Shown: positions 1 to 47,507 of the stretch, piece after piece | Layout of the letters: every line of letters begins with the position of its first letter | How positions within the stretch are numbered: the first letter of the stretch is position 1 | NCBI GenBank assembly: GCA_019310825.1 | Contig: JAFDDO010000001.1 | Coordinates: 1-47,507, forward strand | Source of the DNA: Deltaproteobacteria bacterium | GTDB lineage: Bacteria; Desulfobacterota; Dissulfuribacteria; Dissulfuribacterales; UBA3076 | Length of the DNA: 47,507 nt | Reading direction: 5' to 3' | Program-made: the position numbers and the translations under genes | The notes under the pieces: model-generated | The model's database searches: none | Seen by the model: only the letters and a program-made list of their open reading frames with translations | What the model was told of the DNA's origin: nothing

Positions 1-1866
1 TGTCAGGGAGGCCTCTATTACTGTTGTAGCAGTTTCTTCATCTCGAGTTTCGCCTACCATTATCACATCCGGATCTGCCCTTAAAAAGGCCCTGAGAACC
101 CGGGCAAAGGTCAGGCCAATATGGGGTTTCACCTGCACCTGACGCAATCCCTCCTGCATGATTTCTACAGGATCTTCTACTGTCCAGATTTTTTTCTCAG
201 GCCGATTTATATGGCCAAGTGCAGAATGCAGGGTAGTTGTTTTTCCTGATCCGGTAGGACCAACTGCCAATATCAGCCCATACGGCAATTGCAAAAGCTG
301 TTTTATTTGCTCTAGGTTTTGATCAAGAAGCCCTATGCGATCAATCGGCATGGCATCGGAAGAGGCCAGTAACCTGAGTACGGCATCTTCGTTGCCATCA
401 GTTGTAGGAAGTATGGCTACACGTAATTCCAAGGGCCTACCAGAGCGAGTCTTGAATTTTATTTTTCCGTCTTGAGGCAGGCGTTTTTCGGCAATATCAA
501 GGTTAGACATGATCTTGATTCTGGATATCATGGCCCGCTTGTAGTTATACGGAATGGTCTGATAGCGCATGCAATCGCCATCAATCCTGAAACGGACCAG
601 GGATCCCCGTTTGCCTGCCGAGGATTCAATGTGTATATCAGAGGCCCTGCGTTGGAAGGCATCCTCTATAATTTTATTGGCTATCTGGACTACTACACTA
701 TCAGCTTCTGATGCTAAGCTATCATCCTCCTCTTCCTCTAATTCAGTGTCCTCATCAACCAGATCCAGTTGCTCAAATACGTCATCATCAGATCCTTCTA
801 CGGAATATTTTCCATAGAAATAGTCTATGAATCTGTTGATATCTTCCTTTAGGGAAACTGCAAATTGAAAGTTTTTGGCCTTAAGAACCCTTCTGATATT
901 GTCTGTCTTTGCTAAGTCATGGGGGTTATCCAGTGCAACTATAAGGACCCCTGATTTTTCGCGAATCGGTGCACAAAAATTGGTCCTGAAAAAGTGTTCT
1001 TTGATCCCACGCACACAAGATGGCGTGGTTCCTACTTCCAGTTCGTCAAATTCCACAAAGGGACATCGATAGTATTCGCTAAGGGAGCGGCCGAGTTCTG
1101 TTTTGTCTATGCCAAACTGGTTTAGCAGAATACTTTCTATGGATTGCTTTCCCTGTTTGGCCAGCTCTTTGGTCCTGCCAAGTTGTTCTTCAGAGAGGAG
1201 CTGATTACGAATCAGATAATAGAATCGGCCATACTTCTGAGCGTTCTGGGAAAGGCTCTCAAGCCTTTGTTTGGCGTTTCTAAAAGCAGGATCAAGACGG
1301 ATGATTTGTTCCAGCGCCTCAATGGCCTTGGGCATCGCACCGGTTCGTTCATGGGTAAGTGCCAGTTGATATAGTACATCCAACCTTTCGTCCTTGGAGA
1401 GTTGTGTGTCCTCAAGCGATTCCTCTAAATATTCAAGGGCCTCAAAGGGCATATCCACCTGTAGATATGATTCCCCAATTTTCGATCGAATCACCCCTGG
1501 CCTGTATTCTGCTTCAAGTAAACTTTTTAGTTCTTCTATAGCCTCCGGATGAAAGCCCGCATCTATCAGACCCATACAACTACTGAATTTATTATCCTGA
1601 TATTCTTTAAGGTCTTCAGGTTTAAGATCTTCAGGGCTAGTAGTGAAATCCTTTTCCCCTGATGGGACTGTTCCCATGCCATCAACCTGAAGTTTTTTCA
1701 GGCGGGATTCTATTTCACTATGGAAAGGATGAGATTTATCACCTGTCAGTTCCAGAAGCTCTAAACAAATAAGACGGGCTTCTTCATTAAGACCTTGGCT
1801 ATAATAAAGATCGGCTTCTGCCAACATGGTTTTTAAATTGTCCGAAGTTGAAGCATGATTATTCAT
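1..1866 (-). CDS. GspE/PilB-family (type II/IV secretion) ATPase with N-terminal TPR region; 3' end runs off the window
   Basis: Own minus-strand translation from the ATG at 1866-1864 gives MNNHASTSDNLKTMLAEADLYYSQGLNEEA... This shows TPR-like helices, a T2SSE_N-like segment (YLIRNQLLSEEQLGRTKELAKQ...ILLNQFGI), then ASDIHIE, RFRIDG, LPQDG and Walker A GPTGSGKTT. It is absent from the ORF track because there is no stop inside the window. Confidence 0.85.
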   Translation of the reverse strand, partial: MNNHASTSDNLKTMLAEADLYYSQGLNEEARLICLELLELTGDKSHPFHSEIESRLKKLQVDGMGTVPSGEKDFTTSPEDLKPEDLKEYQDNKFSSCMGLIDAGFHPEAIEELKSLLEAEYRPGVIRSKIGESYLQVDMPFEALEYLEESLEDTQLSKDERLDVLYQLALTHERTGAMPKAIEALEQIIRLDPAFRNAKQRLESLSQNAQKYGRFYYLIRNQLLSEEQLGRTKELAKQGKQSIESILLNQFGIDKTELGRSLSEYYRCPFVEFDELEVGTTPSCVRGIKEHFFRTNFCAPIREKSGVLIVALDNPHDLAKTDNIRRVLKAKNFQFAVSLKEDINRFIDYFYGKYSVEGSDDDVFEQLDLVDEDTELEEEEDDSLASEADSVVVQIANKIIEDAFQRRASDIHIESSAGKRGSLVRFRIDGDCMRYQTIPYNYKRAMISRIKIMSNLDIAEKRLPQDGKIKFKTRSGRPLELRVAILPTTDGNEDAVLRLLASSDAMPIDRIGLLDQNLEQIKQLLQLPYGLILAVGPTGSGKTTTLHSALGHINRPEKKIWTVEDPVEIMQEGLRQVQVKPHIGLTFARVLRAFLRADPDVIMVGETRDEETATTVIEASLT

Positions 1867-3520
1867 TTGTCAGTGTATTTAAAAGGCTTTCCAGCGTTGC
1901 CACGGATATTTGTTTGTCCTCTATCCTCAGGTTACCAACCCATTGTCCATTATTCTTTGCGGACGGTTCCCAGGAACACTCAGGAGTTACAGAAATGGTT
2001 TTTAACGTAGTTTCCAGCATAAGGACCAGTCCTTTATCTTCACGGAATAGGACTAATACAGTCGGATTGTCTGACGGCTGAGAGTGACTGGAAGATGAAA
2101 TCGATTTTTGTAGTACTGGAAATTCGAGTTTTATAAGCTGTGATTCTTTCTGATTCGACAATTTTCCCTGCATCAATGGCTGAATTTTTGTCCATGGCCA
2201 AGCCTTGAGCTTCTTTAATTTAAAAGTTTTCAGCTTATTAAGTCCTTTTTTTGTCCAGCGGGGGGCGGTCCCTGCAAATGCGACATCTTCAGGGACAAAT
2301 GCAACTTGCTTTTGGTCCCATTGGCCAATTACAAGTTCATGCCAAGGGCAGGAAATCCTCACTGAGGGTGTTTCTTCTTTATCAATTTCTATGGTAATGT
2401 CTTCGGCTCGTTGAGCAGCATAATCACGCACACCAGAAGATGGATCGTAATCGCCGGTTAATGCCTTTTCCAATATTTTCTTTTGTTCTTCAATCCTATC
2501 TTTAATATTTTGCTGAAAATGATGTAGCTTTTCCATCCCCTGAGTTTGGGCAAGGAGCTTTTCAACTGGTAAAATGTAACTTATACAGTCATCAAGGATT
2601 TTGATATGGGATTTGACTACACTTACAAGCACCGAGTGCTCAAGGAACTCCGACTCAATGGCCGCTGCCTTTTCTTGTATGTCCGCCTCTAAAATGGAAT
2701 CATTGATCTGTTCCTGTTGATCGGAAAATTTTTCTTTTTGGGAAGTCTTCCGGACTTCATCTTCAAACCCTGGTTCAAGATCATCGACATCTTCAATAAG
2801 GCGTTCCAAAACCGCCTCCTCGGGCACTTCGTGGGCAACTTCAGGCACATCCATGTCTATGGCTGATTCAAGCTCTTTTTTGGCGAATCTAAAGAGTTCC
2901 TCTTTAGCCTTTGGGTCCTGCCCCTCGTTCCAAACAAGGTTTTTGAAAGTGTCAAGGCCTCTCTGCAGAACTTCGGGGCCGGAAGTAGGCATTTTTTCAG
3001 GATGGTCCGCAATCCCTTCAAGGAGACTTATCATAAGATTGAGCAATTCGTGAAGATTTTTGTCTGCCCCTATCTTTGGACTTTCCCGGATTAACTCTAC
3101 CATGTTTTTGGCTGATACTGCTTGTGTCTGAGTGACTTCCCACTCCAGGGTCAATAACAGTTGGTTAAGTTGGCTGAACTGTTGTTCCAAATTGACCTCT
3201 TCAGTCTCTTTCTCCTCAAAATCAGGCTCCCGACCTGAGCCTAATTCCGATATCTTTTTGTCAATGGTATTTTCTATCTGTTCAGCAGGAGCTTCCATCT
3301 CTATGGTATCTGAGAGCTTTATTCCATCAGGCGACTTTTCTTCCTTGCCTACAACCTGAGAGGACTGCCCTTGATCTGTTTTAACTTGCGATAACTCTCT
3401 AACTTCACTAGTTAAAGGATCTATTTCTATCTGTCGTGATGCACTAAATAGTTCGTCAATAGTACTTTCTACGTTTCTAGCGAAGTCTTCGGGATCAGGA
3501 ATTATTTTTGTCTGATCCAT
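1859..3520 (-). CDS. Hypothetical highly acidic 553-aa protein; C-terminal ~150 aa possibly CheW-like
   Basis: Long ORF. Its stop overlaps the downstream ATG (ATGAATAA at 1859-1866). The D/E-rich helical N-terminal two thirds belong to no family I recognise. The C-terminal part (VLVLFREDKGLVLMLE...WVGNLRIEDKQISVATLESLL) resembles the CheW fold pattern by eye only. Confidence 0.55.
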   Translation of the reverse strand: MDQTKIIPDPEDFARNVESTIDELFSASRQIEIDPLTSEVRELSQVKTDQGQSSQVVGKEEKSPDGIKLSDTIEMEAPAEQIENTIDKKISELGSGREPDFEEKETEEVNLEQQFSQLNQLLLTLEWEVTQTQAVSAKNMVELIRESPKIGADKNLHELLNLMISLLEGIADHPEKMPTSGPEVLQRGLDTFKNLVWNEGQDPKAKEELFRFAKKELESAIDMDVPEVAHEVPEEAVLERLIEDVDDLEPGFEDEVRKTSQKEKFSDQQEQINDSILEADIQEKAAAIESEFLEHSVLVSVVKSHIKILDDCISYILPVEKLLAQTQGMEKLHHFQQNIKDRIEEQKKILEKALTGDYDPSSGVRDYAAQRAEDITIEIDKEETPSVRISCPWHELVIGQWDQKQVAFVPEDVAFAGTAPRWTKKGLNKLKTFKLKKLKAWPWTKIQPLMQGKLSNQKESQLIKLEFPVLQKSISSSSHSQPSDNPTVLVLFREDKGLVLMLETTLKTISVTPECSWEPSAKNNGQWVGNLRIEDKQISVATLESLLNTLTNE

Positions 3521-3621
3521 GGCTTTTCTCCTTGAATATTTTATATTTCAACAACTAACCTGACGCAACTATTCACTCCCTGCCAAGGCAGTGTAAACGG
3601 TTACAGCCTGAGAATGTTTCC

Positions 3622-4239
3622 TCAGTGATTTATTGAAAGATGCTTTGTTGCCACATAGTGGATGGTCCTCTTGCTTATTTCTTTCAGGGTTTCAAAGACC
3701 CCTATTCCTTTAATAGCTGCTGCTTCAAAAACTTTTGTATTAAGTTCGCTGTTCAGGTCTACTTCAAGCTCTTCTTTAGTCAGCGTCGGTATGGGTGTCG
3801 GCACAAGATCACATTTGTTGAATTGAAGAACGATTGGGATTTCTTCCGTAGTTAAATTATACTCAAAAAGATTGCGGTGTAGATCTTGGAAACTTTCCCT
3901 GTTCTTTTCACGACGTACTTTAAGACAGTCAGCAACAAAGACCAGACCATCCACACCCTTGAGGACCAGTTTCCTGGTAGCTTCATAAATGACCTGGCCT
4001 GGCACTGTGTAAAGCTGGATTCTTATATCAAAGCCATTTATTTTCCCCAAATTTAAGGGAAGGAGGTCAAAAAAAAGTGTCCTCTCTCCTTTTGTCTCGA
4101 TAGTCAGCATTTTGCTTCGGGCTTGATTATTCATGGCATTATATATGTAGAGCAAATTCGTAGTCTTCCCGCATCGTCCGGGACCGTAGTAAACTATCTT
4201 GCAGTGTATTTCCTTTTTGCTGAGATTTATTAACGCCAT
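3622..4239 (-). CDS. mglA: MglA-like Ras-superfamily small GTPase
   Basis: 205 aa. The N-terminus INLSKKEIHCKIVYYGPGRCGKTTNL matches Myxococcus MglA closely. The MglA-specific G3 motif LYTVPGQ and G4 motif NKCD are present. Confidence 0.85.
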   Translation of the reverse strand: MALINLSKKEIHCKIVYYGPGRCGKTTNLLYIYNAMNNQARSKMLTIETKGERTLFFDLLPLNLGKINGFDIRIQLYTVPGQVIYEATRKLVLKGVDGLVFVADCLKVRREKNRESFQDLHRNLFEYNLTTEEIPIVLQFNKCDLVPTPIPTLTKEELEVDLNSELNTKVFEAAAIKGIGVFETLKEISKRTIHYVATKHLSINH

Positions 4240-4241
4240 AT

Positions 4242-4643
4242 TTAATTATTTTGGCCAAATGCCTTTTCTATGGTTTTTGCCAATTGTGCCACTCTTAGCC
4301 TGACCAAACCCAGAGAGACATTCTCGCCAAATATTGTTACAAGAATTAAATCAGTACTTATTCGTGCAAAGTGTATGCTATCTTTTTTCCCTTTGTGAAA
4401 CAGGAGTGCAAAATCGTCTTCTCCTATCAGCTTTGCAATTTGTGAAGTGACACCAAAGTTGGCTGCTGCCAGCGCAGCAAGAGAAGTCGTGTCAAGATCG
4501 CAGGTTCTATGCCCGCAAGCAGCCACAACATTGCCAGCTTCGTCAATCAGAATAACAGTATTAACGCCTGCTTTAATAAGGACATTCTCTATCTGTATTT
4601 TGGTCTCTTCCAGGACCGATGTAGTCAACACTAAATCAGCCAT
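4242..4643 (-). CDS. mglB: MglB-like Roadblock/LC7 domain protein (putative GAP partner of MglA)
   Basis: Small protein 2 nt upstream of mglA with a Roadblock-type pattern (VNTVILIDEAGNVVAACG...LAALAAANFG...LILVTIF). The start is taken at the internal MADLV; the ORF track start is at 4673. Confidence 0.7.
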   Translation of the reverse strand: MADLVLTTSVLEETKIQIENVLIKAGVNTVILIDEAGNVVAACGHRTCDLDTTSLAALAAANFGVTSQIAKLIGEDDFALLFHKGKKDSIHFARISTDLILVTIFGENVSLGLVRLRVAQLAKTIEKAFGQNN

Positions 4644-5387
4644 GGTTAATTTCCCCAAAAAAAGAAAAGCCATTCTGTATCAAAGACACATAAATTCTCA
4701 ATTGAGACTCCTGGATTTAAGGTTCTAATGCCTTTATCGACCAGATCATTTAGGATGTTAAGGATTTCTGTGGCGGGTCCGTTTTTTCTGATCGTAGAAA
4801 TTGCATCTGAGTATTACCTTGCATTAAACTCAGCGGTCAACAAATAACTTATAGCCAGATCGAGGTGTTGGATTCCAGATAGAGCCAGGGATTACTATAA
4901 ATCAATTTGTTCAGAAAATTTGGCATAATTTTGGTCTGGATAGACGCCTTGAACATCCTAAAACGACCATTTTGCCTCTTGTCCCTGACCGATTTTCGTC
5001 AAAAAAAGTTTATTTTAACTGCACGAAATGCCTAATTGCATGGTTTGGACAAACGCGTAATGCTCCCGTTTTGATCCAGGTCCAATGAGATAGATATGGT
5101 TGAGACTAGTAGATCTGCTTCCTGGGCTTGTTGGTGATGATAAGGTGACCGAACCAGGAAAATCATGAGGCTCTCGCAAAATTCTGTCTTCGGTCCGATG
5201 GATGCGTTGCTCGTTGTCAAAAGTGCTCACGTATTCAAATACACTCCACGTTTTTTCCAGAATGAGTGTGTACCCCTCTTCAATTATCAAGAAATTGAAC
5301 TTAATGGTCGATAACAAATTAAGATCAGAAAGAATATCTCATGGAATTTTTTATTTGATGCTTGAAGTTAATGTCAAGGGAGTCAAA

Positions 5388-6428
5388 ATGATTGAGCAAA
5401 CTAAAAGCAGAGAAGGGTTGATTTTCAAGACTGTAGAAAGCCGTTTAACTTCAGGACGATTTCAGCATTGGAAGACAAAATTAATGCGCCAGGCTATGGA
5501 GGCGAACAAAGAGCTGTGGCTGATCTTGTCCATGTTTTCTATCATTGGCATCATGAATTATCTATTGACCGCCCAGCAGATGTTGCTGCAGCTATACGTC
5601 ATGCCTACCATTTTTTCCGCCTATTTTTTCGGACGTCGCCATGCCGTTCTGACCGCAGTGGCCAGCATCTTACTAGTAGGTCTTGTTTTATACTTCAACT
5701 CAGATCTGTTCAAAGAGATGGAACAATTCAATTCAGTAAGCGGCCAATGGTATGAAATCATGGCTTGGGCCAGTATGTTAGTGATCATTGCATATTCAAT
5801 GGGTACTCTCTATGAACGTCAGGCATCACAGATGAGTGAACTCCAGAAGACCTACCGGGGTCTTCTGGTAATTCTGCGCCATTTCATTTCCAAAGATAAG
5901 TATACCGAAAACCATTGTTATCGCGTTTCGATCTATTCAGCTAAAATCGCTACCTACCTCGGACTCGCTCCTCCACAGATTGAAACGGTTCGTGCCGCTG
6001 CCTTGCTCCATGACATTGGAAAAATCGATATCGGCCGGGAAATTCTTTACAAGGCAGCGCAATTAACCAGGGAAGAGCGTGAAACAATGAAAAAACATGT
6101 GGAACTGGGTGCTGATATTCTGGATTTAGTAGAAGCTCCCCTAGGCAAGATTATTCCTATCATTTTGGCTCACCACGACAAACATGATGGATCGGGCTAT
6201 CATCCGATCAACGGAGAGAAGATCCCTATAGAGGCTAAAGTCCTCTCCGTGGCAGATGTATATGATGCCCTGGTAAGCGATCGTCCTTACCGCAAGGCAT
6301 TATCTCCATTTGAAGCCAAGGAAATCATCATTAAAGGTTCGGGAAAGGATTTTGATCCCAAAGTCGTCGATGCTTTCATCGGAGTTTTCCAAAATGGAGA
6401 AATGGAAATTCCAAACCTGATGATTTAG
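5388..6428 (+). CDS. Membrane-anchored HD-GYP domain protein (putative c-di-GMP phosphodiesterase)
   Basis: Contains HCYRVS, LLHDIGKI and HHDKHDGSGYHP motifs, preceded by 3-4 hydrophobic helices. The ATG at 5388 follows AAGGGA with about 8-nt spacing. The ORF track start at 5202 is probably too far upstream. Confidence 0.8.
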   Translation: MIEQTKSREGLIFKTVESRLTSGRFQHWKTKLMRQAMEANKELWLILSMFSIIGIMNYLLTAQQMLLQLYVMPTIFSAYFFGRRHAVLTAVASILLVGLVLYFNSDLFKEMEQFNSVSGQWYEIMAWASMLVIIAYSMGTLYERQASQMSELQKTYRGLLVILRHFISKDKYTENHCYRVSIYSAKIATYLGLAPPQIETVRAAALLHDIGKIDIGREILYKAAQLTREERETMKKHVELGADILDLVEAPLGKIIPIILAHHDKHDGSGYHPINGEKIPIEAKVLSVADVYDALVSDRPYRKALSPFEAKEIIIKGSGKDFDPKVVDAFIGVFQNGEMEIPNLMI

Positions 6429-6486
6429 TATTTTTTCGGCAACATGTATTAAGACAACATCAGGCTGTCAACCGGAAAATGAACAA

Positions 6487-8431
6487 TTATATCAGGAACT
6501 CTTCCACCTTCCTGGCAATGCTTTCGGCATCAAGGCCCTGAAGGCGATACAAGTCATCTGGCTTGCCCGAAGAACTATAGTGTGTCACTCCTATAGTGAG
6601 GAGCTGCTGGTGTGCGCCTGCCCTCACAAGTTCCTGCGCCACCACGGCCCCCAAGCCTGTGTGGGCCACATGGTCTTCAACCGTTATGAGGGGCCCTTTC
6701 TTAGCTGCCTCAAGTATTGATTCTCTGTCTATGGGCTTGAGAGAAGCCATGTTGAGTACCCCTGTTGACAGGCCCTCTGAGTCGAGAATTGACCATGATT
6801 CGAGAACCTGGGATGTGGCTGAGCCATAGGTAAGAAAAGTGGCCTTATCTCCCTGTCTCAACCAATCTGCCCGCCCAGGCTGAAATACATAGTCCGCATC
6901 GTAAAATGGTTTTCCATCCTTTGTGGTAATAATTGACAATTTAGACCTTCCCATACCCACAAAAACATTGCCCGGATTGGTAGCCACATAACGGACTATC
7001 CTGTCGGTTTGATTTGGATCTGCCGGCATAAATATGGAGAAGCCAAAAAGGTTATTGAAAAGTCCCACATAGTCAAGACTTTGATGGGTGGGGCCATCTT
7101 CTCCCACGTCTAGTCCCAGATGAGTAGATACAATTTTAAGATGGGTTTCATTGAGGTCATTTAAGCGGTGCTGGTTGTAAGTCTCCGCTACAGCAAAGAC
7201 ACCAAAGGTACTGAAGAAGGTAGCTAATCCCTCCCTGCTCACTGCTCCAGCACAGGTAGCTGCGTGGTGCTCTTGTATGCCTGTCTCTATGAAGGTGCTT
7301 GGAGAAACGCTGTGAAACCCTTGCATCTTTACTGATCCTTCCAGATCACAGCTAAATCCTACAATCTTTGGGGCAGAACCAGGAACATTGTTCCTTTGGG
7401 CTAGATCCTTTAATGCTGCGCCGTATGCAGAGCGGCAGTCTGTTTTGTTTTCAGTACCGTAGACAATAGGTTTTCCAGAATCAATAGATGGATAATTGAT
7501 TTCTGGTTTTTTGTTAGTGCCCTTTATTTTGTGTTCAGTCCTGTTCTTTGACCACATCTCAAGTAGGCCCTGATCTTGTCCTAGTTCTCTCAAAGCTGCA
7601 TGGGCATCATCCTTTGGCAGCGGAGCCCCATGATACTTTGCCTTATCCTCCATAAAGGAGATACCTTTTCCCATGACGGTACGCGTGATCAGAACAGTGG
7701 GGCGGTTGGGTACAAGGCCGGCATGTGTCCACGCCCTCTTCAGGGCCTTGAATATGGTCTGAAAATCATGGCCGTCCGGCACATACAATACATTCCAGCC
7801 TGCGGCAGAATATTCATCCCTTACACGGACAGGCATGACATCTTCAGTAGAACCTCCAATCTGGAGATGATTCCTGTCGACCACACCGATCAGGTTCCCT
7901 TGTCCGAACTTTGTTGAAAAACGTCTGGCTTCAGCTATCTGTCCCTTCTGCTGTTCTCCGTCGCCCATGAGGACGATTGTTTTGCCCGGCCGATCAAGAA
8001 GATTTTGGGCAAGACATATGCCTGTACCTACGGAAAGACCCTGGCCAAGATTTCCAGTATTCCACTCAATTCCCGGCATGGTTCGTTCTACATGGCCGGC
8101 ACAGGGTGAACCGGCGCGACGAAACTCGGTAAGGAAATCTTCCTCTGAGAAATAACCAAATTCAGCAAGTACGCTGTAGACACACGGAGAGATATGCCCG
8201 ATGCTGGTCACGGTCTGGCCAGAGGGGTTCTGCCGGACGATGTTTGATTACGCTGTAAAGGACAATCAGGGTGTGCAGAGAAGAAAGAGAGCCACCGGGA
8301 TGACCGCTTTTTGCAAGGGTAGTAGAAAGAATAATGCGCGTGGCACATCTGTTCCACATGGCCTGTAGCTCAGAAATCTGTTCCTGTGTAAGTTCGTTTT
8401 GTTTTTCTATATCTATGTAAAACATAGGCAT
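6487..8431 (-). pseudogene. tkt: Transketolase, reading frame interrupted near 8205-8215
   Basis: ORF 8162-8431 encodes the transketolase N-terminus (SGHPGGSLSS...EPLWPDRD). ORF 6487-8211 continues in another frame with VTSIGHISPCVYSVLAEFGYF...GHVE...GNLGQG...GDGEQQKG and the full Pyr and C-terminal domains. The usual DR(F)V residues at the junction are missing. Confidence 0.7.
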
Positions 8432-8432
8432 G

Positions 8433-8580
8433 CTTCACTACAAGTCAAAAGTAATTAACACTTTGTTGATCTTGTATTTTGACAGTAAAATTTGAAAACT
8501 AAAATTTGAAATTGAGAAAAATACAAAGATATAGACGCGTTACCTAATTTCTAATTTCAAATTTCCAGTTTCGACAGCGG
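8433..8580. repeat. ~145-nt intergenic element, copy A (partner at 43104-43244), with an internal AT-rich heptamer-array hairpin
   Basis: By-eye alignment with 43104-43244 is identical at most positions, with one ~6-nt indel. Hairpin arms are 8488-8519 (aaatttgaaaactaaaatttgaaattgagaaa) and 8543-8575 (cctaatttctaatttcaaatttccagtttcgac). Confidence 0.75.
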
Positions 8581-8596
8581 TTACTTCAGTAATGTT

Positions 8597-9160
8597 TTAT
8601 TTCTTATCCTTTTTGTTCTTGGATTTTACCTGGTTATCATAGGCTTTTATGACCTCCTCCGTAATATCTACATCAGAGTTAATGAAATATATACCAGGCA
8701 TGTTTTTGTCCAGAATGAGCGTGTATCCACCTTCCTCACCAATATGGCTCACAACCTTTTCCAGTTCATTGAGTATTGGCTCCATGCTTTTGGTTTCTGC
8801 CTGGCGCATTTCAAACTGAGCATCCTCTTTTTCATCTTGAAGATCCCGAAAAGCCTTTTTATATTCGCGCTCCTTTTCTGCCCTGGCAGCCTCGTTCATT
8901 AAAGGACCTTTTTTTTCAATGTCTTCCTTAAATGCATTGATCTCATCCTGTTTATCCCTGAGTTGTTTCTGCAAATTTGTAAGTTTCTTGTTGAGCTTCT
9001 CCATGGCCTTTTGGCCGGCCACGGATTTTCGTACCACTTTTTGCATATTGATAACAGCTATCTTTGCCTGAGCTGTTTCTCCAGCAGTTACACTACAGCA
9101 CAGGACCGCGGTCCACAAAAAAATAAGCAGCACAGGTATTAAGCTTAGGCGACCTTTCAT
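8597..9160 (-). CDS. skp: Periplasmic chaperone Skp/OmpH family
   Basis: Signal peptide followed by AKIAVINMQKV, then a long K/E-rich coiled region and YTLILDK near the C-terminus. This is the typical OmpH architecture. Confidence 0.8.
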   Translation of the reverse strand: MKGRLSLIPVLLIFLWTAVLCCSVTAGETAQAKIAVINMQKVVRKSVAGQKAMEKLNKKLTNLQKQLRDKQDEINAFKEDIEKKGPLMNEAARAEKEREYKKAFRDLQDEKEDAQFEMRQAETKSMEPILNELEKVVSHIGEEGGYTLILDKNMPGIYFINSDVDITEEVIKAYDNQVKSKNKKDKK

Positions 9161-9370
9161 AAGACAATCACTACCCCCTGAGCCCTTTCATAACTCCCAT
9201 GTCCTGCCATAAGGCTATATCGCCCGTTGGTGAAAAATGCCGACAAACTTTACAGCTTGCCATTGAACAAGGCTAAGAGTTTTTTCAAAAGGCACTTTTG
9301 CAAAATAATGACCACAGCGTCGCCATGCAGCGCTTGGTCAACGTTTCTTTGGATATCAAAACCTTTTAGA

Positions 9371-9970
9371 CTACTTTATGAGAACAAAGTCATCTCTACG
9401 GTCTTTTGCCCATGCTTCTTCGTTTTGTCCTGGATCCAGAGGCCGTTCCTCACCAAAGCTCACAGTTCCTATACGATCCGGGTTTACACCCAGATTGACA
9501 AGATATGCCTGAGCGCCTTTTGCCCTTCTTTCCCCAAGAGCCAAGTTATACTCATTTGTACCACGCTCATCACAGTTACCCTGGATTTCGATCATGACAT
9601 CAGGATGATCAAGCAGGAACAGAGCATTCTCTTCCATTATGGACTTCATGTCATCACGGATGTGAAAACGGTCAAAGTCAAAGTATACGGGGTGCATGGG
9701 GGCGCTGGTTCTGCCCTCAGAAATAGTCTCTCCAAAGCCGGCGGTAGCGCCCATAGCTTCGCATGGGATTTCTGTCTCACCCATACCAACTTCAGCAATA
9801 CCGGGCATTCCTTCAGGCCCTACGGCCGATTCCCCGATCTGCTCAACGACAAGTGCTTCTCCTTCTCCGCCTCTAACTGGTTTTTTACCACACCCGGCCA
9901 AAAGTCCCAGGCTCAATATCGAAATCAGCGCCAGCAAACAAAATTTTACTCCCACATTTCCCCGATACAT
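9371..9970 (-). CDS. pal: Peptidoglycan-associated lipoprotein Pal (OmpA-like domain)
   Basis: Lipobox LLAGC and OmpA_C motifs (VYFDFDRFHIR...GNCDERGTNEYNLALGERRA...RRDDF). The start is taken at ATG 9970, which lies 6 nt after GGGAGG. The ORF track start at 9985 is a TTG inside the RBS. Confidence 0.85.
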   Translation of the reverse strand: MYRGNVGVKFCLLALISILSLGLLAGCGKKPVRGGEGEALVVEQIGESAVGPEGMPGIAEVGMGETEIPCEAMGATAGFGETISEGRTSAPMHPVYFDFDRFHIRDDMKSIMEENALFLLDHPDVMIEIQGNCDERGTNEYNLALGERRAKGAQAYLVNLGVNPDRIGTVSFGEERPLDPGQNEEAWAKDRRDDFVLIK

Positions 9971-10204
9971 AAATGCCTCCCGCAAAATGGTTTTTAGTCA
10001 TACCATGCAACTACAATAGAATTACACTTAAAATCCACAGATTATGCTCCACTTTAGCAGAGGGGAAACAAAATTCAACCTGTTTTATTTACCAATAATG
10101 ATAATTCAAAAATTGCGAATTTAAGAATTAAAGGTGCTTTTTTGATTATAATCACTCAATTTCTCAACCCATCCATTTAGCCTTTTGAAAGAGCCTCGCT
10201 TTAT

Positions 10205-10328
10205 CCCGAATTATGCAGTTGCCGGGTTTGCCGAAAATGAGAGGCGGAGGTTGCGTAGACGCACTTTGGTACTTCAAACACCCGACAATAAAGCAGATTC
10301 GGTGAAATCGGCAACTGCATAATTTGGG
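10205..10328. other. Long-range inverted repeat (20-nt arms, 19/20 complementary) enclosing 84 nt; candidate structured RNA or hairpin element
   Basis: cccgaattatgcagttgccg at 10205-10224 pairs with cggcaactgcataatttggg at 10309-10328. The interior has nested pairings (ccgaa/ttcgg, tgcgtagacgca). Confidence 0.5.
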
Positions 10329-10356
10329 TTTATAATCCGGTTCCTCTTTAAGCACT

Positions 10357-12162
10357 TCAAGGAAGATAGGCCAACTTGGTGCCACTTATATATGATTTAA
10401 TACCGTTTACGATCCCCTCGGCCACGCGGTCCAGATAGTGGTCACTTTTGAGGCGTCCCTCCTCTTTCCTGTTACTGATAAACGACACTTCAACAAGAAC
10501 AGAAGGCATCCTTGCACCTATCAGGACAAAAAATGGGGCCTGTTTGACTCCTTTGCTTTTCACATTGCTATATTCTTTTCTGAGGTTACTTACAACTTCC
10601 CTCTGCACATAACTTGCGAGGCGTGAGGACTCATCGACCTTGGTGTTTTTCATTATGTCGTTGAGGATGTGCTTAAGATCCCCTATTCTTTTAGTGGATG
10701 TAGCATTTTCTCTGGCTGCCACCCTCATGGCCTCTTCATCCAGCGCAAAGTTTAAAAAGTAGGTCTCAACTCCACTAGCTCTCCTACTGGGAGCTGCGTT
10801 TGCGTGAATAGACACAAAGAGATCGGCTTTTCTGGCGTTGGCAATGGCAGTCCTCTGTGTAAGTGGCAGGAACCGATCTTTTTTTCTGGTTAGGATAACC
10901 TGGCAGGCAAGGTCTTTTTTTAGTCGTGAAGCCACTTTCTTCGCAATCTTGAGCACAACGTCTTTTTCCCTCAGGCCGGTAGGCCCGATAGCCCCTGGAT
11001 CCTTTCCGCCGTGGCCGGCATCTATCACCACTCGTTTTACACAAAGGCTTAGCTGTTGCGCGAGAGAAAGACCATTATCTTTTAATTGGTCCTTGGTCTT
11101 TTTATGTATTTTTGAAGACTGGGGAGTGCAGGAAGGCCTCTTGAAATAGCTCTCTCCAAAAGCGTCCACCACCACCCTGAAGGGGTCATCAAGATAAAAA
11201 ATCTTTGTCTTATGGGTCTTCCTGAGGTCAAGTACCACCCGGACTGTACCATGTTTGAACTGGGCTACTCTCACTCTTTTGAGTAGCCCATCCTGTATAG
11301 AGATGTTGCTCTTGATGTTTTTCCCTATACGGGCCGGCTTAAGGTCTAAATAAATACGTTCCGGAAGGTGTTCGGCCTTATTGGCAGGGAGATATCCCTT
11401 CTTAAAGGATACAGGGCCTGCTGTGTCAATTACTACCCTGGTGTAGTCCGAAGCAGACCAATGCCTCACCTCCCTCACAGTAGCAGGTTTTGTACCTGGA
11501 ACAATCCTCGGACTGGAGAAACCGGCGGGTCCTTTTTCCTTCTCATAATATGTTGTCAGTTTTGAAGATTTTATTTTCTGCTGCTGTTCAGGACCTAGAA
11601 TTTTCAACTTGTTTCCGGCAATCCTGGCCTTGTCTCTTTTGGGATATTCTTCAACTATACGTTCCCAAGCCTCTCGGGCCAGCCTGATATTTCCGGTACG
11701 CTTGTAAAGGTCGCCGAGGGCGCAGAGGGAGTCATCTGCCAGGCGGCTTTGCGGGAATCTCTCAGTTAGGACCTGATATCGCTCAATGGCCTCTTTTATA
11801 TCCTTCCTGGCTCCTGAGTATCCATATAATTCACTGTAGCAACAGGCCATCATGAAGAGGGCTTTGGGGGCAACCTTCTTGTTATTGGGATAGGTGAGAT
11901 AGACTTTCCTGAATTTCTTAATTACCCGAACCCATGCTGTTCTGTGAGTGCGAAGTCGGGAATTCCTGGCAAGGCGATCATATTCAGATTTGGCCTGACG
12001 ATAGTTGTATTCAGCCCTGCTTACAGCAGAGTGCCTGGACTTTTTTGCGTGTGCAGAGTCCATGGCAATGAGCAAAAATGTACCTGATAGAAAAGCAATA
12101 ATAAACAGAGACATAAAAAACCGTCGTTGGACGCAGTTATGCTCAGATACTAATAGGCTCAT
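10357..12162 (-). CDS. N-acetylmuramoyl-L-alanine amidase with N-terminal YbgF/BamD-like TPR region and AMIN domain
   Basis: Signal or anchor segment, then TPR-like repeats (YPNNKKVAPKALFMMACCY...RFPQSRLADDSL...EYPKRDKA). An AMIN-like segment follows (VREVRHWSASDYTRVVIDT...VRVVLDL), then Amidase_3 (VVIDAGHGGKDPGA...FVSIHANA...GVETYF). The start is uncertain: 12162 or ATG 12114. Confidence 0.85.
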   Translation of the reverse strand: MSLLVSEHNCVQRRFFMSLFIIAFLSGTFLLIAMDSAHAKKSRHSAVSRAEYNYRQAKSEYDRLARNSRLRTHRTAWVRVIKKFRKVYLTYPNNKKVAPKALFMMACCYSELYGYSGARKDIKEAIERYQVLTERFPQSRLADDSLCALGDLYKRTGNIRLAREAWERIVEEYPKRDKARIAGNKLKILGPEQQQKIKSSKLTTYYEKEKGPAGFSSPRIVPGTKPATVREVRHWSASDYTRVVIDTAGPVSFKKGYLPANKAEHLPERIYLDLKPARIGKNIKSNISIQDGLLKRVRVAQFKHGTVRVVLDLRKTHKTKIFYLDDPFRVVVDAFGESYFKRPSCTPQSSKIHKKTKDQLKDNGLSLAQQLSLCVKRVVIDAGHGGKDPGAIGPTGLREKDVVLKIAKKVASRLKKDLACQVILTRKKDRFLPLTQRTAIANARKADLFVSIHANAAPSRRASGVETYFLNFALDEEAMRVAARENATSTKRIGDLKHILNDIMKNTKVDESSRLASYVQREVVSNLRKEYSNVKSKGVKQAPFFVLIGARMPSVLVEVSFISNRKEEGRLKSDHYLDRVAEGIVNGIKSYISGTKLAYLP

Positions 12163-12202
12163 AACTTCAGTAATCCGTGCTCTTTTGCATTTATTTGCGG
12201 TT

Positions 12203-14899
12203 TCATGTTGTCTTTTTACTTTTTTCTGCCATGGATTTAAGCTCTGCTAAGTAGTTAATGGCTTCAAGAGGTGTCATGTTATTGATATCGGCGGAGAGTA
12301 ACTTTTCTCTGAACTCAGCTCCCTGATCAATGACAAGTGGTAGGGGCATCTGGGCCGGATGCTGCTGCTTAGGCCTCCTTTTCCATACAGGGCCAGCAGG
12401 AATTTCCTTTTTGTCCTTAGAGGTCTTCTTTTCAATACCTTTCAGGATCTCCTTGGCCTTTTTGATTACTGACTCAGGTACACCGGCCAGGGCAGCAACC
12501 TGGATTCCGTAACTGCGGCTGGTGAACCCATCCACCAGCCGTCGCAAAAAGACTATCTGATCCTCCCACTCCTTAACAGCTATATGCATGTTGCGCACCC
12601 CGTCGTGTTTTTTGGCCAGGTCTGTCAATTCATGATAATGAGTGGCAAAGAGAGTTTTTACTCCCTTTTTGTCTTTGTACAATAAATTTTCAGCCACTGC
12701 CCACGCAATGGCAAGGCCATCGTAAGTGCTTGTCCCACGGCCTATCTCGTCCAGTATTACAAGACTCCGGCTTGTGGCGTTATGAAGGATATTTGCTGTC
12801 TCATTCATTTCCACCATGAACGTACTTTGGCCCCGAGTCAAGTAGTCTGTAGCACCTACCCGTGTGAATATCCGGTCCACCACACCTATCAGCGCCCTTT
12901 CCGCCGGGACAAAACTTCCCATCTGAGCCATTAAGACAATAAGGGCGGTCTGCCTGAGGACCGTGGATTTACCGGCCATGTTCGGCCCGGTTATAATTAT
13001 GAGCTGAGAATCACGGTGGTTCAACTCCACGTCGTTTGGAACAAAACCTTCCTTCAGGGTATATTCTATAACTGGATGTCTGCCTTGGCGTATAAATATT
13101 CTCCTGTCGTGATCCAGCTTTGGTCTCACGTAGTTATAGCGTTCAGCCGCCTCTGCAAGGGAAGACAGGCAGTCTATTCTTGCCAGTGCAGCAGCTGTGT
13201 TCTGTAGGCGAGTTCCTGCTTCAGCTACTTGAAGCCGGATCTCCAAAAACAGCTCGAATTCAAGGGCCAGCCTATGGTCTTGGGCAGTGAGGATCTTTGA
13301 TTCTATCTCCTTTAGTTCCGGAGTAATATAGCGTTCTGCCGCCACAAGGGTCTGCTTCCTGATGTAATCATCAGGGACAGTGTCGGCCCTGGCCTTTGAA
13401 ACCTCAAGGTAATAACCAAAGACCTTGTTAAATCCGACCTTGAGAGATGGGATGCCGGTCCTCTCCCGTTCTCTGGCTTCCAATCCGGCTATAAAAGACC
13501 TGCCATCTCTCTGGATATGAATGAGCTCATCAAGTTCTTTGTTGAATCCCTCCCTTATGAGCTTGCCCTCTCTGAGAAGTACTGGGCAGTCATCTCTTAT
13601 GGAACGGTTTATGATATCTGCTATGTCCTGCAAGGGATCCAAGGCCATGTGAATTTTAGTCAAATCCCCTTTTTTATCTTTTTTTAAAGAAGGAATTTGC
13701 AAGAGACTTTCCAGAGCTTTTTTTATCCCCGGTATTCGAGTAACAGATTGCTTGAGGGCCAGGAGATCTCTCCCGTTAGCAGTGCCAAGGACTGTCCTGG
13801 CCACGAGTCGCTCAATGTCATAAACCTGGCGCATCTCCTTTCTTAAATTCTCTCGAACCGAAGGATTTTTTTTGAGTATTTCCACAACGGACAGCCTGCC
13901 TTGTATTTCAGCAATATCTCTTGAGGGATAGAGGATCCACTTCTTAAGAAGACGCCCTCCCATGGGAGTTACAGTAAGGTCCAAAACGTCCAACAGAGTA
14001 CCTTGGCGGCCACGGTCCAAAGAGTTTGACAGCAGCTCCAGATTCTGTTTTGTGGCCTCATCTATGATGAGGTAATCGCTCAGGAGATAAGGTTTTAGAT
14101 GTTTTATATGAGATGCCTCGCCCTTTTGGGTCTCAGAAGCGTACGATAAAAGCGCCCCTGCCGCCCCGATGCCGGAACTAAGCCCTGTCAGACCGAAACC
14201 ATCCAGGGAAAGAGTCCTTAAATGCTCCTGAAGGTCTGCTTTAGCCCTGTCATACTGCCACCATACGTCCGGCCTGAAGCTCAGAAAGGTCCCTGGGATG
14301 GCCTGTTTCACCCGGACAACAAGTTGTCCTTCCTGCCGGCTCTCCGGCAAGAGGACTTCCGCAGGCTCCAGACGGTGGAGTTCTGTAAGGGCCTCTTCCT
14401 CCCTGAGGAGTTCGGTCACCCTGAATTCTCCTGTTGAGATGTCAAGACAGGAAAGTCCCCACGGCTCTTTGGTACTTCCAGGATTTATAGAAATCAGGAA
14501 GTTGTTGGTTTTGGCTCCTATGCTCCCTTCTGTAGTGATTAGTCCGGGAGTCATCACCCGAATCACTTCTCTTTTGACTAACCCTTTGGCCCTTTTGGGG
14601 TCTTCTACCTGCTCACATATTGCTACCCGGTGTCCGGACTGTACAAGCCTGGTCAGATAGTTCTCAGCTGCATGTACCGGGACACCGCACATTGGAATTC
14701 TTTCTTCTTTGTGTTTGTTTCTAGATGTAAGTGTGATTTCCAAAATCCGGGAAGCTATCTTGGCATCATCTAGGAACATTTCGTAAAAATCTCCCATGCG
14801 AAAAAATAAAATTGCGTCAGGATACTGGGATTTAATACCCTTGTATTGTTGCAACATAGGCGTGATATTTTTCGTTTTATCTTTTATGTTCTGTGCCAT
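12203..14899 (-). CDS. mutS: DNA mismatch repair protein MutS
   Basis: TPMLQQYKGIKSQYPDAILFFRMGDFYEMF at the N-terminus, Walker A GPNMAGKST, and DEIGRGTSTYDG. The start is chosen at MAQNIKD (14899) rather than the ORF track start at 14956. Confidence 0.95.
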   Translation of the reverse strand: MAQNIKDKTKNITPMLQQYKGIKSQYPDAILFFRMGDFYEMFLDDAKIASRILEITLTSRNKHKEERIPMCGVPVHAAENYLTRLVQSGHRVAICEQVEDPKRAKGLVKREVIRVMTPGLITTEGSIGAKTNNFLISINPGSTKEPWGLSCLDISTGEFRVTELLREEEALTELHRLEPAEVLLPESRQEGQLVVRVKQAIPGTFLSFRPDVWWQYDRAKADLQEHLRTLSLDGFGLTGLSSGIGAAGALLSYASETQKGEASHIKHLKPYLLSDYLIIDEATKQNLELLSNSLDRGRQGTLLDVLDLTVTPMGGRLLKKWILYPSRDIAEIQGRLSVVEILKKNPSVRENLRKEMRQVYDIERLVARTVLGTANGRDLLALKQSVTRIPGIKKALESLLQIPSLKKDKKGDLTKIHMALDPLQDIADIINRSIRDDCPVLLREGKLIREGFNKELDELIHIQRDGRSFIAGLEARERERTGIPSLKVGFNKVFGYYLEVSKARADTVPDDYIRKQTLVAAERYITPELKEIESKILTAQDHRLALEFELFLEIRLQVAEAGTRLQNTAAALARIDCLSSLAEAAERYNYVRPKLDHDRRIFIRQGRHPVIEYTLKEGFVPNDVELNHRDSQLIIITGPNMAGKSTVLRQTALIVLMAQMGSFVPAERALIGVVDRIFTRVGATDYLTRGQSTFMVEMNETANILHNATSRSLVILDEIGRGTSTYDGLAIAWAVAENLLYKDKKGVKTLFATHYHELTDLAKKHDGVRNMHIAVKEWEDQIVFLRRLVDGFTSRSYGIQVAALAGVPESVIKKAKEILKGIEKKTSKDKKEIPAGPVWKRRPKQQHPAQMPLPLVIDQGAEFREKLLSADINNMTPLEAINYLAELKSMAEKSKKTT

Positions 14900-15041
14900 T
14901 TGGTTGTTGGATAAAAAATTCAACGTAAGCATATAACCGTTCATACTCACAGACAAGGAGTGAATAATTACTTGAGCATAGCCCTTTGTTACTTTCTATG
15001 TTATTTCCTTATTCAAGATTAAGAAAGGGGGTTTTTTATAG

Positions 15042-16052
15042 GTGGAAGCATCTCCTGAGAAGGTATCTGCCCACAGATCTAATATCAAAGGTATTTTGGA
15101 CTCCTTCAAACCGGATTTTGAAAAAATAGAGCAGGTGTTGAACAGACATTTTGCTTCTCATATACCCTTTGTAAATGAAGTAAGCCAGTACATCCTCTTC
15201 GCAGGAGGAAAACGTCTAAGGCCATTACTTACTGTATGTGCAGCAAGATTATTCGGTAAAGACGATGAAGCTGTGTTTGATCTTTCAGTAGTCCCGGAGT
15301 ACCTCCATGCTGCCAGTCTTCTCCACGACGACGTGGTAGATGGAGGTGTGATGCGTCGCGGCAAGTCTCCTGCCTATAAAATATGGGGGAATAAGGCCAC
15401 GGTCCTAGTTGGTGATTTCCTCTATGCCAGGGCCATTGAGCTTGCCAGCCAGTTTGGGGACACCCGCATAGCAAAAGCCATTGCAGAGACAGTCGCCCTG
15501 ATGTCTGAAGGTGAAATTATACAGCTCTTACAGGCAAAGACCCCAAGTTTTGACGAGAAGACCTATTTAGAAATCATTAACAGAAAGACGGCCTCGCTGA
15601 TTTCTGCATCATGTAAAATCGGGGCACTCCTAGCTGGCGCTGGGAAGTCAGAGGTACAAGCCCTCAGCGACTATGGTCTCTATCTGGGCCAGGCATTTCA
15701 GATGATTGACGATATCCTTGATTATACTGCAGATGCCAGTGAGTTGGGAAAGGCCATTGGGACAGACCTTGCGGAGGGGAAAATTACACTGCCCCTTGTT
15801 GTGGCCATTGACAAGGCATCTTCCAGAGAAAAAGTTCGGTTATTACAGGTGCTCAGGGGCGGCAATCCCTCCGAGAAGGAACTTGTGTGGGTGAAGGATT
15901 TGCTGGCCAATACCGGTGGACTGGATTATACACGTAGTCGTGCAAAAGCCTTGGTTGGTATGGCCTGTAAAGGTTTAGAGACTTTTGCTCCAGTAGAAAC
16001 AAAGGACTTACTCAATGGCCTTGCATGGTTTGTTTTAGAGCGTCGCAAGTAA
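15042..16052 (+). CDS. Polyprenyl diphosphate synthase (IspB-like, long-chain trans-prenyltransferase)
   Basis: First DDxxD motif LLHDDVVDGGVMRRG and second motif FQMIDDILDY. GTG start 10 nt after AAGGGGG. Confidence 0.85.
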   Translation: MEASPEKVSAHRSNIKGILDSFKPDFEKIEQVLNRHFASHIPFVNEVSQYILFAGGKRLRPLLTVCAARLFGKDDEAVFDLSVVPEYLHAASLLHDDVVDGGVMRRGKSPAYKIWGNKATVLVGDFLYARAIELASQFGDTRIAKAIAETVALMSEGEIIQLLQAKTPSFDEKTYLEIINRKTASLISASCKIGALLAGAGKSEVQALSDYGLYLGQAFQMIDDILDYTADASELGKAIGTDLAEGKITLPLVVAIDKASSREKVRLLQVLRGGNPSEKELVWVKDLLANTGGLDYTRSRAKALVGMACKGLETFAPVETKDLLNGLAWFVLERRK

Positions 16053-16071
16053 CGTAAGTGAGGGTAAGACA

Positions 16072-16797
16072 GTGCTGAAATCGACTGGGATTCTTTCCAA
16101 AAGTGCTTTAAAGGGCCTTATTCTTTTAGGAGGGACAGGTGCTCTGACTGCAGGCGCATATGAGATCTTTTGCTCTAGGGCCACCTTATGGGGCAGGGTA
16201 TTAACCCATGGTTCCAGAAATGTACCTGCAATAAGTCTCGTGTTCGACCAAAGCCCAAACCCTTTAACAGAGCCTATTTGCAAACGACTGCATGAGCTTG
16301 AGATTCCAGCCACATTTTTCATAGAAGGGGAAAAAGCCAAAAGTAATCCCCGGGCCATGCGCTCCCTGCAGTCCTTTGAGATAGGGATCCATGGAGAAAC
16401 TTACAGATCGCTTATTTTTCAAAACAAAATGGAATTAAGGCACATGCTCAAGCCCTGCCTAACACTGGCAAACGACATCCAGGGAAGGGATGCCTGCTTT
16501 CTTATGCCGCCTCATGGATGGAAGGACCTTCGACTGATAAGGACGGCAAGAGAGCTGGGTCTTTTCGTGGTCAATCCATCCCTTAAGCTCAGTTGGCGTG
16601 AGGGAGTCCTTTTTAATACTTCAGTTGAGCGTATTCTGACATATGTGGGACCAGGTGACATAATTCTTGTAAAAAATGATCCTTTGAGATCACCTCCTGA
16701 GCCCCTTTTTATTGAACTGCTCACATTATTGATTATTGGTCTCAAAGATAAGGGCCTCAGGATCTGGGGGCTAAGCCCTTTGCTTCGTCTCCATTAA
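16072..16797 (+). CDS. Divergent polysaccharide deacetylase (NodB-homology) -like protein
   Basis: N-terminal anchor, then ISLVFDQSPNP...ATFFIEGEKA...EIGIHGETY, which resembles NodB motifs 1-2 with substitutions (DQ for DD, HGETY for HxxxH). Confidence 0.5.
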   Translation: MLKSTGILSKSALKGLILLGGTGALTAGAYEIFCSRATLWGRVLTHGSRNVPAISLVFDQSPNPLTEPICKRLHELEIPATFFIEGEKAKSNPRAMRSLQSFEIGIHGETYRSLIFQNKMELRHMLKPCLTLANDIQGRDACFLMPPHGWKDLRLIRTARELGLFVVNPSLKLSWREGVLFNTSVERILTYVGPGDIILVKNDPLRSPPEPLFIELLTLLIIGLKDKGLRIWGLSPLLRLH

Positions 16798-16894
16798 TTG
16801 CGTTACTTAAATTTTGTATTGTGAGCCATACTGATTACCACAATATTCGATTTGGCTCAGGAAAGTCAGCCTGATTACCAAAATGCATGTCTGC

Positions 16895-17641
16895 TTAAGA
16901 AGATTGAAAGCATAGTCTTTTCAAGTTCAAAAGCCTGCTGGCTCCGGCGATTGTTGTACCATAGAGATAAAGTGGCCTTTGATATTTGTCTGAAAGAAAA
17001 ATCAACTGAGACAGGGAATCATTTACTATTGTTGAGCCTGTCGCCAGAATGACGTCGCAGGTCTTAAAGAGTTCTTCTGTCATTTCTCCGCCATCCCAGA
17101 TAGACACTCCATATTTTATTTTATTAATATTATCTCTATCAAGGTCTGTTGCTTTCAGATTTTCCGCAGATAACCTCCTGGAGAAATTATCTATTATTGC
17201 CGGCTGGAATCCAACAATTCCAATCTTGACATCAGAGCTATATTTATCGATGATTGTCCTGACCATTTCCTTGGCGCAAGATTCCGGCTCCTTGTCTTTG
17301 CAGTGAACAGTATCGTTAATAATACCCACGTACCGCATCAGTGAATTCAACGTAGCGACAAAGAGCGCTCTCTCGCCGTTATCCGTTAATCTTAATTCGA
17401 GTATTTTCTCAAGTTTTCCTCTGAAAGTTCTTGGTATGTCAGTAAATGCCTGTCCCAAGGCATTTTTGAAATTCGCCTGGATTAAAGACTCTTTGCCTTT
17501 AAGCAGCGGAAAATCTTTCCTTTCTGTCTTGCCTATGGCTTCCTCGGGTGTCAGAATTTTCGCCGTGATATTCACCTCACTTTCCATAAAACCATTTTCT
17601 ACAGCTATATCTTTTAGCGCTTCTTTCAGTTCTGCGTACAT
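16895..17641 (-). CDS. DUF364/DUF4213-like Rossmann-domain protein (putative chelatase-like, function unknown)
   Basis: 248-aa ORF whose overall pattern (KIGIVGFQPAII...DVILATGSTIVNDSL...LYGTT) recalls DUF364 proteins. Assigned by eye only. Confidence 0.55.
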   Translation of the reverse strand: MYAELKEALKDIAVENGFMESEVNITAKILTPEEAIGKTERKDFPLLKGKESLIQANFKNALGQAFTDIPRTFRGKLEKILELRLTDNGERALFVATLNSLMRYVGIINDTVHCKDKEPESCAKEMVRTIIDKYSSDVKIGIVGFQPAIIDNFSRRLSAENLKATDLDRDNINKIKYGVSIWDGGEMTEELFKTCDVILATGSTIVNDSLSQLIFLSDKYQRPLYLYGTTIAGASRLLNLKRLCFQSS

Positions 17642-17687
17642 TTTCCTTTTTGCCTTTCACTTAATGTCCACTAGCAGTGTTTTGGAA

Positions 17688-17987
17688 GATGAACGTCGAA
17701 CATCGAACGTCCAACGTCGAATGAAAAACGAATATCCAATACCGAACATTAAACAGCTATTTCTGTTTCTTTTCACCCGCCTTGATACTCGTAACGAAAA
17801 ACGAACTATTCCATTATTCCTCATGCGGGGCAAAAATCCAAGCCTCAATACCTCCCCCTATAAATTCAATGGGTTGTAGAATTTCCGAGACGTTTAATTA
17901 ACAGCCTTTCTTACATATCATAAGTCTGTTTCTTCATCTTTTCCCATTCAACATTCGATGTTGGACGTTAGATGTTCGATGTTCATC
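17688..17987. repeat. 300-bp element bounded by 36-bp inverted repeats made of GAACRTC heptamers (MITE/IVS-like)
   Basis: Left arm gatgaacgtcgaacatcgaacgtccaacgtcgaatg (17688-17723). Right arm cattcgatgttggacgttagatgttcgatgttcatc (17952-17987). 33/36 positions are complementary and the interior is 228 bp. Confidence 0.75.
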
Positions 17988-18189
17988 AGTCCATCCGGCA
18001 TAAAAACAACTTAGCGCTTATGCCTAATGACCTTGTACTTACTCAAACATTATACCACTTAGATTGTGGCTGTCTCAAAATTCAGGCATCTAAGAGCATA
18101 GGATCATCAGAACAGGCGTTGACACCTTTACGTCAGATGGTAGGTTGAGCCTGCCTTTTTCTGAGAACAAGCATGGGGAGAAGAAGATT

Positions 18190-19992
18190 ATGCATAAGAA
18201 GACAATCTTAGTCGTAGGTTCCGGAGGACGCGAACACGCCCTTTGCTGGAAGCTGGCTTCCAGCCCCAGGATTTCAAGAGTATTCTGTGCTCCTGGAAAT
18301 GCTGGCATAAGTCAACATGCCGTCTGTGTACCTTTAAAAGTCTCTGACATTAAAGGCCTTGTATCATTTGTCAAAAAGGAGGGTATCGATATAACGTTAG
18401 TAGGTCCGGAAACCCCTCTGACTGAAGGTCTGGTAGATAAATTTAACGAACATGGACTTGCAGTATTCGGACCTACAAAAGCGGCTGCTGAGATTGAGGC
18501 AAGTAAGGTATTTTCAAAAGATTTACTCACTGAGGCAGGTATACTAACAGGGGCCTACAAGGTCTTTACCGAGCCTAATGCCGCTTTTGATTATATCAAG
18601 AACATAGTTGGAGTGCCCATTGCAATAAAGGCAGACGGGCTGGCAGCCGGCAAGGGAGTGTTGATCGCCCACTCACTTGCTGAGGCGGAAGAGGCAATAG
18701 ATCTCATCCTTTGCAAAAAGGCCTTTGGTAAAGCAGGCAATTGTCTGATAGTAGAGGAATTTCTCGCCGGGGAAGAAGCCTCCTTCATGGCTATAACCGA
18801 CGGAACAACAGTCCTTCCCCTTGCCACTTCTCAGGACCATAAGCCCATATTTGATAATGATCAGGGGCCTAATACCGGCGGTATGGGTGCTTACTCTCCA
18901 GCACCAGTGGTAAGCGGTGCCCTATTTGACGATATCATGGACACGGTTATGAGACCCACAGTAGAAGCCATGGCAAGGGCAAAAAGGCCTTATCAGGGAG
19001 TACTTTATGGTGGCCTTATAATTAAAGATGATGTGTTTAAGGTCTTGGAATTTAACTGCCGGTTCGGTGATCCAGAGGCCCAGCCGATCCTGATGCGACT
19101 TAGCACTGACCTGATGGAAGTATTTGAGGCAGCACTTGAAGGCAGGTTAAATGAAGTCAAACTTGAGTGGGACCCAAGGGCTGCTGTCTGCGTTGTCCTG
19201 GCCTCTGGAGGCTATCCTGGAAGCTATGAGACAGGCAAGGTCATCCACGGCCTGGAAAAAGTGGCTGAGATGCAAGACGTAATGGTCTTCCACGCAGGGA
19301 CTGCCAAGGATGGAGACCGATTCGTCACATCTGGTGGAAGAGTTCTGGGGATTACGGCACTTGGTAATACAATTCCAGAAGCGATAGAACTTGCATATAA
19401 AGCAGTTGGTCAAATTTCCTGGGAAGGCATGCACTATAGAAGGGATATTGGTCAAAAGGCCCTCGGATACACGTCCGGTGCGACCAGTACGCCTGTTTCC
19501 TCGCATCTCGGCATCTCTGCCAAGGTAGGTATTGTCATGGGAAGCCTCAGTGACAAGGAGGTTATGGAAGCAGCCAGGGATATCCTGAATGAGTTTGGTA
19601 TTGCATATGAGTTGAGGGTTGCCTCAGCACATCGCTCCCCGGAACTTACTGCATCATACGCCAGGGAGGCAGAAACTAGAGGAATAAAGGTCTTAATAGC
19701 CGGCGCCGGAATGGCCGCACACTTGGCCGGCAGCTTGGCAGCTAATACTATACTCCCTGTAATAGGGGTACCAGTAAACAATTCGGCATTGAATGGACTT
19801 GATGCCTTGCTCTCCACTGCCCAGATGCCCCCTGGAGTCCCTGTTGCAACTATGGCAATAGGAGAAGCCGGGGCAAAAAATGCCGCCTTGCTGGCACTTC
19901 AGATCCTGGCACTGGAAGATCAGGACCTTGCAAGGAAATTAAAAAAATACAGAGAGGCCCAGGCAAGAGAGATAGAAGAGGTTAAACTTTAA
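18190..19992 (+). CDS. purD: Fusion protein: phosphoribosylamine-glycine ligase (PurD) + N5-CAIR mutase (PurE)
   Basis: N-terminal KILVVGSGGREHAL...ATP-grasp...GGRVLGITA is PurD. The C-terminal ~160 aa are PurE (KVGIVMGSLSDKEVM...SAHRSPE...AGMAAHLAG...PVIGVPV). ATG 18190 follows GGGGAG. Confidence 0.9.
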   Translation: MHKKTILVVGSGGREHALCWKLASSPRISRVFCAPGNAGISQHAVCVPLKVSDIKGLVSFVKKEGIDITLVGPETPLTEGLVDKFNEHGLAVFGPTKAAAEIEASKVFSKDLLTEAGILTGAYKVFTEPNAAFDYIKNIVGVPIAIKADGLAAGKGVLIAHSLAEAEEAIDLILCKKAFGKAGNCLIVEEFLAGEEASFMAITDGTTVLPLATSQDHKPIFDNDQGPNTGGMGAYSPAPVVSGALFDDIMDTVMRPTVEAMARAKRPYQGVLYGGLIIKDDVFKVLEFNCRFGDPEAQPILMRLSTDLMEVFEAALEGRLNEVKLEWDPRAAVCVVLASGGYPGSYETGKVIHGLEKVAEMQDVMVFHAGTAKDGDRFVTSGGRVLGITALGNTIPEAIELAYKAVGQISWEGMHYRRDIGQKALGYTSGATSTPVSSHLGISAKVGIVMGSLSDKEVMEAARDILNEFGIAYELRVASAHRSPELTASYAREAETRGIKVLIAGAGMAAHLAGSLAANTILPVIGVPVNNSALNGLDALLSTAQMPPGVPVATMAIGEAGAKNAALLALQILALEDQDLARKLKKYREAQAREIEEVKL

Positions 19993-20203
19993 ATTAGAAA
20001 TTAGAAATTTGGTAGAGATAAAATGAGTTTGCGAGTTGGATGTTTACAAACTGACAAAAGAATTATCAGACATGGTCTAGTACGACCTTGATAAGTGGAA
20101 CAAGAAAGTTCAGAACACCGTGAGCTATCAGATAATACGATCATCTAAAACAGTACAAAAGCATGAAGGCCAAATTTCCAGTTCCTATTTTCTAATTTCA
20201 ATG
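19991..20203. repeat. Inverted heptamer-array arms (aaattag/ctaattt type) flanking ~157 bp that carries a decayed reading frame
   Basis: Left arm aaattagaaattagaaatttgg (19991-20012). Right arm ccaaatttccagttcctattttctaatttcaatg (20170-20203). The right arm shares aaatttccagtt with the 8433 and 43104 elements. Confidence 0.7.
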
Positions 20204-20237
20204 TTCAGTGAACGCTTACTTATTTTTTAATTATGAT

Positions 20238-20852
20238 ATGGTCCCACCACCTGACCGCCTATTAATCCAACGAGCTGCAGATATAGTGCGGAAAGGTGGA
20301 GTGGTGGCCTTTCCCACAGAGACGAGCTATGGGCTCGGGGCCTCAATAAAACACATCGATGCCCTTGAACGAATCTATATAATCAAAAAAAGGCCTAGGC
20401 ACAAACCACTTTTGATCCTCATTTCAAATATTTCGGATCTTATCCATCTGGTCAACCAAGTTCCGCCGGCAGCAGTTACCTTGATAGAGCGCTTCTGGCC
20501 AGGTCCCTTGACCCTACTCTTACCAGCTAAACCTAATCTACCGTGGCCACTCTGTGCAAATACAGACAAAGTGGGGGTAAGAATTTCTAGCCATTCATGG
20601 GCACATTCCCTGGTAACAACCCTGGGAAATCCTATGACCGCAACCAGTGCAAATCTCTCAAAATACCCTGCCACCTATAAGGCCGAGGAAGTTGCGGATC
20701 AGTTACTATCTTTTCCGCCTGACTATATACTGGACGGAGGGCCCACATCTGGAGAGGCCCCATCCACGATCATAGATGTGTGCACTGACCCTATTAAAAT
20801 TATACGGGAAGGTGCAATCAACCCAAAAGATATTAGAAGTGTTTCGGCCTGA
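20238..20852 (+). CDS. tsaC: L-threonylcarbamoyladenylate synthase, TsaC/YrdC/Sua5 family
   Basis: VVAFPTETSYGLGA, PLTLLLP, VGVRISSH and TSANLS motifs. The start is ambiguous: GTG 20208 or ATG 20238. Confidence 0.8.
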   Translation: MVPPPDRLLIQRAADIVRKGGVVAFPTETSYGLGASIKHIDALERIYIIKKRPRHKPLLILISNISDLIHLVNQVPPAAVTLIERFWPGPLTLLLPAKPNLPWPLCANTDKVGVRISSHSWAHSLVTTLGNPMTATSANLSKYPATYKAEEVADQLLSFPPDYILDGGPTSGEAPSTIIDVCTDPIKIIREGAINPKDIRSVSA

Positions 20853-20876
20853 TCGGGAATTCACAATTTTATAAAT

Positions 20877-21944
20877 ATGCGCATAATACGTGAATTTTGG
20901 TTACCTGTCTTACTCTACTTAGTTTTTCTATCCGGTTATCAGATCTGGAAAGAATGTACTCTGCCTGTTTCTGAAACAGGCAGAAGCAAGATCGTATTAA
21001 TTCCAACGGGGAGCAGCTTCTCCTCAGCAACACAACAACTTGAAACAGAAGGTTTAATCAAATCCAAAAAGGCATTTTATTGCCTGGCCTGGTTGAAAGA
21101 TGCAACAACCAAAATAAAGGCGGGAGAATACGAGCTCTCTCCAACTCAAACTCCTGCAGAGATCCTGGATTACTTGGTCCATGGAAAAATCCGCCAATAT
21201 ATCGTTACCATTCCAGAAGGCTATAACCTGTTTCAGATAGATAACCTTCTTGCAAATGCAAAATTGATATCAAAAGATTCATTTCTCAATGTGGCAAGGG
21301 ACAAAAACATCTTAAGAACTTTGGGTATAAAGGCTGATAGCGCCGAGGGCTATGTTTACCCTGACACCTATCAACTGACCAAGGACGCTACGGCATATGA
21401 GATGCTCCGCACCTTTGTAAATCATTTCTGGGAAGTATGGAATTCAGCAAAATTCAGCCGCAGAACAGAAAAACTAGGTGTTAAAATACACGATATAGTA
21501 ACCATTGCTTCCATAGTTGAAAAAGAGGCCATGCGGTCAAGAGAAAGGCCTCTAATTGCTTGCGTATTTTGGAATCGCCTAAAAAAAAATATGCCTCTCC
21601 AGGCAGATCCGACCGTCCACTACGGAATACTTGTGGAAACAAAAGCAAAAAAGCGCCGTCTTAGGTGGAAAGATCTTAGAAAAAACACTCCCTATAACAC
21701 TTACGTAAACAGGGGTCTTCCCAATGGACCAATTTCAAACCCCGGCAAGGAATCCATAAGGGCGACTCTCTATCCATCAAAAAAGAATTATTTCTATTTT
21801 GTTTCAAAAAATAATGGGACACATTGTTTTTCCCAGACTCTGGCTGAACATAATAGGGCTGTAAATAAGTATCAACGCCGGCGCAAATACCGGCCCAGAA
21901 AAAAGACCAACCCTGATTCAACACAAACCAATACCCCACTTTGA
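20877..21944 (+). CDS. mltG: Endolytic murein transglycosylase MltG (YceG-like)
   Basis: N-terminal TM helix, EGYVYPDTYQL, ASIVEKEA, LQADPTVHYG, YNTYVNRGLPNGPISNPG. Confidence 0.85.
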   Translation: MRIIREFWLPVLLYLVFLSGYQIWKECTLPVSETGRSKIVLIPTGSSFSSATQQLETEGLIKSKKAFYCLAWLKDATTKIKAGEYELSPTQTPAEILDYLVHGKIRQYIVTIPEGYNLFQIDNLLANAKLISKDSFLNVARDKNILRTLGIKADSAEGYVYPDTYQLTKDATAYEMLRTFVNHFWEVWNSAKFSRRTEKLGVKIHDIVTIASIVEKEAMRSRERPLIACVFWNRLKKNMPLQADPTVHYGILVETKAKKRRLRWKDLRKNTPYNTYVNRGLPNGPISNPGKESIRATLYPSKKNYFYFVSKNNGTHCFSQTLAEHNRAVNKYQRRRKYRPRKKTNPDSTQTNTPL

Positions 21945-22174
21945 ACCACCACTCTTTTTTTCCTAATCGCTAAATAATTATCAAAAAAACTTTTTCAAAA
22001 GTTTCAAGTAGATGATACTTTTATTCGATATAAATATTTGAGGTGACTTATATATTTCTGTCTCAATTTCAGAAATCATCATTTTTAAAAGCAAATTATA
22101 GAAAAATAAAGGAAAGCACAGTTTCCATTATATAATATGTTGATGTTTTTTGGTTAAATTATCTCTTAATTATC

Positions 22175-22204
22175 TTGACAGGCAACCCTTTAGTAAAATA
22201 TATA
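22175..22204 (+). promoter_or_regulatory. Candidate sigma70-type dcw promoter (TTGACA, 18 nt, TATATA)
   Basis: TTGACA at 22175-22180 and TATATA at 22199-22204, immediately upstream of the GTGGG repeats and mraZ. Confidence 0.4.
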
Positions 22205-22212
22205 GGTATATA

Positions 22213-22237
22213 GTGGGATAAAGTGGGGGAAAGGGGT
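22213..22237 (+). promoter_or_regulatory. Candidate MraZ operator: three direct pentamer repeats at 10-bp phasing
   Basis: GTGGG (22213-17), GTGGG (22223-27) and GGGGT (22233-37), 8 nt upstream of the mraZ ATG. E. coli MraZ is known to bind GTGGG direct repeats with 10-bp periodicity. Confidence 0.5.
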
Positions 22238-22244
22238 AAAAGCA

Positions 22245-22694
22245 ATGTTCAGAGGACGGTCGGCCCATGTCTTGGATGCCAAGGGCCGTCTTAGCATTCC
22301 AGCCCGTTTTAAAGAGTTCTTACAGGCAAAATACGATAGCAGGTTGATAGTCACCAACCTGCCCTCTTGCCTCGCAGCTTATCCTTTTGAGGAATGGCGA
22401 AAGATAGAAGAACATTTCAGCCAGTTCCAATTTGGACCTCCTGAAGTCGTAGCCTTTAAAAGGTACTTGTTAGGAGCAGCAGCGGAGTGTCCCCTGGATG
22501 GCCAGGGGAGAATATTGATACCCCTGAGGCTTCGTGAAGAGGCAGGACTGACTAGAGATGTGGTTCTCTCGGGCATGCTCACCTATTGTGAAATATCAAA
22601 CAAGGATAACTTGAACAAAGAATTGCAAAAAACGAGGGATAACTTTGACCAGTACAGCAGCGATATCACCTCTAAATTCGGAATTAGCGGCTAG
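22245..22694 (+). CDS. mraZ: Transcriptional regulator MraZ
   Basis: MFRGRSAHVLDAKGRLSIPARF...DGQGRILIP shows the double SpoVT/AbrB-like repeats. First gene of the dcw cluster. Confidence 0.95.
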   Translation: MFRGRSAHVLDAKGRLSIPARFKEFLQAKYDSRLIVTNLPSCLAAYPFEEWRKIEEHFSQFQFGPPEVVAFKRYLLGAAAECPLDGQGRILIPLRLREEAGLTRDVVLSGMLTYCEISNKDNLNKELQKTRDNFDQYSSDITSKFGISG

Positions 22695-22704
22695 AAAGGA
22701 GACT

Positions 22705-23610
22705 ATGCATGTCCCTGTAATGGTCTCCGAAGTGCTAAACGGCCTGTCGTTGAGGCCCGGTGGGATCTATGTTGACGCAACGCTGGGCCTGGGAGGCCAT
22801 ACAGAGGCCATACTGTCAAAGTGCCCTGAAGTCAAAATGGTCCTTGGCCTTGACCATGATACAGAAGCCCTGGAACAGGCCGAATCCAGATTGGCCCCAT
22901 TTGGGGACAGGGTTCGATTCATTCACAGCAACTTCATCCATCTTCACGATGTTCTCTTGTTCAACAAAATAGAGCAAGTTGATGGGATACTCATGGACCT
23001 TGGAATTTCCAGCTTCCATCTGGAAAACAGCAGGAGGGGCTTCAGCTTCTCCAGGGACGAACCTCTTGACATGCGTATGGATACATCTGCTGGTGCAGTG
23101 ACTGCTGCTAACATGGTCAACAAGCTTCCTGTTGAAAAATTGACCAAGCTTATCCAAACATACGGGGAAGAGAGATGGGCAAAGAGAATCGCCAAACGCA
23201 TATATGACAGGCGGAAGACAGCCCCGATTCTGAACTCAACGGACTTGGCAGAAGTGGTTGCTAATTCCATTCCAAGGAAATACCATCCACGCCGAATTCA
23301 TCCTGCCACACGGACCTTCCAGGCACTGCGAATCGCGGTGAACCGAGAGCTGGACAACCTTAAAGAGGCTCTTGACTCACTCCCGTCTTGTCTGAGACCC
23401 GAAGGGCGAATGTGTATTATCTCCTTTCACTCCCTGGAGGACCGTCTGGTTAAAATCGCTTTCAGAGAAGATAAAAGATTGAAACCCTTAACCAAAAAAC
23501 CTCTGGTACCAAGTCGTGAAGAAATGCGAAGTAATCCCAGGGCCAGAAGTGCCAAGCTAAGAATTGCTCAATATATGGAGCCCAACGAGACTCAATTTAA
23601 ATTAATATGA
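22705..23610 (+). CDS. rsmH: 16S rRNA m4C1402 methyltransferase RsmH (MraW)
   Basis: HVPVMVSEVL...YVDATLGLGGH...GILMDLGISS...ISFHSLEDR. ATG 22705 follows AAAGGAG. Confidence 0.95.
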   Translation: MHVPVMVSEVLNGLSLRPGGIYVDATLGLGGHTEAILSKCPEVKMVLGLDHDTEALEQAESRLAPFGDRVRFIHSNFIHLHDVLLFNKIEQVDGILMDLGISSFHLENSRRGFSFSRDEPLDMRMDTSAGAVTAANMVNKLPVEKLTKLIQTYGEERWAKRIAKRIYDRRKTAPILNSTDLAEVVANSIPRKYHPRRIHPATRTFQALRIAVNRELDNLKEALDSLPSCLRPEGRMCIISFHSLEDRLVKIAFREDKRLKPLTKKPLVPSREEMRSNPRARSAKLRIAQYMEPNETQFKLI

Positions 23611-23646
23611 TGAACTTCTTGCAAAACCTGCTTTGGGAGAAAAAAA

Positions 23647-24009
23647 ATGAGTCCTCGATCAGCAACAATTAGAATACCCCAAAGACGTTCATATGTTCCG
23701 ATGGCACAGAAAAACAGCGCCGGCAGCAGTCTTTCATTCTCAAAAATACTCAAGATAACCCGTCATAAGACCATAGCGCTCATTGCTCTAGCCGCCTTAT
23801 TAATTCTGGGATTCTGGATCACTCACGAAATCCGAAAAACAGCAAATGACTTAGAGTTGCTTCAGATAGAGAAAGGCCGTCTCAGTGCTCAATATCAGGA
23901 TTTCAGCATTCAAATGGACCAGATCAAAGCACGCAGCCGTATGGAAAAATTGGGGAGGAAAATGGGACTTCACCCACCCACTGGCAGACAAACAATATTT
24001 CTTAACTGA
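23647..24009 (+). CDS. ftsL: Cell division protein FtsL-like (small bitopic coiled-coil protein)
   Basis: Position between rsmH and ftsI, a single TM helix (IALIALAALLILGFWI), and a following coiled-coil ending in MGLHPP. Confidence 0.65.
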   Translation: MSPRSATIRIPQRRSYVPMAQKNSAGSSLSFSKILKITRHKTIALIALAALLILGFWITHEIRKTANDLELLQIEKGRLSAQYQDFSIQMDQIKARSRMEKLGRKMGLHPPTGRQTIFLN

Positions 24010-24020
24010 TAAAGATCAGA

Positions 24021-25778
24021 ATGAGCTTTCCTTATAAAAACAAGAGGATTTTGTTCCTTTTCAGCCTCGCAGGTCTTGTGATCATTGCTACGTCGTCTGT
24101 TGGTTGTTTTTGGCAGAGCAATAATGTTAATAGCGAAGATAACATTGATTCGTCTAGGCTTTCTCAACAACGGGGCAGTGACTACTATTCCCAGCAAAGC
24201 CCCCTGTACAAGGGCATAATTCTTGATAGGACAGGAGCGATATTCGCCGTAAGCCAAAAAACAATTTCTGCCCTAGTAAGGCCTTCCAAGTTGCCGCAAG
24301 TTGATGATTGGGTACCACGGGTATCAGAAATCCTTGGCCTTGATCACCAAACTTTGGCAAACATGCTTGCAGAGGAGCGGGGCGTTATCTGTCTAAAAGA
24401 CGGCATTTCCGTAAAACAAGGCCTGAAGCTCAAAGACATGCAGCTTAAAGGAATAGAAATACTGGAAAAATATAAAAGGGTATATCCTTGCGGTTCACTG
24501 GCCTCTCCGGTTTTGGGTTTTGTCGATCAAGGCGGCAGAGGCCTTGAGGGAATTGAATACACATATGGCAGCCTTTTAAGCCACACTAGTTTGCCACAAA
24601 TTCACGCAGGTGGCCATGAGCTTACGCTTACCCTTGAAAAAAACATTCAGTCATCAGCGGAAAAAGAGCTTGGCAGGCAGATGAAAAGGCTTAAGGCCGA
24701 CAAAGGCTGTCTTGTTATAATGAGTGTTGAAAACGGTGAGATCCTTGCCCTTGCCAGCAAGCCTTCCTGGGACCCGGAACGTTTTTGGGAACTACCTGCG
24801 ACGAATATTACAAATTACTCTCTGCAAGATAATGTTGACCTGATGGTCCTTGCGCCTCTTCTAAACTGGATGTTTGAACAAAGTAAGCTTCCAAAATCAG
24901 AAATCCCGTCTTTGGACGAAATGGCCCACAAGTGTCAATGGGAGATTTTGGGTAAAGGTCTGGTCCTATGGAGTCCCTGGAATGAACAGGAGCTGAAAGA
25001 TATCGTCTCTTATGACGACATGTCAAGGGATCTCTGGGATCTGGGTTTTGGTCAGTCTACAGGTATTGACCTTCCGGGTGAAGGCCAAGGCAGCCTGTCA
25101 TCAACCCTGCCAAGGTCACAGAATTGCTTCTTAGGCCGGGCTATCACAGCCAGTCCGATACAGATTCTCAGGGCCTTCTCTGCCCTGATAAATAAAAATA
25201 TATTGGTGACACCACACGTGGCCCTACAAAGCCCTAATGAATTCCTGACATCTGAGTCTTCTGTGAAGGACCAAAGGCAGTCCAAAATCCCATGGTTAAC
25301 AGAAAAGCTTATACTCAAATTGCGGAAAAACCTCGCGGTCAGAGGAGGACCTTCTCTTGCGAGCATTAGGTGGGATGAACAGTCTGAGCAAATATCTACT
25401 CAATTTCCAGCCCAGGTCACTGCCCTGGGATTCTGGCCCGACAAATCACCCAAAGTAAGTTATATTGTTTTGCTCGACGGCGTAAAAGTTGACCCTCGTG
25501 AACGTCGGGGCACCCTAGGACGATCACTAATAGTAGCGAAACAGGCGGCACAAATACCCTTGAAAAACGAATGGCGAACGGTAAAAAGCCAGGAGACCAA
25601 AAAAGAACTCTCCAGGATGCCAAATCTTAAGGGAAAATCCGTAAGGCAGGCCTTGGATATTCTGCAAGCCATAGGCATTTCCATCAAACTCAAAGGTGTA
25701 GGGACTGTGATCGCACAGAAACCAAGATCAGGAATATCTCTTAATGGTGTGAAGGTCTGCAGCATAACCTGTAAGTGA
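24021..25778 (+). CDS. ftsI: FtsI/PBP3-like class B PBP homologue with C-terminal PASTA domain; catalytic motifs apparently degenerate
   Basis: PBP-dimer signature YPCGSLASPVLGFVDQGGRGLEGIEY and VIMSVENGEILALASKPSWDP, transpeptidase-fold landmarks GFGQSTGIDLPGE and ITASPIQILRAFSALIN, and PASTA MPNLKGKSVRQALDIL...VIAQKP. See the findings for the missing motifs. Confidence 0.8.
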   Translation: MSFPYKNKRILFLFSLAGLVIIATSSVGCFWQSNNVNSEDNIDSSRLSQQRGSDYYSQQSPLYKGIILDRTGAIFAVSQKTISALVRPSKLPQVDDWVPRVSEILGLDHQTLANMLAEERGVICLKDGISVKQGLKLKDMQLKGIEILEKYKRVYPCGSLASPVLGFVDQGGRGLEGIEYTYGSLLSHTSLPQIHAGGHELTLTLEKNIQSSAEKELGRQMKRLKADKGCLVIMSVENGEILALASKPSWDPERFWELPATNITNYSLQDNVDLMVLAPLLNWMFEQSKLPKSEIPSLDEMAHKCQWEILGKGLVLWSPWNEQELKDIVSYDDMSRDLWDLGFGQSTGIDLPGEGQGSLSSTLPRSQNCFLGRAITASPIQILRAFSALINKNILVTPHVALQSPNEFLTSESSVKDQRQSKIPWLTEKLILKLRKNLAVRGGPSLASIRWDEQSEQISTQFPAQVTALGFWPDKSPKVSYIVLLDGVKVDPRERRGTLGRSLIVAKQAAQIPLKNEWRTVKSQETKKELSRMPNLKGKSVRQALDILQAIGISIKLKGVGTVIAQKPRSGISLNGVKVCSITCK

Positions 25779-28700
25779 TGTTTGGTAATACACAAAACGA
25801 AAGGACATTGCGGGATATGTTAGAAGTGCTGAGACCTCCTGTTTCTATATCACCTGAGCTGGATGACGTAAAAATCAGGGGCATAACCGCAGACTCCAGA
25901 CAGGTAAAACAGGAATACATATTTGTTGCAATTCCAGGCACTGAATTTGATGGAAGACAGTTTATCAATGATGCCGTGCTGAAAGGAGCATCTGCCCTGT
26001 TAATGCCAAGTCAAGATGTACATCGTTACCTCAAGACCGTTCCTGGAGCACTTCCTGTTATAGGAGTGGACGACCCCAGGCTTTCAACCGGTCTTCTGGC
26101 GAGTGCCTTTTATGGAAATCCCAGTAAAAAAATGGCCCTTATAGCCATTACAGGCACTAATGGTAAGACTACGATCACATACCTCCTGGAAAGCATTTTC
26201 AGCAAAGCCGGGCTGAATCCTGGTGTAATCGGGACTGTAAACCAGAGACATTGTGGCATTGAGGTACCTTCTGAACTCACTACCCCCAATGCTATAAAAC
26301 TGCAGGAGATCCTGGCCAACATGTTGAAACAAGGGGCAAAGACAGTGGCCTTAGAGGTATCTTCCCACGCCCTTGACCAACAAAGGATCTCAGGATGTAG
26401 TTTCGCAGCGTCTATTTTTACCAATCTGGGCCGCGATCATCTGGATTATCATCAGGACATGGAACAATACTTCCAGGCCAAGGTAAAATTGTTTTTGGAG
26501 TATCCCTCTGATACGGCAATTATCAACATTGATGACTTGTATGGAAAGCGCCTATGGGAGATATTACAAAAGGAAAAGATCAGTTATGGCCTCAATCCTG
26601 AGGCCGAGGTAAGACCCACGTTCCAGACCATTAATATTGATGGAATAACAGGTAAGCTTGCCACGCCCAAAGGGCCTGTTTCTATCAAATCCAAGCTTAT
26701 AGGTTTGCACAATCTATACAATATCCTTGCAGCAGTCGCGGCTTCAATCACCCTTGGGATTGATCCAGACCATATTCAGACCGGCATAGAATCAATAATG
26801 CGTATCCCGGGGAGACTCGATCCTGTGCATACCCCCCAGGGAGTGACCGCCCTTGTAGACTATGCCCACACTCCTGACGCCCTTGAAAGTGTTCTGAACA
26901 GCCTTATCAGATTAGGTCCCAAGCCTCTGATTTGCGTAATCGGCTGTGGAGGAGACAGAGACAGGGGCAAGCGTCCTCTCATGGCGAAGGTAGCTGCTTC
27001 ACTGGCAGATATTGTTGTACTGACCTCGGACAATCCTCGTACTGAAGACCCTCTGGCAATAATCGATCAGATGTTGAACGGCCTCAGAGACCTTCCTCCT
27101 TATCACCATGCAACCAAAGCTGAAGTAAAGGTAATTCCAGCCAGAAAAGACGCTATTTTATGGGCAGTAGAAAAAGCGCGGCCTGGTGCCTGTCTGCTCG
27201 TGGCCGGGAAGGGCCACGAAACCTACCAGATAATTGGCAACGAACGACTTGCCTTTGACGATAGAGAAATATTGAAAAAGGCCTTTGGGACGAGGGGTAA
27301 GGGACAAAGGTCGAAGGTCGAAGGTCGAAGGTCGAAGTCAGAGAGTCAAAAGTCAAAGGTAGAGAGTCTTGAGGATCAGGGATTTCGAATAAAGGCTTCT
27401 CAGGTGGCAACGGCTATTGGAGCCAATGTCCTTTCGGGTGACCCGGATACAGAAATCCATGGCATATCAACAGATTCCAGATCAGTAAGAAAAGGAAATA
27501 TCTTCTGGGCACTTTCAGGGGACCGTTTCAATGGTCATGATTTTGTCCTTGATGTTATAAAAAAAGGGGGCATTGGTGCAGTAATCAGTTCTAGCTTTGA
27601 CTTTCGAGCTTTGACTTTAAGCCCTCGATCTCGTCCTATCCTATTGCAAGTCCAAGATGTGTTAAAGGCCCTGGGAGATTTCGCAGCATGGTATAAAGAA
27701 CACCTTGGAATCAAGGTGGTTGGCATTACGGGCAGTTGTGGCAAGACCACTACAAAAGAACTGATTTTCTCGATCCTGGAAAAAAAATGGAAAGTGACTA
27801 AAACGCCCGGGAATTTTAATAACCTTATCGGACTCCCGCTCAGCCTGCTTTCGGCCAAATCCGATGATTCCTGGGCAGTTCTGGAAATGGGAACGAACCA
27901 ACCAGGAGAAATACCCCGGCTGTGTGAAATTGCCCGGCCACAAGTGGGCCTTATTACTACCATACAGCCTGCCCACCTTGTCGGCCTGGGGGGCATAAGG
28001 GAAGTAGCCAGGGAAAAATGGAAACTTTGGCGAGCCCTTCCCCAAACAGGTGCGGCAGTGGTGAACCTTGACGATCCTCTGGTGATGGAAGGGGCCAAAG
28101 ATCTGACGTGCCAGGTGGTGGGCTATTCTCTAACACCTAATCCCCAATTCAAAATTCAAAATTCAAAATTCAAAACTGCAATTACCTGCCTATCATGGAC
28201 CCCTGGCGAGCATGGCACTCTGCTGGATCTTGATATTACCGGAAGCAGACTCTCTGTTGATCTTCCCCTTATAGGAGGAGTGAACGTGCAAAATGCCGTT
28301 GCAGCCGCAGCTACAGGCCATGCAATGGGGCTGACACCGGCCCAGATCAAGCAAGGGCTGGAGGGAGTAAAACCAATTCCGGGCCGCCTTTTTCTGAAAA
28401 ATTTTGGACCTAAATGGAGGCTGATAGACGATTCTTATAATGCAAACCCAGGCTCTATGAGAGCGGCTCTTGAGGCTCTCGATCTCTGGAGCAGGGGCGA
28501 AAAAAAGATAGCGATCCTGGGAGACATGCTGGAACTCGGGGATGCTGCCCACGACTTCCACCAGGATCTTGGACGACTTTCAGCTAATACAGGAGTTGAT
28601 CTTTTAGTCTTCGTAGGCGAATTTGCAGATGCTGTTTCCAAAACTGCCCAAAAGGCTGGTATTTCGCAAAAGGCTATTCGTATCTTCCCCAACACGGAGG

Positions 28701-28834
28701 ATTTGCTTTCCTGGATAGAATCAGCCGCCCTTGATTGCATGCCCTCTCCAGCAACCATACTTGTGAAGGGATCACGGGCCATAGGTCTTGAAAAAGCAGT
28801 GGATGCCCTTATCAGGCATCTGAGAGAGGAATAG
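25778..28834 (+). CDS. murE/murF: Fused MurE (UDP-MurNAc-tripeptide synthetase) + MurF (UDP-MurNAc-pentapeptide synthetase)
   Basis: One continuous 1019-aa frame. The MurE part has [18 protein letters not shown] and DNPRTEDP. A repeat-encoded linker follows, about 27287-27385. The MurF part has [28 protein letters not shown] and [11 protein letters not shown]. The ATG overlaps the ftsI stop (TGATG). Confidence 0.9.
27308..27370. repeat. Tandem heptamer array (GGTCGAA x4 then AGTCAAA-type units) encoding the MurE-MurF linker
   Basis: aggtcgaaggtcgaaggtcgaaggtcgaagtcagagagtcaaaagtcaaaggtagagag, translated as [21 protein letters not shown]. Confidence 0.85.
27589..27633. repeat. Inverted partner array (ctttgacttt units) inside the murF portion
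   Basis: ttctagctttgactttcgagctttgactttaagccctcgatctcg. Its reverse complement contains aaagtcaaagctaga, matching aaagtcaaaggtaga at 27349-27364. It encodes [14 protein letters not shown]. Confidence 0.75.
28145..28176. repeat. Tandem heptamer array AATTCAA x4 in frame in the murF portion
   Basis: caattcaaaattcaaaattcaaaattcaaaac encodes [12 protein letters not shown]. Confidence 0.85.
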
Positions 28835-28838
28835 GGCT

Positions 28839-29918
28839 ATGCTCTTTCATCTGCTATATCCCCTCCACGACATTTGGCCCGCATTTAATGTTTTTCGCTA
28901 TATCACATTCAGGACAATATATGCGGCTGTTACTGCCCTCTCAATAATATTGTTTTTTGGGCCTTGGTTCATAAAATCTATGTGTGCAATGCAGATGGGC
29001 CAGGTCATCAGGGACGATGGACCTGCAAGGCATCACGCAAAAGCCGGAACACCAAGCATGGGGGGCATATTAATCGTTGGGTCCATCCTGGTTGCCACAC
29101 TCCTGTGGGCGGACCTAAGGAATCTTTACGTGTGGATAAGCATTTTAATCCTTGTCAGTTACGGCACAATAGGCCTTGCAGACGATCTGTTGAAGATCAA
29201 AAAACAGAACAGCTCAGGCCTATCCGGCAGATGGAAGCTCGCCTGGCAAATAGTCTTTGTGCTTTTAGCCGCATGTATAATTGCCGCACATGGTAAGTGG
29301 GATACCCATCTTAGTATCCCGTTTTTTAAGAACTTTCAGCCTGATCTCGGAATTATGTACGGTCTTTTTGCCCTGCTTGTGGTCGTTGGGACCTCCAATG
29401 CGGTTAATCTGACCGATGGCCTAGACGGGCTTGCTGCCGGCCCCTTCATAATAGCTGCAGCAGTCTACACCCTGTTTACATACCTTGCCGGCCACTCGAC
29501 TCTTGCCCAATATCTCCAGATTCCTTCGGTTCCCGGCGCAGGAGAACTTGCAGTGTTTTGTGGCGCAATGGTAGGAGCCGGCTTGGGTTTTCTCTGGTAC
29601 AACACCTATCCTGCAGAAATCTTCATGGGAGATGTAGGCTCCCTTTCTACAGGCGGTGCCCTGGGAACAGTAGCCGTACTCTCAAAGCAAGAAATGCTGC
29701 TTGTAATTGTAGGTGGAATCTTCGTAGTTGAGGCATTATCCGTAATTCTTCAGGTCTTTTACTTCAAAACAACAGGAGGCAAGAGGATCTTCCGTATGGC
29801 TCCCATCCATCACCACTTTGAGCTTAAGGGATGGAAAGAGCCAAAGGTCATCGTGAGATTCTGGATAATTTCTATATTGCTTGGGCTGGTAGCAATCAGC
29901 ACGCTCAAGCTAAGATAA
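28839..29918 (+). CDS. mraY: Phospho-N-acetylmuramoyl-pentapeptide transferase MraY
   Basis: Polytopic membrane protein with [22 protein letters not shown] and MGDVGSL motifs. Confidence 0.95.
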
Positions 29919-29990
29919 AAAAATTAGTGATTTGGTGATTGAAATGTCTGTGTGTGTCTGTGGCTAATGAATTAATGACTGGGTAATTGA

Positions 29991-31412
29991 GTGGAACTGA
30001 AAGGCAAAAAAGTAACAATACTGGGCATGGGGGTATCCGGCCAGGCAGCTGCCGGATGGATCGTCTCTCAAGGGGCACAAGTCATATGCAGTGACTTAAA
30101 TCCCCTGGAAAAGTGGCCTAAGGGCCTGGCGGGCTGGTGTAACAAAAATGGTGTTGTAATAGAGACAAAAAAACATAAGGTAGAGACCTGCCTCTCATCC
30201 GACCTGATAGTGGTTAGCCCCGGTGTTTCACCTGTAATCCCTGCCCTTGAGGCAGCACGCAGATCCAATATCCCTGTGGTTGGTGAAATGGCCCTCGCGG
30301 CATCCTGCTGGAAAGGACCTCTGGTTGGCATCACCGGCACAAACGGAAAAACCACTACCACGATGCTTGTGGATGAAATGCTAAAAAAGGCCAATGTGCC
30401 TCATGTAAGGGCCGGGAACATTGGAACACCATTATCAGCATTTATTGAAGAACATACTGAGGAAACTATCGCGGTCCTTGAGATTAGCAGCTTCCAATTG
30501 GATTATTTCCCAAGGACCAGATACTTCTCCTTCACTCCTCCAAGGTTCAAGACAACAGCATGGCTCAATCTTGCCCCGGACCACCTTGATCGCTACCAGG
30601 ACATCAAAAGTTACGGAGATAGCAAGGCGGTAATCTATGACTTCCAAGGGCCTGAGGATTGGGCTATCCGCAACATGGACGACAAGGAACTAGAAGCGTG
30701 GAAGTACAGAGGACGTGCTAAAAGGCTCTACTTCGGGATGCTGCGCCCCGGAGTTCCAGGAGCCGGGCTGGACACCTCTTTGAAAAAAATCAACGTCATG
30801 TGGTCTGATAATAAATGGGAGGAATATGACTTAGAAAGCTGGTCCCTAAGGGGTCGACATAATATTGAAAACCTGGCTTGTGCCATACTTATGTCACGCC
30901 TGGCAGGTGCAGGTGCTGGTGCAGTACAGTCTGTTATCCAAAGCTTCAAAGCGGCACACCACAGACTTCAGTTGGTGGTCCAAAATGGGGGCATCGACTA
31001 TTATGACGACTCCAAGGCCACCAATGTTGCATCTGTACTTCGCGCACTGGAGTCCATAGATCAGCCAATAGTGCTCATCGTGGGCGGCCGCGGCAAGGGT
31101 GAAAATTATGCTTCCCTGGCCGAGGCCACAAAAAAGGCACGTATTCGTGGTACGATTGTTATGGGCGAAGAGGCCAAGGCGCTTGAAAAAGTCCTAAGTA
31201 AGGTAGTGCCGGTTATTCAAGTACGTGGAACAAAAAACGGCAAAAAGACTATGAGAAAAGCCGTGGAGGAAGCCACGTCCCTGGCTGAGCCTGGTGATGC
31301 CATACTCCTTTCCCCGGCCTGTTCCAGCTTTGATATGTTCAAAAATTATGAAAAACGTGGCGTGGCCTTTCAGGAGGCAGCCAGGAAATTGTGTAATTTG
31401 GCGATTGAGTAA
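29991..31412 (+). CDS. murD: UDP-N-acetylmuramoylalanine-D-glutamate ligase MurD
   Basis: [22 protein letters not shown], and a C-terminal domain with DDSKATN. GTG start. The last 6 codons and the stop lie in a repeat array. Confidence 0.9.
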   Translation: MELKGKKVTILGMGVSGQAAAGWIVSQGAQVICSDLNPLEKWPKGLAGWCNKNGVVIETKKHKVETCLSSDLIVVSPGVSPVIPALEAARRSNIPVVGEMALAASCWKGPLVGITGTNGKTTTTMLVDEMLKKANVPHVRAGNIGTPLSAFIEEHTEETIAVLEISSFQLDYFPRTRYFSFTPPRFKTTAWLNLAPDHLDRYQDIKSYGDSKAVIYDFQGPEDWAIRNMDDKELEAWKYRGRAKRLYFGMLRPGVPGAGLDTSLKKINVMWSDNKWEEYDLESWSLRGRHNIENLACAILMSRLAGAGAGAVQSVIQSFKAAHHRLQLVVQNGGIDYYDDSKATNVASVLRALESIDQPIVLIVGGRGKGENYASLAEATKKARIRGTIVMGEEAKALEKVLSKVVPVIQVRGTKNGKKTMRKAVEEATSLAEPGDAILLSPACSSFDMFKNYEKRGVAFQEAARKLCNLAIE

Positions 31413-31544
31413 TTTGGTAATTTTAGGAACGGAATTTTAATTTAAAAACGCAGATGTAAGCAGATTGTGAATTTAACTATGAGTCGAGACACACATAAGC
31501 ACAAAACGATCACCAAATTATCAAATTATCAAATTATCAAATTA
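31393..31544. repeat. Inverted pair of octamer arrays (taatttgg / ccaaatta-tcaaatta) bracketing the murD-murG junction
   Basis: Left arm gtaatttggcgattgagtaatttggtaatttt (31393-31424) contains the murD stop. Right arm caccaaattatcaaattatcaaattatcaaatta (31511-31544) encodes the murG N-terminal TKLSNYQIIKL. Confidence 0.8.
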
Positions 31545-32684
31545 GTGGTGGCTGGTGGTGGCACAGGCGGGCATGTGTTTCCCGGAATGGCAGTGGCTGA
31601 GGCCATGGAGTCCTATGGCCGCATAGATATTCTATGGATAGGTACAGGCCGCCCGGTGGAAAAAATGGCGCTTTCAGGACGTAAATGGGCTTACCAAATA
31701 CTGGAAACAAGGCCTTTGCGGGGCTCAGGCCTTGCGGGGACCATACGCTCTCTGGCTGGACTTCCTTTCTCCACGATCAGGGCTTTTTCGTGGCTCAAAT
31801 CATTTAGGCCTCATGTAGTACTTGGTGTCGGGGGATATGTCTCCGGGCCCGTACTTCTTGCAGCGCGTATGCTGCGGATACCTGCAGCCCTCCACGAGCA
31901 AAACCTTATCCCTGGGCTCACAAATCGTTTGGCCTCTAGATTTGCAAAAACAGTGTTTGTGAGCTTTAAAAAAACTGTAAAATACTTCCCAAAAAATAGG
32001 GTAATTTTTACTGGAAATCCCGTACGGAAAAGCATAATTCAATCACAAAAACAAAAATTACCAAATTACCAAATTACCAAATTACCAAATCTTCTGGTTT
32101 TGGGAGGCAGTCAAGGTGCCAGATGCCTGAACCGGCTTGCCGGTTCGGCCATAAAGGTTTTGTGGCAATCCGACTTTCATTTGGAAATTATTCACCAAAC
32201 CGGCAAGCTGGATGTGTCATATGTTGAGAAATTTTACAAGGATGCAAATATTCCGGCCAAAGTGACCCCATTTATCTCCAACATTGGTGAATCCTATTCA
32301 TGGGCAGATCTAGTTATCTGCCGAGCAGGAGCGAGTACTCTGGCTGAACTCGCAACCATGGGGAAGCCATCGATACTCATTCCCTATCCCTGGGCAACGG
32401 AAAGCCATCAGGATGCCAACGCCAGAGAACTGAGTGAAGCCGGGGCTGCCAAATACTTCCTTGAAGGAGAAATCGGTGCTATAAAACTGGCAGGAGAGAT
32501 ACAGTCTTTGCTGGAGGATCCCCAAAAACTCATCAATATGGGAGAAAATGCTCGAAAACTTGAAAAACCCACGGCAGCTGCAGAGATGGCCTCTACACTG
32601 ATAGAGATGGCTGGACATACTTTTTCATATTCTGAAACAGAAACTAATTCATTGAAAGGTTCTATAGTACGTAACCATGTATAA
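31467..32684 (+). CDS. murG: UDP-GlcNAc:lipid I N-acetylglucosaminyltransferase MurG
   Basis: VVAGGGTGGHVFPGMAVA, LVLGGSQGA and GASTLAELA motifs. The start is ambiguous (GTG 31467, ATG 31479, GTG 31545/31548) and none has a clear SD. Confidence 0.9.
   Translation: MNLTMSRDTHKHKTITKLSNYQIIKLVVAGGGTGGHVFPGMAVAEAMESYGRIDILWIGTGRPVEKMALSGRKWAYQILETRPLRGSGLAGTIRSLAGLPFSTIRAFSWLKSFRPHVVLGVGGYVSGPVLLAARMLRIPAALHEQNLIPGLTNRLASRFAKTVFVSFKKTVKYFPKNRVIFTGNPVRKSIIQSQKQKLPNYQITKLPNLLVLGGSQGARCLNRLAGSAIKVLWQSDFHLEIIHQTGKLDVSYVEKFYKDANIPAKVTPFISNIGESYSWADLVICRAGASTLAELATMGKPSILIPYPWATESHQDANARELSEAGAAKYFLEGEIGAIKLAGEIQSLLEDPQKLINMGENARKLEKPTAAAEMASTLIEMAGHTFSYSETETNSLKGSIVRNHV
32055..32090. repeat. Tandem octamer array AAATTACC x4 in frame in the murG interdomain linker
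   Basis: aaattaccaaattaccaaattaccaaattaccaaat encodes KLPNYQITKLPN. Confidence 0.85.
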
Positions 32685-34071
32685 GAAACAACATATGCAT
32701 TTTGTAGGAATCGGCGGAATAGGCATGAGCGGCCTTGCACAGGTCCTTCTTAATCTCGGATATAGAGTCACGGGTTCTGATTTGCGTGAGACCGAAATCA
32801 CCAGGTCTCTAAGAAAACTGGGGGGCACAATTTACAAAGGTCACGCTCCTGAAAATATCCATGGCGCCGATGTGGTGGTGATTTCCTCTGCTGTCAGAGA
32901 GAACAACCCTGAGGTTCAGGAAGCTTATTCTGCCCAAATCCCAGTCATACCAAGGGCTGAAATGCTTGCGGAATTGATGCGGCTCAAGAAGTTCGGCATA
33001 GCAGTGGCTGGGGCCCATGGAAAGACCAGCACGACTTCTATGATCTCTTCAGTGCTCCGTGCCGGTGGCCTTGATCCAACAGTCATCATAGGAGGAAAGG
33101 TAAATGGCCTGGGGAGTAATGCCTGCTGGGGACAGGGAGAATTCCTGATAGCAGAAGCCGATGAGAGTGACGGAAGCTTCCTGCGCCTTACACCAAGCAT
33201 AGCTGTAGTAACCAATATAGACAAGGAACACCTGGACTATTATTCAGACCTGAATGCCATAATTCGGTGTTTTCTGGACTTCATAGACAAAATCCCTTTC
33301 TATGGTCTTGCCATACTCTGTGGAGATGATCCCCGCCTCAGAGAAATGCTCCCGGTAGTAAAAAAACGGGTAATGACATATGGGACAGGACCTGAGTCTG
33401 ATCTGCAGGCCAGAGATATCACCTTTGAAGGTCTGGGAGTATCTTTCAAGGCATGGTGGCAAAATTCTGAACTTGGCGAGATACGACTCAAGGTCCCCGG
33501 ACTGCACCATGTAAGAAATTCTTTGGCTGCAATGGCCCTAGGACTTGAACTTGAGATACCTTTTCACAAAATCCAGACCGGTCTTATGTCATATGAAGGT
33601 GTAAGCAGACGATTTGAGATATTGGGTGAAATAGAGGGAATAACAGTAGTAGATGACTACGCACACCACCCTACTGAGATACAGGCTACCCTCTCAGCTG
33701 CCAGGGCATGTTGGCCTGAACGCCGGCTCGTGGTTCTTTTTGAACCCCACCGCTACAGCAGAACCCAGGCATTAATGGACGATTTCACCACGGCCTTCGG
33801 GGAAGCTGATGAACTATGGTTGACGGAAATCTATCCAGCCAGCGAAACTCCCATAGTAGGAGTCAGCGGAAAACGTCTGGCAAAAAATATCAGGGATAAA
33901 CGTGGTGGACCAGTGCACTATGTAGAGTCCTGCGGGGATCTTCCTCGGGCAGTTGTACCAAGCCTGCAGGAGGGTGACGTGGTAATGACTCTTGGGGCCG
34001 GTGCCATAGGGCGTATGGGACCAAAAATTCTGGACAGGCTTAGGACAAAGGAGTCAGCGCTTGCTCTATAA
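32677..34071 (+). CDS. murC: UDP-N-acetylmuramate-L-alanine ligase MurC
   Basis: HFVGIGGIGMSGLA, GAHGKTSTTSM, DDYAHHPTEI. Overlaps the murG end by 8 nt. Confidence 0.95.
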   Translation: MYKKQHMHFVGIGGIGMSGLAQVLLNLGYRVTGSDLRETEITRSLRKLGGTIYKGHAPENIHGADVVVISSAVRENNPEVQEAYSAQIPVIPRAEMLAELMRLKKFGIAVAGAHGKTSTTSMISSVLRAGGLDPTVIIGGKVNGLGSNACWGQGEFLIAEADESDGSFLRLTPSIAVVTNIDKEHLDYYSDLNAIIRCFLDFIDKIPFYGLAILCGDDPRLREMLPVVKKRVMTYGTGPESDLQARDITFEGLGVSFKAWWQNSELGEIRLKVPGLHHVRNSLAAMALGLELEIPFHKIQTGLMSYEGVSRRFEILGEIEGITVVDDYAHHPTEIQATLSAARACWPERRLVVLFEPHRYSRTQALMDDFTTAFGEADELWLTEIYPASETPIVGVSGKRLAKNIRDKRGGPVHYVESCGDLPRAVVPSLQEGDVVMTLGAGAIGRMGPKILDRLRTKESALAL

Positions 34072-35038
34072 GGATCTAAAAAGGATAGAAGGTCTCCAGG
34101 TCAGTGAGAGTATTCCGCTCTTACCGCTAACAAGCTTCCGTATAGGCGGACCTGCGCATCTATTCCTGGCTCCAAGGACCTTGAAGGCCCTTGAACAAAC
34201 CATTTCTTATCTCAGCAATCGTTTTATATCCTATAAGGTGCTGGGCCAGGGAAGCAACCTGTTGATCAGCGATAAAGGCGTGAAGCTAGTTATGTCCCTG
34301 GCGGCTCTAAATCGTATCCACTGCTCTGTAGGAAGCAAATTCGAGCATGAAGACCATCGGCAAATTTCCTCTAACGCCTCTTTACAACAAGGGAGAACAT
34401 CTCATGGCTATCCCTTTAAGACAGTATCTGTAGAGGCAGGATGCAGGCTGAAGTCTCTTATTTCCTGGTCCATGCGCAACGGCCTGTGTGGTCTTGAGAA
34501 TCTTTCGGGCATTCCGGCTAGTGTGGGGGGGGCCATATCCATGAACGCCGGCACCAACAAGTGCTTCATGGCAGAAGCGATAGACGCTGTGCAAATTACA
34601 GGCCCTGACGGAAGTTGCTGGTTCAGGAGAGATCAACTGCAATTTGATTACAGGACTTTCAGACTACAGGACAAAGCTCTTATCTCTGCCGCAAGAATTC
34701 AATTTTGTAAAAGCAGCACTGATCAGATCAGACAACGTATCAGAAACGTGATGTACAAACGGAAAACCACACAGCCTTTGGGAAAACCAAGCGCAGGGTG
34801 CATTTTCAGAAATCCTCAGGGAGATTCAGCTGGAAAGCTCATAGACCGATGTGGACTCAAAGGTCTTAGAATTGGGGATGCTGAGGTATCCAAAAGGCAT
34901 GCAAATTTTATTGTAAACCGTGGAAAAGCCAGTGCCGTACAGGTAATGGACTTGCTGGAAATCATTAAAAAGCGTGTAAAAAAAGAGGCTGATGTAGAAC
35001 TTGTCCCAGAAGTATCTGTTTGGGGTATGGAAACATGA
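34061..35038 (+). CDS. murB: UDP-N-acetylenolpyruvoylglucosamine reductase MurB
   Basis: LTSFRIGGPA, LGQGSNLL, GIPASVGGAISMNAG, SAGCIFRNP. TTG start overlapping the murC end. Confidence 0.9.
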   Translation: MLYKDLKRIEGLQVSESIPLLPLTSFRIGGPAHLFLAPRTLKALEQTISYLSNRFISYKVLGQGSNLLISDKGVKLVMSLAALNRIHCSVGSKFEHEDHRQISSNASLQQGRTSHGYPFKTVSVEAGCRLKSLISWSMRNGLCGLENLSGIPASVGGAISMNAGTNKCFMAEAIDAVQITGPDGSCWFRRDQLQFDYRTFRLQDKALISAARIQFCKSSTDQIRQRIRNVMYKRKTTQPLGKPSAGCIFRNPQGDSAGKLIDRCGLKGLRIGDAEVSKRHANFIVNRGKASAVQVMDLLEIIKKRVKKEADVELVPEVSVWGMET

Positions 35039-35880
35039 AAATTAGAAGGCCCTCTTCAGAATTCAGGTCTTCAGTATGTAGCTCCGGCTCGCGGGACAAA
35101 TCTGCCAAACCGGTATTTTCCTTGTCGTGGTCTATCCACCCTAAAATATTGGTTGGCTTAGCCATAATGTGCATTGGCTTTGTCGGCTTTTTTGTATGTC
35201 GATATTGGGCATGTCAATCTGATCTTTTCAGGATTTGTCAAGTTCTGGTGAAAGGCTGCGATCATGTAACAGAAGATGAGATTTTGCAACTGAGTGATGT
35301 GACCGCCCAGGACAATCTGCTGTCTCTCGATCTGAAATCAATTGCAACGTCCATAGAGGCGCATCCCTGGATCCATGCCGTTGAAGTTAAGAAAAAATTG
35401 CCGGATCACCTAATGATTAAGATCAAAGAACGTACGCCGGTAGCCTTATTGAACTCTGACAAAATGTATTTGGTTGATGAACAAGGTAAAATTATCGATA
35501 AGCTTTTAACGAAAGAGCGTTTTTCTCTCCCAATCATTACAGGAATTGATCCTAAAAACATTATAGATCACCAAATCAACAAATCAACAAATCAACAAAT
35601 CCAAAAGGCCATGGAATTAATATCCATGGCAAGCAAAGGCACAAGAACTCTAGGTGTCAACAATGTTAGCCAAATAGACATAGCCAAAAGAGAAACTTTA
35701 GTACTCTATACATCTGACAGCGCTATTCCTTTTTATTTTGACACTAAAAATCTCAGCGCCCAATTCAGTAAGGCGGAAAAAATCCTATATCAACTCTATC
35801 GTTCAGGAATATATAAAAAAGTAGCTAAAGTTGAGCTGGATTACGGCCCTGGCCAGGCCCTAGCCAGTCTGAAACATTAG
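35035..35880 (+). CDS. ftsQ: Cell division protein FtsQ (POTRA domain)
   Basis: ATG overlaps the murB stop (ATGA). TM helix, then POTRA (VLVKGCDHVTEDEIL...IEAHPWIHAVEVKKKLPDHLMIKIKER), in the position upstream of ftsA. Confidence 0.85.
   Translation: MKIRRPSSEFRSSVCSSGSRDKSAKPVFSLSWSIHPKILVGLAIMCIGFVGFFVCRYWACQSDLFRICQVLVKGCDHVTEDEILQLSDVTAQDNLLSLDLKSIATSIEAHPWIHAVEVKKKLPDHLMIKIKERTPVALLNSDKMYLVDEQGKIIDKLLTKERFSLPIITGIDPKNIIDHQINKSTNQQIQKAMELISMASKGTRTLGVNNVSQIDIAKRETLVLYTSDSAIPFYFDTKNLSAQFSKAEKILYQLYRSGIYKKVAKVELDYGPGQALASLKH
35569..35602. repeat. Tandem octamer array CAAATCAA x3-4 in frame in ftsQ
   Basis: caccaaatcaacaaatcaacaaatcaacaaatcc encodes HQINKSTNQQIQ. Confidence 0.85.
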
Positions 35881-35888
35881 GAGAGGAA

Positions 35889-37112
35889 ATGGTCGAGAAA
35901 CCCGGTAACATGATTGTCGGCCTAGATATCGGCACTACTAAAATATGTGCAGTAGTGGGTGAGTCCAATGAAAAGGGTTCTGAGATTATAGGCGTTGGGA
36001 CTTATCCTTCTGTAGGTCTTCGAAAGGGAGTAGTTGTCAATATAGACAACACAGTCGATTCCATACAGAGAGCCATTGAAGAGGCCGAACTCATGGCCGG
36101 GTGTGAAATAGGCTCAGTGTTCATTGGCATTGCCGGTAGTCATATAAAGGGCTTCAATAGCCATGGGGTAATAGCTGTAAAGGGTCAGGAGGTCTCCCAG
36201 GAAGACGTTGACAGAGTGATAGATGCAGCAAGGGCAGTAGCCATACCCCTTGACAGGGAGGTCATACATATCCTGCCACAAGAGTACATCGTAGATGAGC
36301 AGGGAGGGATCCTGGATCCTGTAGGGATAACCGGGGTAAGGCTAGAAGCCAAAGTACATATAGTGACAGGAGCAGTTACAGCTGCCCAGAACCTTATCAA
36401 GTGTGCAAACCGCGCAGGGCTCGACGTAGTGGATATAGTTTTTCAGCCCCTTGCCTCAGCCGAAGCAGTCTTAACCCAGGAAGAGAAGGACCTGGGAGTG
36501 GCCCTCGTGGACTTTGGGGGTGGTACTACTGATCTTGCTCTATTTACTGAAAGTGCCATCAAACATACAGCTGTGTTAGGACTTGGCGGCAACAACCTCA
36601 CTAATGACATAGCGGTCGGGTTAAGGACACCCAGTAAAGAGGCTGAACAAATAAAAATACGCAACGGTAGCTGTATCAATTCCATGGTAGATAAAGATCA
36701 GATGATAGAAGTCCCCGGTGTGGGAGGACGCAAACCCAGGCTTCTGTCCAGGCATATCCTGTCTGAAATACTTGAGCCCAGAGTGGAGGAAATCTTTACC
36801 TTGATTGACCAGGAAATAGAACGGACAGAACTTAAAGAACTATTGGCTTCGGGGATAGTTATAACCGGAGGCTCTGCCCTCCTGTCTGGAATTGCCGAGA
36901 TTGCGGATCAGGTATTCCAGTTGCCAACGAGAGTTGGCTTTCCACGGCGGATTTCCGGCCTGGTGGACGTAGTTAACGGACCCATGTTTGCCACTGCTGT
37001 AGGCCTTGTGCTCTATGGCATGGAACATCAGTCCCAAAAAAAATTCCGAATAAGGGACGGGAATATATTCAACAGGGTAACCCTTCGTATGAAATCATGG
37101 TTTAAGATTTAA
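35889..37112 (+). CDS. ftsA: Cell division protein FtsA
   Basis: Actin-like: IVGLDIGTTKICAVVGE, VDFGGGTTDLA, and a C-terminal amphipathic helix. GGAGAGG RBS. Confidence 0.95.
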   Translation: MVEKPGNMIVGLDIGTTKICAVVGESNEKGSEIIGVGTYPSVGLRKGVVVNIDNTVDSIQRAIEEAELMAGCEIGSVFIGIAGSHIKGFNSHGVIAVKGQEVSQEDVDRVIDAARAVAIPLDREVIHILPQEYIVDEQGGILDPVGITGVRLEAKVHIVTGAVTAAQNLIKCANRAGLDVVDIVFQPLASAEAVLTQEEKDLGVALVDFGGGTTDLALFTESAIKHTAVLGLGGNNLTNDIAVGLRTPSKEAEQIKIRNGSCINSMVDKDQMIEVPGVGGRKPRLLSRHILSEILEPRVEEIFTLIDQEIERTELKELLASGIVITGGSALLSGIAEIADQVFQLPTRVGFPRRISGLVDVVNGPMFATAVGLVLYGMEHQSQKKFRIRDGNIFNRVTLRMKSWFKI

Positions 37113-37150
37113 AAAAATTCCTAACCTGTTCGAGTTGGAGGACCAAGCAT

Positions 37151-38338
37151 ATGTCTTTTGAGTTTGTAGAACCAAAACTTACTGCAAGGATAAAGGCAAT
37201 AGGAGTCGGGGGTGGAGGTGGAAACGCTATTAACAGTATGATAGCCTCCGAGCTCAAGGGTGTGGAATTCATAGCTGCAAACACGGATTCCCAGGCCCTT
37301 GAAGTGTCAAGGGCCGGCGCAAAAATTCAGTTGGGTAAAGGGCTTACTAAGGGACTCGGAGCAGGAGCAAAACCTGAAATTGGCAGGGAATCCGCAGAAG
37401 AGAGCATAGACGATATCAGGACAATGCTGGAAGGAAGCGATATGGTCTTCATCACTGCCGGCATGGGTGGAGGTACCGGCACCGGAGGGGCCCCTGTTAT
37501 TGCGGAAATAAGTAAGGAAATGGGTGCCCTTACAGTAGCAGTAGTGACAAAACCGTTTTCCTTTGAAGGAAAACGCAGGATGCGTGTGGCTGAAGAGGGA
37601 ATAGAAGAATTAAAAGATGTTGTAGATACCATAATAACCATTCCAAACGACCGACTCAAAAACCTTGCCCAACCCAATACTCCCATACTGGAGATGTTCC
37701 GAAAGGCAGATGAGGTCCTTTACTATGCAGTAAGAGGCATTTCAGACCTCATAGTCCTGAGAGGGTATATAAACGTAGACTTCGCAGATGTTCGCACTGT
37801 CACGGCTGAAATGGGGATGGCCCTTATGGGTACTGGTGTTGCCAAAGGACCGCGCAGGGCCTTGGAGGCAATACAGATGGCCATATCCAATCCCTTGCTA
37901 GAAGACATATCCATAAGCGGTGCCAGGGGCATCCTCATGAATATTACTGCGAGCAGTTCTACTCTTAGCATGGAGGAGGTAGAACAGTCATCCTCTTTGA
38001 TTCACGACGAGGCCCATGAAGACGCCAATATCATCCTCGGCACTGTATTTGATGACGACATAAATGAAGAAATCAGAGTAACAGTAATAGCTACAGGTAT
38101 AGGGCCTGATGCCCTTTCCTTTGGAAAGCACATTGTTACACCTATAGAATCTATTAAGAAAAAAAATAAGATTATAAAACTGGATCATGATCCGACAACC
38201 CACATACAAAAGGATCCTATTAGGATATCCGACCACATAAAGAATCCGAGAAAACAAGTATTAGACTTTGAGGGCCTTGATAAAGTGGACACCGATGAGT
38301 TGGATATTCCTGCCTTTATCAGGCAAAAGGCGGACTAA
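37151..38338 (+). CDS. ftsZ: Cell division GTPase FtsZ
   Basis: IKAIGVGGGGGNAINSM, the tubulin signature GGGTGTGGAPVIA, and the conserved C-terminal peptide DIPAFIRQKAD. Confidence 0.97.
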   Translation: MSFEFVEPKLTARIKAIGVGGGGGNAINSMIASELKGVEFIAANTDSQALEVSRAGAKIQLGKGLTKGLGAGAKPEIGRESAEESIDDIRTMLEGSDMVFITAGMGGGTGTGGAPVIAEISKEMGALTVAVVTKPFSFEGKRRMRVAEEGIEELKDVVDTIITIPNDRLKNLAQPNTPILEMFRKADEVLYYAVRGISDLIVLRGYINVDFADVRTVTAEMGMALMGTGVAKGPRRALEAIQMAISNPLLEDISISGARGILMNITASSSTLSMEEVEQSSSLIHDEAHEDANIILGTVFDDDINEEIRVTVIATGIGPDALSFGKHIVTPIESIKKKNKIIKLDHDPTTHIQKDPIRISDHIKNPRKQVLDFEGLDKVDTDELDIPAFIRQKAD

Positions 38339-38369
38339 GGATTTATAAAGAATTCTAAATTTTTCGACA

Positions 38370-38393
38370 CTTCAATCTTCAATCTTCAATTCC
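38370..38393. repeat. Tandem heptamer array CTTCAAT x3 supplying the last codons and stop of cdaR (minus strand)
   Basis: cttcaatcttcaatcttcaattcc. The minus-strand reading gives ...ELKIED followed by the stop. Confidence 0.8.
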
Positions 38394-39316
38394 TTAATCT
38401 TTTCCTCAGGAATATTCACTTTGATATTTTTGGGTGTTATCTCCATTAATGTAAATCCTTCAGGGACAATGCATTCAGGTTTCACCGAACGGACTCCAGG
38501 CTCAAGCCCCTTCACTGAAATCCCAACATATATATCTGTGACCTTGATTTCTCTGATATCCAGCATAGGCCCTCGTAAAGTCACGCTCACTATTCTAGGC
38601 CACCATAAAATATCGGACTTGCTAGTTTCAATCTGTACCGGTATATGAGTGATGCGCCTTGTGCCCTGTGCAGGCACTATATGTACAGTGACTTTATATG
38701 TTCCCTTCTCTTCAAGTAATACATGGAGTCCCTGTAGATCCAGACCTACCTCCCTTATAATATCATCCGAAGCCCCATCAAGGTCCACGGGGAATGTCCT
38801 TATTTCCTTCATAGCCTTTATTATACTTTCAGGCCCTGAAATAACCACTCTAGAAGGAAATACATCCGTGTCTAAGACCTTGTGATATTTAGCAACCATG
38901 CCTTTTAGAACAGGCTTTACTGGAAAATCGCTTAACACGAGAGGCTCCAGCACAATTTCAACATTGCTAGGCTGTATTCTAAGTGCTCGAACTGCCCCGG
39001 GTAAAGAAAGGCTATCGGGTGATAAGTGAACAGTGGTTTTGCCTGGTGTTGCGTCTTTAAGATCAATTACCCTAAAAACACCCTTAGTAGCCATGGCGCG
39101 AATCATGCTACGGGGGCCATAGACTCTAACATCAATATTAGAAGGAATATCGTTGGCTATTACAAGATCCGCGGGTATATTTACTAGCTCAAGTGGAATG
39201 GAAACGTTTACCTCGGCCTTTTGCTCTCCAACCACAAAGAACCAAAGTAGCAAAGCAAATCCCAATGAAAGCAACTTGATAACCCAGTCTTTTCGAATAG
39301 AACCTCGCCAGCGCAC
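38372..39316 (-). CDS. cdaR: YbbR-domain protein CdaR (regulator of diadenylate cyclase)
   Basis: N-terminal TM helix (KLLSLGFALLLWFFV), then repeated YbbR-like beta modules (VSIPLELVNIP...IDVRVYGP). Starts 1 nt after the cdaA stop (cdaA ends 39320, cdaR starts 39316, GTG). Confidence 0.8.
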   Translation of the reverse strand: MRWRGSIRKDWVIKLLSLGFALLLWFFVVGEQKAEVNVSIPLELVNIPADLVIANDIPSNIDVRVYGPRSMIRAMATKGVFRVIDLKDATPGKTTVHLSPDSLSLPGAVRALRIQPSNVEIVLEPLVLSDFPVKPVLKGMVAKYHKVLDTDVFPSRVVISGPESIIKAMKEIRTFPVDLDGASDDIIREVGLDLQGLHVLLEEKGTYKVTVHIVPAQGTRRITHIPVQIETSKSDILWWPRIVSVTLRGPMLDIREIKVTDIYVGISVKGLEPGVRSVKPECIVPEGFTLMEITPKNIKVNIPEEKIKELKIED

Positions 39317-39319
39317 AGA

Positions 39320-40117
39320 CTAAACTATCCTCCTTCGCCACCATGGTTTTTCAGTCTCTTCAGGCGCAAAGGCGTTCTGCAGGATACGCCTGAGCGTGCC
39401 CAGATCTATGTCTCTGGTGATTTTTCCGGCAATGGCCACAGAGAGACTGCCGGTTTCCTCAGAAACGACCACTACCACAGCATCGGTCTGCTCGGTTATA
39501 CCTATAGCTGCCCTGTGTCTGGTGCCCAGGCGTTTGCTGATGCTTGGGTTCGTGCTCAAAGGCAGCACGCATCCAGCCACTAAAAGCCTATTCTTTTGAA
39601 TAATTACTGCACCGTCATGTAACGGTGTCCCCTTGTAAAATATTGTACAGAGCAAAGCACGAGTTACTCGCCCGTCAATTATCACTCCTGACTCAAGGTG
39701 GTCCCTTAAGCCCACATCCCTCTCAAGTACTATCAAGGCGCCTGTATGGTTCTCTGTTAAAGTAGTAACTGCCTTTGCAATCTCTTCAAGGACCCGGAAG
39801 GTCTTTACCCGAAGTTTCGGAAAAGGGGTCTGGCCCATCTGAGCCAGCGCTCTGCGAATATCGTCTTGAAATACTATTATGATGAGTAGAAACAAAGAGC
39901 TAAGGATGGTCCCCAGGAGCCAGTGAAGAGTGAAGAGTTTCAACTCGCCGGCTGCAAAATAAATCACAATAATTAAAGCCAGCCCTGCTGCCATCTGTAC
40001 AGCACGGGTTCCCCTGATAAGAAGGACGATACGGTATATGATGTAGGAGACCACCAAAATGTCCACTACATCCTGCCACCGAATTATTGGTATATATTGA
40101 GTAAGGCTATCAAGCAT
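39320..40117 (-). CDS. cdaA: Diadenylate cyclase CdaA (DisA_N/DAC domain, membrane-anchored)
   Basis: Three N-terminal TM helices, then GALIVLERD, PLHDGAVII, GTRHRAAIGITEQTDAVVVVVSEETG. Confidence 0.9.
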   Translation of the reverse strand: MLDSLTQYIPIIRWQDVVDILVVSYIIYRIVLLIRGTRAVQMAAGLALIIVIYFAAGELKLFTLHWLLGTILSSLFLLIIIVFQDDIRRALAQMGQTPFPKLRVKTFRVLEEIAKAVTTLTENHTGALIVLERDVGLRDHLESGVIIDGRVTRALLCTIFYKGTPLHDGAVIIQKNRLLVAGCVLPLSTNPSISKRLGTRHRAAIGITEQTDAVVVVVSEETGSLSVAIAGKITRDIDLGTLRRILQNAFAPEETEKPWWRRRIV

Positions 40118-40144
40118 TAAAAATTACACTGTATTATAGATAAT

Positions 40145-40270
40145 GCTGAATTTTGAATGTTGAATTGTGGAAGAACTTTTAAAAGAGATACACCTTTAAT
40201 CACACAGGTCATATTTTTTGAGATAAGGATGCCCTTTACCTTAATTCAGCATTCACAATTCAACATTTTT
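40145..40270. repeat. Hairpin element between folP and cdaA: arms of gaatgttgaatt-type repeats, 14-bp perfect core stem
   Basis: aatgttgaattgtg (40156-40169) pairs with cacaattcaacatt (40254-40267). The arms extend as degenerate tandem units and the interior is 84 nt. Confidence 0.75.
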
Positions 40271-40273
40271 TTA

Positions 40274-41125
40274 TTAAAGGCTTTCTCTGCAAATAGCATC
40301 AACTACCTGGAGCACCTGTCTGGTGAGGGCAACATTATGGACCCGCACCAAATCCGCTCCCCTCATGGCTGATGCTGCAATCGCACCCAGAGTAGCCACG
40401 TCACGTTCCTCTGCCTCTTTTATCCCGACTATTGCTCCCAGAAAGGCCTTCCGCGACGCACCCACCATGACCGGCACCCCCAACTCGGCAAACTCATGCA
40501 AACGATTTATCAATACCAGGTTGTCCTGAAAACTTTTCCCGAACCCAATGCCGGGGTCAATCAGCATCTTTCCCTTGGGAATGCCCCTGCTATTGGCCCA
40601 GGCTATTCGTTTTGCCAAAAAGCCTTTGACCTCCCCAACCACATCCTCATAGTAGGGATCCACCTGCATATCTCTGGGACTCCCCTTCATATGCATAAGT
40701 ACAACAGGGGCTTTAAAGGCAGATGCTACCTCGGCCCTTTGGGGATCAAAACGTAGTGCACTGATATCATTGATAATATCAGCTCCCTCGCAAAGCGCGG
40801 CCTTGGCTACTTCAGCCTTTACAGTATCAACAGATATCGGGCAATCACTGATTTCCCGTATCTCCCTTATGACAGGTATCACCCGACGCAATTCTTCTTC
40901 CAGGGTAACAGGCTCTGAGAAAGGCCGGGCAGACTCCCCTCCTATGTCCATGATATCAGCTCCGGCAGCAACCAGCGAGGCGGCCTGCCGCTTAGCCCCT
41001 TCCGGAGAAAAAAATTTCCCACCATCTGAAAATGAATCAGGGGTCACGTTTATGACCCCCATGATATATGTGCGAGAACCCCAGTGGAATGTATGCTCTT
41101 TTATTGCCAAACTGGGGAGAGCCAT
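40274..41125 (-). CDS. folP: Dihydropteroate synthase FolP
   Basis: IMGVINVTPDSFSDGG, DIGGESARP, SVDT, INDISA, DPGIGFGK. Confidence 0.95.
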   Translation of the reverse strand: MALPSLAIKEHTFHWGSRTYIMGVINVTPDSFSDGGKFFSPEGAKRQAASLVAAGADIMDIGGESARPFSEPVTLEEELRRVIPVIREIREISDCPISVDTVKAEVAKAALCEGADIINDISALRFDPQRAEVASAFKAPVVLMHMKGSPRDMQVDPYYEDVVGEVKGFLAKRIAWANSRGIPKGKMLIDPGIGFGKSFQDNLVLINRLHEFAELGVPVMVGASRKAFLGAIVGIKEAEERDVATLGAIAASAMRGADLVRVHNVALTRQVLQVVDAICRESL

Positions 41126-41183
41126 CCTTGTAACCGTTCACACTTTTTGGCAGGGAGTAAATAATTGCGCCATTCTTGTAGTA

Positions 41184-43007
41184 TCAGGCGCCTGCCGTTT
41201 GAATCTGAGTATCTTTTCGGCAGTTACCCATTATTTGTTCAATATTTGCTGCATCAAGGGATTCCTTCTCCAATAAGGCATTGGCAATACCGTGAAGGCA
41301 ATCAATATCCTCTTGAATCACGGATTTGGCTCGTTTGTATGAATCATGCACTATTTTCAGGATCTCTTTATCTATTCTCTGGGCGGTATCCTCGCTGTAG
41401 TCCTTAACATGTCCAAAGTCCCTGCCAAGAAACGGGTGTTCTTCCTTCTTGCCAAATGTTATCGGGCCAAGCCCATCACTCATACCCCACTCACAGACCA
41501 TCTTTCTCGCCAGGTGTGAGGCCCTTTCAATATCATTTCCCGCCCCGGTGGTAAATTCATTCATTATTAGCTCTTCCGCTACCCGGCCTCCCATAAGAAT
41601 TGCAATGTTGTTAAGAAGATATGACCTTGGATAGCTATGACGCTCTTCTTCTGGAAGCTGCTGGGTGAGCCCAAGGGCACGGCCCCTTGGTATGATGGTC
41701 ACCTTGTGAATCGGATCAGTGCCTGGGAGAATTTTTGCCACCAATGTGTGTCCTGCTTCATGGTAAGCAGTTATGCGCTTTTCCTCATCCGAGATGATAA
41801 GGCTTTTTCTCTCGATGCCCATGAGCACCTTGTCTTTGGCCTTCTCAAAGTCGGCCATGCTAACGGTCTCTTTGTTATCTCTGGCCGCAAGAAGGGCTGC
41901 CTCGTTTACAAGATTTTCAAGGTCGGCCCCGGAAAACCCTGGTGTACCCCTGGCAATTACTGACAGTTCGACATCCGGTCCAAGCGGAACATTATTCACG
42001 TGTACCTTCAATATCTTTTCACGTCCCCTGAGATCGGGTACAGGGACAACTACCTGTCGATCAAAACGGCCAGGTCTTAACAAGGCCGGATCCAGCACAT
42101 CAGGCCTGTTGGTAGCTGAAATCAAAATAACACCTTCATTGCTCTCAAAACCGTCCATTTCCACCAGGAGCTGATTTAACGTCTGTTCCCTTTCATCATG
42201 CCCGCCCCCGAGACCAGCACCCCTGTGACGGCCTACTGCATCTAACTCATCAATGAAGATAATGCATGGTGCATTCTTCTTCGCCTGGACAAAGAGGTCT
42301 CTTACCCTGGAAGCACCTACACCAACAAACATCTCCACAAAGTCAGACCCGCTGATAGTGAAAAACGGCACATCCGCTTCTCCGGCTATGGCCCTGGCCA
42401 AAAGGGTTTTTCCTGTACCAGGTGACCCGATCAGCAGGACACCCTTTGGAATTCTTCCACCGAGACGGGTGAACTTTTTGGGATCTTTCAAAAAGTCGAT
42501 TATTTCCTCCAGTTCCTCCTTGGCCTCTTCTATGCCTGCCACGTCTTTAAAAGTAACCTTGGTACCCTGATCAGTAACAAGCTTGGCCTTGCTGCGACCA
42601 AAGGATAGGGCGCGACCGCCTCCTGTTTGCATCTGTCTCATGAAGAAAATCCATACGCCTATGAGGAGCAACATAGGAAACCACGAAATCAGCAATGCAA
42701 GATACCAAGGCGTATTCTCAACAGGTTTCACCTGAATAGTAACCCTTTTTTCTTTTAACAAATGCATCATATCGGGGTCCTGAGCAGGTATTACAGTGAG
42801 AAAAGGTAACTGGCTCTCAAATACACCTTCAAGTTTGTCTCCTTGGATAACAACATTGGTCACCTCACCTTTTTTAACATGTTCCAAAAAGCCGCTATAA
42901 GGAATCTCCTGTATTGATTTCTGAGGCTCGTTAAAAAGATTGAATATAAAGACCATCACAAGGCCAATAACAAGCCACAGGCTCAAGTTCCTGTAAAAGG
43001 TGTTCAA
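41184..43007 (-). CDS. ftsH: ATP-dependent zinc metalloprotease FtsH
   Basis: TM-periplasmic-TM N-terminus, AAA+ Walker [12 protein letters not shown], Walker [12 protein letters not shown], and zinc motif HEAGH. TTG start 7 nt after GGAGG. Confidence 0.97.
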
Positions 43008-43103
43008 AAGTAATCCTCCGCTACACTAGTATATTTTTTAAACATAAATCAAAAAACATAATAAATCAAAATAACGAATTGAATACAATAATTATTTGGC
43101 GTC

Positions 43104-43244
43104 CTTCACGACAAGTCAAAAGTGGTTTACACTTTGTTGATCTTGTATTTTGGCAGTGAAATTTGAAACTTGAAATTGGAAAAAATACAAAAATGTAGAT
43201 GCGTTACCTAATTTCGAATTTCGAATTTCCAGGTTCAACATCGG
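43104..43244. repeat. ~145-nt intergenic element, copy B (partner at 8433-8580)
   Basis: cttcacgacaagtcaaaagtggtttacactttgttgatcttgtattttggcagtgaaatttgaaacttgaaattgg...cctaatttcgaatttcgaatttccaggttcaacatcgg aligns collinearly with copy A. Confidence 0.75.
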
Positions 43245-43312
43245 CATTAAATTCGATAATACACGCTTTTTCAAAAAAAGTATAAACTCGTGAATGAAGG
43301 ATGCCAATTATT

Positions 43313-44815
43313 TTACTTTATCCACTGAAGCGAAAGCGCCTTTCTGCTCGTTTGAACGAGCCTATAGGGATGGGAGACTTCAACCCCCACTACTGCTAAT
43401 ACTTCCTTGCCTCTGGTGAGTAATGGCAAAGAGCCCCTGACCCCACGGGGAATTTTGTTTGAGATCAAGAATTTCTTGAGCTTAAAAGGCGCTGGGGCGC
43501 CCAAGGGCCAAAAAAATTCCCCAGGCCTTCTTGTCCTAAGATCCAGAGGAAACTTAACAGCCTCAGGATTTAACCACAGGGGCCTGAAATACTCCTTTCG
43601 ATTTCGGGACCTAAAGTCACTCGCAACCTCTGAGAGTGAAATCTCCACGTATCCCTTTCCACGAGAATTAGGCCAACGCCCCGGTCCGGTAACGCATACA
43701 GAAAAACTGCCTTCATTTGAATCCAAAATTTGTTCTTCCGGACTAGAAGAGGAAATAAATAGCTCTTCATATCTTCTAAATGCTACCGCACCTCCGGGCA
43801 GTCTGCATGAGGCACAAGGGTCTTTACAGGTAGTAACTAACTGATCTATCCCCAAGAGATGGCTGGCTCTTACCCTGCCACTGAATAATCTTAAATCCCT
43901 CAGGGCCATTCTGTAAATCCTGCGGCGAATCGGCTCCGGATGCCCTTTAACCCTTTTTACACTGAAGCCCAGTTTTCCCTCCTGGGAAGGGAATGACAAT
44001 GAATCCTGATATGCCTCTTCTGCCATCTTTTCCAACAGCTGATGATCTTCTGCCAGAATCTCTGCCGTGCGATTAACAGTACGCACAATGGCAGGGTTGA
44101 AACCCTCAGCCAAAAGCGGCAGGAGGTCTTTGCGAATGCGATTGCGCAGATATGCCCTGCTATTATTAGATTGATCTATTACGAATGGGATATCATGGAC
44201 TTTAAGATGGCCCAGTATCTGCTGCTTGGTTACACCCAGTAGCGGACGGACTATATAGTTATCTCTCACCCATGGAATTCCACTAAGTCCCGGAAGGCCT
44301 GCACCTCTGATCAACCGCAGCAGCACCTCTTCTGCCTGGTCGTCAGCAGTATGTGCTGTGGCAATATATGTGCACTTAGTTTCAGTACACACACGTTCCA
44401 GAAATTTATACCTGAGAATTCGGGCAGCCTCCTGAATTCCTATGCCTTCTCTGCTGGCAAAGGCCCTGACATTGCCATGCTCAATGGAAAAACCGAGTTC
44501 AAAATCATGGGACAGCTTCTCAACAAAACGGGCATCTTCTCTGGATTCCCGGCCCCTGAGGCCATGCTCAAAGTGGGCCACTTCAAGGCCCAGCCCCCAC
44601 TGGCTACTCAGTAAATAAAGAATATGCAGCAAACAGACAGAATCCGGCCCACCTGAAACTGCCACTACTATTCTGGTTCCAGGTTCAAAAAGTTCCTTAC
44701 GTCTGACAGTCAACTTGATCAGTGAAGTTAAAGATGAAATCTCAGACTTCGGGAAAGATGATGTATGGGTCCTCTTGGCACCGAATCTTAACAGGATCAG
44801 CCACCCCTCATACAT
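43313..44815 (-). CDS. tilS: tRNA(Ile)-lysidine synthase TilS
   Basis: PP-loop VAVSGGPDSVCLL, plus TAHTADDQAEEVLLRLIRG. Conserved position upstream of ftsH. Confidence 0.85.
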   Translation of the reverse strand: MYEGWLILLRFGAKRTHTSSFPKSEISSLTSLIKLTVRRKELFEPGTRIVVAVSGGPDSVCLLHILYLLSSQWGLGLEVAHFEHGLRGRESREDARFVEKLSHDFELGFSIEHGNVRAFASREGIGIQEAARILRYKFLERVCTETKCTYIATAHTADDQAEEVLLRLIRGAGLPGLSGIPWVRDNYIVRPLLGVTKQQILGHLKVHDIPFVIDQSNNSRAYLRNRIRKDLLPLLAEGFNPAIVRTVNRTAEILAEDHQLLEKMAEEAYQDSLSFPSQEGKLGFSVKRVKGHPEPIRRRIYRMALRDLRLFSGRVRASHLLGIDQLVTTCKDPCASCRLPGGAVAFRRYEELFISSSSPEEQILDSNEGSFSVCVTGPGRWPNSRGKGYVEISLSEVASDFRSRNRKEYFRPLWLNPEAVKFPLDLRTRRPGEFFWPLGAPAPFKLKKFLISNKIPRGVRGSLPLLTRGKEVLAVVGVEVSHPYRLVQTSRKALSLQWIK

Positions 44816-45059
44816 GTATTAAGATCAGCTAGGATAACCATAATCTTTTGCTGAAGATACCCTATTTTCGGTATTATTTCAATTTCAGGAATTGCCTGTC
44901 GCTGCTGCCACGGAGTTAATATACTCTACATGGTCAGGAATTGTGTTTTTTGAATAAGTCGGAATTATAAAAAAATTGAACCGCTAATAGATACGAAGAT
45001 GGTTTTATTTTCGCATTCCTCGTAATCTTCGTAATAAAAAAATGGACAGCAATCCTGCA

Positions 45060-46940
45060 TCAGTGCCCGGCGGCTCTTAGTTCCTGTACCAGCGTTAACG
45101 GGATTTCCCACTTGTTGAGAGGACTGATCAAATAAAGTCCTTTAGCGAACGGAGTGATGTCGGCAATCAGCTTCCTGGTTAAGTCCAGGGCCGCCTTGCG
45201 TTGGTCTTCGACCTTTTCATACTTCCACAGACGTTCTCGAATATCTCTGGGAATTGAAATGCCTGGGATTTCGTTGTGCAGAAAATCCGCATTCTTGGCG
45301 GATATTAGAGGAAAAATACCTGTGAAAATCAAGAGATTCAGGTGTTGCGTCCGTTCCATCATGGCCTCTACGGCATCTCGATCAAAAATGGGCTGAGTCA
45401 TGACAAAATGCGCTCCCAGATCGGCCTTTCGTTCCAGCCTGCTGATCTGGAGGTCAGGATTTGCAGAGCGATAGCTGAAGGCCGCACCAATAGAAAAATT
45501 GGTCCGGTTTTTCATTGAGACCCCTGCCATGTTCAGGCCACGGTTGAACTGACTTATCATCTGTACCAGGCCAAAGGAGCGAACATCGAATACTCCGCTC
45601 ACACCGGGCTGATCCGTGGACGTGGCCGGATCTCCAGTGATAGCCAAGATGGCCTCTAATCCCAGGACATGAGCTCCCATGATCTGTGCCTGAAGACCCA
45701 AGATATTCCGATCCCTGCAGGTCAGATGAAGCACCGTCTGTATCCCTGTCTCCTCGCGTATTCTGTGTGCAAGCGACAGATTGTCCGCTCGGAGAACGGC
45801 CAGGGGATGTTCGGCGAGAGTAATTGCATCAGCGCCGGCATCGGCTAAGGCTCGTGCTCCAGCAAGAACTCCCTCTATATCCAGATGCTTGGGAGGATCA
45901 ACTTCCACAAGCACAGGAATGCGGTCGGATCTCAGGCTTTCGATCATTCCGCCCCTGCCAATAAAGTCCTTTCTGTCTTCGGGTAAATCAGAGGATTTCT
46001 CCACGCTCGTTACAACCCGTATGGCCTTGTGTCTCTTGATGTGAAGGTACTTTCTTAATTCATGGATATGGGCCGGTGTAGTACCGCAGCACCCGCCAAT
46101 CAATCGGACTCCGAACTTGACCATTTCAGCCACCTTTTCAGCCATATAGGCCGGTGGTGTCGAATATACCATGCGGTGTTCAACGATCTCAGGAAATCCG
46201 GCATTGGGGAATGCTGAAAGAAAAATTTCGTCCTTGAGGGAAGACAGACGCTGAACTGCCGAGAGCATGGCCTTGACTCCCCGTCCACAATTGGTACCAA
46301 CGACTGTGGCCCCTGCAGCGGCTGCTGCTCTGCCACAATCCAAGGCATCCAGGCCGGTGGCTGTCCGCCCATGAAACGGGTAGACCATCTGGGCCACAAT
46401 CGGAATATCAGGTGCAATCCTCTTTGCCGTTTCAATGGCCAAAAGCAGTTCGTCCAGATAGGTAAAGGTCTCAAGAATGAAAAGATCCACCCCGCCTTCC
46501 AGCAGAGCAGTCATCTGTTCGGCAAAGGCATTCTGTACTGTGCCAGACTCAACCTTACCATTCTCAAGTGGAAAATTTACACCTGTCGGGCCCATTGATC
46601 CAGCTACAAAAATTTCATTTCCCGCAGCTCGACGTGCCAGCTCAGCTCCCTTAAGGTTAATTTCCCGCACCCTTTGCTCCCTGCCGACCTTGAGCATTTT
46701 GAAACGATTAGCGCCAAAGGTATTGGTCTCAATGAGTTCGCTTCCGGCCCGAATGTATTCCTCATGAATGGAATAGACCAAGTCCGGATCGCTGATGTTA
46801 AGCAAATCAGTATTCTCTGCGAGGGCTACACCTTTTTCAAAGAGATAGGTCCCAAAGGCGCCATCTCCCAATATGACTTTCTCGTTAAGTTGCTCTACGA
46901 AGTTATGTTTCATTGGCCTGCTTATGTCTCCTTCACCCAT
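45060..46940 (-). CDS. Bifunctional homocysteine S-methyltransferase domain / 5,10-methylenetetrahydrofolate reductase (MetF-like)
   Basis: The N-terminal Hcy-binding domain has ILGDGAFGT, ETNTFGAN and GGCCGTTPAHI. The C-terminal MTHFR-like barrel has LVEVDPPK...ITGDP...FSIGAA. The start is 46940 or ATG 46913. Confidence 0.85.
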   Translation of the reverse strand: MGEGDISRPMKHNFVEQLNEKVILGDGAFGTYLFEKGVALAENTDLLNISDPDLVYSIHEEYIRAGSELIETNTFGANRFKMLKVGREQRVREINLKGAELARRAAGNEIFVAGSMGPTGVNFPLENGKVESGTVQNAFAEQMTALLEGGVDLFILETFTYLDELLLAIETAKRIAPDIPIVAQMVYPFHGRTATGLDALDCGRAAAAAGATVVGTNCGRGVKAMLSAVQRLSSLKDEIFLSAFPNAGFPEIVEHRMVYSTPPAYMAEKVAEMVKFGVRLIGGCCGTTPAHIHELRKYLHIKRHKAIRVVTSVEKSSDLPEDRKDFIGRGGMIESLRSDRIPVLVEVDPPKHLDIEGVLAGARALADAGADAITLAEHPLAVLRADNLSLAHRIREETGIQTVLHLTCRDRNILGLQAQIMGAHVLGLEAILAITGDPATSTDQPGVSGVFDVRSFGLVQMISQFNRGLNMAGVSMKNRTNFSIGAAFSYRSANPDLQISRLERKADLGAHFVMTQPIFDRDAVEAMMERTQHLNLLIFTGIFPLISAKNADFLHNEIPGISIPRDIRERLWKYEKVEDQRKAALDLTRKLIADITPFAKGLYLISPLNKWEIPLTLVQELRAAGH

Positions 46941-47090
46941 GAGACAAGATGATTTTCCTGCCTACCAGTGAGTTTGTTAACCCGCCACCAAACATCCGTT
47001 CCCTTCTTATAGCTCTATACTATACCAGCTTGTAGTCGACATTTCTACTCTTCAGCCCCCTTCTGCTCGTCTTAATGACACCGGGTCTTA

Positions 47091-47134
47091 CGAAAATCGA
47101 CCGGTCGTTTCTAGAATGTTTCGCTCGATTTTCG
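47091..47134. repeat. Small hairpin with 10-bp perfect arms of the TCGAAAA type
   Basis: cgaaaatcga (47091-47100) pairs with tcgattttcg (47125-47134), followed by a further attccg unit. Confidence 0.6.
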
Positions 47135-47507
47135 ATTCCGTTTAGGCGCTTACTCCGAATTTTCAGGTAATTTTTACAAAACACGCAGATTTGTGTGAGT
47201 AATGGTATCAGGCAATTATCAGATTTGAAGATGTATCAATTATCTGCTTAATCAGGCCTCCACTTAGGATCTTACCAAACCAAAATGGTGTTTTGGGTTG
47301 TTCTTGCAACTGCTAATTCCCCTGCCTTTAAGTTCTGTAAATATGGACGCCAGCTTGTTTTTCTGTTTTTCTGAAAATGCTACTGCGCAAATGTTGCGCC
47401 AAGACGGAGAAAGGAGGGGGCTATAGCGGACCTGATCCCTGACACCGGGGTGACGGCGGTCACAAAAAACATGAAAGAAGCGGGTTGGACAGTTCGAATC
47501 ATGGTGA

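Follow-up and report, generated by a model that had tools for sequence, protein, structure and literature searches.

A conserved mglB-mglA-p553-pilB(TPR) operon of Desulfobacterota suggests an MglA/MglB switch acting on a PilB-type ATPase through a fused TPR adaptor

Two TPR proteins, SgmX and Bd2492, are bound by MglA-GTP, and polar PilB requires SgmX (PMC7519303, PMC7668184, PMC3983030). In the Myxococcus MglA/MglB-SgmX-PilB pathway, which receives Frz input and involves the scaffolds FrzS and SopA (PMC7519303, PMC7668184, PMC11580455, PMC3441718), the TPR module between the switch and the extension ATPase is a separate protein of 1,060 aa, and the genes are scattered. SopA, an extra scaffold in the MglA-to-PilB path, consists of folded domains set apart by disordered regions (PMC11580455). 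In the MglA-Bd2492-RomR hub of Bdellovibrio bacteriovorus, which is linked to c-di-GMP receptors, MglA binds its TPR protein at the piliated pole; however, Bdellovibrio lacks MglB, and the TPR protein is encoded with tamAB and is not fused to an ATPase (PMC3983030). Cyanobacterial PATAN-REC (PatA-type) regulators, which are of chemosensory origin, bind PilB1 and PilC, the PATAN domains contacting the N-terminal part of the extension ATPase PilB1, but neither MglA nor MglB is involved (10.1101/2021.06.11.447907).

The window analyzed here, a stretch of 47,507 nt that represents a whole contig (C41), carries on its minus strand four ORFs coding for MglB (4242..4673), MglA (3622..4239), an acidic protein of 553 aa termed p553 (1859..3520), and a TPR-MshEN-T2SSE ATPase (1..1866, open at the contig end). 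The tight packing described in the earlier note was confirmed: 2 nt separate the mglB stop from the mglA start (ATTAAATATG), and the genes of p553 and the ATPase overlap at 1859–1866 (ATGAATAA). The widest spacer, 101 nt between mglA and the p553 gene (3521..3621), has an AAGGAG sequence 8 nt ahead of the ATG and contains no minus-strand terminator-like site, such sites occurring in chance number across the region. The four genes are probably co-transcribed. In contrast to the scattered Myxococcus genes, they would form a single operon.

The four genes keep their order and strand throughout the 65 species loci and the 5 metagenome loci that were recovered, wherever contigs were long enough, with median gaps of 3, 99, and 15 nt. 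MglA, p553, and the ATPase occur together in 53 of the 65 species loci, the remainder being cut by contig ends, and p553 is linked to mglA as strictly as the ATPase is. An arrangement that recurs in this way in every related locus recovered, as far as contigs reach, far exceeds what chance would produce. The carriers are sulfur-cycling Desulfobacterota, and the order spans orders and classes. Inherited synteny without direct functional coupling, with MglAB serving general polarity or gliding and the ATPase operon being unrelated, might be considered because MglA occurs in 229 of 401 genomes of the phylum, mostly unlinked to p553 (linked in 22 of 401), and an internal promoter could sit in the mglA-p553 gap. 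However, the gene order outlasts a drop of p553 identity to about 24–25% as well as completely reshuffled flanks, and expanded variants of the module accommodate further signalling genes inside the operon instead of splitting it. Moreover, the module-linked MglAs form a distinct group with at least 70% identity to that of the window, whose genome has no other MglA copy. We therefore regard uncoupled synteny as very improbable.

Pfam assigned the GTPase to Arf/Ras, and its best PDB matches in phmmer searches were MglA of M. xanthus (3e-58, 200 bits) and of Thermus thermophilus (7e-56), the next match, Arf6, scoring just 26 bits; identity to M. xanthus MglA is 54% over 188 columns. The MglA-specific motifs named in the earlier note, i.e., the P-loop GPGRCGKTT, TVPGQ, and NKCD, can be read directly in the 205-aa translation, as can the switch-I Arg (GERTLFFD). 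Its partner, a probable GAP of MglA, matched Robl_LC7 of Pfam (1e-11) and, below the model cut-off, the NCBIfam MglB model (1.5e-14), and the best solved-structure matches were those of M. xanthus MglB (3e-21), in agreement with the proposed Roadblock/LC7-like nature and clear homology to the Myxococcus protein. Judged from sequence, the pair thus consists of a genuine MglA and a genuine MglB. As the MglB proteins of relatives comprise 128–134 aa, compared to 143 aa for the ORF in the window, the second ATG at 4643 is probably the true mglB start, giving 133 aa. A GTPase outside the MglA family, or a gene order conserved in no relative together with separate transcripts, had been named beforehand as refuting the proposal; with MglA membership and a widely conserved order, neither applies.

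The last gene is truncated in the window, where 622 of its 787 codons are located; the remaining 165 are on contig C212, which the left end of C41 overlaps over 291 nt with 10 mismatches. Its product had been described as a secretion/pilus-type ATPase with an N-terminal TPR extension, and this was substantiated by Pfam matches to TPR_12/TPR_2 (aa 127–194), MshEN (2.7e-13; N1-type domain, aa 266–352, 811..1071), and T2SSE (5e-74), and by the best structure match, M. xanthus PilB (3jc8, 2e-113, residues 218–781). The ATPase covers M. xanthus PilB along its whole length and has about 215 extra N-terminal TPR residues (aa 1–215, 1222..1866), an extension absent from canonical PilB or GspE. Homologues of the TPR region, which shows a mean column conservation of 0.56, were found by a word-based search solely in TPR-MshEN-T2SSE proteins of 770–795 aa, the orthologues overall ranging from 764 to 849 aa; this single search, of limited reach, detected no specific similarity to SgmX. 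In 21 orthologues, Walker A (GPTGSGKTT, 235..261) is invariant, and the Asp box, Walker B (DPDxIMxGExRD), His box, and Cys4 residues, partly located on C212, are invariant or nearly so; the predicted protein thus keeps all catalytic and Zn-site motifs. The c-di-GMP motif consensus of MshEN domains is RLGxx(L/V/I)(L/V/I)xxG(L/V/I/F)(L/V/I). Read by eye against this consensus, the domain of the ATPase departs from it, and its motif looks degenerate.

With respect to the machine served by this ATPase, the closed genomes of two relatives, G047 and G391, are informative. All their other PilB-like ATPases adjoin their own platform gene in a T2SS-like or Msh-like cluster, leaving the TPR-ATPase as the only one available for an orphan PilC, a separate PilMNO cluster, and PilT/PilU. 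By elimination, extension of the type IVa pilus is therefore probably driven by the TPR-ATPase. PilT/PilU were present in 22 of 22 module-bearing genomes sampled. The earlier note had not considered such an assignment. The elimination is not exclusive in the genome of the window or in G114, where additional orphan PilB-like ATPases (one or two, of the C27 and C104 types) occur. Alternatively, the hexameric TPR-ATPase that MglA positions in the cell could have an accessory or regulatory function, or could power a machine that has escaped recognition, while a C27/TfpB-like or C104/multi-MshEN ATPase extends the pili. Consistent with this alternative, the genome of the window combines a single orphan PilC with three orphan PilB-like ATPases, the C27 type ties with the TPR-ATPase both on Geobacter PilB and, at 504 bits, on the PilB model, and the TPR-ATPase remains under the NCBIfam equivalog cut-offs (PilB, 504 < 676; GspE, 485 < 630). 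In addition, it never adjoins pilC, and no relative recovered has a pilC, pilin, or secretin gene within its module. However, G047 and G391 lack both the C27 and the C104 type and yet keep the pilus components, the TPR-ATPase is the closest paralogue to M. xanthus PilB in the genome of the window (383 bits, versus 342 and 331), and all catalytic and Zn-site motifs are retained, so that we consider this alternative rather unlikely. In phylogenetic analysis, the TPR-ATPases formed one clade (SH-aLRT 99), apart from the GspE+GspF type, a PilB equivalog, and two further types of paralogue.

The suggestion that the rest of the machine, if any, is encoded to the left of the window was not supported: on C212, the ATPase C-terminus is followed by the convergent housekeeping genes LigT-CinA-PgpA-LarC, and LigT-CinA occupies the matching downstream position in 8 relatives. 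The flanks of the module vary and are usually sensory, comprising a CheA-CheY-3x(REC-CheB-like)-HDOD cluster, PATAN regulators, and PilZ or HD-GYP proteins; the Che-like and PATAN neighbours had been overlooked in the earlier note. The CheA-CheY-CheB-like-HDOD cluster is divergently located upstream in about 23 loci, and PATAN genes (PATAN-REC-CheB-like, REC-PATAN, or PATAN alone) flank the module in many relatives, which is reminiscent of the cyanobacterial systems; the chemosensory-type input of the Myxococcus pathway likewise has its counterpart here in the gene neighbourhood. In 22 loci, an HDOD gene lies roughly 1 kb upstream, at the position occupied in the window by a gene for a membrane HD-GYP-type protein (5202..6428, plus strand, divergent from the operon; Pfam HD_5 3e-29, weak MASE1). 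Between this gene and mglB, a divergent remnant of an Hpt-domain gene (5064..5165, plus strand, last 34 codons) shows 82% identity (tblastn) to the C-terminus of a 266-aa Hpt protein at locus L019. The gene is intact in close relatives, the proteins of L019 and L027 matching Pfam Hpt. The genome of the window has lost the adjoining Che/Hpt genes, and PATAN genes are not beside its operon.

The third protein, p553, is acidic, as had been noted (pI 4.69; 105 D+E versus 64 K+R), and none of 27 family members matched Pfam or NCBIfam. The family alignment and AlphaFold models indicate a conserved N-terminal motif (IDELF...IEIDPLT), two long acidic disordered linkers with a helical bundle between them (aa 108–221, 2858..3199; pLDDT about 90; invariant LTLEWE motif), a helical hairpin (aa 291–355), and a CheW-like domain (aa 388–553; aa 385–553 as mapped to 1862..2368). 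When the model of the latter (pLDDT 85.7, pTM 0.82) was compared to the PDB by Foldseek, the top 18 matches (E 2e-5 to 1e-2, TM 0.45–0.65) consisted entirely of CheW or CheA-P5 and were followed by a sharp fall, and hhalign against three CheW gave 79% probability (E 1.6e-5), the second half of the domain aligning with CheW. The predicted fold is that of CheW/CheA-P5, with two beta-barrel subdomains. This domain had escaped the earlier note. Unlike CheW and CheA P5, it is missed by Pfam, its profile retrieves no CheW proteins, it contains a 40–50-residue insertion with an invariant LKxWPW motif, and it is joined to acidic linkers and helical domains. In contrast to CheA, p553 has neither a kinase (P4) domain nor a conserved phospho-acceptor His: the helical bundle matched CheA P1/Hpt domains (Foldseek E 0.035–0.6), but designed four-helix bundles matched equally well, and the family alignment revealed no conserved His in it.

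These features raise the question of whether the role of MglA effector or regulator falls to p553 rather than to the TPR domain. In that case p553 could be a GEF or a polar landmark akin to RomR/RomX or SopA/FrzS, and MglA would act on the motor only indirectly. Short peptides are common ligands of TPR domains, and the TPR extension might bind p553, e.g., its IEIDPLT peptide, or another partner. The strict linkage of p553 to mglA and its acidic disordered linkers with short conserved motifs, typical of scaffold proteins, are in line with such a role, as is the need for extra scaffolds such as SopA in M. xanthus (PMC11580455). However, the published MglA effectors acting on PilB are TPR proteins, and Foldseek found no GEF-like or Roadblock/longin fold in p553. 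An effector role of p553 in place of the TPR domain thus appears improbable, but most of the explanation favoured here could stand beside it.

The most economical reading of the locus would be a dedicated MglAB-to-ATPase switch, and we consider it fairly probable that MglA/MglB control the PilB-type ATPase through the fused TPR adaptor. MglA-GTP would bind the TPR domain and thereby recruit or activate the ATPase at the base of a type IVa pilus machine encoded elsewhere (orphan PilC, PilMNOPQ, PilT/PilU), while MglB as GAP would convert MglA to the GDP form and switch the motor off, e.g., at the opposite pole. As a scaffold, p553 could tie switch and motor via its CheW-like and helical domains to a signalling input or polar landmark, the input differing by lineage (Che-like pathway, PATAN regulators, or c-di-GMP enzymes). 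Compared with Myxococcus, folded domains with disordered linkers recur in the scaffold, but p553 belongs to an unrelated family. The module resembles, in hard-wired form, the Myxococcus circuit that directs the site of pilus growth; read in this way, it would represent a new variant of the MglA-SgmX-PilB pathway, with p553 as a previously unmodelled protein family.

Between positions 1 and 4673 of the window, four minus-strand open reading frames follow one another head to tail with the spacing described in the earlier note, as seen directly in the sequence. The first, mglB (4673–4242; 143 aa, Pfam Robl_LC7), is separated by 2 nt from mglA (4239–3622; 205 aa, Pfam Arf/Ras); the true start of MglB is probably the second ATG, at position 4643, as judged from the length of 128–134 aa in relatives. 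The third gene (3520–1859; 553 aa) codes for an acidic protein of pI 4.69 without a Pfam match, termed p553 here, and overlaps by ATGAATAA with the fourth (1866–1; 622 aa, open at the contig end). Pfam TPR, MshEN and T2SSE matches in the fourth product bear out its reading as a secretion/pilus-type ATPase with an N-terminal TPR extension (TPR-ATPase). The 101-nt gap between mglA and the p553 gene (3521–3621) carries AAGGAG ahead of the ATG; no terminator-like hairpin was found on its coding strand, and scans of the region for promoter and terminator sites returned counts at chance level. Every motif which the earlier note had cited was recovered in the window ORFs.

The 205-aa protein belongs to the MglA clade, as had been proposed. 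Its best matches among PDB structures are the MglA proteins of Myxococcus xanthus (3e-58, 200 bits) and Thermus thermophilus (7e-56, 192 bits), while the best non-MglA small GTPase, Arf6, reaches 26 bits only; the window protein is 54% identical to MglA of M. xanthus. The P-loop GPGRCGKTT and the NKCD motif are present, and the G3 motif TVPGQ, with Thr for Asp and the catalytic Gln kept, aligns with TVPGQ of M. xanthus; this replacement (TxxGQ for DxxGQ) is described in PMC3000849 as a feature of the MglA family. The switch-I arginine, known as the intrinsic arginine finger of MglA (PMC4316618, PMC3199381), is likewise found, GERTLFFD of the window protein being aligned to TDRTLFFD of M. xanthus. 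The assembly holds a single MglA gene, that of the window. The Roadblock/LC7-like nature of the partner is supported by the Robl_LC7 match and by similarity to M. xanthus MglB (3e-21); on the NCBIfam MglB equivalog model the protein scores 54 bits, under the cut-off of 200. It is a putative GAP of MglA.

Retrieval with patterns from the p553 alignment yielded 65 species-level loci, all from Desulfobacterota/Thermodesulfobacteriota and comprising Seep-SRB2 and Dissulfuribacterales, Desulfobulbia, Desulfurivibrionaceae, Thermodesulfatator and Thermodesulfobacteriaceae; five further metagenome loci came from exact-protein look-ups. The genes for MglB, MglA, p553 and the ATPase lie in this order on one strand in every locus where the contig permits, which answers the earlier note's question of conserved gene order. 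MglA, p553 and ATPase occur together in 53 of the 65 loci, the remainder being cut by contig ends. With the first ATG taken as the ORF start in relatives, the median gaps between successive genes are 3, 99 and 15 nt, and the order is unchanged down to p553 identities of 23–30%. Of 401 genomes sampled evenly across the phylum, 22 have the p553 domain (13 of 14 within the window's own order) and 229 have MglA, the MglAs linked to the module being those at least 70% identical to the window protein. Cultured carriers include Desulfurivibrio dismutans, Dissulfurimicrobium hydrothermale and strain M19.

The window is contig C41 of a fragmented metagenome-assembled genome with strain variation (235 contigs, 2.16 Mb, 92% complete), and it ends inside the TPR-ATPase gene. 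Positions 1–291 overlap the end of another contig of the assembly (C212:4513–4803) over 291 nt with 10 mismatches and three amino-acid changes, suggesting that two strain variants of the ATPase gene are present in the sample; such heterogeneity would account for the assembly break within the gene. Contig C212 adds the last 165 codons, giving a protein of 787 aa, a size shared by most orthologues (764–849 aa). Downstream of its stop codon lie convergent LigT, CinA, PgpA and LarC-like genes. LigT-CinA occupy the equal position in eight loci of relatives, one of which has the full LigT-CinA-PgpA-LarC row. With the contig ending inside the ATPase gene and housekeeping genes in its continuation, the suggestion that the rest of a pilus or secretion machine lies to the left of the window did not hold.

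The joined protein contains the Walker A, Asp box, Walker B, His box and tetracysteine zinc site motifs, which are invariant or near-invariant across 21 orthologues, and the T2SSE match of the window portion is strong (5e-74). A full-length orthologue aligns through residues 218–781 with M. xanthus PilB over its entire length (3jc8; 2e-113), and also with Geobacter PilB, Thermus PilF and Vibrio GspE. Its best NCBIfam model is PilB (504 bits), followed by GspE (485 bits). It does not reach the cut-off of 675.65 of the PilB equivalog TIGR02538, a strict one that was passed by none of 14 control genomes and by one of nine genomes of relatives, nor the GspE equivalog cut-off of 630. In a maximum-likelihood tree from a quick search, with references gathered within this analysis, the TPR-ATPases form a single clade (SH-aLRT 99), separate from the GspE type associated with GspF, the PilB equivalog of strain M19, and the types of two paralogues encoded on contigs C27 and C104 of the window genome. 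A role as the GspE of a type II secretion system, the second-ranking family, is ruled out by this distinct clade and by a T2SS-like cluster on contig C141 of the same genome, which has its own GspE, GspF and secretin.

The first approximately 215 residues of the ATPase are TPR-like. A search with this N-terminal region retrieved only fused ATPases of like architecture, labelled “T2SS/T4P family ATPase” and including those of D. dismutans and D. hydrothermale, and two generic TPR proteins; no SgmX-like match was obtained. The TPR region is followed by an MshEN-type N1 domain (Pfam). The c-di-GMP-binding consensus of MshEN domains is a tandem RLGxx(L/V/I)(L/V/I)xxG(L/V/I/F)(L/V/I)xxxxLxxxLxxQ. 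Compared with it by eye, the first motif of the TPR-ATPase, RFYYLIRNQLLSEEQL, is without the Gly positions, and the c-di-GMP motif looks degenerate.

The pilus machine genes of the window genome are scattered away from the module, with an orphan PilC on contig C223, PilM/N/O/P/Q on C145 and C116, and a PilT/PilU pair on C43; in none of the loci recovered does pilC adjoin the TPR-ATPase gene. PilT/PilU scored above the curated cut-off in all 22 module-bearing genomes sampled. Closed genomes of relatives permit a bookkeeping of motors and platform proteins. The numbers of PilB-like ATPases and platform proteins, respectively, are two and two in G047, three and three in G391, and four and three in G114; the elimination that they allow hinges on a threshold of 1e-60 against the PilB model. 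In G047 and G391, each non-TPR ATPase gene adjoins its own platform gene, within a cluster of T2SS-like or Msh-like type that also has a secretin of its own; unpaired are an orphan PilC (6e-136 and 5e-139, respectively, to PilC of the window genome), a separate PilM-N-O cluster, PilT/PilU, and the TPR-ATPase. As all other ATPases are paired, the TPR-ATPase is left, by elimination, as the predicted extension motor of type IVa pili (T4aP) in these two organisms, and orthology makes the same role probable in the window genome. Extra orphan ATPases mean that it is not the sole candidate in G114 and in the window genome. The latter encodes two further orphan PilB-like ATPases without a platform neighbour, namely a TfpB-like protein of 579 aa that is conserved in relatives (C27:1252–2988) and a protein of 794 aa with several N-terminal MshEN-like repeats (C104:4995–7376). 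On balance, we lean towards the TPR-ATPase as the T4aP extension motor.

Neither Pfam nor NCBIfam recognized the window p553, and Pfam gave no match for 27 family members. The family alignment consists of four conserved blocks with variable acidic linkers between them. In the AlphaFold model, an N-terminal helix and hairpin (IDELF...IEIDPLT) is followed by a disordered linker, a helical bundle (aa 108–221, pLDDT about 90), another linker, a helical hairpin (aa 291–355), and a beta-rich C-terminal domain (aa 388–553). Modelled alone, the C-terminal domain reached a pLDDT of 85.7 and a pTM of 0.82; the top 18 PDB matches of this model are all CheW or CheA-P5 (E-values from 2e-5 to 1e-2, probability 0.99–1.00), with a steep fall thereafter. 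The predicted structure of the domain is the double beta-barrel fold of CheW/CheA-P5. From 1.84 billion proteins, an HMMER profile of the domain retrieved a small closed family of 103 cluster representatives, and CheW proteins did not turn up in number; the ten weakest matches were scanned and all lacked a Pfam domain. Pfam CheW (PF01584) was not found in the 27 family members even at E-values up to 5. As the sequence profile did not retrieve CheW proteins, the link to CheW rests on the fold and on one hhalign match of the domain to three CheW proteins (79% probability). In nearly all of the 103 representatives, the domain is C-terminal, the proteins being mostly about 450–830 aa long. The protein p553 represents a rare family without an existing model.

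Two further assignments were considered for p553. The helical bundle resembles CheA-P1/Hpt structures weakly (E-values of 0.035–0.6); designed four-helix bundles match equally well, and the family alignment contains no conserved His in this region; a true Hpt domain is a possibility only. A CheA histidine kinase would require a P4 domain and a phospho-acceptor His; Pfam found no HATPase_c in p553, and the bundle has no conserved His. Given a bundle that is equally like designed bundles and has no conserved His, a kinase-less CheA-like nature of p553 is a possible reading of the model.

The flanks of the module are variable as a whole, yet they repeatedly contain sensory genes. Upstream of the module and divergent from it, about 23 loci carry a cluster coding for an HDOD protein, three consecutive REC-CheB_methylesterase paralogues, one of them with an N-terminal PATAN/DUF4388 domain, CheY, and CheA (for example, L011:1054–8617 and L093:13601–18999). 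CheR is missing from this cluster and an MCP is usually missing nearby; a few loci also have MCP-CheW downstream. Desulfobulbia-type loci carry, directly downstream on the same strand, a gene for a REC-PATAN protein or genes for PilZ and a PATAN protein, and in strain M19 a PilZ gene comes right after the ATPase gene (L070:11214–11579). The closed genome G047, from another family, has an expanded operon (L090; G047:C1:123000–142000) in which the genes for MglB and MglA are followed by those for a 364-aa protein, PATAN, PATAN-HTH, a Cache-HAMP protein that lacks an output domain, and a multihaem cytochrome of the c3 type; a p553-like protein, the TPR-ATPase and a protein of 589 aa are encoded last. 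A T2SS/T4P-like cluster lies convergent beside the module in one relative and is not a general feature.

Within Seep-SRB2, the upstream signalling genes become stepwise fewer, from REC-CheB-like, Hpt and HD-GYP (L027) to Hpt and HD-GYP (L019) and HD-GYP only in the window. Positions 5064–5165 (plus strand) of the window, between mglB and the HD-GYP gene, retain the final 34 codons of the Hpt gene, of which about 230 first codons are gone; the remnant shares 82% identity with the gene of L019, which is intact (266 aa). The first divergent position upstream of mglB is nearly always taken by an HD-superfamily gene, HD-GYP in the window (5202–6428, plus strand) and HDOD in most other lineages, and this steady neighbour suggests that a functional connection has been conserved, possibly one with c-di-GMP. 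Further along, a transketolase gene (6487–8431, minus strand) is split into ORFs of 89 aa (8431–8162) and 574 aa (8211–6487) which overlap in different frames; the relatives' loci L013 and L019 have one intact gene of 649–657 aa, and the split is due to either a frameshift or an assembly error.

In M. xanthus, the TPR protein SgmX is bound by MglA-GTP and needed for polar PilB, and MglB blocks pili at the opposite pole (PMC7519303, PMC7668184, PMC11580455). Bdellovibrio MglA binds the TPR protein Bd2492 (PMC3983030), and in cyanobacteria, PATAN domains bind PilC as well as PilB1, the latter at its N-terminal part (bioRxiv 10.1101/2021.06.11.447907). The survey of MglA neighbourhoods by Wuichet and Sogaard-Andersen reported links to PATAN, conservons and HTH regulators; a PilB/GspE link is not among them (PMC4316618). 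Full-text literature searches found no paper describing an mglB-mglA-p553-TPR-ATPase operon. We consider it fairly probable that the module is a fused, co-encoded form of the MglA-TPR-PilB logic; the component proteins, their conservation and the folds are what the analysis shows, and the contacts are inferred. MglA-GTP would recruit or activate the ATPase by docking on the TPR domain that the motor itself carries, MglB would reset the switch, and p553 would act as a scaffold connecting switch and motor with a sensory pathway or else a polar site. For direct binding of MglA-GTP to the TPR domain, the chances appear slightly short of even; transmission of a chemosensory input by p553 is a more tentative proposal still.

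Unlike the Myxococcus pathway, the module has its TPR adaptor fused to the motor, and its scaffold belongs to a new family. In Myxococcus, the route from MglA-GTP to the motor was deduced genetically from the scattered SgmX, FrzS and SopA, and the contact with PilB is still indirect; fusion of adaptor and motor, with switch, scaffold and motor co-encoded, provides a “Rosetta-stone” argument for a direct TPR-PilB contact. The four proteins also constitute a minimal set for reconstitution of the GTPase cycle, TPR binding and ATPase stimulation, and the p553 family may link chemosensory signalling with polarity GTPases. A far-reaching combination would have the TPR-ATPase as the sole T4aP extension motor of these lineages, MglA-GTP binding directly to its TPR domain, and p553, with its P1-like bundle, P3-like hairpin and P5/CheW-like domain, as a protein without kinase that descends from the scaffold of a chemosensory array and physically couples Che-like or PATAN sensing to MglA/MglB and the motor. 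Taken jointly, this is rather unlikely; if true, a single locus would encode the whole “sensor – small GTPase – motor” chain. The carriers of the module include partners in the anaerobic oxidation of methane (Seep-SRB2), sulfur disproportionators and Desulfobulbia, in which pili are of importance to aggregation and possibly to contacts between cells.

Follow-up and report, generated by a model that had tools for sequence, protein, structure and literature searches.

Tandem heptamer and octamer arrays in a Thermodesulfobacteriota dcw region and their probable relation to hairpin-forming insertion elements

The tandem 7- and 8-nt arrays scattered over the 47,507-nt stretch of DNA analyzed here (the window) are best explained as a lineage-specific STRR-like system, in which most arrays serve as arms of non-autonomous insertion elements that form hairpins and lie in spacers and permissive loops; we give this reading a probability of about 0.55. 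As the first-pass annotation had supposed, the host genome is not cyanobacterial, being an uncultured Thermodesulfobacteriota MAG, and the likeness drawn to cyanobacterial STRR repeats is apt. The suggested novelty outside cyanobacteria, however, is not sustained, with paired heptamer/octamer arrays already described in Geobacter metallireducens (a catalogue of opposite-strand paired tandem hepta- and octanucleotide sites, both intergenic and intragenic; PMC2700814) and Xanthomonas (inverted pairs of GGGAATC heptamers; PMC4692102), and heptamer arrays in Beggiatoaceae (TAACTGA units, oriented by the same logic with respect to stop codons; PMC4679880). The window arrays represent a lineage-specific version of the phenomenon known from cyanobacterial STRR and Geobacter repeats.

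Detection, enrichment, and composition of the arrays

Arrays were called with TRF, and period-7/8 calls were merged into loci for counting. The obtained period-7/8 calls start at positions 8544, 17691, 17954, 19991, 27307/27335, 28146, 31393, 31514, 32055, 35567, 38370, 40142, 43157, and 43210, and TRF reports the array at 27589 with period 14. The window holds 14 merged arrays, compared to a mean of 0.39 and a maximum of 2 in 100 dinucleotide-preserving shuffles, and their density of 0.29 per kb is ~6-fold the 0.045 per kb of control dcw loci (1.41 Mb, other bacteria). The excess is real both window-wide and throughout the clade, and its spacing in the window (~1 per 3.4 kb) matches that originally claimed. 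Within 0.79 Mb of clade metagenome loci, an ascertained sample collected via the element itself, period 7 predominates (307 TRF rows versus 16 for period 6), 156 arrays are of other than the seed type (0.20 per kb), and an inverted partner lies no more than 700 nt away for 223 of all 357 arrays. The features of the window are as follows.

8427-8580, minus strand: element a, skp-to-transketolase spacer (TRF; arm duplex; paralogy to element l)
17688-17987, unstranded: element b, divergent DUF364 / purD-purE spacer (inverted repeat; duplex; metagenome family)
19991-20203, plus strand: element c, spacer from the purD-purE stop to the start of tsaC (TRF; duplex; orthologues)
27305-27368, plus strand: in-frame (AAGGTCG)4.4 then AAGTCAA-type units, MurE-MurF linker of a fused ORF (TRF; translation)
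27589-27618, plus strand: in-frame (TTCGAGC TTTGACT)x2 array (TRF, period 14)
28146-28175, plus strand: perfect (AATTCAA)4.3 array, variable loop of the MurF half (TRF)
29922-29945, plus strand: short (ATTWGGTG)-type array, mraY-murD spacer (comparison with relatives)
31393-31544, plus strand: element g, murD/murG junction (TRF; arm co-variation)
32055-32090, plus strand: perfect (AAATTACC)4.5 array, MurG inter-domain linker (TRF; inverted repeat)
35567-35601, plus strand: (ATCAACAA)4.4 array, variable loop of FtsQ (TRF)
38370-38390, minus strand: (CTTCAAT)3 as read on the plus strand, YbbR C-terminus, ...IKELKIED* (TRF; translation)
40142-40270, minus strand: element k, folP stop to cdaA start (duplex; fold z-score; presence/absence in relatives)
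43095-43250, minus strand: element l, tilS-to-ftsH spacer, paralogue of a (TRF; duplex; a/l similarity)
47091-47134, unstranded: 10-nt inverted repeat CGAAAATCGA / TCGATTTTCG (sequence inspection; no TRF row)

Fourteen loci had initially been listed as tandem arrays, and all stand except the last, which was rejected as a simple inverted repeat (CGAAAATCGA...TCGATTTTCG) absent from the TRF output. The array at 29924-29945 is under the TRF threshold, and the orthologous site of relatives carries clear (ATTTGGTG)n arrays.

All units had been assigned to one family with a TCRAA-type core. The motif enrichment was borne out, as 12 of 20 units and 8 of 13 independent loci contain TCGAA, TCAAA, or TTCAA against a null of 5% (13-15% for AT-rich k-mers), but a single family with a universal core was not: the window contains at least 10 distinct units, the commonest ancestral unit CAAATCAC lacks these cores, and units differ between loci and, at one locus, between close relatives, including switches between 7 and 8 nt. 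Eleven of 19 arrays lie entirely in non-coding sequence and a twelfth nearly so, although such sequence makes up only 14% of the window. The remaining 7 or 8 are coding, lying, as was claimed, also within dcw genes (murE-murF, the murD 3' end, murG, and ftsQ), as well as in ybbR, and they do translate to hydrophilic peptides such as DHQINKSTNQQI. Their stop-free orientation was likewise seen, but it is mostly survivorship: an array with a period not divisible by 3 crosses all three frames and so survives in an ORF only if stop-free. The (AAGGTCG)n sequence reads without stops in either orientation.

Paired spacer elements and a dispersed family

The inverted pairing of arrays noted in the first-pass annotation is real for seven pairs, with arm-arm duplex energies of -14.6 to -59.8 kcal/mol compared to approximately -7 to -24 for shuffled arms; the strongest duplexes are those at 17.7 kb, the murE|murF linker, and 40.1 kb.

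Elements a and l are paralogues with ~85% identity across blocks of 85-88 nt (~150 nt in total). The arms of element a, 8478-8511 (GAAATTT-type) and 8544-8572 (CTAATTT-type), enclose a loop of ~30 nt, form a duplex of -14.6/-15.9 kcal/mol (~-7 for shuffled arms), and are followed on the minus strand by a conserved 45-nt segment and a promoter-like TTGACT-N16-TATGTT site; orthologues are found in L090, where an insertion is nested, and L092. The arms of element l (43157-43182 and 43210-43229) are followed on the same strand by a TTGACT-N17-AATAAT promoter-like site. The a/l type has low copy number, occurring in 2 of 120 metagenome loci. In element c, the 5' arm (AAATTAG)2.7 (19991-20009) overlaps the purD-purE TAA stop, and a degenerate 3' arm (20170-20203) ends 4 nt short of the tsaC start codon, GTG; the arms form a duplex of -18.2 kcal/mol versus -6.9 for shuffled arms, and the 160-nt loop is conserved in orthologues from L091 and L092.

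Element k comprises arms at 40142-40165 (AATGTTG-type) and 40243-40270 around a 77-nt loop, with a duplex energy of -27.1 kcal/mol and RNA fold z-scores of -3.8 (sense) and -5.5 (antisense). It is missing from L081, L083, and L085, where folP and cdaA abut or nearly abut, and the same site in L087 and L084 holds other small elements. L082 and L086 have the loop in reverse orientation between outer flanks that are not reversed (a local alignment scores 60 of 68 for the reverse complement versus 8 forward). An ATTAAA sequence at the cdaA-folP site is at most suggestive of a target-site duplication. No cleanly empty site bearing an unambiguous target-site duplication was found.

Element b has 36-nt arms of GAACRTC heptamers (17688-17723 and 17952-17987) that are 92% complementary and form a duplex of -59.8 kcal/mol. 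A 21-mer from its loop is present in at least 120 metagenome stretches, where one contig holds several family copies and many copies lie at contig ends; the copies share a conserved stem with modular loops of 54-520 nt. The cargo of full-length members is a four-helix-bundle gene (23S-rRNA-IVS protein; TIGR02436, E = 1e-25; PF05635, E = 1e-14). The 228-nt loop in the window is a decayed cassette of this gene, retaining only cargo ORF residues 1-13 (17937-17899) and 108-121 (17801-17760). A PF05635 fragment in L081 is flanked by a second array type, (GTTAGCC)n, and comparison of L169 with L170 reveals a solo arm remaining after deletion of an inner hairpin. Dispersal was found for b alone among the window elements, as the loops of c, g, k, and d were not detected elsewhere in metagenomes; no transposase, RAYT, or reverse transcriptase is encoded in the window or recurrently adjoins family copies.

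Arrays in and around dcw genes across the clade

The murE|murF linker carries CAAGGTT, GTCAAAG, CGGAGTT, CAGAGGT, CAAGGGA, or GGTCAGG units in relatives. The array at 27589-27618 is partly complementary to the linker array ~220 nt upstream, forming a duplex of -50.4 kcal/mol versus -24.4 for shuffled arms, and no co-evolution of these arms was detected across relatives (79 of 120 permutations fit equally well). At the murF site, L001, L086, and L081 have the 8-mer (CAAATCAC)5, i.e., a switch from 7 to 8 nt, and outgroups also possess a MurF loop of similar length. The mraY-murD array, antisense relative to the CAAATCAC arrays, is uninterrupted in L086, L081, L082, and L083 and, as comparison with L001 indicated, is split in this lineage by an insertion of ~50 nt with the unit repeated on either side. 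Nested insertions within arrays occur at mraY-murD (window and L001) and in the skp spacer (L090).

In element g, the GTAATTTG-type 5' arm (31393-31423) contains the murD TGA stop, and the 3' arm (CAAATTAT)3.9 (31514-31544) contributes codons to a clade-specific N-terminal extension of MurG, a peptide kept even where the array has decayed (L085). These arms co-vary, with GGTGATTG/CAATCACY in relatives versus GTAATTTG/CAAATTAT in the window, and each prefers its own partner; the observed fit is equalled in only 61 of 5040 permutations. The MurG linker array is 82% complementary to the murD 3' arm over 44 nt, and in relatives it consists of 3 to 10.8 copies of CAAATCAC, TCAATCAC, CACAAAAT, or AATCACAG. 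The FtsQ site holds (CAAATCAC)n in L086, L081, L087, and L083 and is decayed in L085. The YbbR array lies in the convergent ftsZ/ybbR junction, where the equivalent site has (AATTCCTC)4.4 in L086 and (CAATCAT)4.7 in L081.

The array sites of the window remain occupied out to L084 (82% MurG identity), are decayed in L085 (72%), and are free of arrays in L089 (60%), and the rsmH-ftsL and ftsL-ftsI spacers of relatives hold additional array-flanked insertions. The comparisons partly show that positions are kept across the clade despite turnover of unit sequence, period, and copy number. The arrays seem to be mostly arms of hairpin-type insertions between cistrons or in permissive protein loops.

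Alternative explanations and a model of array turnover

The arrays are not assembly artefacts of low-complexity sequence. The repeats do break assemblies, as family copies are often at contig ends, but identical sites carry the same arrays in independent NCBI, JGI, and ENA assemblies, the reading frame is intact across all in-gene arrays, and a strain with ~99% protein identity (L088) has identical copy numbers; an artefact is close to inconceivable. That selection maintains the arms as cis-acting RNA stems of polycistronic mRNAs, with their repeat nature incidental, seems unlikely. Double-stranded RNA of 20-35 bp, a length suitable for RNase III, would on that account be cleaved, stabilize transcripts, or couple translation of cistrons. 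It fits the pairs between co-directional genes, in which the 5' arm sits on or overlaps the stop of the upstream gene and the 3' arm lies just ahead of or within the start of the next, the retention of stems throughout the clade, and the co-evolution of the murD/murG arms by G-to-A / C-to-T changes that could have passed through G-U intermediates. However, we found no sign of strong RNA-level selection. Sense and antisense folding energies have no consistent bias, the AU-rich stems a, l, and g are no more stable than shuffles (z-scores of -0.55 to -1.6), co-evolution is seen in only one of four tested arm pairs, and four relatives have lost the long-range murF/mraY-murD pairing. Moreover, element b sits between divergent genes, close relatives do without the elements, and no Rfam match was found.

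Neutral, microsatellite-like growth through a lineage-specific slippage bias in a 7-nt register, as reportedly proposed by Mrazek and co-workers, with the arrays having no identity as elements and with pre-existing palindromes as slippage hot spots producing the inverted pairs, is quite unlikely. It would suit the unit diversity, the placement of in-gene arrays in variable loops that already existed, and the similar inverted heptamer pairs that Acidobacteria, Nitrospira, and other Desulfobacterota have in their dcw loci, and heptamers are, as relayed in PMC4692102 and PMC4679880, the most over-represented class of simple repeats in many bacteria. Yet it leaves unexplained a dispersed family whose stem and cargo are conserved among at least 120 copies, the presence or absence of whole elements including loops, and the paralogous a/l copies. 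Iterons or operators arrayed for one or few sequence-specific DNA- or RNA-binding global regulators appear very unlikely. Such binding-site roles have been proposed for repeats of Geobacter and Beggiatoaceae and for heptamers of Nostoc (PMC2700814; PMC4679880; bioRxiv 10.1101/2022.06.06.494920), CAAATCAC or its complement occupied six dcw-cluster sites in the clade's ancestor, core motifs are enriched, and arrays adjoin start codons and promoter-like sites. The unit turnover argues against protein-binding iterons: the window holds at least 10 different ones, units change wholesale, period included, at a fixed site between close relatives, and copy number at one site spans 3 to ~11. Arrays also lie inside essential-gene coding sequence, no candidate binding protein is encoded nearby, and no evidence for one shared binding protein was found.

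Among the roles suggested by the first-pass annotation, insertion or repair footprints are closest to the evidence, iterons are disfavoured by the unit turnover, and RNA processing stems are possible, with one co-evolving pair only. Against reading the arrays as arms of insertion elements, the conserved loop of c, the a/l promoter-like sequence, and the long positional conservation are also predicted by cis-regulatory function; in addition, in-gene arrays replace loops of similar length and add no large inserts, so these may arise in situ. On the insertion-element reading, arrays are long-lived at a site while unit, period, and copy number change over time, and they probably grow and homogenize via slipped-strand mispairing and hairpin-templated repair. 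The two arms of an element appear to interact at the DNA level, with the k loop inverted through recombination within them and the one pair in g co-evolving; existing arrays draw in further nested insertions, and deletion of an inner hairpin can leave a solo arm. The GAACRTC-arm subfamily, at least, is dispersed in high copy and appears to derive from a cassette with a four-helix-bundle (23S-rRNA-IVS / Avd-like) gene inside a heptamer stem, and a mobilizing enzyme would act in trans. In polycistronic mRNA, arm pairing would bring the upstream stop, within or beside the 5' arm, near the downstream start that directly follows the 3' arm, which may explain the tolerance of insertions between formerly abutting, coupled genes; effects on the stability or processing of the mRNA, if any, would resemble those of REP/BIME elements. 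Within genes, arrays would persist only where stop-free, as loop peptides.

Tandem arrays in the window and their host

Tandem Repeats Finder (TRF) located 14 period-7/8 arrays, after merging, in the 47.5 kb of the window, compared with a mean of 0.39 and a maximum of 2 in 100 dinucleotide-preserving shuffles. The array density of 0.29 per kb contrasts with 0.045 per kb in the control set, which comprised dcw-cluster loci of 79 other bacteria totalling 1.41 Mb. Among the TRF rows with at least 2.5 copies, periods 7 and 8 made up 15 of 19 in the window, and periods 6 and 9 (coding repeats) ranked highest in the control loci. Arrays were found at nearly all coordinates listed in the first-pass annotation, with two corrections: 29924-29945 is below threshold by itself in TRF, relatives having clear arrays at the orthologous site, and 47091-47134 is a simple inverted repeat rather than a tandem array. 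The gene order, obtained from Pfam scans of the window, and the array-armed elements discussed below are as follows.

Gene blocks (Pfam) and array-armed elements of the window
First block: mglA/mglB, HD-domain protein, transketolase-like gene, skp, amiC, mutS, ispA
Second block: deacetylase, DUF364, purD-purE fusion, tsaC, mltG
dcw cluster: mraZ, rsmH, ftsL, ftsI, murE-murF fusion, mraY, murD, murG, murC, murB, ftsQ, ftsA, ftsZ
Opposite-strand block: ybbR-cdaA, folP, ftsH, tilS, metH-like gene
8427-8580: element a, spacer between skp and the transketolase-like gene, paralogue of l
17688-17987: element b, spacer between DUF364 and purD-purE, GAACRTC arms
19991-20203: element c, between purD-purE and tsaC
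31393-31544: element g, between murD and murG
40142-40270: element k, between folP and cdaA
43095-43250: element l, spacer between tilS and ftsH

Inverted pairing, also proposed at first pass, was borne out by seven pairs whose arm-arm duplex energies lie far below those of shuffled arms, the strongest being 17688/17952 (36 nt, 92% complementary). The proposed TCRAA core holds up as a genuine tendency but not as the mark of one family, with TCGAA, TCAAA, or TTCAA present in 8 of 13 independent loci compared to 5-15% by chance. Although non-coding DNA makes up only 14% of the window, it contains 11-12 of the 19 arrays; the remaining arrays lie within murE-murF, the murD 3' end, murG, ftsQ, and ybbR. 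Arm order is the same in all six informative pairs: whichever the strand, a stop-rich arm containing G precedes a stop-free arm containing C.

Two further repeats were set aside. The (AGTGAAG)2.4 array in cdaA (39922-39938) is invariant clade-wide and is an ordinary coding repeat outside the variable system. The TRF entry upstream of mraZ (22208-22233) consists of GTGGG-N5-GTGGG-N5-GGGG direct repeats present in all relatives and unrelated to the heptamer arrays; we take these to resemble MraZ operator boxes. A separate motif, CAGGGAGTRAATARTT, occurs in three window spacers (3561-3586, 14954-14981, and 41147-41172). No tRNA or tmRNA was found in the window.

Searches with MurG and MutS recovered a graded uncultured clade; among named genera, Dissulfurimicrobium, Dissulfurirhabdus, and Dissulfuribacter come closest to it (MurG ~50-54%, MutS 62% identity). 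The nearest genome locus belongs to a Thermodesulfobacteriota MAG (MraY identity 95%, nucleotide identity 87%), and all others reach at most 64%. Since the closest genomes are Thermodesulfobacteriota/Deltaproteobacteria MAGs, the host is not cyanobacterial, as had been stated at first pass. The murE and murF genes form one 1019-aa ORF (25775-28834, +), a fusion kept clade-wide, including the array-free outgroup locus L089, and no ftsW lies between murD and murG. The transketolase-like gene (6487-8442, -) is split over two frames with a shift near 8212-8230, its N-terminal part (MPMFYIDIEKQ...SGHPGGSLS...) being out of frame with the 574-aa ORF; relatives have it intact (651 aa), and the two-frame state reflects either a frameshift, which would make it a pseudogene, or an error in sequencing. 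A glmM-like (PGM_PMM) gene lies between ftsZ and ybbR in L082, L083, L085, L086, and L089, with a fragment in L084; it is missing in the window, L088, L081, and L087, and a (CTTCAAT)3 array lies at that junction (window 38339-38371).

The same sites across relatives

The comparison set comprised 10 syntenic dcw loci and 3 mutS-side loci. Array sites were shared by the window and relatives as distant as 82% in MurG identity; at 72% the arrays had decayed, and at 60% they were absent. The units occupying these sites differ: the murE/murF linker carries AAGGTCG, CAAGGTT, GTCAAAG, CGGAGTT, CAGAGGT, CAAGGGA, or GGTCAGG depending on the genome, and at the murF site four lineages have the 7-mer AATTCAA and three have the 8-mer CAAATCAC, while the MurG-linker array ranges from 3 to 10.8 copies. 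The ancestral state of the cluster was a single octamer, CAAATCAC, in sense orientation in murF, the murG 5' end, the murG linker, and ftsQ; the mraY-murD spacer and the murD 3' end carried its complement. A joint switch of the murD-3', murG-5', and murG-linker arrays to GTAATTTG, CAAATTAT, and CAAATTAC took place in the window lineage. No copy-number change was detected between the window and the ~99% identical strain L088, so the arrays are not fast contingency loci; phase-variable contingency simple repeats were rejected on this ground and because the in-gene arrays are in frame in every relative examined.

Invasion of dcw genes was confirmed for murE-murF, the murD 3' end, murG, and ftsQ. 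The FtsQ, MurF, and MurG arrays occupy loops or linkers that are present at similar length, repeat-free, in outgroups, and the peptides encoded by in-gene arrays, for example NHQITKSPNHQI, are hydrophilic. Peptide sequence changes along with the unit, yet the array DNA stays perfectly tandem, so homogenisation acts on the DNA itself. L085, with a decayed array, still keeps the peptide in frame. The rule that arrays within genes are oriented stop-free stands, but it calls for no function: a period not divisible by three passes through all frames, so that only stop-free units persist in ORFs, and this frame arithmetic suffices. The stop-codon orientation logic is identical to that for TAACTGA repeats (PMC4679880).

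Between genes, paired arrays are probably the arms of insertion elements. The cdaA and folP genes abut in L081 (CAT|TAAAG) and are separated by a 157- to 200-nt array-armed element in the window, L088, L086, and L082, by other small elements in L087 and L084, and by short spacers in L083 and L085; ATTAAA is possibly duplicated at this site, a candidate target-site duplication. In place of the murD-murG overlap seen in the outgroup L089, members of the clade have an array-armed spacer, and further array-armed insertions lie in the rsmH-ftsL and ftsL-ftsI spacers of relatives. Compared with the window, L082 and L086 carry the cdaA-folP loop as its reverse complement (local alignment score 60/68, forward 8) while the outer flanks keep their orientation, so recombination took place within the inverted arrays. 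Tested as an inverton, the loop occurs in both orientations, between species; no promoter-like site was found inside it and no recombinase near the element in the window Pfam scans. Arrays also hold small insertions with the unit repeated on either side, namely at mraY-murD in both the window and L001 and in the L090 skp spacer. Unpaired arrays can arise when an inner hairpin is deleted and a solo arm is left (L169 versus L170).

When arm duplexes were compared in a matrix of species against species, the murD-3' arm fitted its own murG-5' partner better than those of other species (61/5040 permutations); the result is no more than suggestive of co-evolution, since relatedness inflates such tests. 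Three other pairings, among them the two long-range ones, gave no co-evolution signal. Gene-bracketing stems (murF-internal/mraY-murD and murD-3'/murG-internal) pair well in some genomes but are not maintained clade-wide and were rejected as a conserved feature.

Other features were also observed. The loop of the purDE-tsaC element contains a mini-ORF (20021-20077, +; MSLRVGCLQ...) with the first nine codons conserved in L091 and L092. At 10205-10328, the two copies of a 31-nt inverted repeat flank a loop, GAGGCGGAGGTTGCGTAGACGCACTT...GTACTTCAAACACCCGACAATAAAGCAGAT, which recurs with different stems in the L087 cdaA-folP spacer (~18600-18750) and beside a copy of the element-b family in L121; this hairpin looks like another dispersed family, with a conserved loop and a variable stem. 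Upstream of ftsZ, a segment with a strong TTGACA...TATCAT promoter-like site is inserted in L086 (15395-15656), L083 (15618-16119), and L085 (15618-15810) and is absent from the window; in L083 and L086 it opens with a (AATTGAGG)-type array.

A dispersed array family with a four-helix-bundle gene

A 21-mer inside element b (17688-17987) was found in at least 120 metagenome stretches, with several copies per contig and many at contig ends. These dispersed relatives, here termed family b, share the stem AAAGAT(GAACRTC)3-5GAAT ... (TTCGATG/TTGGACG)n GTTCAT and have diverse flanks and modular loops of 54-520 nt. The longest loops encode, on the opposite strand, a 121- to 126-residue protein with matches to two models, TIGR02436 'four helix bundle protein' at E = 1e-25, above cut-off, and, at E = 1e-14, PF05635 '23S rRNA-intervening sequence protein'. 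Shorter loops have lost internal parts of this gene, down to minimal elements in which its 5' and 3' ends are joined at a shared AAGAAACAG; of the cargo, the window copy retains residues 1-13 and 108-121 and nothing else. In L081, a PF05635 fragment is flanked by a different array type, (GTTAGCC)n.

Enrichment is not limited to the window, since in 0.79 Mb of family-b loci, a sample ascertained through the element itself, period 7 is dominant and 156 arrays (0.20 per kb) are of types other than that of element b. An inverted partner within 700 nt accompanies 223 of all 357 arrays in these loci. The other window elements are not dispersed in this sample: element a/l was detected in 2 of the 120 metagenome loci listed, and none of the 120 contained a c, g, k, or d loop. 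The traits of a MITE (terminal inverted repeats, small size, absence of a transposase, many copies, varied flanks) are combined in element b only, as a/l, c, g, and k are low copy.

Clustering of the ORFs from the 120 listed loci yielded ordinary paralogous families only, with neither a recurrent transposase beside family-b copies nor an autonomous partner transposase, and no Y1 transposase was found among the scanned window ORFs or the multicopy ORFs near family-b copies. The family-b loci gave no clean empty site or target-site duplication; orthologous sites differed in loop length and, in one case, by an internal hairpin deletion. Assignment of family b to 23S rRNA IVS cassettes was rejected: the ORF and stem are present, but the copies lie in protein-gene spacers, and a search for rRNA as context for an IVS-like cassette found none in any fetched locus.

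Possible origins and known repeat systems

The first-pass observation is thus largely confirmed and its interpretation partly supported. We favor the reading that the arrays are hairpin-type repeat elements with tandem-repeat arms, kept by DNA-level processes and partly mobile (probability about 0.55). Slippage bias alone appears improbable as a full account, and iterons slightly more so; a single binding protein for all arrays is unlikely in view of the unit turnover. RNA cis-regulation is unlikely but has the geometry of the arms in its favor. At purDE, murD, folP, and ybbR, the upstream stop lies within or directly next to the 5' arm, and the 3' arm ends just before or within the downstream start at tsaC and murG; arm pairing would keep stop and start near each other and could save translational coupling after insertion between once-abutting genes. 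The RNA-level tests gave weak results. Sense and antisense duplex energies showed no consistent bias, and single-sequence folds of the AU-rich stems had z-scores of -0.55 to -1.6 versus shuffles, with only element k standing out. RNAalifold returned no consensus structure for five a/l hairpin copies, where repeat register shifts defeat the alignment, and Rfam gave no match at gathering thresholds; a weak snoRNA match at 31747, seen only with E up to 0.5, was rejected as irrelevant. For the a/l pair, a conserved promoter-like site facing the transketolase-like gene (a) and ftsH (l) keeps a regulatory role in play, and the pair may have such a role.

In a bolder reading, which we consider unlikely, the heptamer/octamer-array hairpins would be stems of mobile IVS-type cassettes around Avd-like four-helix-bundle genes, with the repeat stem as recognition/processing module, and STRRs and the Geobacter and Acidobacteria/Nitrospira pairs would be footprints of one widespread, undescribed element class. 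The cassette or a gene-less derivative would insert between cistrons and, in other bacteria, into 23S rRNA; in a sub-variant, the array arms would serve as recombination sites flipping the enclosed segment. Family b resembles 23S rRNA IVSs with a PF05635/TIGR02436 (Avd-like) ORF in its long stem and in a loop with the same kind of small ORF, but differs in its location in protein-gene spacers, not rRNA, and in stems made of heptamer arrays. We found no published link between heptamer arrays and four-helix-bundle (IVS-protein) cassettes.

Records of heptamer tandem repeats date back to 1990 for cyanobacteria, with Geobacter, Xanthomonas, and Beggiatoaceae added later. Mazel in 1990 and Elhai in 2008 are said to have described the cyanobacterial STRR heptamers, along with small dispersed repeats that nest within these arrays. 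The likeness to STRRs drawn at first pass is apt: in both systems heptamers are repeated in tandem, 3-5 times or more, at numerous dispersed sites that are mainly intergenic and often close to where genes start or end, with unit and copy number varying at one site between close relatives and small insertions nested in the arrays. In contrast to STRRs, the present arrays reside in another host phylum, include many 8-mers, and occur inside essential genes. STRR1 CCCCAGT, STRR2 TTGGTCA, and STRR3 CAACAGT have no two or more tandem copies on either strand of the window. The Nostoc unit (TTCAAAA)n, located upstream of recF and ~20 other genes (bioRxiv 10.1101/2022.06.06.494920), is the very unit at window 28146-28175, whereas inverted pairing, the rule here, is rare among the Nostoc GGGGAYT repeats (PMC4692102).

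Heptamer simple repeats are over-represented in many bacteria (cited in PMC4692102, PMC4679880). In Geobacter metallireducens, of the same superphylum, 7-9-nt units repeated 3-5 times in tandem form families whose sites mostly come in opposite-strand pairs at variable distance (Aklujkar et al. 2009, PMC2700814), between and within genes, with IS elements at fixed distances from some; the window arrays share this paired layout and its mixture of intergenic and intragenic sites. A single consensus defines each Geobacter family, and the families were interpreted as regulator sites (PMC2700814), whereas in the present system the unit at a given site is replaced over time and a four-helix-bundle gene is carried by one of the families. 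The Geobacter unit GGACCGG is not tandem in the window, and GTTGCTYN, TCTCCGTS[Y], and MTYCTGA are not among its TRF consensus units. Xanthomonas has inverted GGGAATC pairs that vary in length and sequence between species at the same sites (PMC4692102); GGGAATC is not tandem in the window. The TAACTGA repeats of marine Beggiatoaceae (2-6 copies, mostly intergenic, just upstream of start codons; MacGregor 2015, PMC4679880) contain stops in all frames and end ORFs when forward, and lie inside ORFs in the reverse orientation. They share with the present heptamer arrays the mostly intergenic location and the stop-codon logic, but represent a single unit genome-wide with 1 indirect (inverted) repeat versus 169 direct-repeat sets (PMC4679880), in contrast to the many units and inverted pairs here; TAACTGA is not tandem in the window.

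As in REP, BIME, REPIN, and MITE sequences, the elements are short, hairpin-forming, non-coding, non-autonomous repeats in operon spacers that form mosaic or nested combinations and are targets for further insertions; family b is additionally MITE-like in its terminal inverted repeats, lack of a transposase, 130- to 600-bp size, and high copy number. They differ in having stems of tandem 7-8-nt units, and in that some arrays are intragenic; no RAYT or transposase was identified among the ORFs scanned. The hairpin-of-heptamers design is not confined to the clade, since inverted heptamer-array pairs also occur in dcw loci of Acidobacteriaceae, Nitrospira, and other Desulfobacterota, several directly after mraY.

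Inverted heptamer pairs in control dcw loci
L064: 4203-4279
L031: 14842-14920 and 17253-17324
L015: 11088-11321
L010: 10295-10351

The present analysis adds the long positional persistence of arrays with turnover of unit and period, the recombination of arms, the occupation of essential dcw genes, and the tie of one array type to four-helix-bundle (IVS-protein) cassettes. Essential division and peptidoglycan genes (the murE-murF fusion, murG, and ftsQ) tolerate the repeats as loop peptides over long evolutionary times. The clade offers a graded genome series in which the same sites can be tracked through element gain and loss, loop inversion, unit turnover, and nesting. With a defined cargo on one array type, the four-helix-bundle/23S-IVS protein gene, the origin of the arrays as mobile hairpin cassette, slippage bias, or regulatory site becomes testable.

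Follow-up and report, generated by a model that had tools for sequence, protein, structure and literature searches.

The gene at positions 24021–25778 of the window (the whole stretch of DNA analysed, 47,507 nucleotides) occupies the place of ftsI in a dcw operon. Its product, judged by sequence and predicted structure, is a pseudoenzyme and the positional and structural orthologue of FtsI. We call the gene ftsI* and its product FtsI*. All three catalytic motifs of a class B penicillin-binding protein (PBP) are absent from it and from every member of the family to which it belongs, and the operons that carry it have no ftsW. The explanation that we favour, to which we give an even chance, is that FtsI* serves as a non-catalytic, FtsI-derived subunit of the divisome in a lineage that gave up the operon-encoded FtsW–FtsI synthase. 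The cells of this clade would then probably build their division wall by something other than the textbook route.

Domains, fold and catalytic motif sites of FtsI*

The features of the gene are listed here by position in the window.

24021–25778, + strand: ftsI*, ATG start, encoding a 585-aa FtsI/PBP3-derived protein in which the catalytic motifs are absent (ORF listing)
24021–24107, + strand: N-terminal anchor or signal segment, residues 1–29, with K6/K8/R9, hydrophobic residues 10–27 and a lipobox-like SSVG-C29 (pattern scans)
24108–24200, + strand: low-complexity linker, residues 30–60, predicted to be disordered (pLDDT <50 at residues 30–59)
24201–24695, + strand: pedestal (non-penicillin-binding module), residues 61–225 (PF03717; phmmer alignment to PBP3)
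24696–25580, + strand: transpeptidase-like domain, residues 226–520, fold kept and catalytic centre lost (Pfam, MAFFT, AF2, Foldseek)
24846–24857, + strand: S-x-x-K equivalent, reading V276-L-A-P279 (phmmer, profile, MAFFT)
24972–24980, + strand: most likely S-x-N equivalent, reading S318-P319-W320 (MAFFT and spacing to GFGQ; alignment-dependent)
25365–25373, + strand: K-T/S-G equivalent on strand beta3, reading I449-R450-W451 (MAFFT; alignment-dependent)
25614–25775, + strand: C-terminal PASTA domain (PF03793; alpha/beta unit at 541–584 in the AF2 model)

The initial annotation of this DNA had given exactly these limits for the open reading frame, and every landmark peptide that it quoted is present in the translation. 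It had also claimed that the fold and a PASTA domain are retained, and this is borne out by several lines of evidence. Pfam matches were obtained for PBP_dimer (PF03717, residues 65–169, 37.4 bits against a cut-off of 24.4), for Transpeptidase (PF00905, 50.4 bits in two pieces with a cut-off of 22.1, far below the usual scores) and for PASTA (PF03793, residues 532–572, 32.7 bits against a cut-off of 23.2). In a phmmer search of the PDB, residues 60–265 aligned with residues 58–283 of Pseudomonas aeruginosa PBP3, and the alignment resumed at 338–393. The AF2 model (pLDDT 81, pTM 0.74) has P. aeruginosa PBP3 as its top Foldseek matches, with an E value of 1e-31 and TM scores of 0.58–0.68. Among NCBIfam profiles the best match was TIGR02214 spoVD (138.7 bits, below the cut-off of 688); the FtsI profile NF011685 gave 55.8 bits, below its cut-off of 737. 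The NCBI annotation names the product by domain only. The pedestal keeps the class B motifs [RK]GxIxDRxG, RxYPxG and GxxGxEGxE. R70, R153, G166, G177 and E179 do not vary across the family and occur in canonical FtsI as well.

The phmmer alignment to PBP3 ends 11 residues ahead of the catalytic Ser294. When it is extended without gaps, Ser294 falls on V276 and Lys297 on P279, and the same correspondence results when canonical sequences are aligned. Comparison with a profile built from 61 canonical homologues likewise shows that the EPGSTFK block is missing from FtsI*. Across the family, the column of the serine is occupied by V, I, P, L, M or A and that of the lysine mostly by P. The loss of this first motif had been recognized in the initial annotation, which read it at nt 24831–24842 (residues 271–274), 2–5 residues upstream of the aligned site. 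For the second motif, the absence of S-x-N stands; the SYD at 330–332 (25008–25016) that had been taken for the site was rejected on the MAFFT alignment and the spacing to GFGQ, and is probably 12 residues off. W320, in the site that we prefer, is found in 22 of 25 family sequences. For the third motif, MAFFT arrives at the same IRW that had been named before, on the predicted beta3 strand (446–450) of the AF2 model. The placement of motifs 2 and 3 is alignment-dependent: a faster MAFFT run moved both by a few residues (motif 3 by ∼4). MAFFT with mixed sequences was used, as hmmalign of the family to the canonical profile left the K-T-G region unaligned.

A motif scan of the whole 585-aa protein found no K-[ST]-G anywhere. 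Stray S-x-x-K matches occur at 212 and 413 and stray S-x-N matches at 366 and 404; these lie in a helix of a linker or in loops modelled with low confidence, and only close relatives share them, in agreement with the earlier statement that no other S-x-x-K lies in a plausible context. Proper alignment places none of S-x-x-K, S-x-N and K-T/S-G at the catalytic sites. The residues found there instead are mostly hydrophobic or aromatic, and FtsI* has fewer residues between motifs 1 and 2 than FtsI/PBP3. On its sequence, the protein appears to be excluded from the role of a serine D,D-transpeptidase while keeping the class B PBP fold, as had been proposed. The loss of the motifs suggests that neither acylation by beta-lactams nor cross-linking of peptidoglycan by FtsI* would be possible.

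The motif-less family and selection on ftsI*

The family comprises ∼32 clusters (50% identity), and none of its members has any of the three motifs. It forms one clade against canonical sequences (NJ split 40/40), with identities that range from 100% down to ∼31%. As all members share these losses across this range, chance is excluded as their cause. The members come from Dissulfuribacterales-type MAGs, including SEEP-SRB2 genomes (e.g. those with OPL13627.1 and PXF55520.1), and from the cultured Dissulfurimicrobium hydrothermale (strain Sh68), for which there is a complete 2.0-Mb genome (CP085041.1); a scan of genome contigs returned three close relatives. A second motif-less lineage is represented by P0177/P0183. 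The best-scoring canonical match (P0060) was considered as the nearest intact sister and rejected, as its neighbours are those of a sporulation locus (SpoIIE, SpoIIM) and not of a dcw operon. The PASTA domain is missing from many members and is dispensable within the family. It may be ancestral rather than a newly gained sensor module, since a relative with a canonical FtsI also has a weak PASTA match.

A comparison of dN/dS, which the initial annotation had suggested as a check, indicates purifying selection. For ftsI*, omega was 0.22–0.39, similar to murEF (0.24–0.27), murD (0.21–0.25) and ftsL, and it was well under 1 in every domain, including the transpeptidase-like domain (0.19–0.35). 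The value of 0.17 for residues 1–60 argues that translation does start from the ATG at 24021. Later starts, as in some PGAP calls of 566 or 575 aa, were rejected on the same value and because the shorter product would have no export signal.

The pattern of conservation within the protein is uneven. The pedestal and most of the transpeptidase-like domain are as conserved in the family as in canonical FtsI; averaged over the whole transpeptidase-like domain, mean pairwise identity is 0.38 in the family and 0.42 in canonical FtsI. Between motifs 1 and 2 conservation is relaxed, with identities of 0.26 and 0.41, respectively, and some family members have large deletions in the pedestal.

The low and split Pfam transpeptidase score, together with an NCBI name given by domain only, might be taken to mean that ftsI* is a functionless relic or an artefact, be it a decaying pseudogene, a frameshifted assembly or a mis-called ORF. 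We regard this as very improbable, and it is close to being refuted already: dozens of independent assemblies, and one finished isolate genome, carry an intact ORF of about this length, omega is well below 1 throughout, the AF2 model is confident, the position in the operon is conserved, and translation of the gene is coupled to that of murEF.

Selection on the transpeptidase-like domain would also be expected if it were a cryptic enzyme that had acquired a new active site or a new activity, such as hydrolysis by way of a different nucleophile. There are indeed conserved residues specific to the family: W307, W317, W320, Q465, W472 and Y481. Most of these have aromatic or hydrophobic side chains, as is usual for surfaces that pack or bind. 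In the family alignments, the domain has no Ser, Cys, Lys, His or Asp whose conservation is specific to the family, the conserved polar residues N265, E354 and Q381 being present in canonical PBPs as well, and the segment of the former nucleophile is the least conserved part. A cryptic activity therefore seems improbable to us.

The dcw operon, the missing ftsW and the membrane anchor

The genes around ftsI* are arranged as follows.

22245–22694 and 22645–23610, + strand: mraZ and rsmH, respectively, the head of the dcw operon (Pfam)
23647–24009, + strand: ftsL (PF04999, 23.6 bits)
25775–28834, + strand: murE–murF as a single ORF of 1019 aa in which the set of Mur ligase domains occurs twice; its start and the stop codon of ftsI* overlap
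28839–29918, + strand: mraY (domain search)
29991–31412, + strand: murD (domain search)
31413–31466, no strand: murD–murG junction of 54 nt, the usual place of ftsW in canonical dcw operons; a SEDS gene is absent
31467–32684, + strand: murG (PF03033, PF04101)
32677–38338, + strand: murC, murB, ftsQ, ftsA and ftsZ; the divisome and Mur set is otherwise intact

The slot between ftsL and murE is occupied by ftsI* in the window and at 15 further family loci, and the overlap of stop and start couples its translation to that of murEF. Between murD and murG, ftsW was found at 0/16 family loci and at 22/22 canonical loci; this 16/16 versus 22/22 pattern is co-inheritance and not independent replication, the dead FtsI, the loss of ftsW and the murEF fusion being one evolutionary event in one clade. 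The fusion itself is present at 16 of 17 family loci compared with 3 of 36 canonical loci. A tblastn search with canonical FtsW gave no match in the 47.5 kb window or at any family locus, and no intact class B PBP was found within the window or at any family locus examined. At a control locus (L015), PF01098 is present at the murD–murG position; when the canonical FtsW of this locus was compared with the protein database, all of the 120 matches listed were at least 59% identical and from another clade. The window also contains markers of a diderm envelope (OmpH/Skp, an OmpA-domain protein and an AMIN-domain amidase), and Rfam and tRNA scans of its 47.5 kb gave no matches.

The N-terminus of FtsI* is also unusual. 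C29 fits a PROSITE-type lipobox pattern, although the 18-residue h-region could equally remain in place as a helix. A lipobox-like cysteine is present in 16/33 family representatives and in only 4/177 canonical FtsI sequences (Fisher p 1e-11). FtsI* of D. hydrothermale and about half of the family have no such cysteine and keep a membrane helix. Canonical FtsI binds FtsW via its transmembrane helix. Lipobox processing, if real, would remove this helix, and the occurrence of the cysteine in 16/33 representatives argues that helix-specific contacts are dispensable.

These observations bear on the possibility that FtsI* still has its partner. The initial annotation had envisaged a divisome scaffold or sensor; in a version of the scaffold idea, ftsW would have moved out of the operon, FtsI* would activate the relocated glycosyltransferase via its anchor and pedestal, and the cross-links would be made by a second class B PBP, a class A PBP or an L,D-transpeptidase. 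The invariant signature residues of the pedestal are consistent with this, as is the membrane helix in D. hydrothermale and about half of the family, and two earlier papers describe engineered inactive class B PBPs that support division or sporulation if another PBP cross-links (PMC5656894; PMC12516126). Nevertheless, with FtsW still paired it is hard to see why the transpeptidase should have died in every lineage, and the lipobox-like cysteine, in the half of the family that has it, would do away with the FtsW-contacting helix. In addition, the deletion of ftsW is clean and universal among the 16 family loci, and a SEDS gene is absent from the window and from all family loci examined. We therefore consider a relocated FtsW rather unlikely.

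We favour the view that the FtsW–FtsI septal synthase was abandoned as a unit in this lineage. A class B transpeptidase works only on strands from its SEDS partner. Loss of either partner would therefore make the catalysis of the other useless. FtsI* would have been retained as a periplasmic subunit of the divisome without catalysis, attached to the membrane through its helix or perhaps, in about half of the lineages, through a lipid anchor. Its conserved pedestal would dock to FtsQ/FtsL/FtsB, and the rigid head formed by the transpeptidase-like and PASTA domains would position or regulate another septal synthase or a hydrolase. Septal glycan polymerization and cross-linking would fall to enzymes encoded elsewhere, either a class A PBP (as in Clostridioides difficile) or RodA–PBP2. 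The large pedestal deletions in some members fit poorly with an essential contact between the pedestal and FtsQLB.

More tentatively, and at somewhat short of an even chance, we propose that a whole free-living, diderm, FtsZ-dependent clade (the SEEP-SRB2 bacteria, D. hydrothermale and their relatives) may divide without any FtsW–FtsI, with a lipid- or helix-anchored pseudoenzyme FtsI coupling FtsQLB to a class A PBP or to RodA–PBP2 in the manner of the dead LytM factors or the Lpo lipoproteins. If true, this would be a second FtsWI-independent route of cytokinesis, separate from that of C. difficile, and natural proof that a conserved function of FtsI is separable from catalysis.

Significance and comparison with known systems

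FtsW–FtsI is regarded as the machine that nearly all bacteria need to make their septal wall, and it is a major target of antibiotics. In the literature searched, C. difficile (2023) was the one established exception that we found, and nothing was found on an FtsI devoid of its motifs or on the loss of ftsW in the Dissulfuribacterales-type group. The main text of a global survey of class B PBPs and SEDS proteins mentions neither Desulfobacterota nor catalytic motifs (PMC12516126), and the genome paper of D. hydrothermale does not discuss cell division. A natural, ancient and selected dead FtsI in an operon without ftsW, present in a cultured species with a finished 2.0-Mb genome, makes two questions testable: what FtsI does beyond catalysis, and how a diderm constricts without the canonical synthase. 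The motif losses also lead to the prediction that division in this clade would be intrinsically insensitive to PBP3-specific beta-lactams. The clade consists of sulfur-cycling bacteria, and its SEEP-SRB2 members are partners of methane-oxidizing archaea at methane seeps. JGI names for the family proteins are SpoVD, FtsI or PBP2. Names of this type carry a risk of mis-annotation, in that a normal divisome would be assumed in metabolic and cell-biology reconstructions of ANME partner bacteria.

Among known proteins, FtsI/PBP3 (e.g. P. aeruginosa PBP3, PDB 3PBN, 8BH1) provides the best sequence and fold matches to FtsI*. The two share the slot between ftsL and murE, the architecture of anchor, pedestal and transpeptidase domain, and the signature residues of the pedestal. 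FtsI* differs in having none of the three catalytic motifs, a shorter region between motifs 1 and 2 and no ftsW beside murD; part of its family also has a lipobox-like cysteine in place of a plain transmembrane anchor.

EnvC and NlpD (dead LytM factors), LpoA and LpoB are non-catalytic regulators derived from or acting on peptidoglycan enzymes, and NlpD, LpoA and LpoB are lipoproteins with flexible linkers. The combination of lipoprotein and flexible linker resembles the predicted mature form of FtsI*. These four proteins are not known to be related in sequence or fold to FtsI*, for which any regulatory target is purely hypothetical.

Natural MurE–MurF chimeras are known, for example in Bordetella pertussis (PMC10214165). 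The protein encoded at 25775–28834 is a chimera of this kind, and here the fusion is a synapomorphy of the clade with the dead FtsI.

Catalytically inactive PBP2B (Bacillus subtilis PBP2B S309A) and C. difficile SpoVD variants still support division or sporulation with another PBP (PMC5656894; PMC12713402; PMC12516126). They show that a class B PBP can be essential for something other than catalysis, with cross-linking supplied by another PBP. Those proteins are laboratory point mutants with an active site that is otherwise intact and with an intact SEDS partner, whereas FtsI* lost its motifs completely, in nature and long ago, throughout a clade whose operons have no ftsW.

C. difficile divides without FtsW–FtsI, via septation by the class A PBP1 (PMC10693644, PMC12539705), and so offers a precedent for a walled, FtsZ-using bacterium that makes septal peptidoglycan without the canonical pair. 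It is a monoderm spore-former, in which the dcw-encoded SpoVD/SpoVE are catalytically intact and specialized for sporulation. In contrast, the organism from which the window comes is diderm, has no SEDS gene in the operon and has kept its class B PBP as a pseudoenzyme.

The ftsI slot and its product

The open reading frame at 24021–25778 (585 aa, ATG start) is present as the initial annotation described, and the flanking dcw gene order places it in the ftsI slot. Its product is referred to here as FtsI*.

The dcw operon of the window
start 22245, + strand: mraZ
start 22645, + strand: rsmH
start 23647, + strand: ftsL
24021–25778, + strand: FtsI* ORF, ftsI slot
25775–28834, + strand: fused murE-murF (murEF), 1019 aa
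start 28839, + strand: mraY
29991–31412, + strand: murD
start 31467, + strand: murG
start 32677, + strand: murC
start 34061, + strand: murB
start 35020, + strand: ftsQ
start 35889, + strand: ftsA
start 37151, + strand: ftsZ

The murEF start overlaps the FtsI* stop codon. Directly 5′ of mraZ is a YceG/MltG-type lytic transglycosylase gene (20877–21944), an adjacency also found in fetched loci L004, L011 and L096 but not in Dissulfurimicrobium hydrothermale. Immediately 3′ of ftsZ, on the opposite strand, are cdaA (c-di-AMP synthase) and ybbR (38372–40117, − strand; compare L012:19744–21422); in D. hydrothermale the pair likewise lies close 3′ of ftsZ, past a phosphoglucomutase-type gene. Elsewhere in the window, a single 615-aa ORF (18145–19992) joins PurD (GARS N, A and C) and PurE (AIR carboxylase) domains, a 626-aa ORF (45060–46940, − strand) carries homocysteine S-methyltransferase and methylenetetrahydrofolate reductase domains, and a 553-aa ORF with no Pfam match adjoins a small Ras/Arf-like GTPase gene (1859–3520 and 3622–4239, − strand).

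Pfam matches in FtsI* were PBP_dimer (65–169), Transpeptidase (50 bits, in two pieces) and PASTA (532–572), and no NCBIfam class B PBP (bPBP) model came near its cut-off (FtsI model 55.8, cut-off 737). An AlphaFold2 model from an 84-sequence alignment (mean pLDDT 81, pTM 0.74) comprises a membrane helix (8–31), a disordered linker (30–59), a pedestal, an alpha/beta transpeptidase-like domain and a PASTA unit; its best Foldseek matches are Pseudomonas aeruginosa PBP3 structures (E about 1e-31, TM 0.58–0.68). The PBP fold and PASTA domain are thus retained, as had been proposed. PASTA is optional within the family formed by FtsI* and its motif-less relatives; as a canonical control operon also has a weak PASTA match, the domain may have been inherited from an ancestor instead of gained as a sensor.

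The catalytic motifs are a different matter. In a phmmer search of the PDB, FtsI* 60–265 aligned to P. aeruginosa PBP3 58–283; the match is interrupted 11 residues short of Ser294, and the next aligned block is 338–393. Ungapped extension places Ser294 at V276 and Lys297 at P279, a mapping reproduced in alignments with canonical sequences, and the EPGSTFK block of a 61-homologue canonical profile is missing, so the claimed loss of SxxK holds. K-T-G aligns with I449-R-W451 in the predicted beta3 strand, in agreement with the IRW originally reported. For SxN, the loss itself stands, but the site originally assigned, S330-Y-D, is disfavoured by alignment and by spacing to the conserved GFGQ landmark, which make S318-P-W320 the most likely equivalent. 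The registers of motifs 2 and 3 shift by a few residues from one alignment to another. No K[ST]G occurs anywhere in the 585 residues. Stray SxxK (212, 413) and SxN (366, 404) matches lie in a linker helix or in low-confidence loops, and their conservation does not extend beyond the closest relatives. We regard the loss of the catalytic motifs as confirmed.

A family of motif-less FtsI relatives

Relatives of FtsI* in the protein database share between about 31% and 100% identity with it. Each one carries N-[YL]-[SA]-L-Q-D-x-V-D-P at the canonical R-N-R-A-x-x-D-x-[YF]-E-P-G-S-T-F-K site and none has K-T-G; canonical FtsI sequences enter only at about 27% identity and below. When 1.84 billion representatives were searched with a profile, about 32 family clusters at 50% identity (784 down to 297 bits) ranked ahead of the first canonical sequences, with all three motifs missing in every one. 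By neighbour-joining, 36 family sequences formed one split in 40/40 bootstraps. FtsI* is therefore a member of a family and not a broken gene.

The suggested dN/dS comparison points the same way. Against three close relatives, omega for FtsI* was 0.22–0.39 over the whole gene and 0.19–0.35 for the transpeptidase-like domain, within the range of its neighbours murEF (0.24–0.27), murD (0.21–0.25) and ftsL (0.29–0.32). A functionless relic is poorly supported and, in our judgement, barely credible. Family-wide, conservation of the pedestal and of most of the transpeptidase-like domain matches that seen in canonical FtsI, and only the former motif 1–2 stretch is relaxed (mean identity 0.26 versus 0.41). 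Although dS against L001–L003 is only about 0.2, all dcw genes (22245–31412) have rather high omega values (0.10–0.39), a hint that selection on this lineage is relaxed overall or that its populations are small.

Conserved residues of the transpeptidase-like domain are either structural positions shared with real PBPs (N265, G342/G344, E354, Q381, G470, P473, P477) or family-specific aromatics (W307, W317, W320, W472, Y481). The family alignment contains no conserved Ser, Lys, Cys or His in this domain, so a relocated nucleophile appears unlikely. A cryptic new enzymatic activity is likewise poorly supported, and we consider it very improbable. Several members (P0038, P0040, P0052, P0053, P0057–P0059) lack 45–80 pedestal residues (family alignment columns about 125–183; window residues about 85–145), so this segment is dispensable in some lineages.

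The FtsI* N-terminus (24021–24107) reads K6-N-K-R, 18 hydrophobic residues and S-V-G-C29, which fits the lipoprotein lipobox pattern. An A/G/S-Cys closing the hydrophobic segment recurs in lineages only 30–40% identical (IAGC, VAGC, LSGC, ISGC, LVAC, WGC). A lipobox-like Cys was found in 16/33 family representatives, compared to 4/177 canonical FtsI, where it lies inside the helix. Such N-termini occur in the window protein, P0050, P0051, P0059, P0155, P0159, P0163–P0166, P0173, L013 and L014; the other half of the family, D. hydrothermale included, keeps a plain helix. Judged from these patterns, the anchor helix is apparently replaceable by a lipid anchor.

Two further proteins, P0183 (L096:3411–5288) and P0177, form a second, separate lineage in the FtsI slot. 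Both have NRAITD.YE followed by LGELIN or VRKLIK where PGSTFK is expected and lack KTG at its usual position; a PASTA-like segment (weak Pfam match) is kept at the C-terminus. The P0183 gene lies 3′ of yceG-mraZ-rsmH-ftsL on a contig that ends before murD, with the murD–murG junction outside it. As the two grouped with the main family in 0/40 bootstraps, catalysis may have been lost from FtsI on more than one occasion.

Absence of ftsW from the operon and fusion of murE and murF

In canonical loci ftsW lies between murD and murG, which in the window are only 54 nt apart (31413–31466). No ORF of the 47.5 kb window matched PF01098 (SEDS; FtsW, RodA), no ftsW was present at the murD–murG junction of any fetched family locus, and tblastn with canonical FtsW gave no match in the window or the family loci. 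An ftsW/SEDS gene followed murD in 0/16 family loci, compared to 22/22 canonical loci. The control, a related operon whose MurD is only 39% identical, has an intact FtsI (STLK, SSN, KTG), unfused murE and murF genes, and an ftsW that separates murD from murG.

A single murE-murF ORF was found in 16/17 family loci but only 3/36 canonical loci. Like the MurE-MurF chimeras already known in nature (PMC10214165), the window murEF is fused; its linker is Lys/Ser/Glu-rich. Since the family is one clade, the dead FtsI, missing ftsW and fused murEF reflect co-inheritance rather than independent replication.

Cluster members are named as delta proteobacterium ML8_D (OPL13627.1), a C4B57-tagged MAG (PXF55520.1), Dissulfuribacterales bacterium and Thermodesulfobacteriota bacterium. 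The first two we take to be genomes of SEEP-SRB2, the sulfate-reducing partners of ANME archaea. L001 (JAIWFS010000004.1), deposited in an 'archaeon' MAG, has the same bacterial dcw operon with an FtsI* 90% identical; it probably comes from the bacterial partner in an archaeal-bacterial consortium and was placed in the wrong bin. MurD homologues led us to this operon again in cultured D. hydrothermale, whose genome is finished (CP085041.1): ftsL, a 535-aa FtsI* homologue (with ...NYAIKAEVDPSMFF..., ...GPW... and ...FSIRL...), murEF, mraY, murD and murG, on to ftsZ.

A probable pseudoenzyme in the division operon

Position and fold make FtsI* an orthologue of FtsI, but one that has no serine-transferase machinery; selection has kept it throughout a deep clade, in an operon without ftsW. 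We infer that it is a pseudoenzyme whose retained part in division is non-catalytic. Judging by the invariant residues of the pedestal, what has been preserved may be the contact with FtsQ/FtsL/FtsB, or an allosteric core.

A bPBP works on strands from its SEDS partner, so loss of either would explain relaxation of the other; in canonical complexes the FtsI anchor helix contacts FtsW. No lineage of the family retains a working transpeptidase, and the FtsW-contacting helix is apparently replaceable; for these reasons we favour, at about even odds, the view that the lineage gave up FtsW and FtsI together as one synthase. In that case a class A PBP, as in C. difficile (PMC10693644), or RodA-PBP2 would build the septal wall. 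The strongest competing reading, a strict form of the scaffold idea in the initial annotation, has ftsW simply relocated in the genome, its product still activated by FtsI* and the cross-links supplied by a different enzyme. Catalytically inactive engineered PBP2B and SpoVD (PMC5656894; PMC12516126) show that such an arrangement is possible; we nevertheless hold it to be rather unlikely here.

Our literature search found no account of a motif-less FtsI, nor any report that this group has lost ftsW, and a 2025 global bPBP/SEDS survey (PMC12516126) mentions neither Desulfobacterota nor catalytic motifs. A dead FtsI without an operon ftsW would surprise division specialists, and cultured D. hydrothermale makes the finding testable. 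Compared to known systems, FtsI* resembles at most the non-catalytic half of FtsI; since it lacks the defining catalytic features of D,D-transpeptidases, it is best filed as an FtsI-derived pseudoenzyme rather than among those enzymes.

Follow-up and report, generated by a model that had tools for sequence, protein, structure and literature searches.

The window, by which we mean the whole 47,507-nt stretch of DNA analysed, carries on its forward strand a single fused murE–murF gene, whose GTG start overlaps the ftsI stop codon by 4 nt and whose features are collected in Table 1. Residues 11–1013 of the encoded protein align to positions 14–957 (of 965) of the bifunctional MurE/MurF model NF008896 of NCBIfam, and a Pfam search returned two sets of Mur ligase domains. 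The NF008896 score (921.7 bits) is under the curated equivalog cut-off of 1023, while the separate MurE and MurF models are both above theirs (652.8 vs. 373 and 510.5 vs. 288.6, respectively), and the MurE–MurF architecture, as read from the sequence, is unambiguous despite the sub-cut-off score. Both halves carry a conserved P-loop (GTNGKTT and GSCGKTT) and may both be active ligases. The preliminary description of this locus proposed a single bifunctional enzyme of 1019 residues, which is borne out by the uninterrupted reading frame and by the end-to-end match to NF008896. In the AlphaFold2 model, pLDDT falls below 50 only at residues 1–7 of the N-terminus and in the linker between the two enzymes (residues 508–536), a segment that is thus modelled as disordered and whose length and sequence are hypervariable among relatives.

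Table 1. Coordinates of the fused gene, its modules and the repeat arrays within it (positions in the window)
Feature	Position	Strand	Description
Fused murE–murF ORF	25775–28834	+	1019 aa; no stop codon through the linker (ORF list)
MurE module	25775–27289	+	Residues 1 to ~505; profiles match 28–504 and 32–503; PDB MurE chains align to 505
5' non-repeat flank of the linker array, GGGACGAGGGGTAAGGGAC	27288–27306	+	Complementary to 27619–27637; in the outer stem of the RNA fold
Disordered inter-enzyme linker	27296–27382	+	Residues 508–536; pLDDT <50
Perfect heptamer array (AAGGTCG)x4.4	27307–27337	+	TRF period 7, 100% matches, score 62
Degenerate heptamers AAGTCAG, AGAGTCA, AAAGTCA, AAGGTAG, AGAGTC	27338–27368	+	TRF 27335–27357 period 7; 27305–27368 period 21
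MurF module	27392–28831	+	Residues ~540–1019; profiles match 540–1012 and 566–1012; PDB MurF chains align to 540–1013
In-frame GTG	27404–27406	+	Sole GTG/ATG/TTG between array and MurF core (scan 27281–27480)
Inverted partner array TTCTAGC, TTTGACT, TTCGAGC, TTTGACT, TT	27589–27618	+	TRF period 14 x2.1; inverted repeats I3 and I4
3' flank of the partner array, AAGCCCTCGATCTCGTCC	27619–27637	+	Pairs with 27288–27306 (helix scan, RNA fold)
Third translated murF array (AATTCAA)x4.3	28146–28175	+	TRF score 60; central-domain loop, block 791–800, mean pLDDT 59

The unit of the linker array, AAGGTCG, is a rotation of the GGTCGAA reported earlier and contains no stop codon in any frame of either strand. 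As 7 nt do not make up whole codons, translation passes through the three frames in turn, with a 7-aa period (KVEGRRS), and only changes of three units (21 nt) would survive; the gain or loss of one or two units brings a stop codon at residues 527–535, before MurF. That a translated heptamer array forms the linker, as had been described, agrees with both the TRF result and the reading frame. The degenerate heptamers that follow it form arm 1 of the inverted repeats I3 and I4. The motif RGTCRAARGTCRAA, with one mismatch at most, has seven matches against 0.23 expected, a number reached by 0 of 100 shuffles, and all seven are confined to the linker array and the inverted partner sites. Exact (AAGGTCG)x3 was found in none of 171 fetched loci.

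The reverse complement of the partner array is made of AAAGTCA- and AAGCTCG-type heptamers, a unit family that it has in common with the linker array. The partner sits in a loop of the MurF N-terminal domain, where the 10-residue block 611–620 is modelled at a lower confidence (mean pLDDT 64), as is the loop of the third array, and the segment FDFRALTLS (residues 608–616), previously described as extra, does belong to a loop ~7–8 residues longer than in the Bordetella protein 8f5d and in distant homologues. The extent given for the inverted array inside murF, 27589–27633, was slightly generous: the array is present, its repeats proper occupy 27589–27618, and a complementary flank that is not repetitive continues to 27637. 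A MITE or palindromic element inserted in frame was considered and rejected, because the ~220 nt between the arms code for the conserved MurF N-terminal domain, alignable with the MurF of all relatives and of the PDB structures.

Repeat arrays in the window and in relatives

Twelve arrays of 6–9-nt units occur in the window, against ~0.1 expected from 40 third-order Markov simulations. Their sites are spacers between genes or else linkers and loops modelled with low confidence, several of the arrays make inverted complementary pairs (30–640 nt apart, partly changing together), and such pairs predominate among the top long-range helices of the window. Inside coding sequence are the linker array, its inverted partner and five more (murEF three, murD, murG two, ftsQ). 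At the site of the third murF array, relatives have (AAATCACC)n in place of (AATTCAA)n, that is, two alternative arrays occupy one and the same site among close relatives; a search of the window for an inverted partner of (AATTCAA)n or of the ftsQ array gave distant arrays or two-unit remnants only. The AAATCACC family is present in the murF loop, in the mraY–murD and murD–murG spacers, at two murG sites and in ftsQ, and together with the other units it makes up a limited set shared by many sites, in either orientation. A dispersed element of ~160 nt bears an array hairpin. Elsewhere in the window, a retron was considered for the inverted repeat with 36-nt arms at 17688–17987 and was rejected, the neighbouring ORF being a PurD–PurE fusion and no reverse transcriptase.

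The comparison covered ~47 kb of the source genome and ~10–23 kb per relative, so that any genome-wide statement is an extrapolation from these lengths. Among the close relatives, L081 was among the matches listed in a metagenome scan and the others were retrieved one by one. Most of them have 2.6–6.8 arrays per 10 kb; L081, L002, L167 and L168 have 0–0.9. At the same sites, relatives with 69–91% protein identity carry other units (AAGGTWG, AGAGGTC/AGAAGTC, AAGGTTC, AGGGTTC, GGAGTTC and GGCAAAG). Gaps of exactly 7 aa, equal to three units, separate near-identical proteins as well as relatives, as in GSKGRVQGSGFRVQGSG vs. GSKG-------RVQGSG inside one 90% cluster, and all linker-array indels among full-length relatives and cluster members are whole multiples of 7 aa, with every full-length ORF intact. 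Assemblies break at these repeats: contigs terminate at arrays, and L164 carries an N-run at one of them.

Predicted pairing of the inverted arrays

Arms 27349–27368 and 27599–27618 are 85% complementary and arms 27346–27363 and 27590–27607 are 89% complementary, both pairs being ~230 nt apart. With G·U pairs allowed, a 30-nt ungapped helix (27314–27343/27589–27618) is one of the top four long-range helices in the 47.5-kb window, and a 33-nt helix (27291–27323/27595–27627) takes in the 5' flank. Pairing of the two arrays in the mRNA, around the region coding for the MurF N-terminal domain, had been suggested beforehand and is predicted by the minimum-energy fold of the sense RNA (MFE −128.4 kcal/mol, z −3.4, 0 of 100 shuffles as stable) as well as by its centroid fold; the antisense fold has a z of −1.7. 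The native sequence is ~23 kcal/mol more stable than versions with a shuffled partner arm, and the sense fold is more stable than the antisense one in 15 of 15 genomes. RNAduplex energies between linker and partner were dropped because they are inflated by composition, shuffled controls already reaching approximately −40 kcal/mol, and full folds against partner-shuffled controls were used in their place, together with ungapped helix scores. A search of the whole window against Rfam returned no family at gathering score. Column-wise covariation is inapplicable to the arms, since no alignment keeps the arrays of different genomes in register.

The pairs that rank among the top helices of the relatives are murD/murG and murEF in L161, murD/murG in L162 and L164, and murEF in L166. 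The last of these has replaced both arms (linker GGGGCAAAGGGCCAAGGGCAAAGG, partner CCTTTGCCCTTGGCCTTTTGCCCC), which form a 35-nt helix with 30 Watson–Crick pairs, and there, as in the window, complementarity runs past the repeats into the non-repeat flanks; L163 shows a partial replacement of both arms. Arms of the same genome fit each other better than arms of different genomes do (permutation p < 5e-5, not corrected for phylogeny).

Origin of the fusion and maintenance of the arrays

According to the preliminary description, the array had taken over the murE stop codon and the spacer and had thereby made the fusion. The array is placed exactly at the MurE/MurF junction, and another one overlaps the murD stop codon in the operon that holds murEF. 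However, in fused MurE–MurF proteins at 39–57% identity (P0034, P0036, P0039, P0042, P0046 and P0053) the two halves meet at very short junctions that are not repetitive, an outcome that the preliminary description itself had named as refuting its proposal, and the linker of the sister relatives L081 and L002 (~80% identity), which are fused as well, is short and without a clear array. The fusion family (NF008896, PDB 8f5d) spans many phyla, and MurE–MurF is the commonest Mur chimera, has been reported in delta-proteobacteria and has a solved crystal structure (PMC10214165; PDB 8f5d). Because of the distant fused relatives with short non-repetitive junctions and of a named family with a solved structure, the fusion, judged by these sequence comparisons, is older than the array and the array is secondary, which leaves an array-made fusion with almost no probability.

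The reading that we prefer, with a probability of roughly 60%, is a slippage-driven colonisation of permissive sites by repeats, in which inverted arrays evolve partly together and the fusion is ancestral. Tandem repeats of 7–8 nt (long simple-sequence repeats) would colonise insertion-tolerant sites in this uncultured Thermodesulfobacteriota lineage, such sites being intergenic spacers, the disordered MurE/MurF linker, MurF surface loops, the N-terminus and interdomain linker of MurG, and FtsQ. The AAGGTCG array would expand and contract through replication slippage, and homogenisation of the units within an array would result in different units at the same site in close relatives. The downstream array is of the linker unit family in inverted orientation and is seated in a permissive loop; the two arms are complementary enough to pair at long range in the sense mRNA and, to a lesser extent, in single-stranded DNA, and they would co-evolve in part, most likely via template switching or gene conversion between inverted copies. 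The encoded peptides would be flexible spacer and loops only, and the stem, we infer, is a by-product and not selected. A purely neutral model does not easily accommodate the rebuilding of both arms of L166 with a new unit, the complementarity that extends into non-repeat flanks (27288–27306/27619–27637 in the window, and in L166) or the greater stability of the sense fold across all 15 genomes.

The same observations speak for another explanation, in which selection maintains the complementary arrays as a long-range stem of the mRNA, an expandable "zipper" bracketing the region that codes for the MurF N-terminal domain, as do the contrast between the sense and antisense z values, the stem common to the minimum-energy and centroid folds, an excess of G·T over A·C mismatches in the murEF pair (41 to 26) and an analogous murD/murG pair that encloses the ribosome-binding site and start codon of murG. 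We regard this explanation as unlikely, although not to be dismissed, and the roles proposed for such a stem, namely a part in processing (e.g., by RNase III) or stability, in the pacing of ribosomes at the boundary between domains or in translational coupling within a long dcw transcript, as equally tentative. Against selection, specific complementarity is approximately zero in L162, L169, L170 and L171, which bear arrays, and likewise in L002 and L081, which have short linkers without clear arrays, whereas L167 and L168, with no arrays at the murEF site, show only a weak and non-significant one; a single linker type occurs with three partner types in one 90% cluster (P0135, P0138 and P0140); and the linker of the window fits the partner of L001 better than its own (72 vs. 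49). Moreover, the putative stem lies within a translated ORF, and the murD/murG arrays have no G·U bias (33 to 33) and a hairpin z of only −1.4. A wider version seems doubtful to the same degree: paired 7–8-nt arrays would act as an expandable zipper of RNA or single-stranded DNA that is under selection and reused in the dcw operon of this lineage, its arms kept complementary by templated exchange, with one pair formed by the MurE/MurF linker and the MurF N-domain loop, another by the murD stop and spacer and the murG N-terminus and interdomain linker, and each bracketing a domain-coding segment or a start.

It is considerably less probable that the complementary arrays are written by an active templated process, be it repeat addition of a hairpin-primed or reverse-transcriptase-like kind or a mobile element that carries repeats. 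Such a process would suit the limited set of units at many sites and in both orientations, exemplified by the AAATCACC family, the alternative arrays at one murF site and the ~160-nt dispersed element with its array hairpin, but the window encodes no candidate enzyme, what separates the murEF arms is conserved coding sequence of MurF and not that of an element, and slippage with recombination suffices for the data. Even less credit can be given to a contingency switch in which one-unit slips, possibly in a polyploid cell, would split the enzyme into a truncated MurE and a MurF restarted at the GTG at 27404. The unit length is not divisible by 3, the copies are perfect, and a change of one or two units leads to a stop within ~25 codons, 30–50 nt upstream of that in-frame GTG, which on sequence grounds could be a candidate internal start upon an out-of-frame slip. 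Nevertheless, it has no convincing Shine–Dalgarno sequence upstream, the frame is kept in all full-length relatives and cluster members examined, with linker indels in multiples of 7 aa, the short proteins are contig-end fragments broken at the array and not frameshifted alleles, and murE–murF is an essential housekeeping gene, unlike typical contingency loci.

Comparison with known systems

Like the MurE/MurF chimera of Bordetella pertussis (NF008896/PRK11929, PDB 8f5d), the protein encoded here consists of a complete MurE followed by a complete MurF and belongs to a dcw cluster, and it falls in the disordered-linker class of the MurE/MurF chimeras analysed by Shirakawa et al. (2023; PMC10214165). 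It differs from the known chimera in that its linker is a perfect heptanucleotide array, hypervariable among near-identical relatives, with two more arrays in MurF loops. Colonisation by repeats would offer a concrete route by which disordered linkers or loops of an essential multidomain enzyme could lengthen and change fast, by means of a repeat that is not a multiple of 3 and that moves in three-unit steps. In practical terms, the arrays break metagenome assemblies and blocks of 7 aa separate the proteins of one 90% cluster, which matters for binning and for the calling of orthologues.

TAACTGA direct repeats of Beggiatoaceae, Cyanobacteria and Bacteroidetes are found mostly near gene starts or ends (MacGregor 2015; PMC4679880). 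A few of them are translated, at the periphery of proteins that include a MurG, slippage is suspected, and only one inverted case was reported among 170 sets (PMC4679880). The arrays described here resemble these and the STRRs of cyanobacteria in having three or more head-to-tail copies of a 6–9-nt unit, at many sites and above chance. However, the units are different and include 8-nt ones, the published TAACTGA unit, sought as TAACTGATAACTGA with up to two mismatches, giving 0 matches; the arrays lie inside essential enzymes, in interdomain linkers and loops, and are not predominantly intergenic; and, in contrast to the TAACTGA repeats, several form inverted complementary pairs, 30–640 nt apart, that in part change together. 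Heptamer repeats, so far known mainly from intergenic regions of cyanobacteria and giant sulfur bacteria, are thereby extended to sulfate-reducer-type MAGs and to the inside of core cell-wall genes. Should these inverted pairs turn out to be selected, they would represent an unusual, evolvable long-range RNA architecture within a major operon, and repeat copy number might then tune how the expression of cell-wall genes is processed, coupled or paced.

With the phase-variable contingency loci of pathogens, the linker array shares a perfect repeat, not a multiple of 3, inside an ORF and a copy number that varies among close relatives, but here only frame-preserving changes of three units are seen, and in an essential housekeeping gene. 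The palindromic elements of Rickettsia are discrete units of ~100–150 bp inserted whole and in frame in ORFs. As in that case, hairpin-capable repeat DNA is tolerated in frame at the surface of conserved proteins, whereas in murE–murF it takes the form of two separate short arrays flanking conserved coding DNA.

The murE-murF fusion and its translated arrays

The murE-murF ORF is uninterrupted and holds two complete Mur-ligase domain sets (Pfam). The NCBIfam profile for bifunctional MurE/MurF (NF008896) aligns along its full length, with residues 11-1013 matched to profile positions 14-957 of 965; its 921.7 bits fall short of the curated cut-off (1023). The single-function profiles match residues 28-504 (MurE) and 540-1012 (MurF). 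The preliminary description of a translated heptamer array with an inverted partner some 230 nt downstream was correct, since the TRF array is perfect, a degenerate two-unit motif has 7 matches against 0.23 expected, all confined to the two sites, and the two arms are 85-89% complementary and form a 30-nt helix if G.U is permitted, one of the top four long-range helices of the window.

The accompanying proposal, that the array had replaced the murE stop codon and spacer, was not borne out, and it is unlikely that the array gave rise to the fusion. Fused homologues, each roughly 1000 aa long, were numerous in a protein search, at identities from 100% down to 39%. Their linker is long and variable in relatives at 62-93% identity, and in six fused proteins at about 46-53% (P0034, P0036, P0039, P0042, P0046, and P0053) the sequence AF(G/E) is joined almost directly to the MurF N-terminus. 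The array is secondary to the fusion, because these distant relatives do without the repeat, a crystal structure has been solved for the Bordetella MurE-MurF fusion (PDB 8f5d), and MurE-MurF is the most frequent Mur chimera, such chimeras being known with and without disordered linkers, delta-proteobacteria included (Shirakawa et al., PMC10214165).

In an AlphaFold2 model of the protein (mean pLDDT 86), pLDDT falls below 50 only at residues 1-7 and 508-536, the latter being the linker, while the other two murF array blocks coincide with lower-confidence parts of MurF (pLDDT 64 and 59). Because confidence is low at these sites and both MurF array loops are longer than their 8f5d counterparts, the murEF arrays occupy insertion-tolerant positions.

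Coordinates of arrays, inverted pairs and neighboring features in the window
Feature	Position	Unit or arms	Location or remark
murE-murF ORF	25775..28834 (+)		1019 aa
Linker array	27307-27337	(AAGGTCG) x4.4, perfect (TRF)	coding; between MurE and MurF halves
Degenerate heptamers	directly after, up to 27368	(TRF)	
Inverted partner	27589-27618	reverse complement of linker-unit family	coding; MurF N-domain loop
MurF loop array	28146-28175	(AATTCAA) x4.3	coding
Array remnant	29924-29939	TTAGTGATTTGGTGAT, two units of inverted GTGATTTR array	mraY-murD spacer
murD, murG	29991-32684		dcw cluster
MurG array	31514-31544	(CAAATTAT) x3.9	N-terminal extension
MurG array	32055-32090	(AAATTACC) x4.5	interdomain linker
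FtsQ array	35567-35601	(ATCAACAA) x4.4	within FtsQ
Inverted pair	17688-17723 / 17952-17987	(GAACGTC)n, (TTCGATG)n; 36-nt arms	around a 228-nt intergenic stretch that precedes ORF at 18145
Inverted pair	31379-31424 / 31515-31544	(GTAATTTG)n in first arm	first arm also pairs with 32054-32099
Inverted pair	40142-40170 / 40239-40267	(AATGTTG)-type; 29-nt arms	spacer between two minus-strand genes
Inverted pair	43158-43179 / 43208-43229		
Repeated element, ~160 nt	8420-8600 and 43090-43270	(TGAAATT)n, (AATTTCN)n hairpin arms	intergenic, between co-directional minus-strand genes
Non-repeat hairpin	10205-10235 / 10298-10328	31-nt arms, 62-nt loop	spacer before amidase gene (10357-12162, minus strand)
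PurD-PurE fusion	18145-19992		615-aa ORF

Variation of the arrays among relatives

Fourteen relatives were compared at the DNA level. Linker arrays are present in all ten at about 83-91% identity and in the locus L166 (69%), with differing units: AAGGTWG (L001, L165), AGAGGTC or AGAAGTC (L161, L164), AAGGTTC (L162, L171), AGGGTTC (L163), GGAGTTC (L170), GGCAAAG (L166), and a degenerate unit (L169). The partner segment is still an inverted AAGGTCG- or AAAGTCA-type array in most array-bearing relatives. In protein alignments, linker-array lengths differ by exact 7-aa blocks, equal to three units, and two alleles in one 90%-identity cluster are distinguished solely by GSKG[RVQGSGF]RVQGSG. This three-unit rule is explained by the stop that simulated gain or loss of one or two units brings at residues 527-535, and a phase switch is an unlikely role for an array varying in such steps. 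The 98% identical protein P0126 has a linker array of equal length, more homogenised, and several contigs terminate exactly at the linker array. An artefact is an improbable explanation of the arrays.

Breaks or N runs also fall exactly at arrays in L164 (~6100-6230), L162 (1-41), and the proteins P0123 and P0134, and the faults include a contig starting in an array, one ending at an array, and, at the murG N-terminal array, a gap filled with N. MAG contiguity thus suffers from the repeats. At the 28146-28175 loop, compared in the window, L001, L164, L165, L170, L171, and L166, close relatives carry a heptamer (AATTCAA)n or an octamer (AAATCACC)n encoding NHQITKSPNHQ, and array type departs from overall protein identity, L001, the window's closest relative, having the other type. 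The AAATCACC family also occurs in two spacers (inverted there), two murG sites, and ftsQ of relatives.

Pairing between inverted arrays

Sense RNA of 27270-27660 folds at -128.4 kcal/mol (z -3.4; antisense RNA -1.7, single-stranded DNA -1.9), and 27287-27333 pairs with 27589-27640, non-repeat flanks included, in both minimum-energy and centroid structures. L166 carries a new, mutually complementary unit in both arms, and their 35-nt helix, 30 of its pairs Watson-Crick, reaches into conserved coding flank. After double-centring, same-genome arms outscore cross-genome arms (permutation p < 5e-5, a value that ignores kinship and is driven largely by L166). Specific complementarity, calculated as native against partner-shuffled fold, is strong in the window, L161, L164, and L166 (-17 to -25 kcal/mol), moderate in L001, L163, and L165, and about zero in L162, L169, L170, L171, L002, and L081. 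The window linker matches the L001 partner better than its own (72 vs 49), and within one 90% protein cluster a single linker type is combined with three types of partner. G.T exceeds A.C among murEF mismatches (41:26) but not in the murD/murG arrays (33:33). The arms are non-independent, yet their pairing is not strictly maintained, and we consider it doubtful that they form a selected mRNA stem.

A parallel case is found at murD/murG, where the murD stop codon sits within the (GTAATTTG)n array, complementary to both (CAAATTAY)n arrays of MurG; the loop formed with the N-terminal one contains the ribosome-binding site and the start codon of murG. The window pairs GTAATTTG with CAAATTAY and relatives pair GTGATTTR with CAAATCAC, so that three arrays share a correlated G:C to A:T change, with L161 and L169 in a mixed state. 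At the position of the mraY-murD remnant, L162, L164, and L165 have 3.5-5.4 copies. murG directly follows murD in the window as in every relative fetched, L161-L169 among them, and no ftsW was seen between the two genes or in the remainder of the mraZ-to-ftsZ stretch that was examined.

Proposed repeat colonisation and known heptamer systems

The window holds 12 arrays of 6-9-nt units (at least 2.8 copies), against a mean of 0.1 in 40 third-order Markov simulations; those outside the genic sites tabulated are intergenic, and inverted pairing is frequent among the arrays. The pair at 17688-17987 is the window's strongest long-range helix (RNA fold z -6.9 on the plus and -4.4 on the minus strand; Rfam match not found), and the non-repeat hairpin before the amidase gene is the second best. 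The two copies of the ~160-nt element are 88% identical, each with its hairpin, and the ORF at 18145 is another fused enzyme, joining PurD (GAR synthetase N, A, and C domains) to PurE (AIR carboxylase).

The account with the best support is that long simple-sequence repeats have colonised permissive sites through slippage. Copy-number changes would be filtered by the reading frame, and concerted evolution would act within arrays and partly between inverted ones, so that the murEF stem would be a consequence of colonisation, not a proven function. Among described systems, the heptamer repeats found in cyanobacteria and Beggiatoaceae come closest; most of them are intergenic and a few are translated at protein ends, one MurG among these (PMC4679880). 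Unlike those, the arrays described here lie inside essential enzymes and form inverted pairs that partly evolve together, and it is in these two respects that they are new.

Follow-up and report, generated by a model that had tools for sequence, protein, structure and literature searches.

STRR repeats are said to have been described by Mazel et al. in 1990, and the Rickettsia palindromic elements (RPE), reportedly described by Ogata et al. in 2000, are said to be palindromic, 100–150 bp long and of conserved consensus. Long simple sequence repeats (LSSR) have units of 5–11 nt, according to the summary of Mrazek et al. 2007 that is given in PMC4679880. The TAACTGA repeats of marine Beggiatoaceae (MacGregor 2015, PMC4679880) comprise 169 direct sets and one indirect set; they are intergenic, and a post-transcriptional role has been proposed for them. 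The GGGNATC heptamer repeats of Xanthomonas and Nostoc (Rehm et al. 2015, PMC4692102) are G-rich and have been explained by G-quadruplex formation; an enrichment of repeats near N-termini appears in the same paper as a cited finding.

The locus considered here lies in a window of 47,507 nt (contig JAFDDO010000001.1). Its source is a methane-seep sulfate reducer of Seep-SRB2 (Ca. Desulfomithrium, GTDB UBA3076), and MurG relatives at 81–89% identity belong to Seep-SRB2 metagenome-assembled genomes, for which the names Ca. Desulfomithrium and g__UBA3076 are in use (PMC10553843). A literature search on Seep-SRB2 in combination with tandem repeats found no paper. The two octamer arrays at the murD–murG junction of this genome are probably a local pair of modules of the STRR/LSSR class that colonised the genomes of one genus.

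Arrays at the murD–murG junction

The inverted octamer arrays at the 3' end of murD and the 5' end of murG, which had been noticed in the first-pass annotation, were confirmed from the sequence and with TRF (Table 1). The upstream array, complementary to CCAAATTA-type units, is imperfect, with two exact units only (65% matches, score 34); as inverted repeat I2 it covers 30 nt at 77% complementarity. The last six codons of murD and its stop codon (tgt aat ttg gcg att gag TAA, 31392–31412) do lie in this array, the TAA at 31410–31412. The downstream array was detected by TRF with an 8-nt period, 3.9 copies, 100% matches and a score of 62 (31514–31544), and is a head-to-tail repetition of units within the 5–11-nt range of STRR/LSSR arrays, beyond chance expectation. 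The 16-mer (TCAAATTA)x2, with up to two mismatches, matched the window six times, the inverted copy counted, as compared with 0.07 matches expected.

Table 1. Positions in the window of the junction features and of further arrays of the octamer family.
Feature	Position	Strand	Remarks
Small TGATTTGG-type array	29922..29942	+	just after the mraY stop, between mraY and murD
murD, UDP-N-acetylmuramoylalanine-D-glutamate ligase	29991..31412	+	473-aa ORF; Pfam MurD-like_N, Mur_ligase_M, Mur_ligase_C
Upstream array, stop-rich orientation	31394..31425	+	TAATTTGG / CGATTGAG / TAATTTGG / TAATTTTA, 8-nt register
Unique spacer	31426..31512	+	candidate murG starts GTG 31467 and ATG 31479; leader codons VNLTMSRDTHKHKTI
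murG	31467..32684	+	start GTG 31467 or ATG 31479; from ORF, Pfam and outgroup starts
Downstream array, stop-free orientation	31513..31544	+	CCAAATTA then TCAAATTA x3; (C/T)CAAATTA x4
Third array, same family	32055..32090	+	CCAAATTA x4.5; in frame, MurG interdomain linker (KLPNYQITKLPN), just before LLVLGGSQGA
Octamer array, same family	35567..35601	+	CAAATCAA x4.4; in frame inside ftsQ

The arrays are 87 nt apart, and the murD stop is followed after 54 nt by GTG 31467 and after 66 nt by ATG 31479. No second copy of the spacer was found when it was searched with BLAST against the whole genome, and the array pair was therefore excluded as a multi-copy MITE with a conserved core. A scan of positions 31000–32000 turned up neither a promoter nor a terminator consensus in the spacer, and no Rfam family was matched in 31200–31800. 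Three arrays of the same family had been overlooked in the first pass, namely those in the murG linker, between mraY and murD, and in ftsQ; the ORF carrying the last of these encodes an FtsQ-type POTRA domain and an FtsQ/DivIB C-terminal domain (Pfam). The murG product is a GT28 enzyme with the GGTGGH motif, PF03033 at residues 27–164 and PF04101 at residues 209–372.

Distribution of the repeats

In the whole genome, 435 tandem repeats were found, among which periods of 7 (n=115) and 8 (n=55) dominate; after removal of overlaps, the period-7/8 arrays numbered 167. Their most frequent lengths are 31 nt among heptamers and 31–37 nt among octamers. An inverted partner within 300 nt was present for 75 of the 167 (45%) and a direct partner for 19, the majority of the inverted pairs being located in plain intergenic DNA. 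Outside long ORFs lie 116 of the 167 arrays; in the CCAAATCA family, which counts about 31–43 arrays in the genome, approximately 20 of 31 lie inside long ORFs. These are in the stop-free orientation, and about five others, in the opposite orientation, close a long ORF: all forward frames of the octamer are stop-free, and every reverse frame contains stop codons. The ends of the CCAAATCA arrays are stereotyped, (T)CAATCA...CCAAATT(CC), with unrelated flanks. The idea that the terminal ...AAATTA unit in murG is kept by selection for leucine in β-strand 1 was dropped, because CCAAATT likewise terminates modules at other places in the genome. Heptamer arrays immediately adjoin both PF05635 genes of the genome.

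All 18 genomes of the genus contained the CCAAATCA family and, save for one marginal match, none of the 22 other genera of the order did, and a reversed CCAAATCA control pattern gave no match; the family thus consists, like STRR/LSSR repeats, of dispersed, lineage-specific arrays of related units. The junction was compared in 17 readable genomes of the genus, the window's own among them. All 17 carry arrays there; no arrays were seen at the murD–murG junction of sister genera and other families. Judged from these comparisons, the array sites at the junction are old and genus-wide, and the arrays are confined to one genus.

Upstream arrays of the TGATTTGG type occupy the homologous place in 12 of the 17 genomes. 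In all five genomes that lack this arm, the murD stop overlaps a murG start or lies at most 4 nt from it. The spacer (31426–31512) is conserved in the 14 long-form genomes. In short-form genomes an ATG follows the murD stop after 3–4 nt, and the arrays lie 3' of this ATG. Leader length is identical in 12 of the 14 long-form genomes and greater by 24 nt, i.e., three units, in the other two; in L022, the three additional downstream units mirror the unit types of the upstream arm of the same genome.

Reading frame of the downstream array

By comparison with related loci, the downstream array is almost certainly translated and appears to be part of a MurG leader of 22–26 residues. In the murG frame it reads ...TKLSNYQIIKL-VVAGGGTGGH, the final codons (I-K-L) entering the first β-strand of MurG. 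The N-terminal extension proposed in the first-pass annotation is supported by the outgroup starts and by the position of the Pfam N-domain. The opposite reading, in which the array is 5' UTR only, murG starts at GTG 31545 or 31548 and the open frame is an accident of a stop-free repeat, is improbable. It draws on the presence of a GTG or TTG 6–12 nt before the GGG codons in every genome of the genus and on the lack of an evident Shine–Dalgarno motif before GTG 31467 or ATG 31479; moreover, the open frame through the array is not itself evidence of translation, because no forward frame of the octamer contains a stop. However, a start at 31545/31548 would remove the conserved [RK]-[LI] that opens β-strand 1, the strand being encoded as [RK]-[LI]-x-[IV]-[AT]-GGG in the 11 outgroup loci. 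All 11 have a start at least 27 nt (at least nine codons) upstream of GGGTGGH, and eight of them have no start codon within 12 nt of the GGG codons. Within the genus, starts upstream of β-strand 1 occur only at −87/−75, i.e., before the array (ATG at −87 in L027; GTG lost in L026, with an in-frame ATG 3 nt further on; no ATG at −75 in L025). The Pfam Glyco_transf_28 N-domain match begins straight after the array, position 2 of the domain aligning with residue 27, and β1 covers residues 24–30 in an AlphaFold2 model of low overall confidence (mean pLDDT 45, 11-sequence alignment), which was used for the position of β1 alone and not for calling the leader disordered. Both the array-preceding ATG of the short form and the fact that the sole two length changes are each +24 nt also speak against a UTR. 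These length data bear equally on the proposal that the array is a contingency locus, at which one-unit slippage would put murG into or out of frame and thereby turn it on or off. Its unit length is no multiple of three, and it is placed at a gene's 5' end, where translational phase variation classically resides, as in the Neisseria opa and Haemophilus loci. Against this, murG is an essential gene, no out-of-frame allele was present in the 17 genomes, and the linker array, which varies in length, is found at the same place and in frame in all relatives; single-unit, frame-switching variation among close relatives was not seen across the 14 long-form genomes. Phase variation is accordingly very improbable here.

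Pairing of the arms and the position of ftsW

The two arrays had also been proposed to form a stem, and this proposal was weakly supported. Pairing of the arms is seen in the minimum-free-energy fold, and the pair is an inverted doublet capable of forming a hairpin, as in REP/REPIN-RAYT systems; the fold of this genome is no better than that of shuffled sequences (z −0.54), whereas the stems of relatives are strong (z −3.8 and −5.5; none of 200 shuffles as stable). A rather unlikely explanation is that selection maintains the inverted arrays as an mRNA element, a long helix in the dcw transcript that hides the murG start until the ribosome that ends murD melts it, MurG then being produced solely together with MurD, or that, in a variant, serves as a site for RNase III processing or for stability. 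The geometry for coupling is present, with the murD stop within a helix that encloses the murG start. In the window, the arm-to-arm duplex amounts to −22.3 kcal/mol, a value reached by none of 2000 shuffled arms (−10.9 ± 2.9 kcal/mol), and the 5' arm carries a G-to-A change that answers a C-to-T change in the 3' arm. The two arms of one genome pair more strongly than arms exchanged between genomes (permutation p = 0.026, indicative only, because the compared genomes are phylogenetically related), and G-U pairs outnumber A-C mismatches by 19 to 6, a count that leans towards an RNA-level constraint but is biased by the folding algorithm and by shared ancestry. The closeness of murD stop and murG start in the five arm-less genomes, taken with the strong stems of relatives, would also fit selected coupling. 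On the other side stand the unexceptional fold of this genome, the loss of the 5' arm in 5 of 17 genomes, and the A-C mismatches that have remained unpurged. Inverted pairing is, besides, a general property of the arrays of this genome, mostly in plain intergenic DNA. The TTA variant behind the apparent compensation is present as well in the linker array, at a distance of 0.5 kb, and this array is the best partner of the upstream arm (−34.0 kcal/mol versus about −22 to −24 kcal/mol with the N-terminal array), and the compensation can therefore be explained by conversion at the DNA level. Canonical dcw clusters have ftsW between murD and murG, and the first-pass annotation had linked the arrays to that position; this link was not borne out. 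Position is all that suggests the arrays to be the scar of a deletion that removed ftsW, an explanation of next to no probability that is refuted by comparison across the order. murD adjoins murG in all 26 compared loci (15 from this genus, two from sister genera and nine from other families), free of arrays outside the genus, and each genome of the order has one SEDS gene, a single-contig, 99%-complete genome included; in the present genome this gene adjoins a PBP2-like gene. On these comparisons ftsW is absent across the whole order and, since the octamer arrays are restricted to one genus, its loss is older than the arrays and unrelated to them, which removes a tempting connection.

Proposed origin of the arrays

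Colonisation by repeat modules, the preferred reading, would proceed with modules of about 31–37 nt, i.e., some 4.4 heptamer or octamer units. At the murD end, the copy oriented as TGATTTGG/TAATTTGG closes the murD frame, inevitably so because the CCAAATCA family has stops in every reverse frame, and supplies 2–8 terminal residues and the stop. At the murG start, the copy oriented as CCAAATCA/TCAAATTA is, as comparison with related loci shows, read through into the leader, and a third occupies the interdomain linker of MurG. At these old, genus-wide sites the arrays would be rewritten in place. A private TTA variant is common to all three neighbouring arrays within 0.7 kb, the inverted one included, which suggests an exchange of sequence among nearby arrays. 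The hairpin potential would stem from the genome-wide habit of inverted module pairs and be dispensable at the murD–murG junction; at most, the hairpin may couple the translation of murG to the termination of murD, since the 5' arm of the helix contains the murD stop.

It is conceivable, though unlikely, that the arrays were set up and are kept by an active, length-ruled process of copying or conversion, by which modules of about 4.4 units (31–37 nt) are placed into fixed sites and sequence is exchanged among neighbouring arrays in either orientation. Such a process is hinted at by the stereotyped ends, the common TTA variant, the mirrored units of L022 and the heptamer arrays beside the PF05635 genes. 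If it exists, essential genes such as murG would carry peptide segments that stem from a mobile or templated process at the DNA level and not from ordinary slippage.

The junction indicates that 8-nt, non-triplet repeats can last as long as a genus does, both within essential cell-wall genes and at either end of them, and contribute stop codons when they run one way and stretches of peptide when they run the other. For the annotation of Seep-SRB2 genomes, caution is advised in calling start codons, in placing C-terminal ends and where assemblies break at the arrays. With natural alleles that have or lack the 5' arm, the junction is a compact test case for paired STRR-type arrays as RNA hairpins, and also for the rewriting of arrays in place.

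Comparison with known systems

With REP/REPIN (RAYT) elements the arrays share short inverted doublets, a possible hairpin at operon junctions and lineage-specific families, but the arms are tandem octamers and not imperfect palindromes, and the spacer is unique; neither a palindromic unit nor a RAYT flanked by copies was found. A link to a Y1 (RAYT-like) transposase was rejected, no 7–8-nt arrays being located near the three Y1_Tnp homologues of the genome. The resemblance to RPE lies in selfish-looking short repeats that stand in frame in conserved genes and are translated in permissive surface or linker regions; unlike RPE, the present element is a tandem array of about 35 nt that has no conserved core. 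The GGGNATC repeats (PMC4692102) have in common with it a preference for about four units, a frequent location within 50 bp of a stop codon or overlapping it, and an occurrence in all functional classes, whereas the CCAAATCA/TCAAATTA arrays cannot form G4 structures and are almost certainly translated. Like the TAACTGA repeats, which are heptamers placed just upstream, the arrays have short units, lie near start codons and occur in a sulfur-cycle bacterium of sediments; they differ in forming inverted pairs and in their predicted translation.

The arrays are a variant of the STRR/LSSR class of repeats already known. They agree with this class in their head-to-tail units of 7–8 nt and in the many dispersed arrays with a sporadic distribution among lineages. 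As to location, the picture is mixed: taken together, most 7/8-nt arrays lie, as in that class, in intergenic DNA near gene ends, and most CCAAATCA arrays do not. The arrays depart from the class in that one octamer family is mostly intragenic and in frame despite a unit length not divisible by 3, and in that nearly half of the arrays form inverted pairs, the pair at the junction spanning genes of an essential operon.

Octamer arrays at the murD–murG junction

The arrays which the first-pass annotation had described at the 3′ end of murD and the 5′ end of murG are confirmed, and its coordinates and translations were found to be correct on re-reading of the sequence; of the two arrays, both of which are present, the upstream one is far less regular than the annotation's title had implied. 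The murD frame ends with ...AAA TTG TGT AAT TTG GCG ATT GAG TAA, the stop codon (31410–31412) being the first bases of the third unit of the upstream array. The downstream array follows after a spacer of 87 nt and is directly succeeded by GTG GTG GCT GGT GGT GGC, which encodes the VVAGGG of the MurG GGTGGH motif. The arrays are inverted copies of each other (30 nt, 77% complementary), their arm-to-arm duplex of −22.3 kcal/mol was reached by 0 of 2000 shuffled arms, and the array 16-mer has 6 matches in the window against 0.07 expected.

Coordinates and units of the features at and around the junction
Feature	Position	Units	Remarks
murD	29991–31412		ORF; Pfam MurD-like_N, Mur_ligase_M, Mur_ligase_C
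Upstream array (5′ arm)	from 31394	TAATTTGG / CGATTGAG / TAATTTGG / TAATTTTA	8-nt register
Downstream array (3′ arm)	31513–31544	CCAAATTA TCAAATTA TCAAATTA TCAAATTA	TRF, 100% matches
Linker array	32055–32090	CCAAATTA x4.5	same family; in frame inside murG (KLPNYQITKLPN)
Short array	29922–29942	TGATTTGG type	same family; just 3′ of mraY
ftsQ array	35567–35601	CAAATCAA x4.4	same family; inside ftsQ

In the ftsQ array and the downstream murG array the first unit carries the family consensus CC, and units two to four have in common a private base at the first or second position (ACAAATCA and TCAAATTA, respectively); judged by these two, it looks as if arrays were homogenised from the 3′ side at constant length.

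Host genome and octamer family

The MurG relatives with 81–89% identity all come from Seep-SRB2 MAGs (E20, UBA3076, FWG174 and others), that is, from Ca. Desulfomithrium (GTDB Dissulfuribacterales, f__UBA3076, g__UBA3076; PMC10553843). The window's genome (2.16 Mb, 235 contigs, 45.9% G+C) contains 435 tandem repeats, dominated by periods 7 (115) and 8 (55), and its top octamer, AAATCACC, i.e. CCAAATCA/TGATTTGG, differs by one base from the murD–murG unit. De-duplication left 167 arrays with 7–8-nt units, with sharp length peaks at 31 nt (4.4 heptamers) and, for octamers, at 31–37 nt; 35 lie wholly within long ORFs, the stop of a long ORF falls inside 16, and 116 are placed otherwise. A partner array within 300 nt is inverted for 75 of the 167 but direct for only 19.

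The CCAAATCA family was detected in every one of the 18 genus genomes (2–149 hits each) and, one marginal hit excepted, was not found in the order's 22 other genera; a reversed control pattern gave 0 hits. Array ends in this family are stereotyped, (T)CAATCA(CCAAATCA)3CCAAATT(CC), and the flanks are unrelated. Three octamers make eight codons, and all three forward frames share one stop-free peptide (PNHQITKS; SNYQIIKL in the window), whereas reading in reverse runs into TGA, TAA or TAG within 24 nt in any frame. This accounts for the orientation bias: about 20 of 31 arrays lie in long ORFs, always in the CCAAATCA-reading orientation, and about five, oppositely oriented, terminate a long ORF. 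Counts vary ~50-fold across the genus, from 2–3 hits (G051, G054, G055, G064) to ~100–150 (G052, G053, G061), and the junction arrays of the low-count lineages are point-mutated and decayed.

Two further repeat contexts were observed. A multi-copy MITE-like element (window 17691–17984; contigs C1:2382–2679, C13:691–924, C15:9598–9840, C48:11050–11244; at least seven more) has terminal inverted repeats of ~75 nt, composed of a (GAACRTC)x4.4 heptamer array and conserved subterminal sequence (…GAATGAAAAACGAATATCCAATACCGAACATTCAACGG / CATAAGTCTGTTTCTTCATCTTTTCCCATTCAACA…), around a variable core that often holds a second, nested heptamer family (AGGCTGA). The genome's only two genes of the 23S rRNA intervening-sequence protein family (PF05635) lie at contig ends (C142:25–342, L043; C46:3–146, L044), and a heptamer array (GCTAACG x5.3 and CCTTCAA x17.7, respectively) is found 30–40 nt from the start of each.

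The junction in relatives

Arrays occur at this junction in every genus genome in which it was readable (17 of 18, the window's among them). In the long form (14 genomes) murD ends in a TGATTTGG-type array, after which come a spacer of 73–127 nt, homologous to that of the window, and ~35 nt of CCAAATCA-type array; the upstream arm is multi-unit in 12 of the 14, the decayed arrays of loci L025–L027 included, is a single unit in L019 and is absent from L020. In the short form (L023, L028, L029) the murD TGA is followed after 3–4 nt by ATG, a CGCAACC heptamer array and two to three octamers. L028 and L029 form the basal branch of the MurD+MurG tree, with L023 falling inside the main group. No arrays were found at the junctions of sister genera within the family (L032, L033) and of nine other families, which are ordinary.

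The spacer of L014, L017 and L024 (= L002, L003, L009) contains a 48–50-nt insertion with a GC-rich hairpin (GCGCCCTYCGGGCG), which stretches the inter-arm loop to ~126 nt. In L024 / L009 (JAYEMY010000180.1) the murG 5′ end and its octamer array are duplicated on either side of an N run, probably as a repeat-caused scaffolding artefact.

The first-pass annotation had also linked the arrays to the place where ftsW is normally found. This link is not supported: murG lies directly 3′ of murD in all 26 loci compared (15 from genus UBA3076, two from sister genera within the family, nine from the order's other families), and the arrays are restricted to a single genus. Exactly one FtsW/RodA/SpoVE gene is present in 65 of 69 genomes; three lack it, and a fragmented one gives two partial hits. 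One is also the number in a genome that is a single contig and 99% complete. In the window's genome this gene comes directly 3′ of one for a PBP2-like transpeptidase, an arrangement characteristic of rodA. The order has thus lacked ftsW for long, and since this lack is order-wide and the arrays are not, the coincidence of sites is not causal. The single SEDS gene per genome stands in a rodA-like context across the order (C39:7848–8879 in the window's genome), and the FtsI homologue of the dcw cluster (window 24021–25778) gives a weak, partial transpeptidase-domain match (50 bits, profile positions 111–192).

Probable translation of the downstream array

In 11 of 11 outgroup loci the MurG frame starts at least 27 nt 5′ of the GGGTGGH codons and always encodes [RK]-[LI]-x-[IV]-[AT]-GGG, which is β-strand 1. 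The Pfam N-domain match of the window's MurG starts at residue 27 (profile position 2), and an AF2 model of low overall confidence places β1 at residues 24–30, the array-coded I-K-L within it. The only start codons 5′ of this strand in the genus, −87 (GTG 31467 in the window) and −75 (ATG 31479), both precede the array. Of the 14 long-form genomes, 12 share one leader length, and L022 and L024 exceed it by 24 nt (three octamers). We conclude by comparison that the downstream array almost certainly belongs to the murG coding sequence, as the first-pass annotation had proposed. The linker array, which varies in length between relatives and always keeps the frame, can only be coding.

GTG 31467 is most likely the start codon, with ATG 31479 as the alternative. 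The −87 start is ATG in L027; L026 has lost the GTG and has an in-frame ATG 3 nt downstream; L025 is without the ATG at −75; and in L019 and L020 the TGA stop of an extended murD frame overlaps the −87 GTG (GTGA). No Shine–Dalgarno motif is visible for the candidate starts in the window.

Proposed RNA stem or exchange between arrays

The proposed stem is borne out in so far as the arms pair in the fold of 31385–31555, but this fold is weak (−28.1 kcal/mol, z −0.54; 57 of 200 shuffles as stable). A selected RNA function of the inverted arrays would be favoured by the stable folds of the same region in L004 and L002 (z −3.84 and −5.50; no shuffle as stable). Arms also pair better with their own partners than when swapped between genomes (permutation p=0.026, the genomes being related), a signal to which the window, L024 and L026/L027 contribute most, and G–U pairs exceed A–C mismatches by 19 to 6 in a biased count. 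In the window a C-to-T change in the 3′ arm (TCA to TTA) is matched by G-to-A in the 5′ arm and looks compensatory.

The TTA variant, however, also occurs in the linker array, 0.5 kb off, which complements the 5′ arm exactly (TAATTTGG to CCAAATTA) and forms a stronger duplex with it (−34.0 kcal/mol) than the N-terminal array (about −22 to −24 kcal/mol); the three extra 3′-arm units of L022 (CTCAATCC CCCAATCA CTCAATCA) match in type those of its 5′ arm. Exchange at the DNA level between neighbouring arrays would fit the arm patterns no less well than would selection for an RNA helix. The 5′ arm is missing from five of 17 genomes, in all of which the murD stop abuts or overlaps a murG start; this could mean that murD–murG coupling is what matters, and it is also a mechanical result of losing the stop-supplying array. 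Genome-wide, inverted pairs lie mostly in plain intergenic DNA, and in only ~5 of 71 does one arm contain a stop and the following gene open from its partner. A selected RNA function is therefore ranked second and considered rather unlikely.

Comparison with known repeat systems

The junction arrays are members of the STRR, the class of long simple sequence repeats whose units measure 5–11 nt (Mrazek 2007, as summarised in PMC4679880). With REP/REPIN, RPE and contingency loci there is partial overlap in features, but defining ones are not matched in any of the three. A preference for about four units and an overlap with stop codons, as in the UBA3076 arrays, were described for G-rich heptamers of Xanthomonas and Nostoc (PMC4692102) and attributed there to G-quadruplexes, which the UBA3076 octamers cannot form. 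The junction arrays represent a novel variant within a known repeat class: relative to published descriptions, the 8-nt unit is translated inside essential genes, the arrays often occur as inverted pairs, and their sites are kept genus-wide while the units are rewritten.
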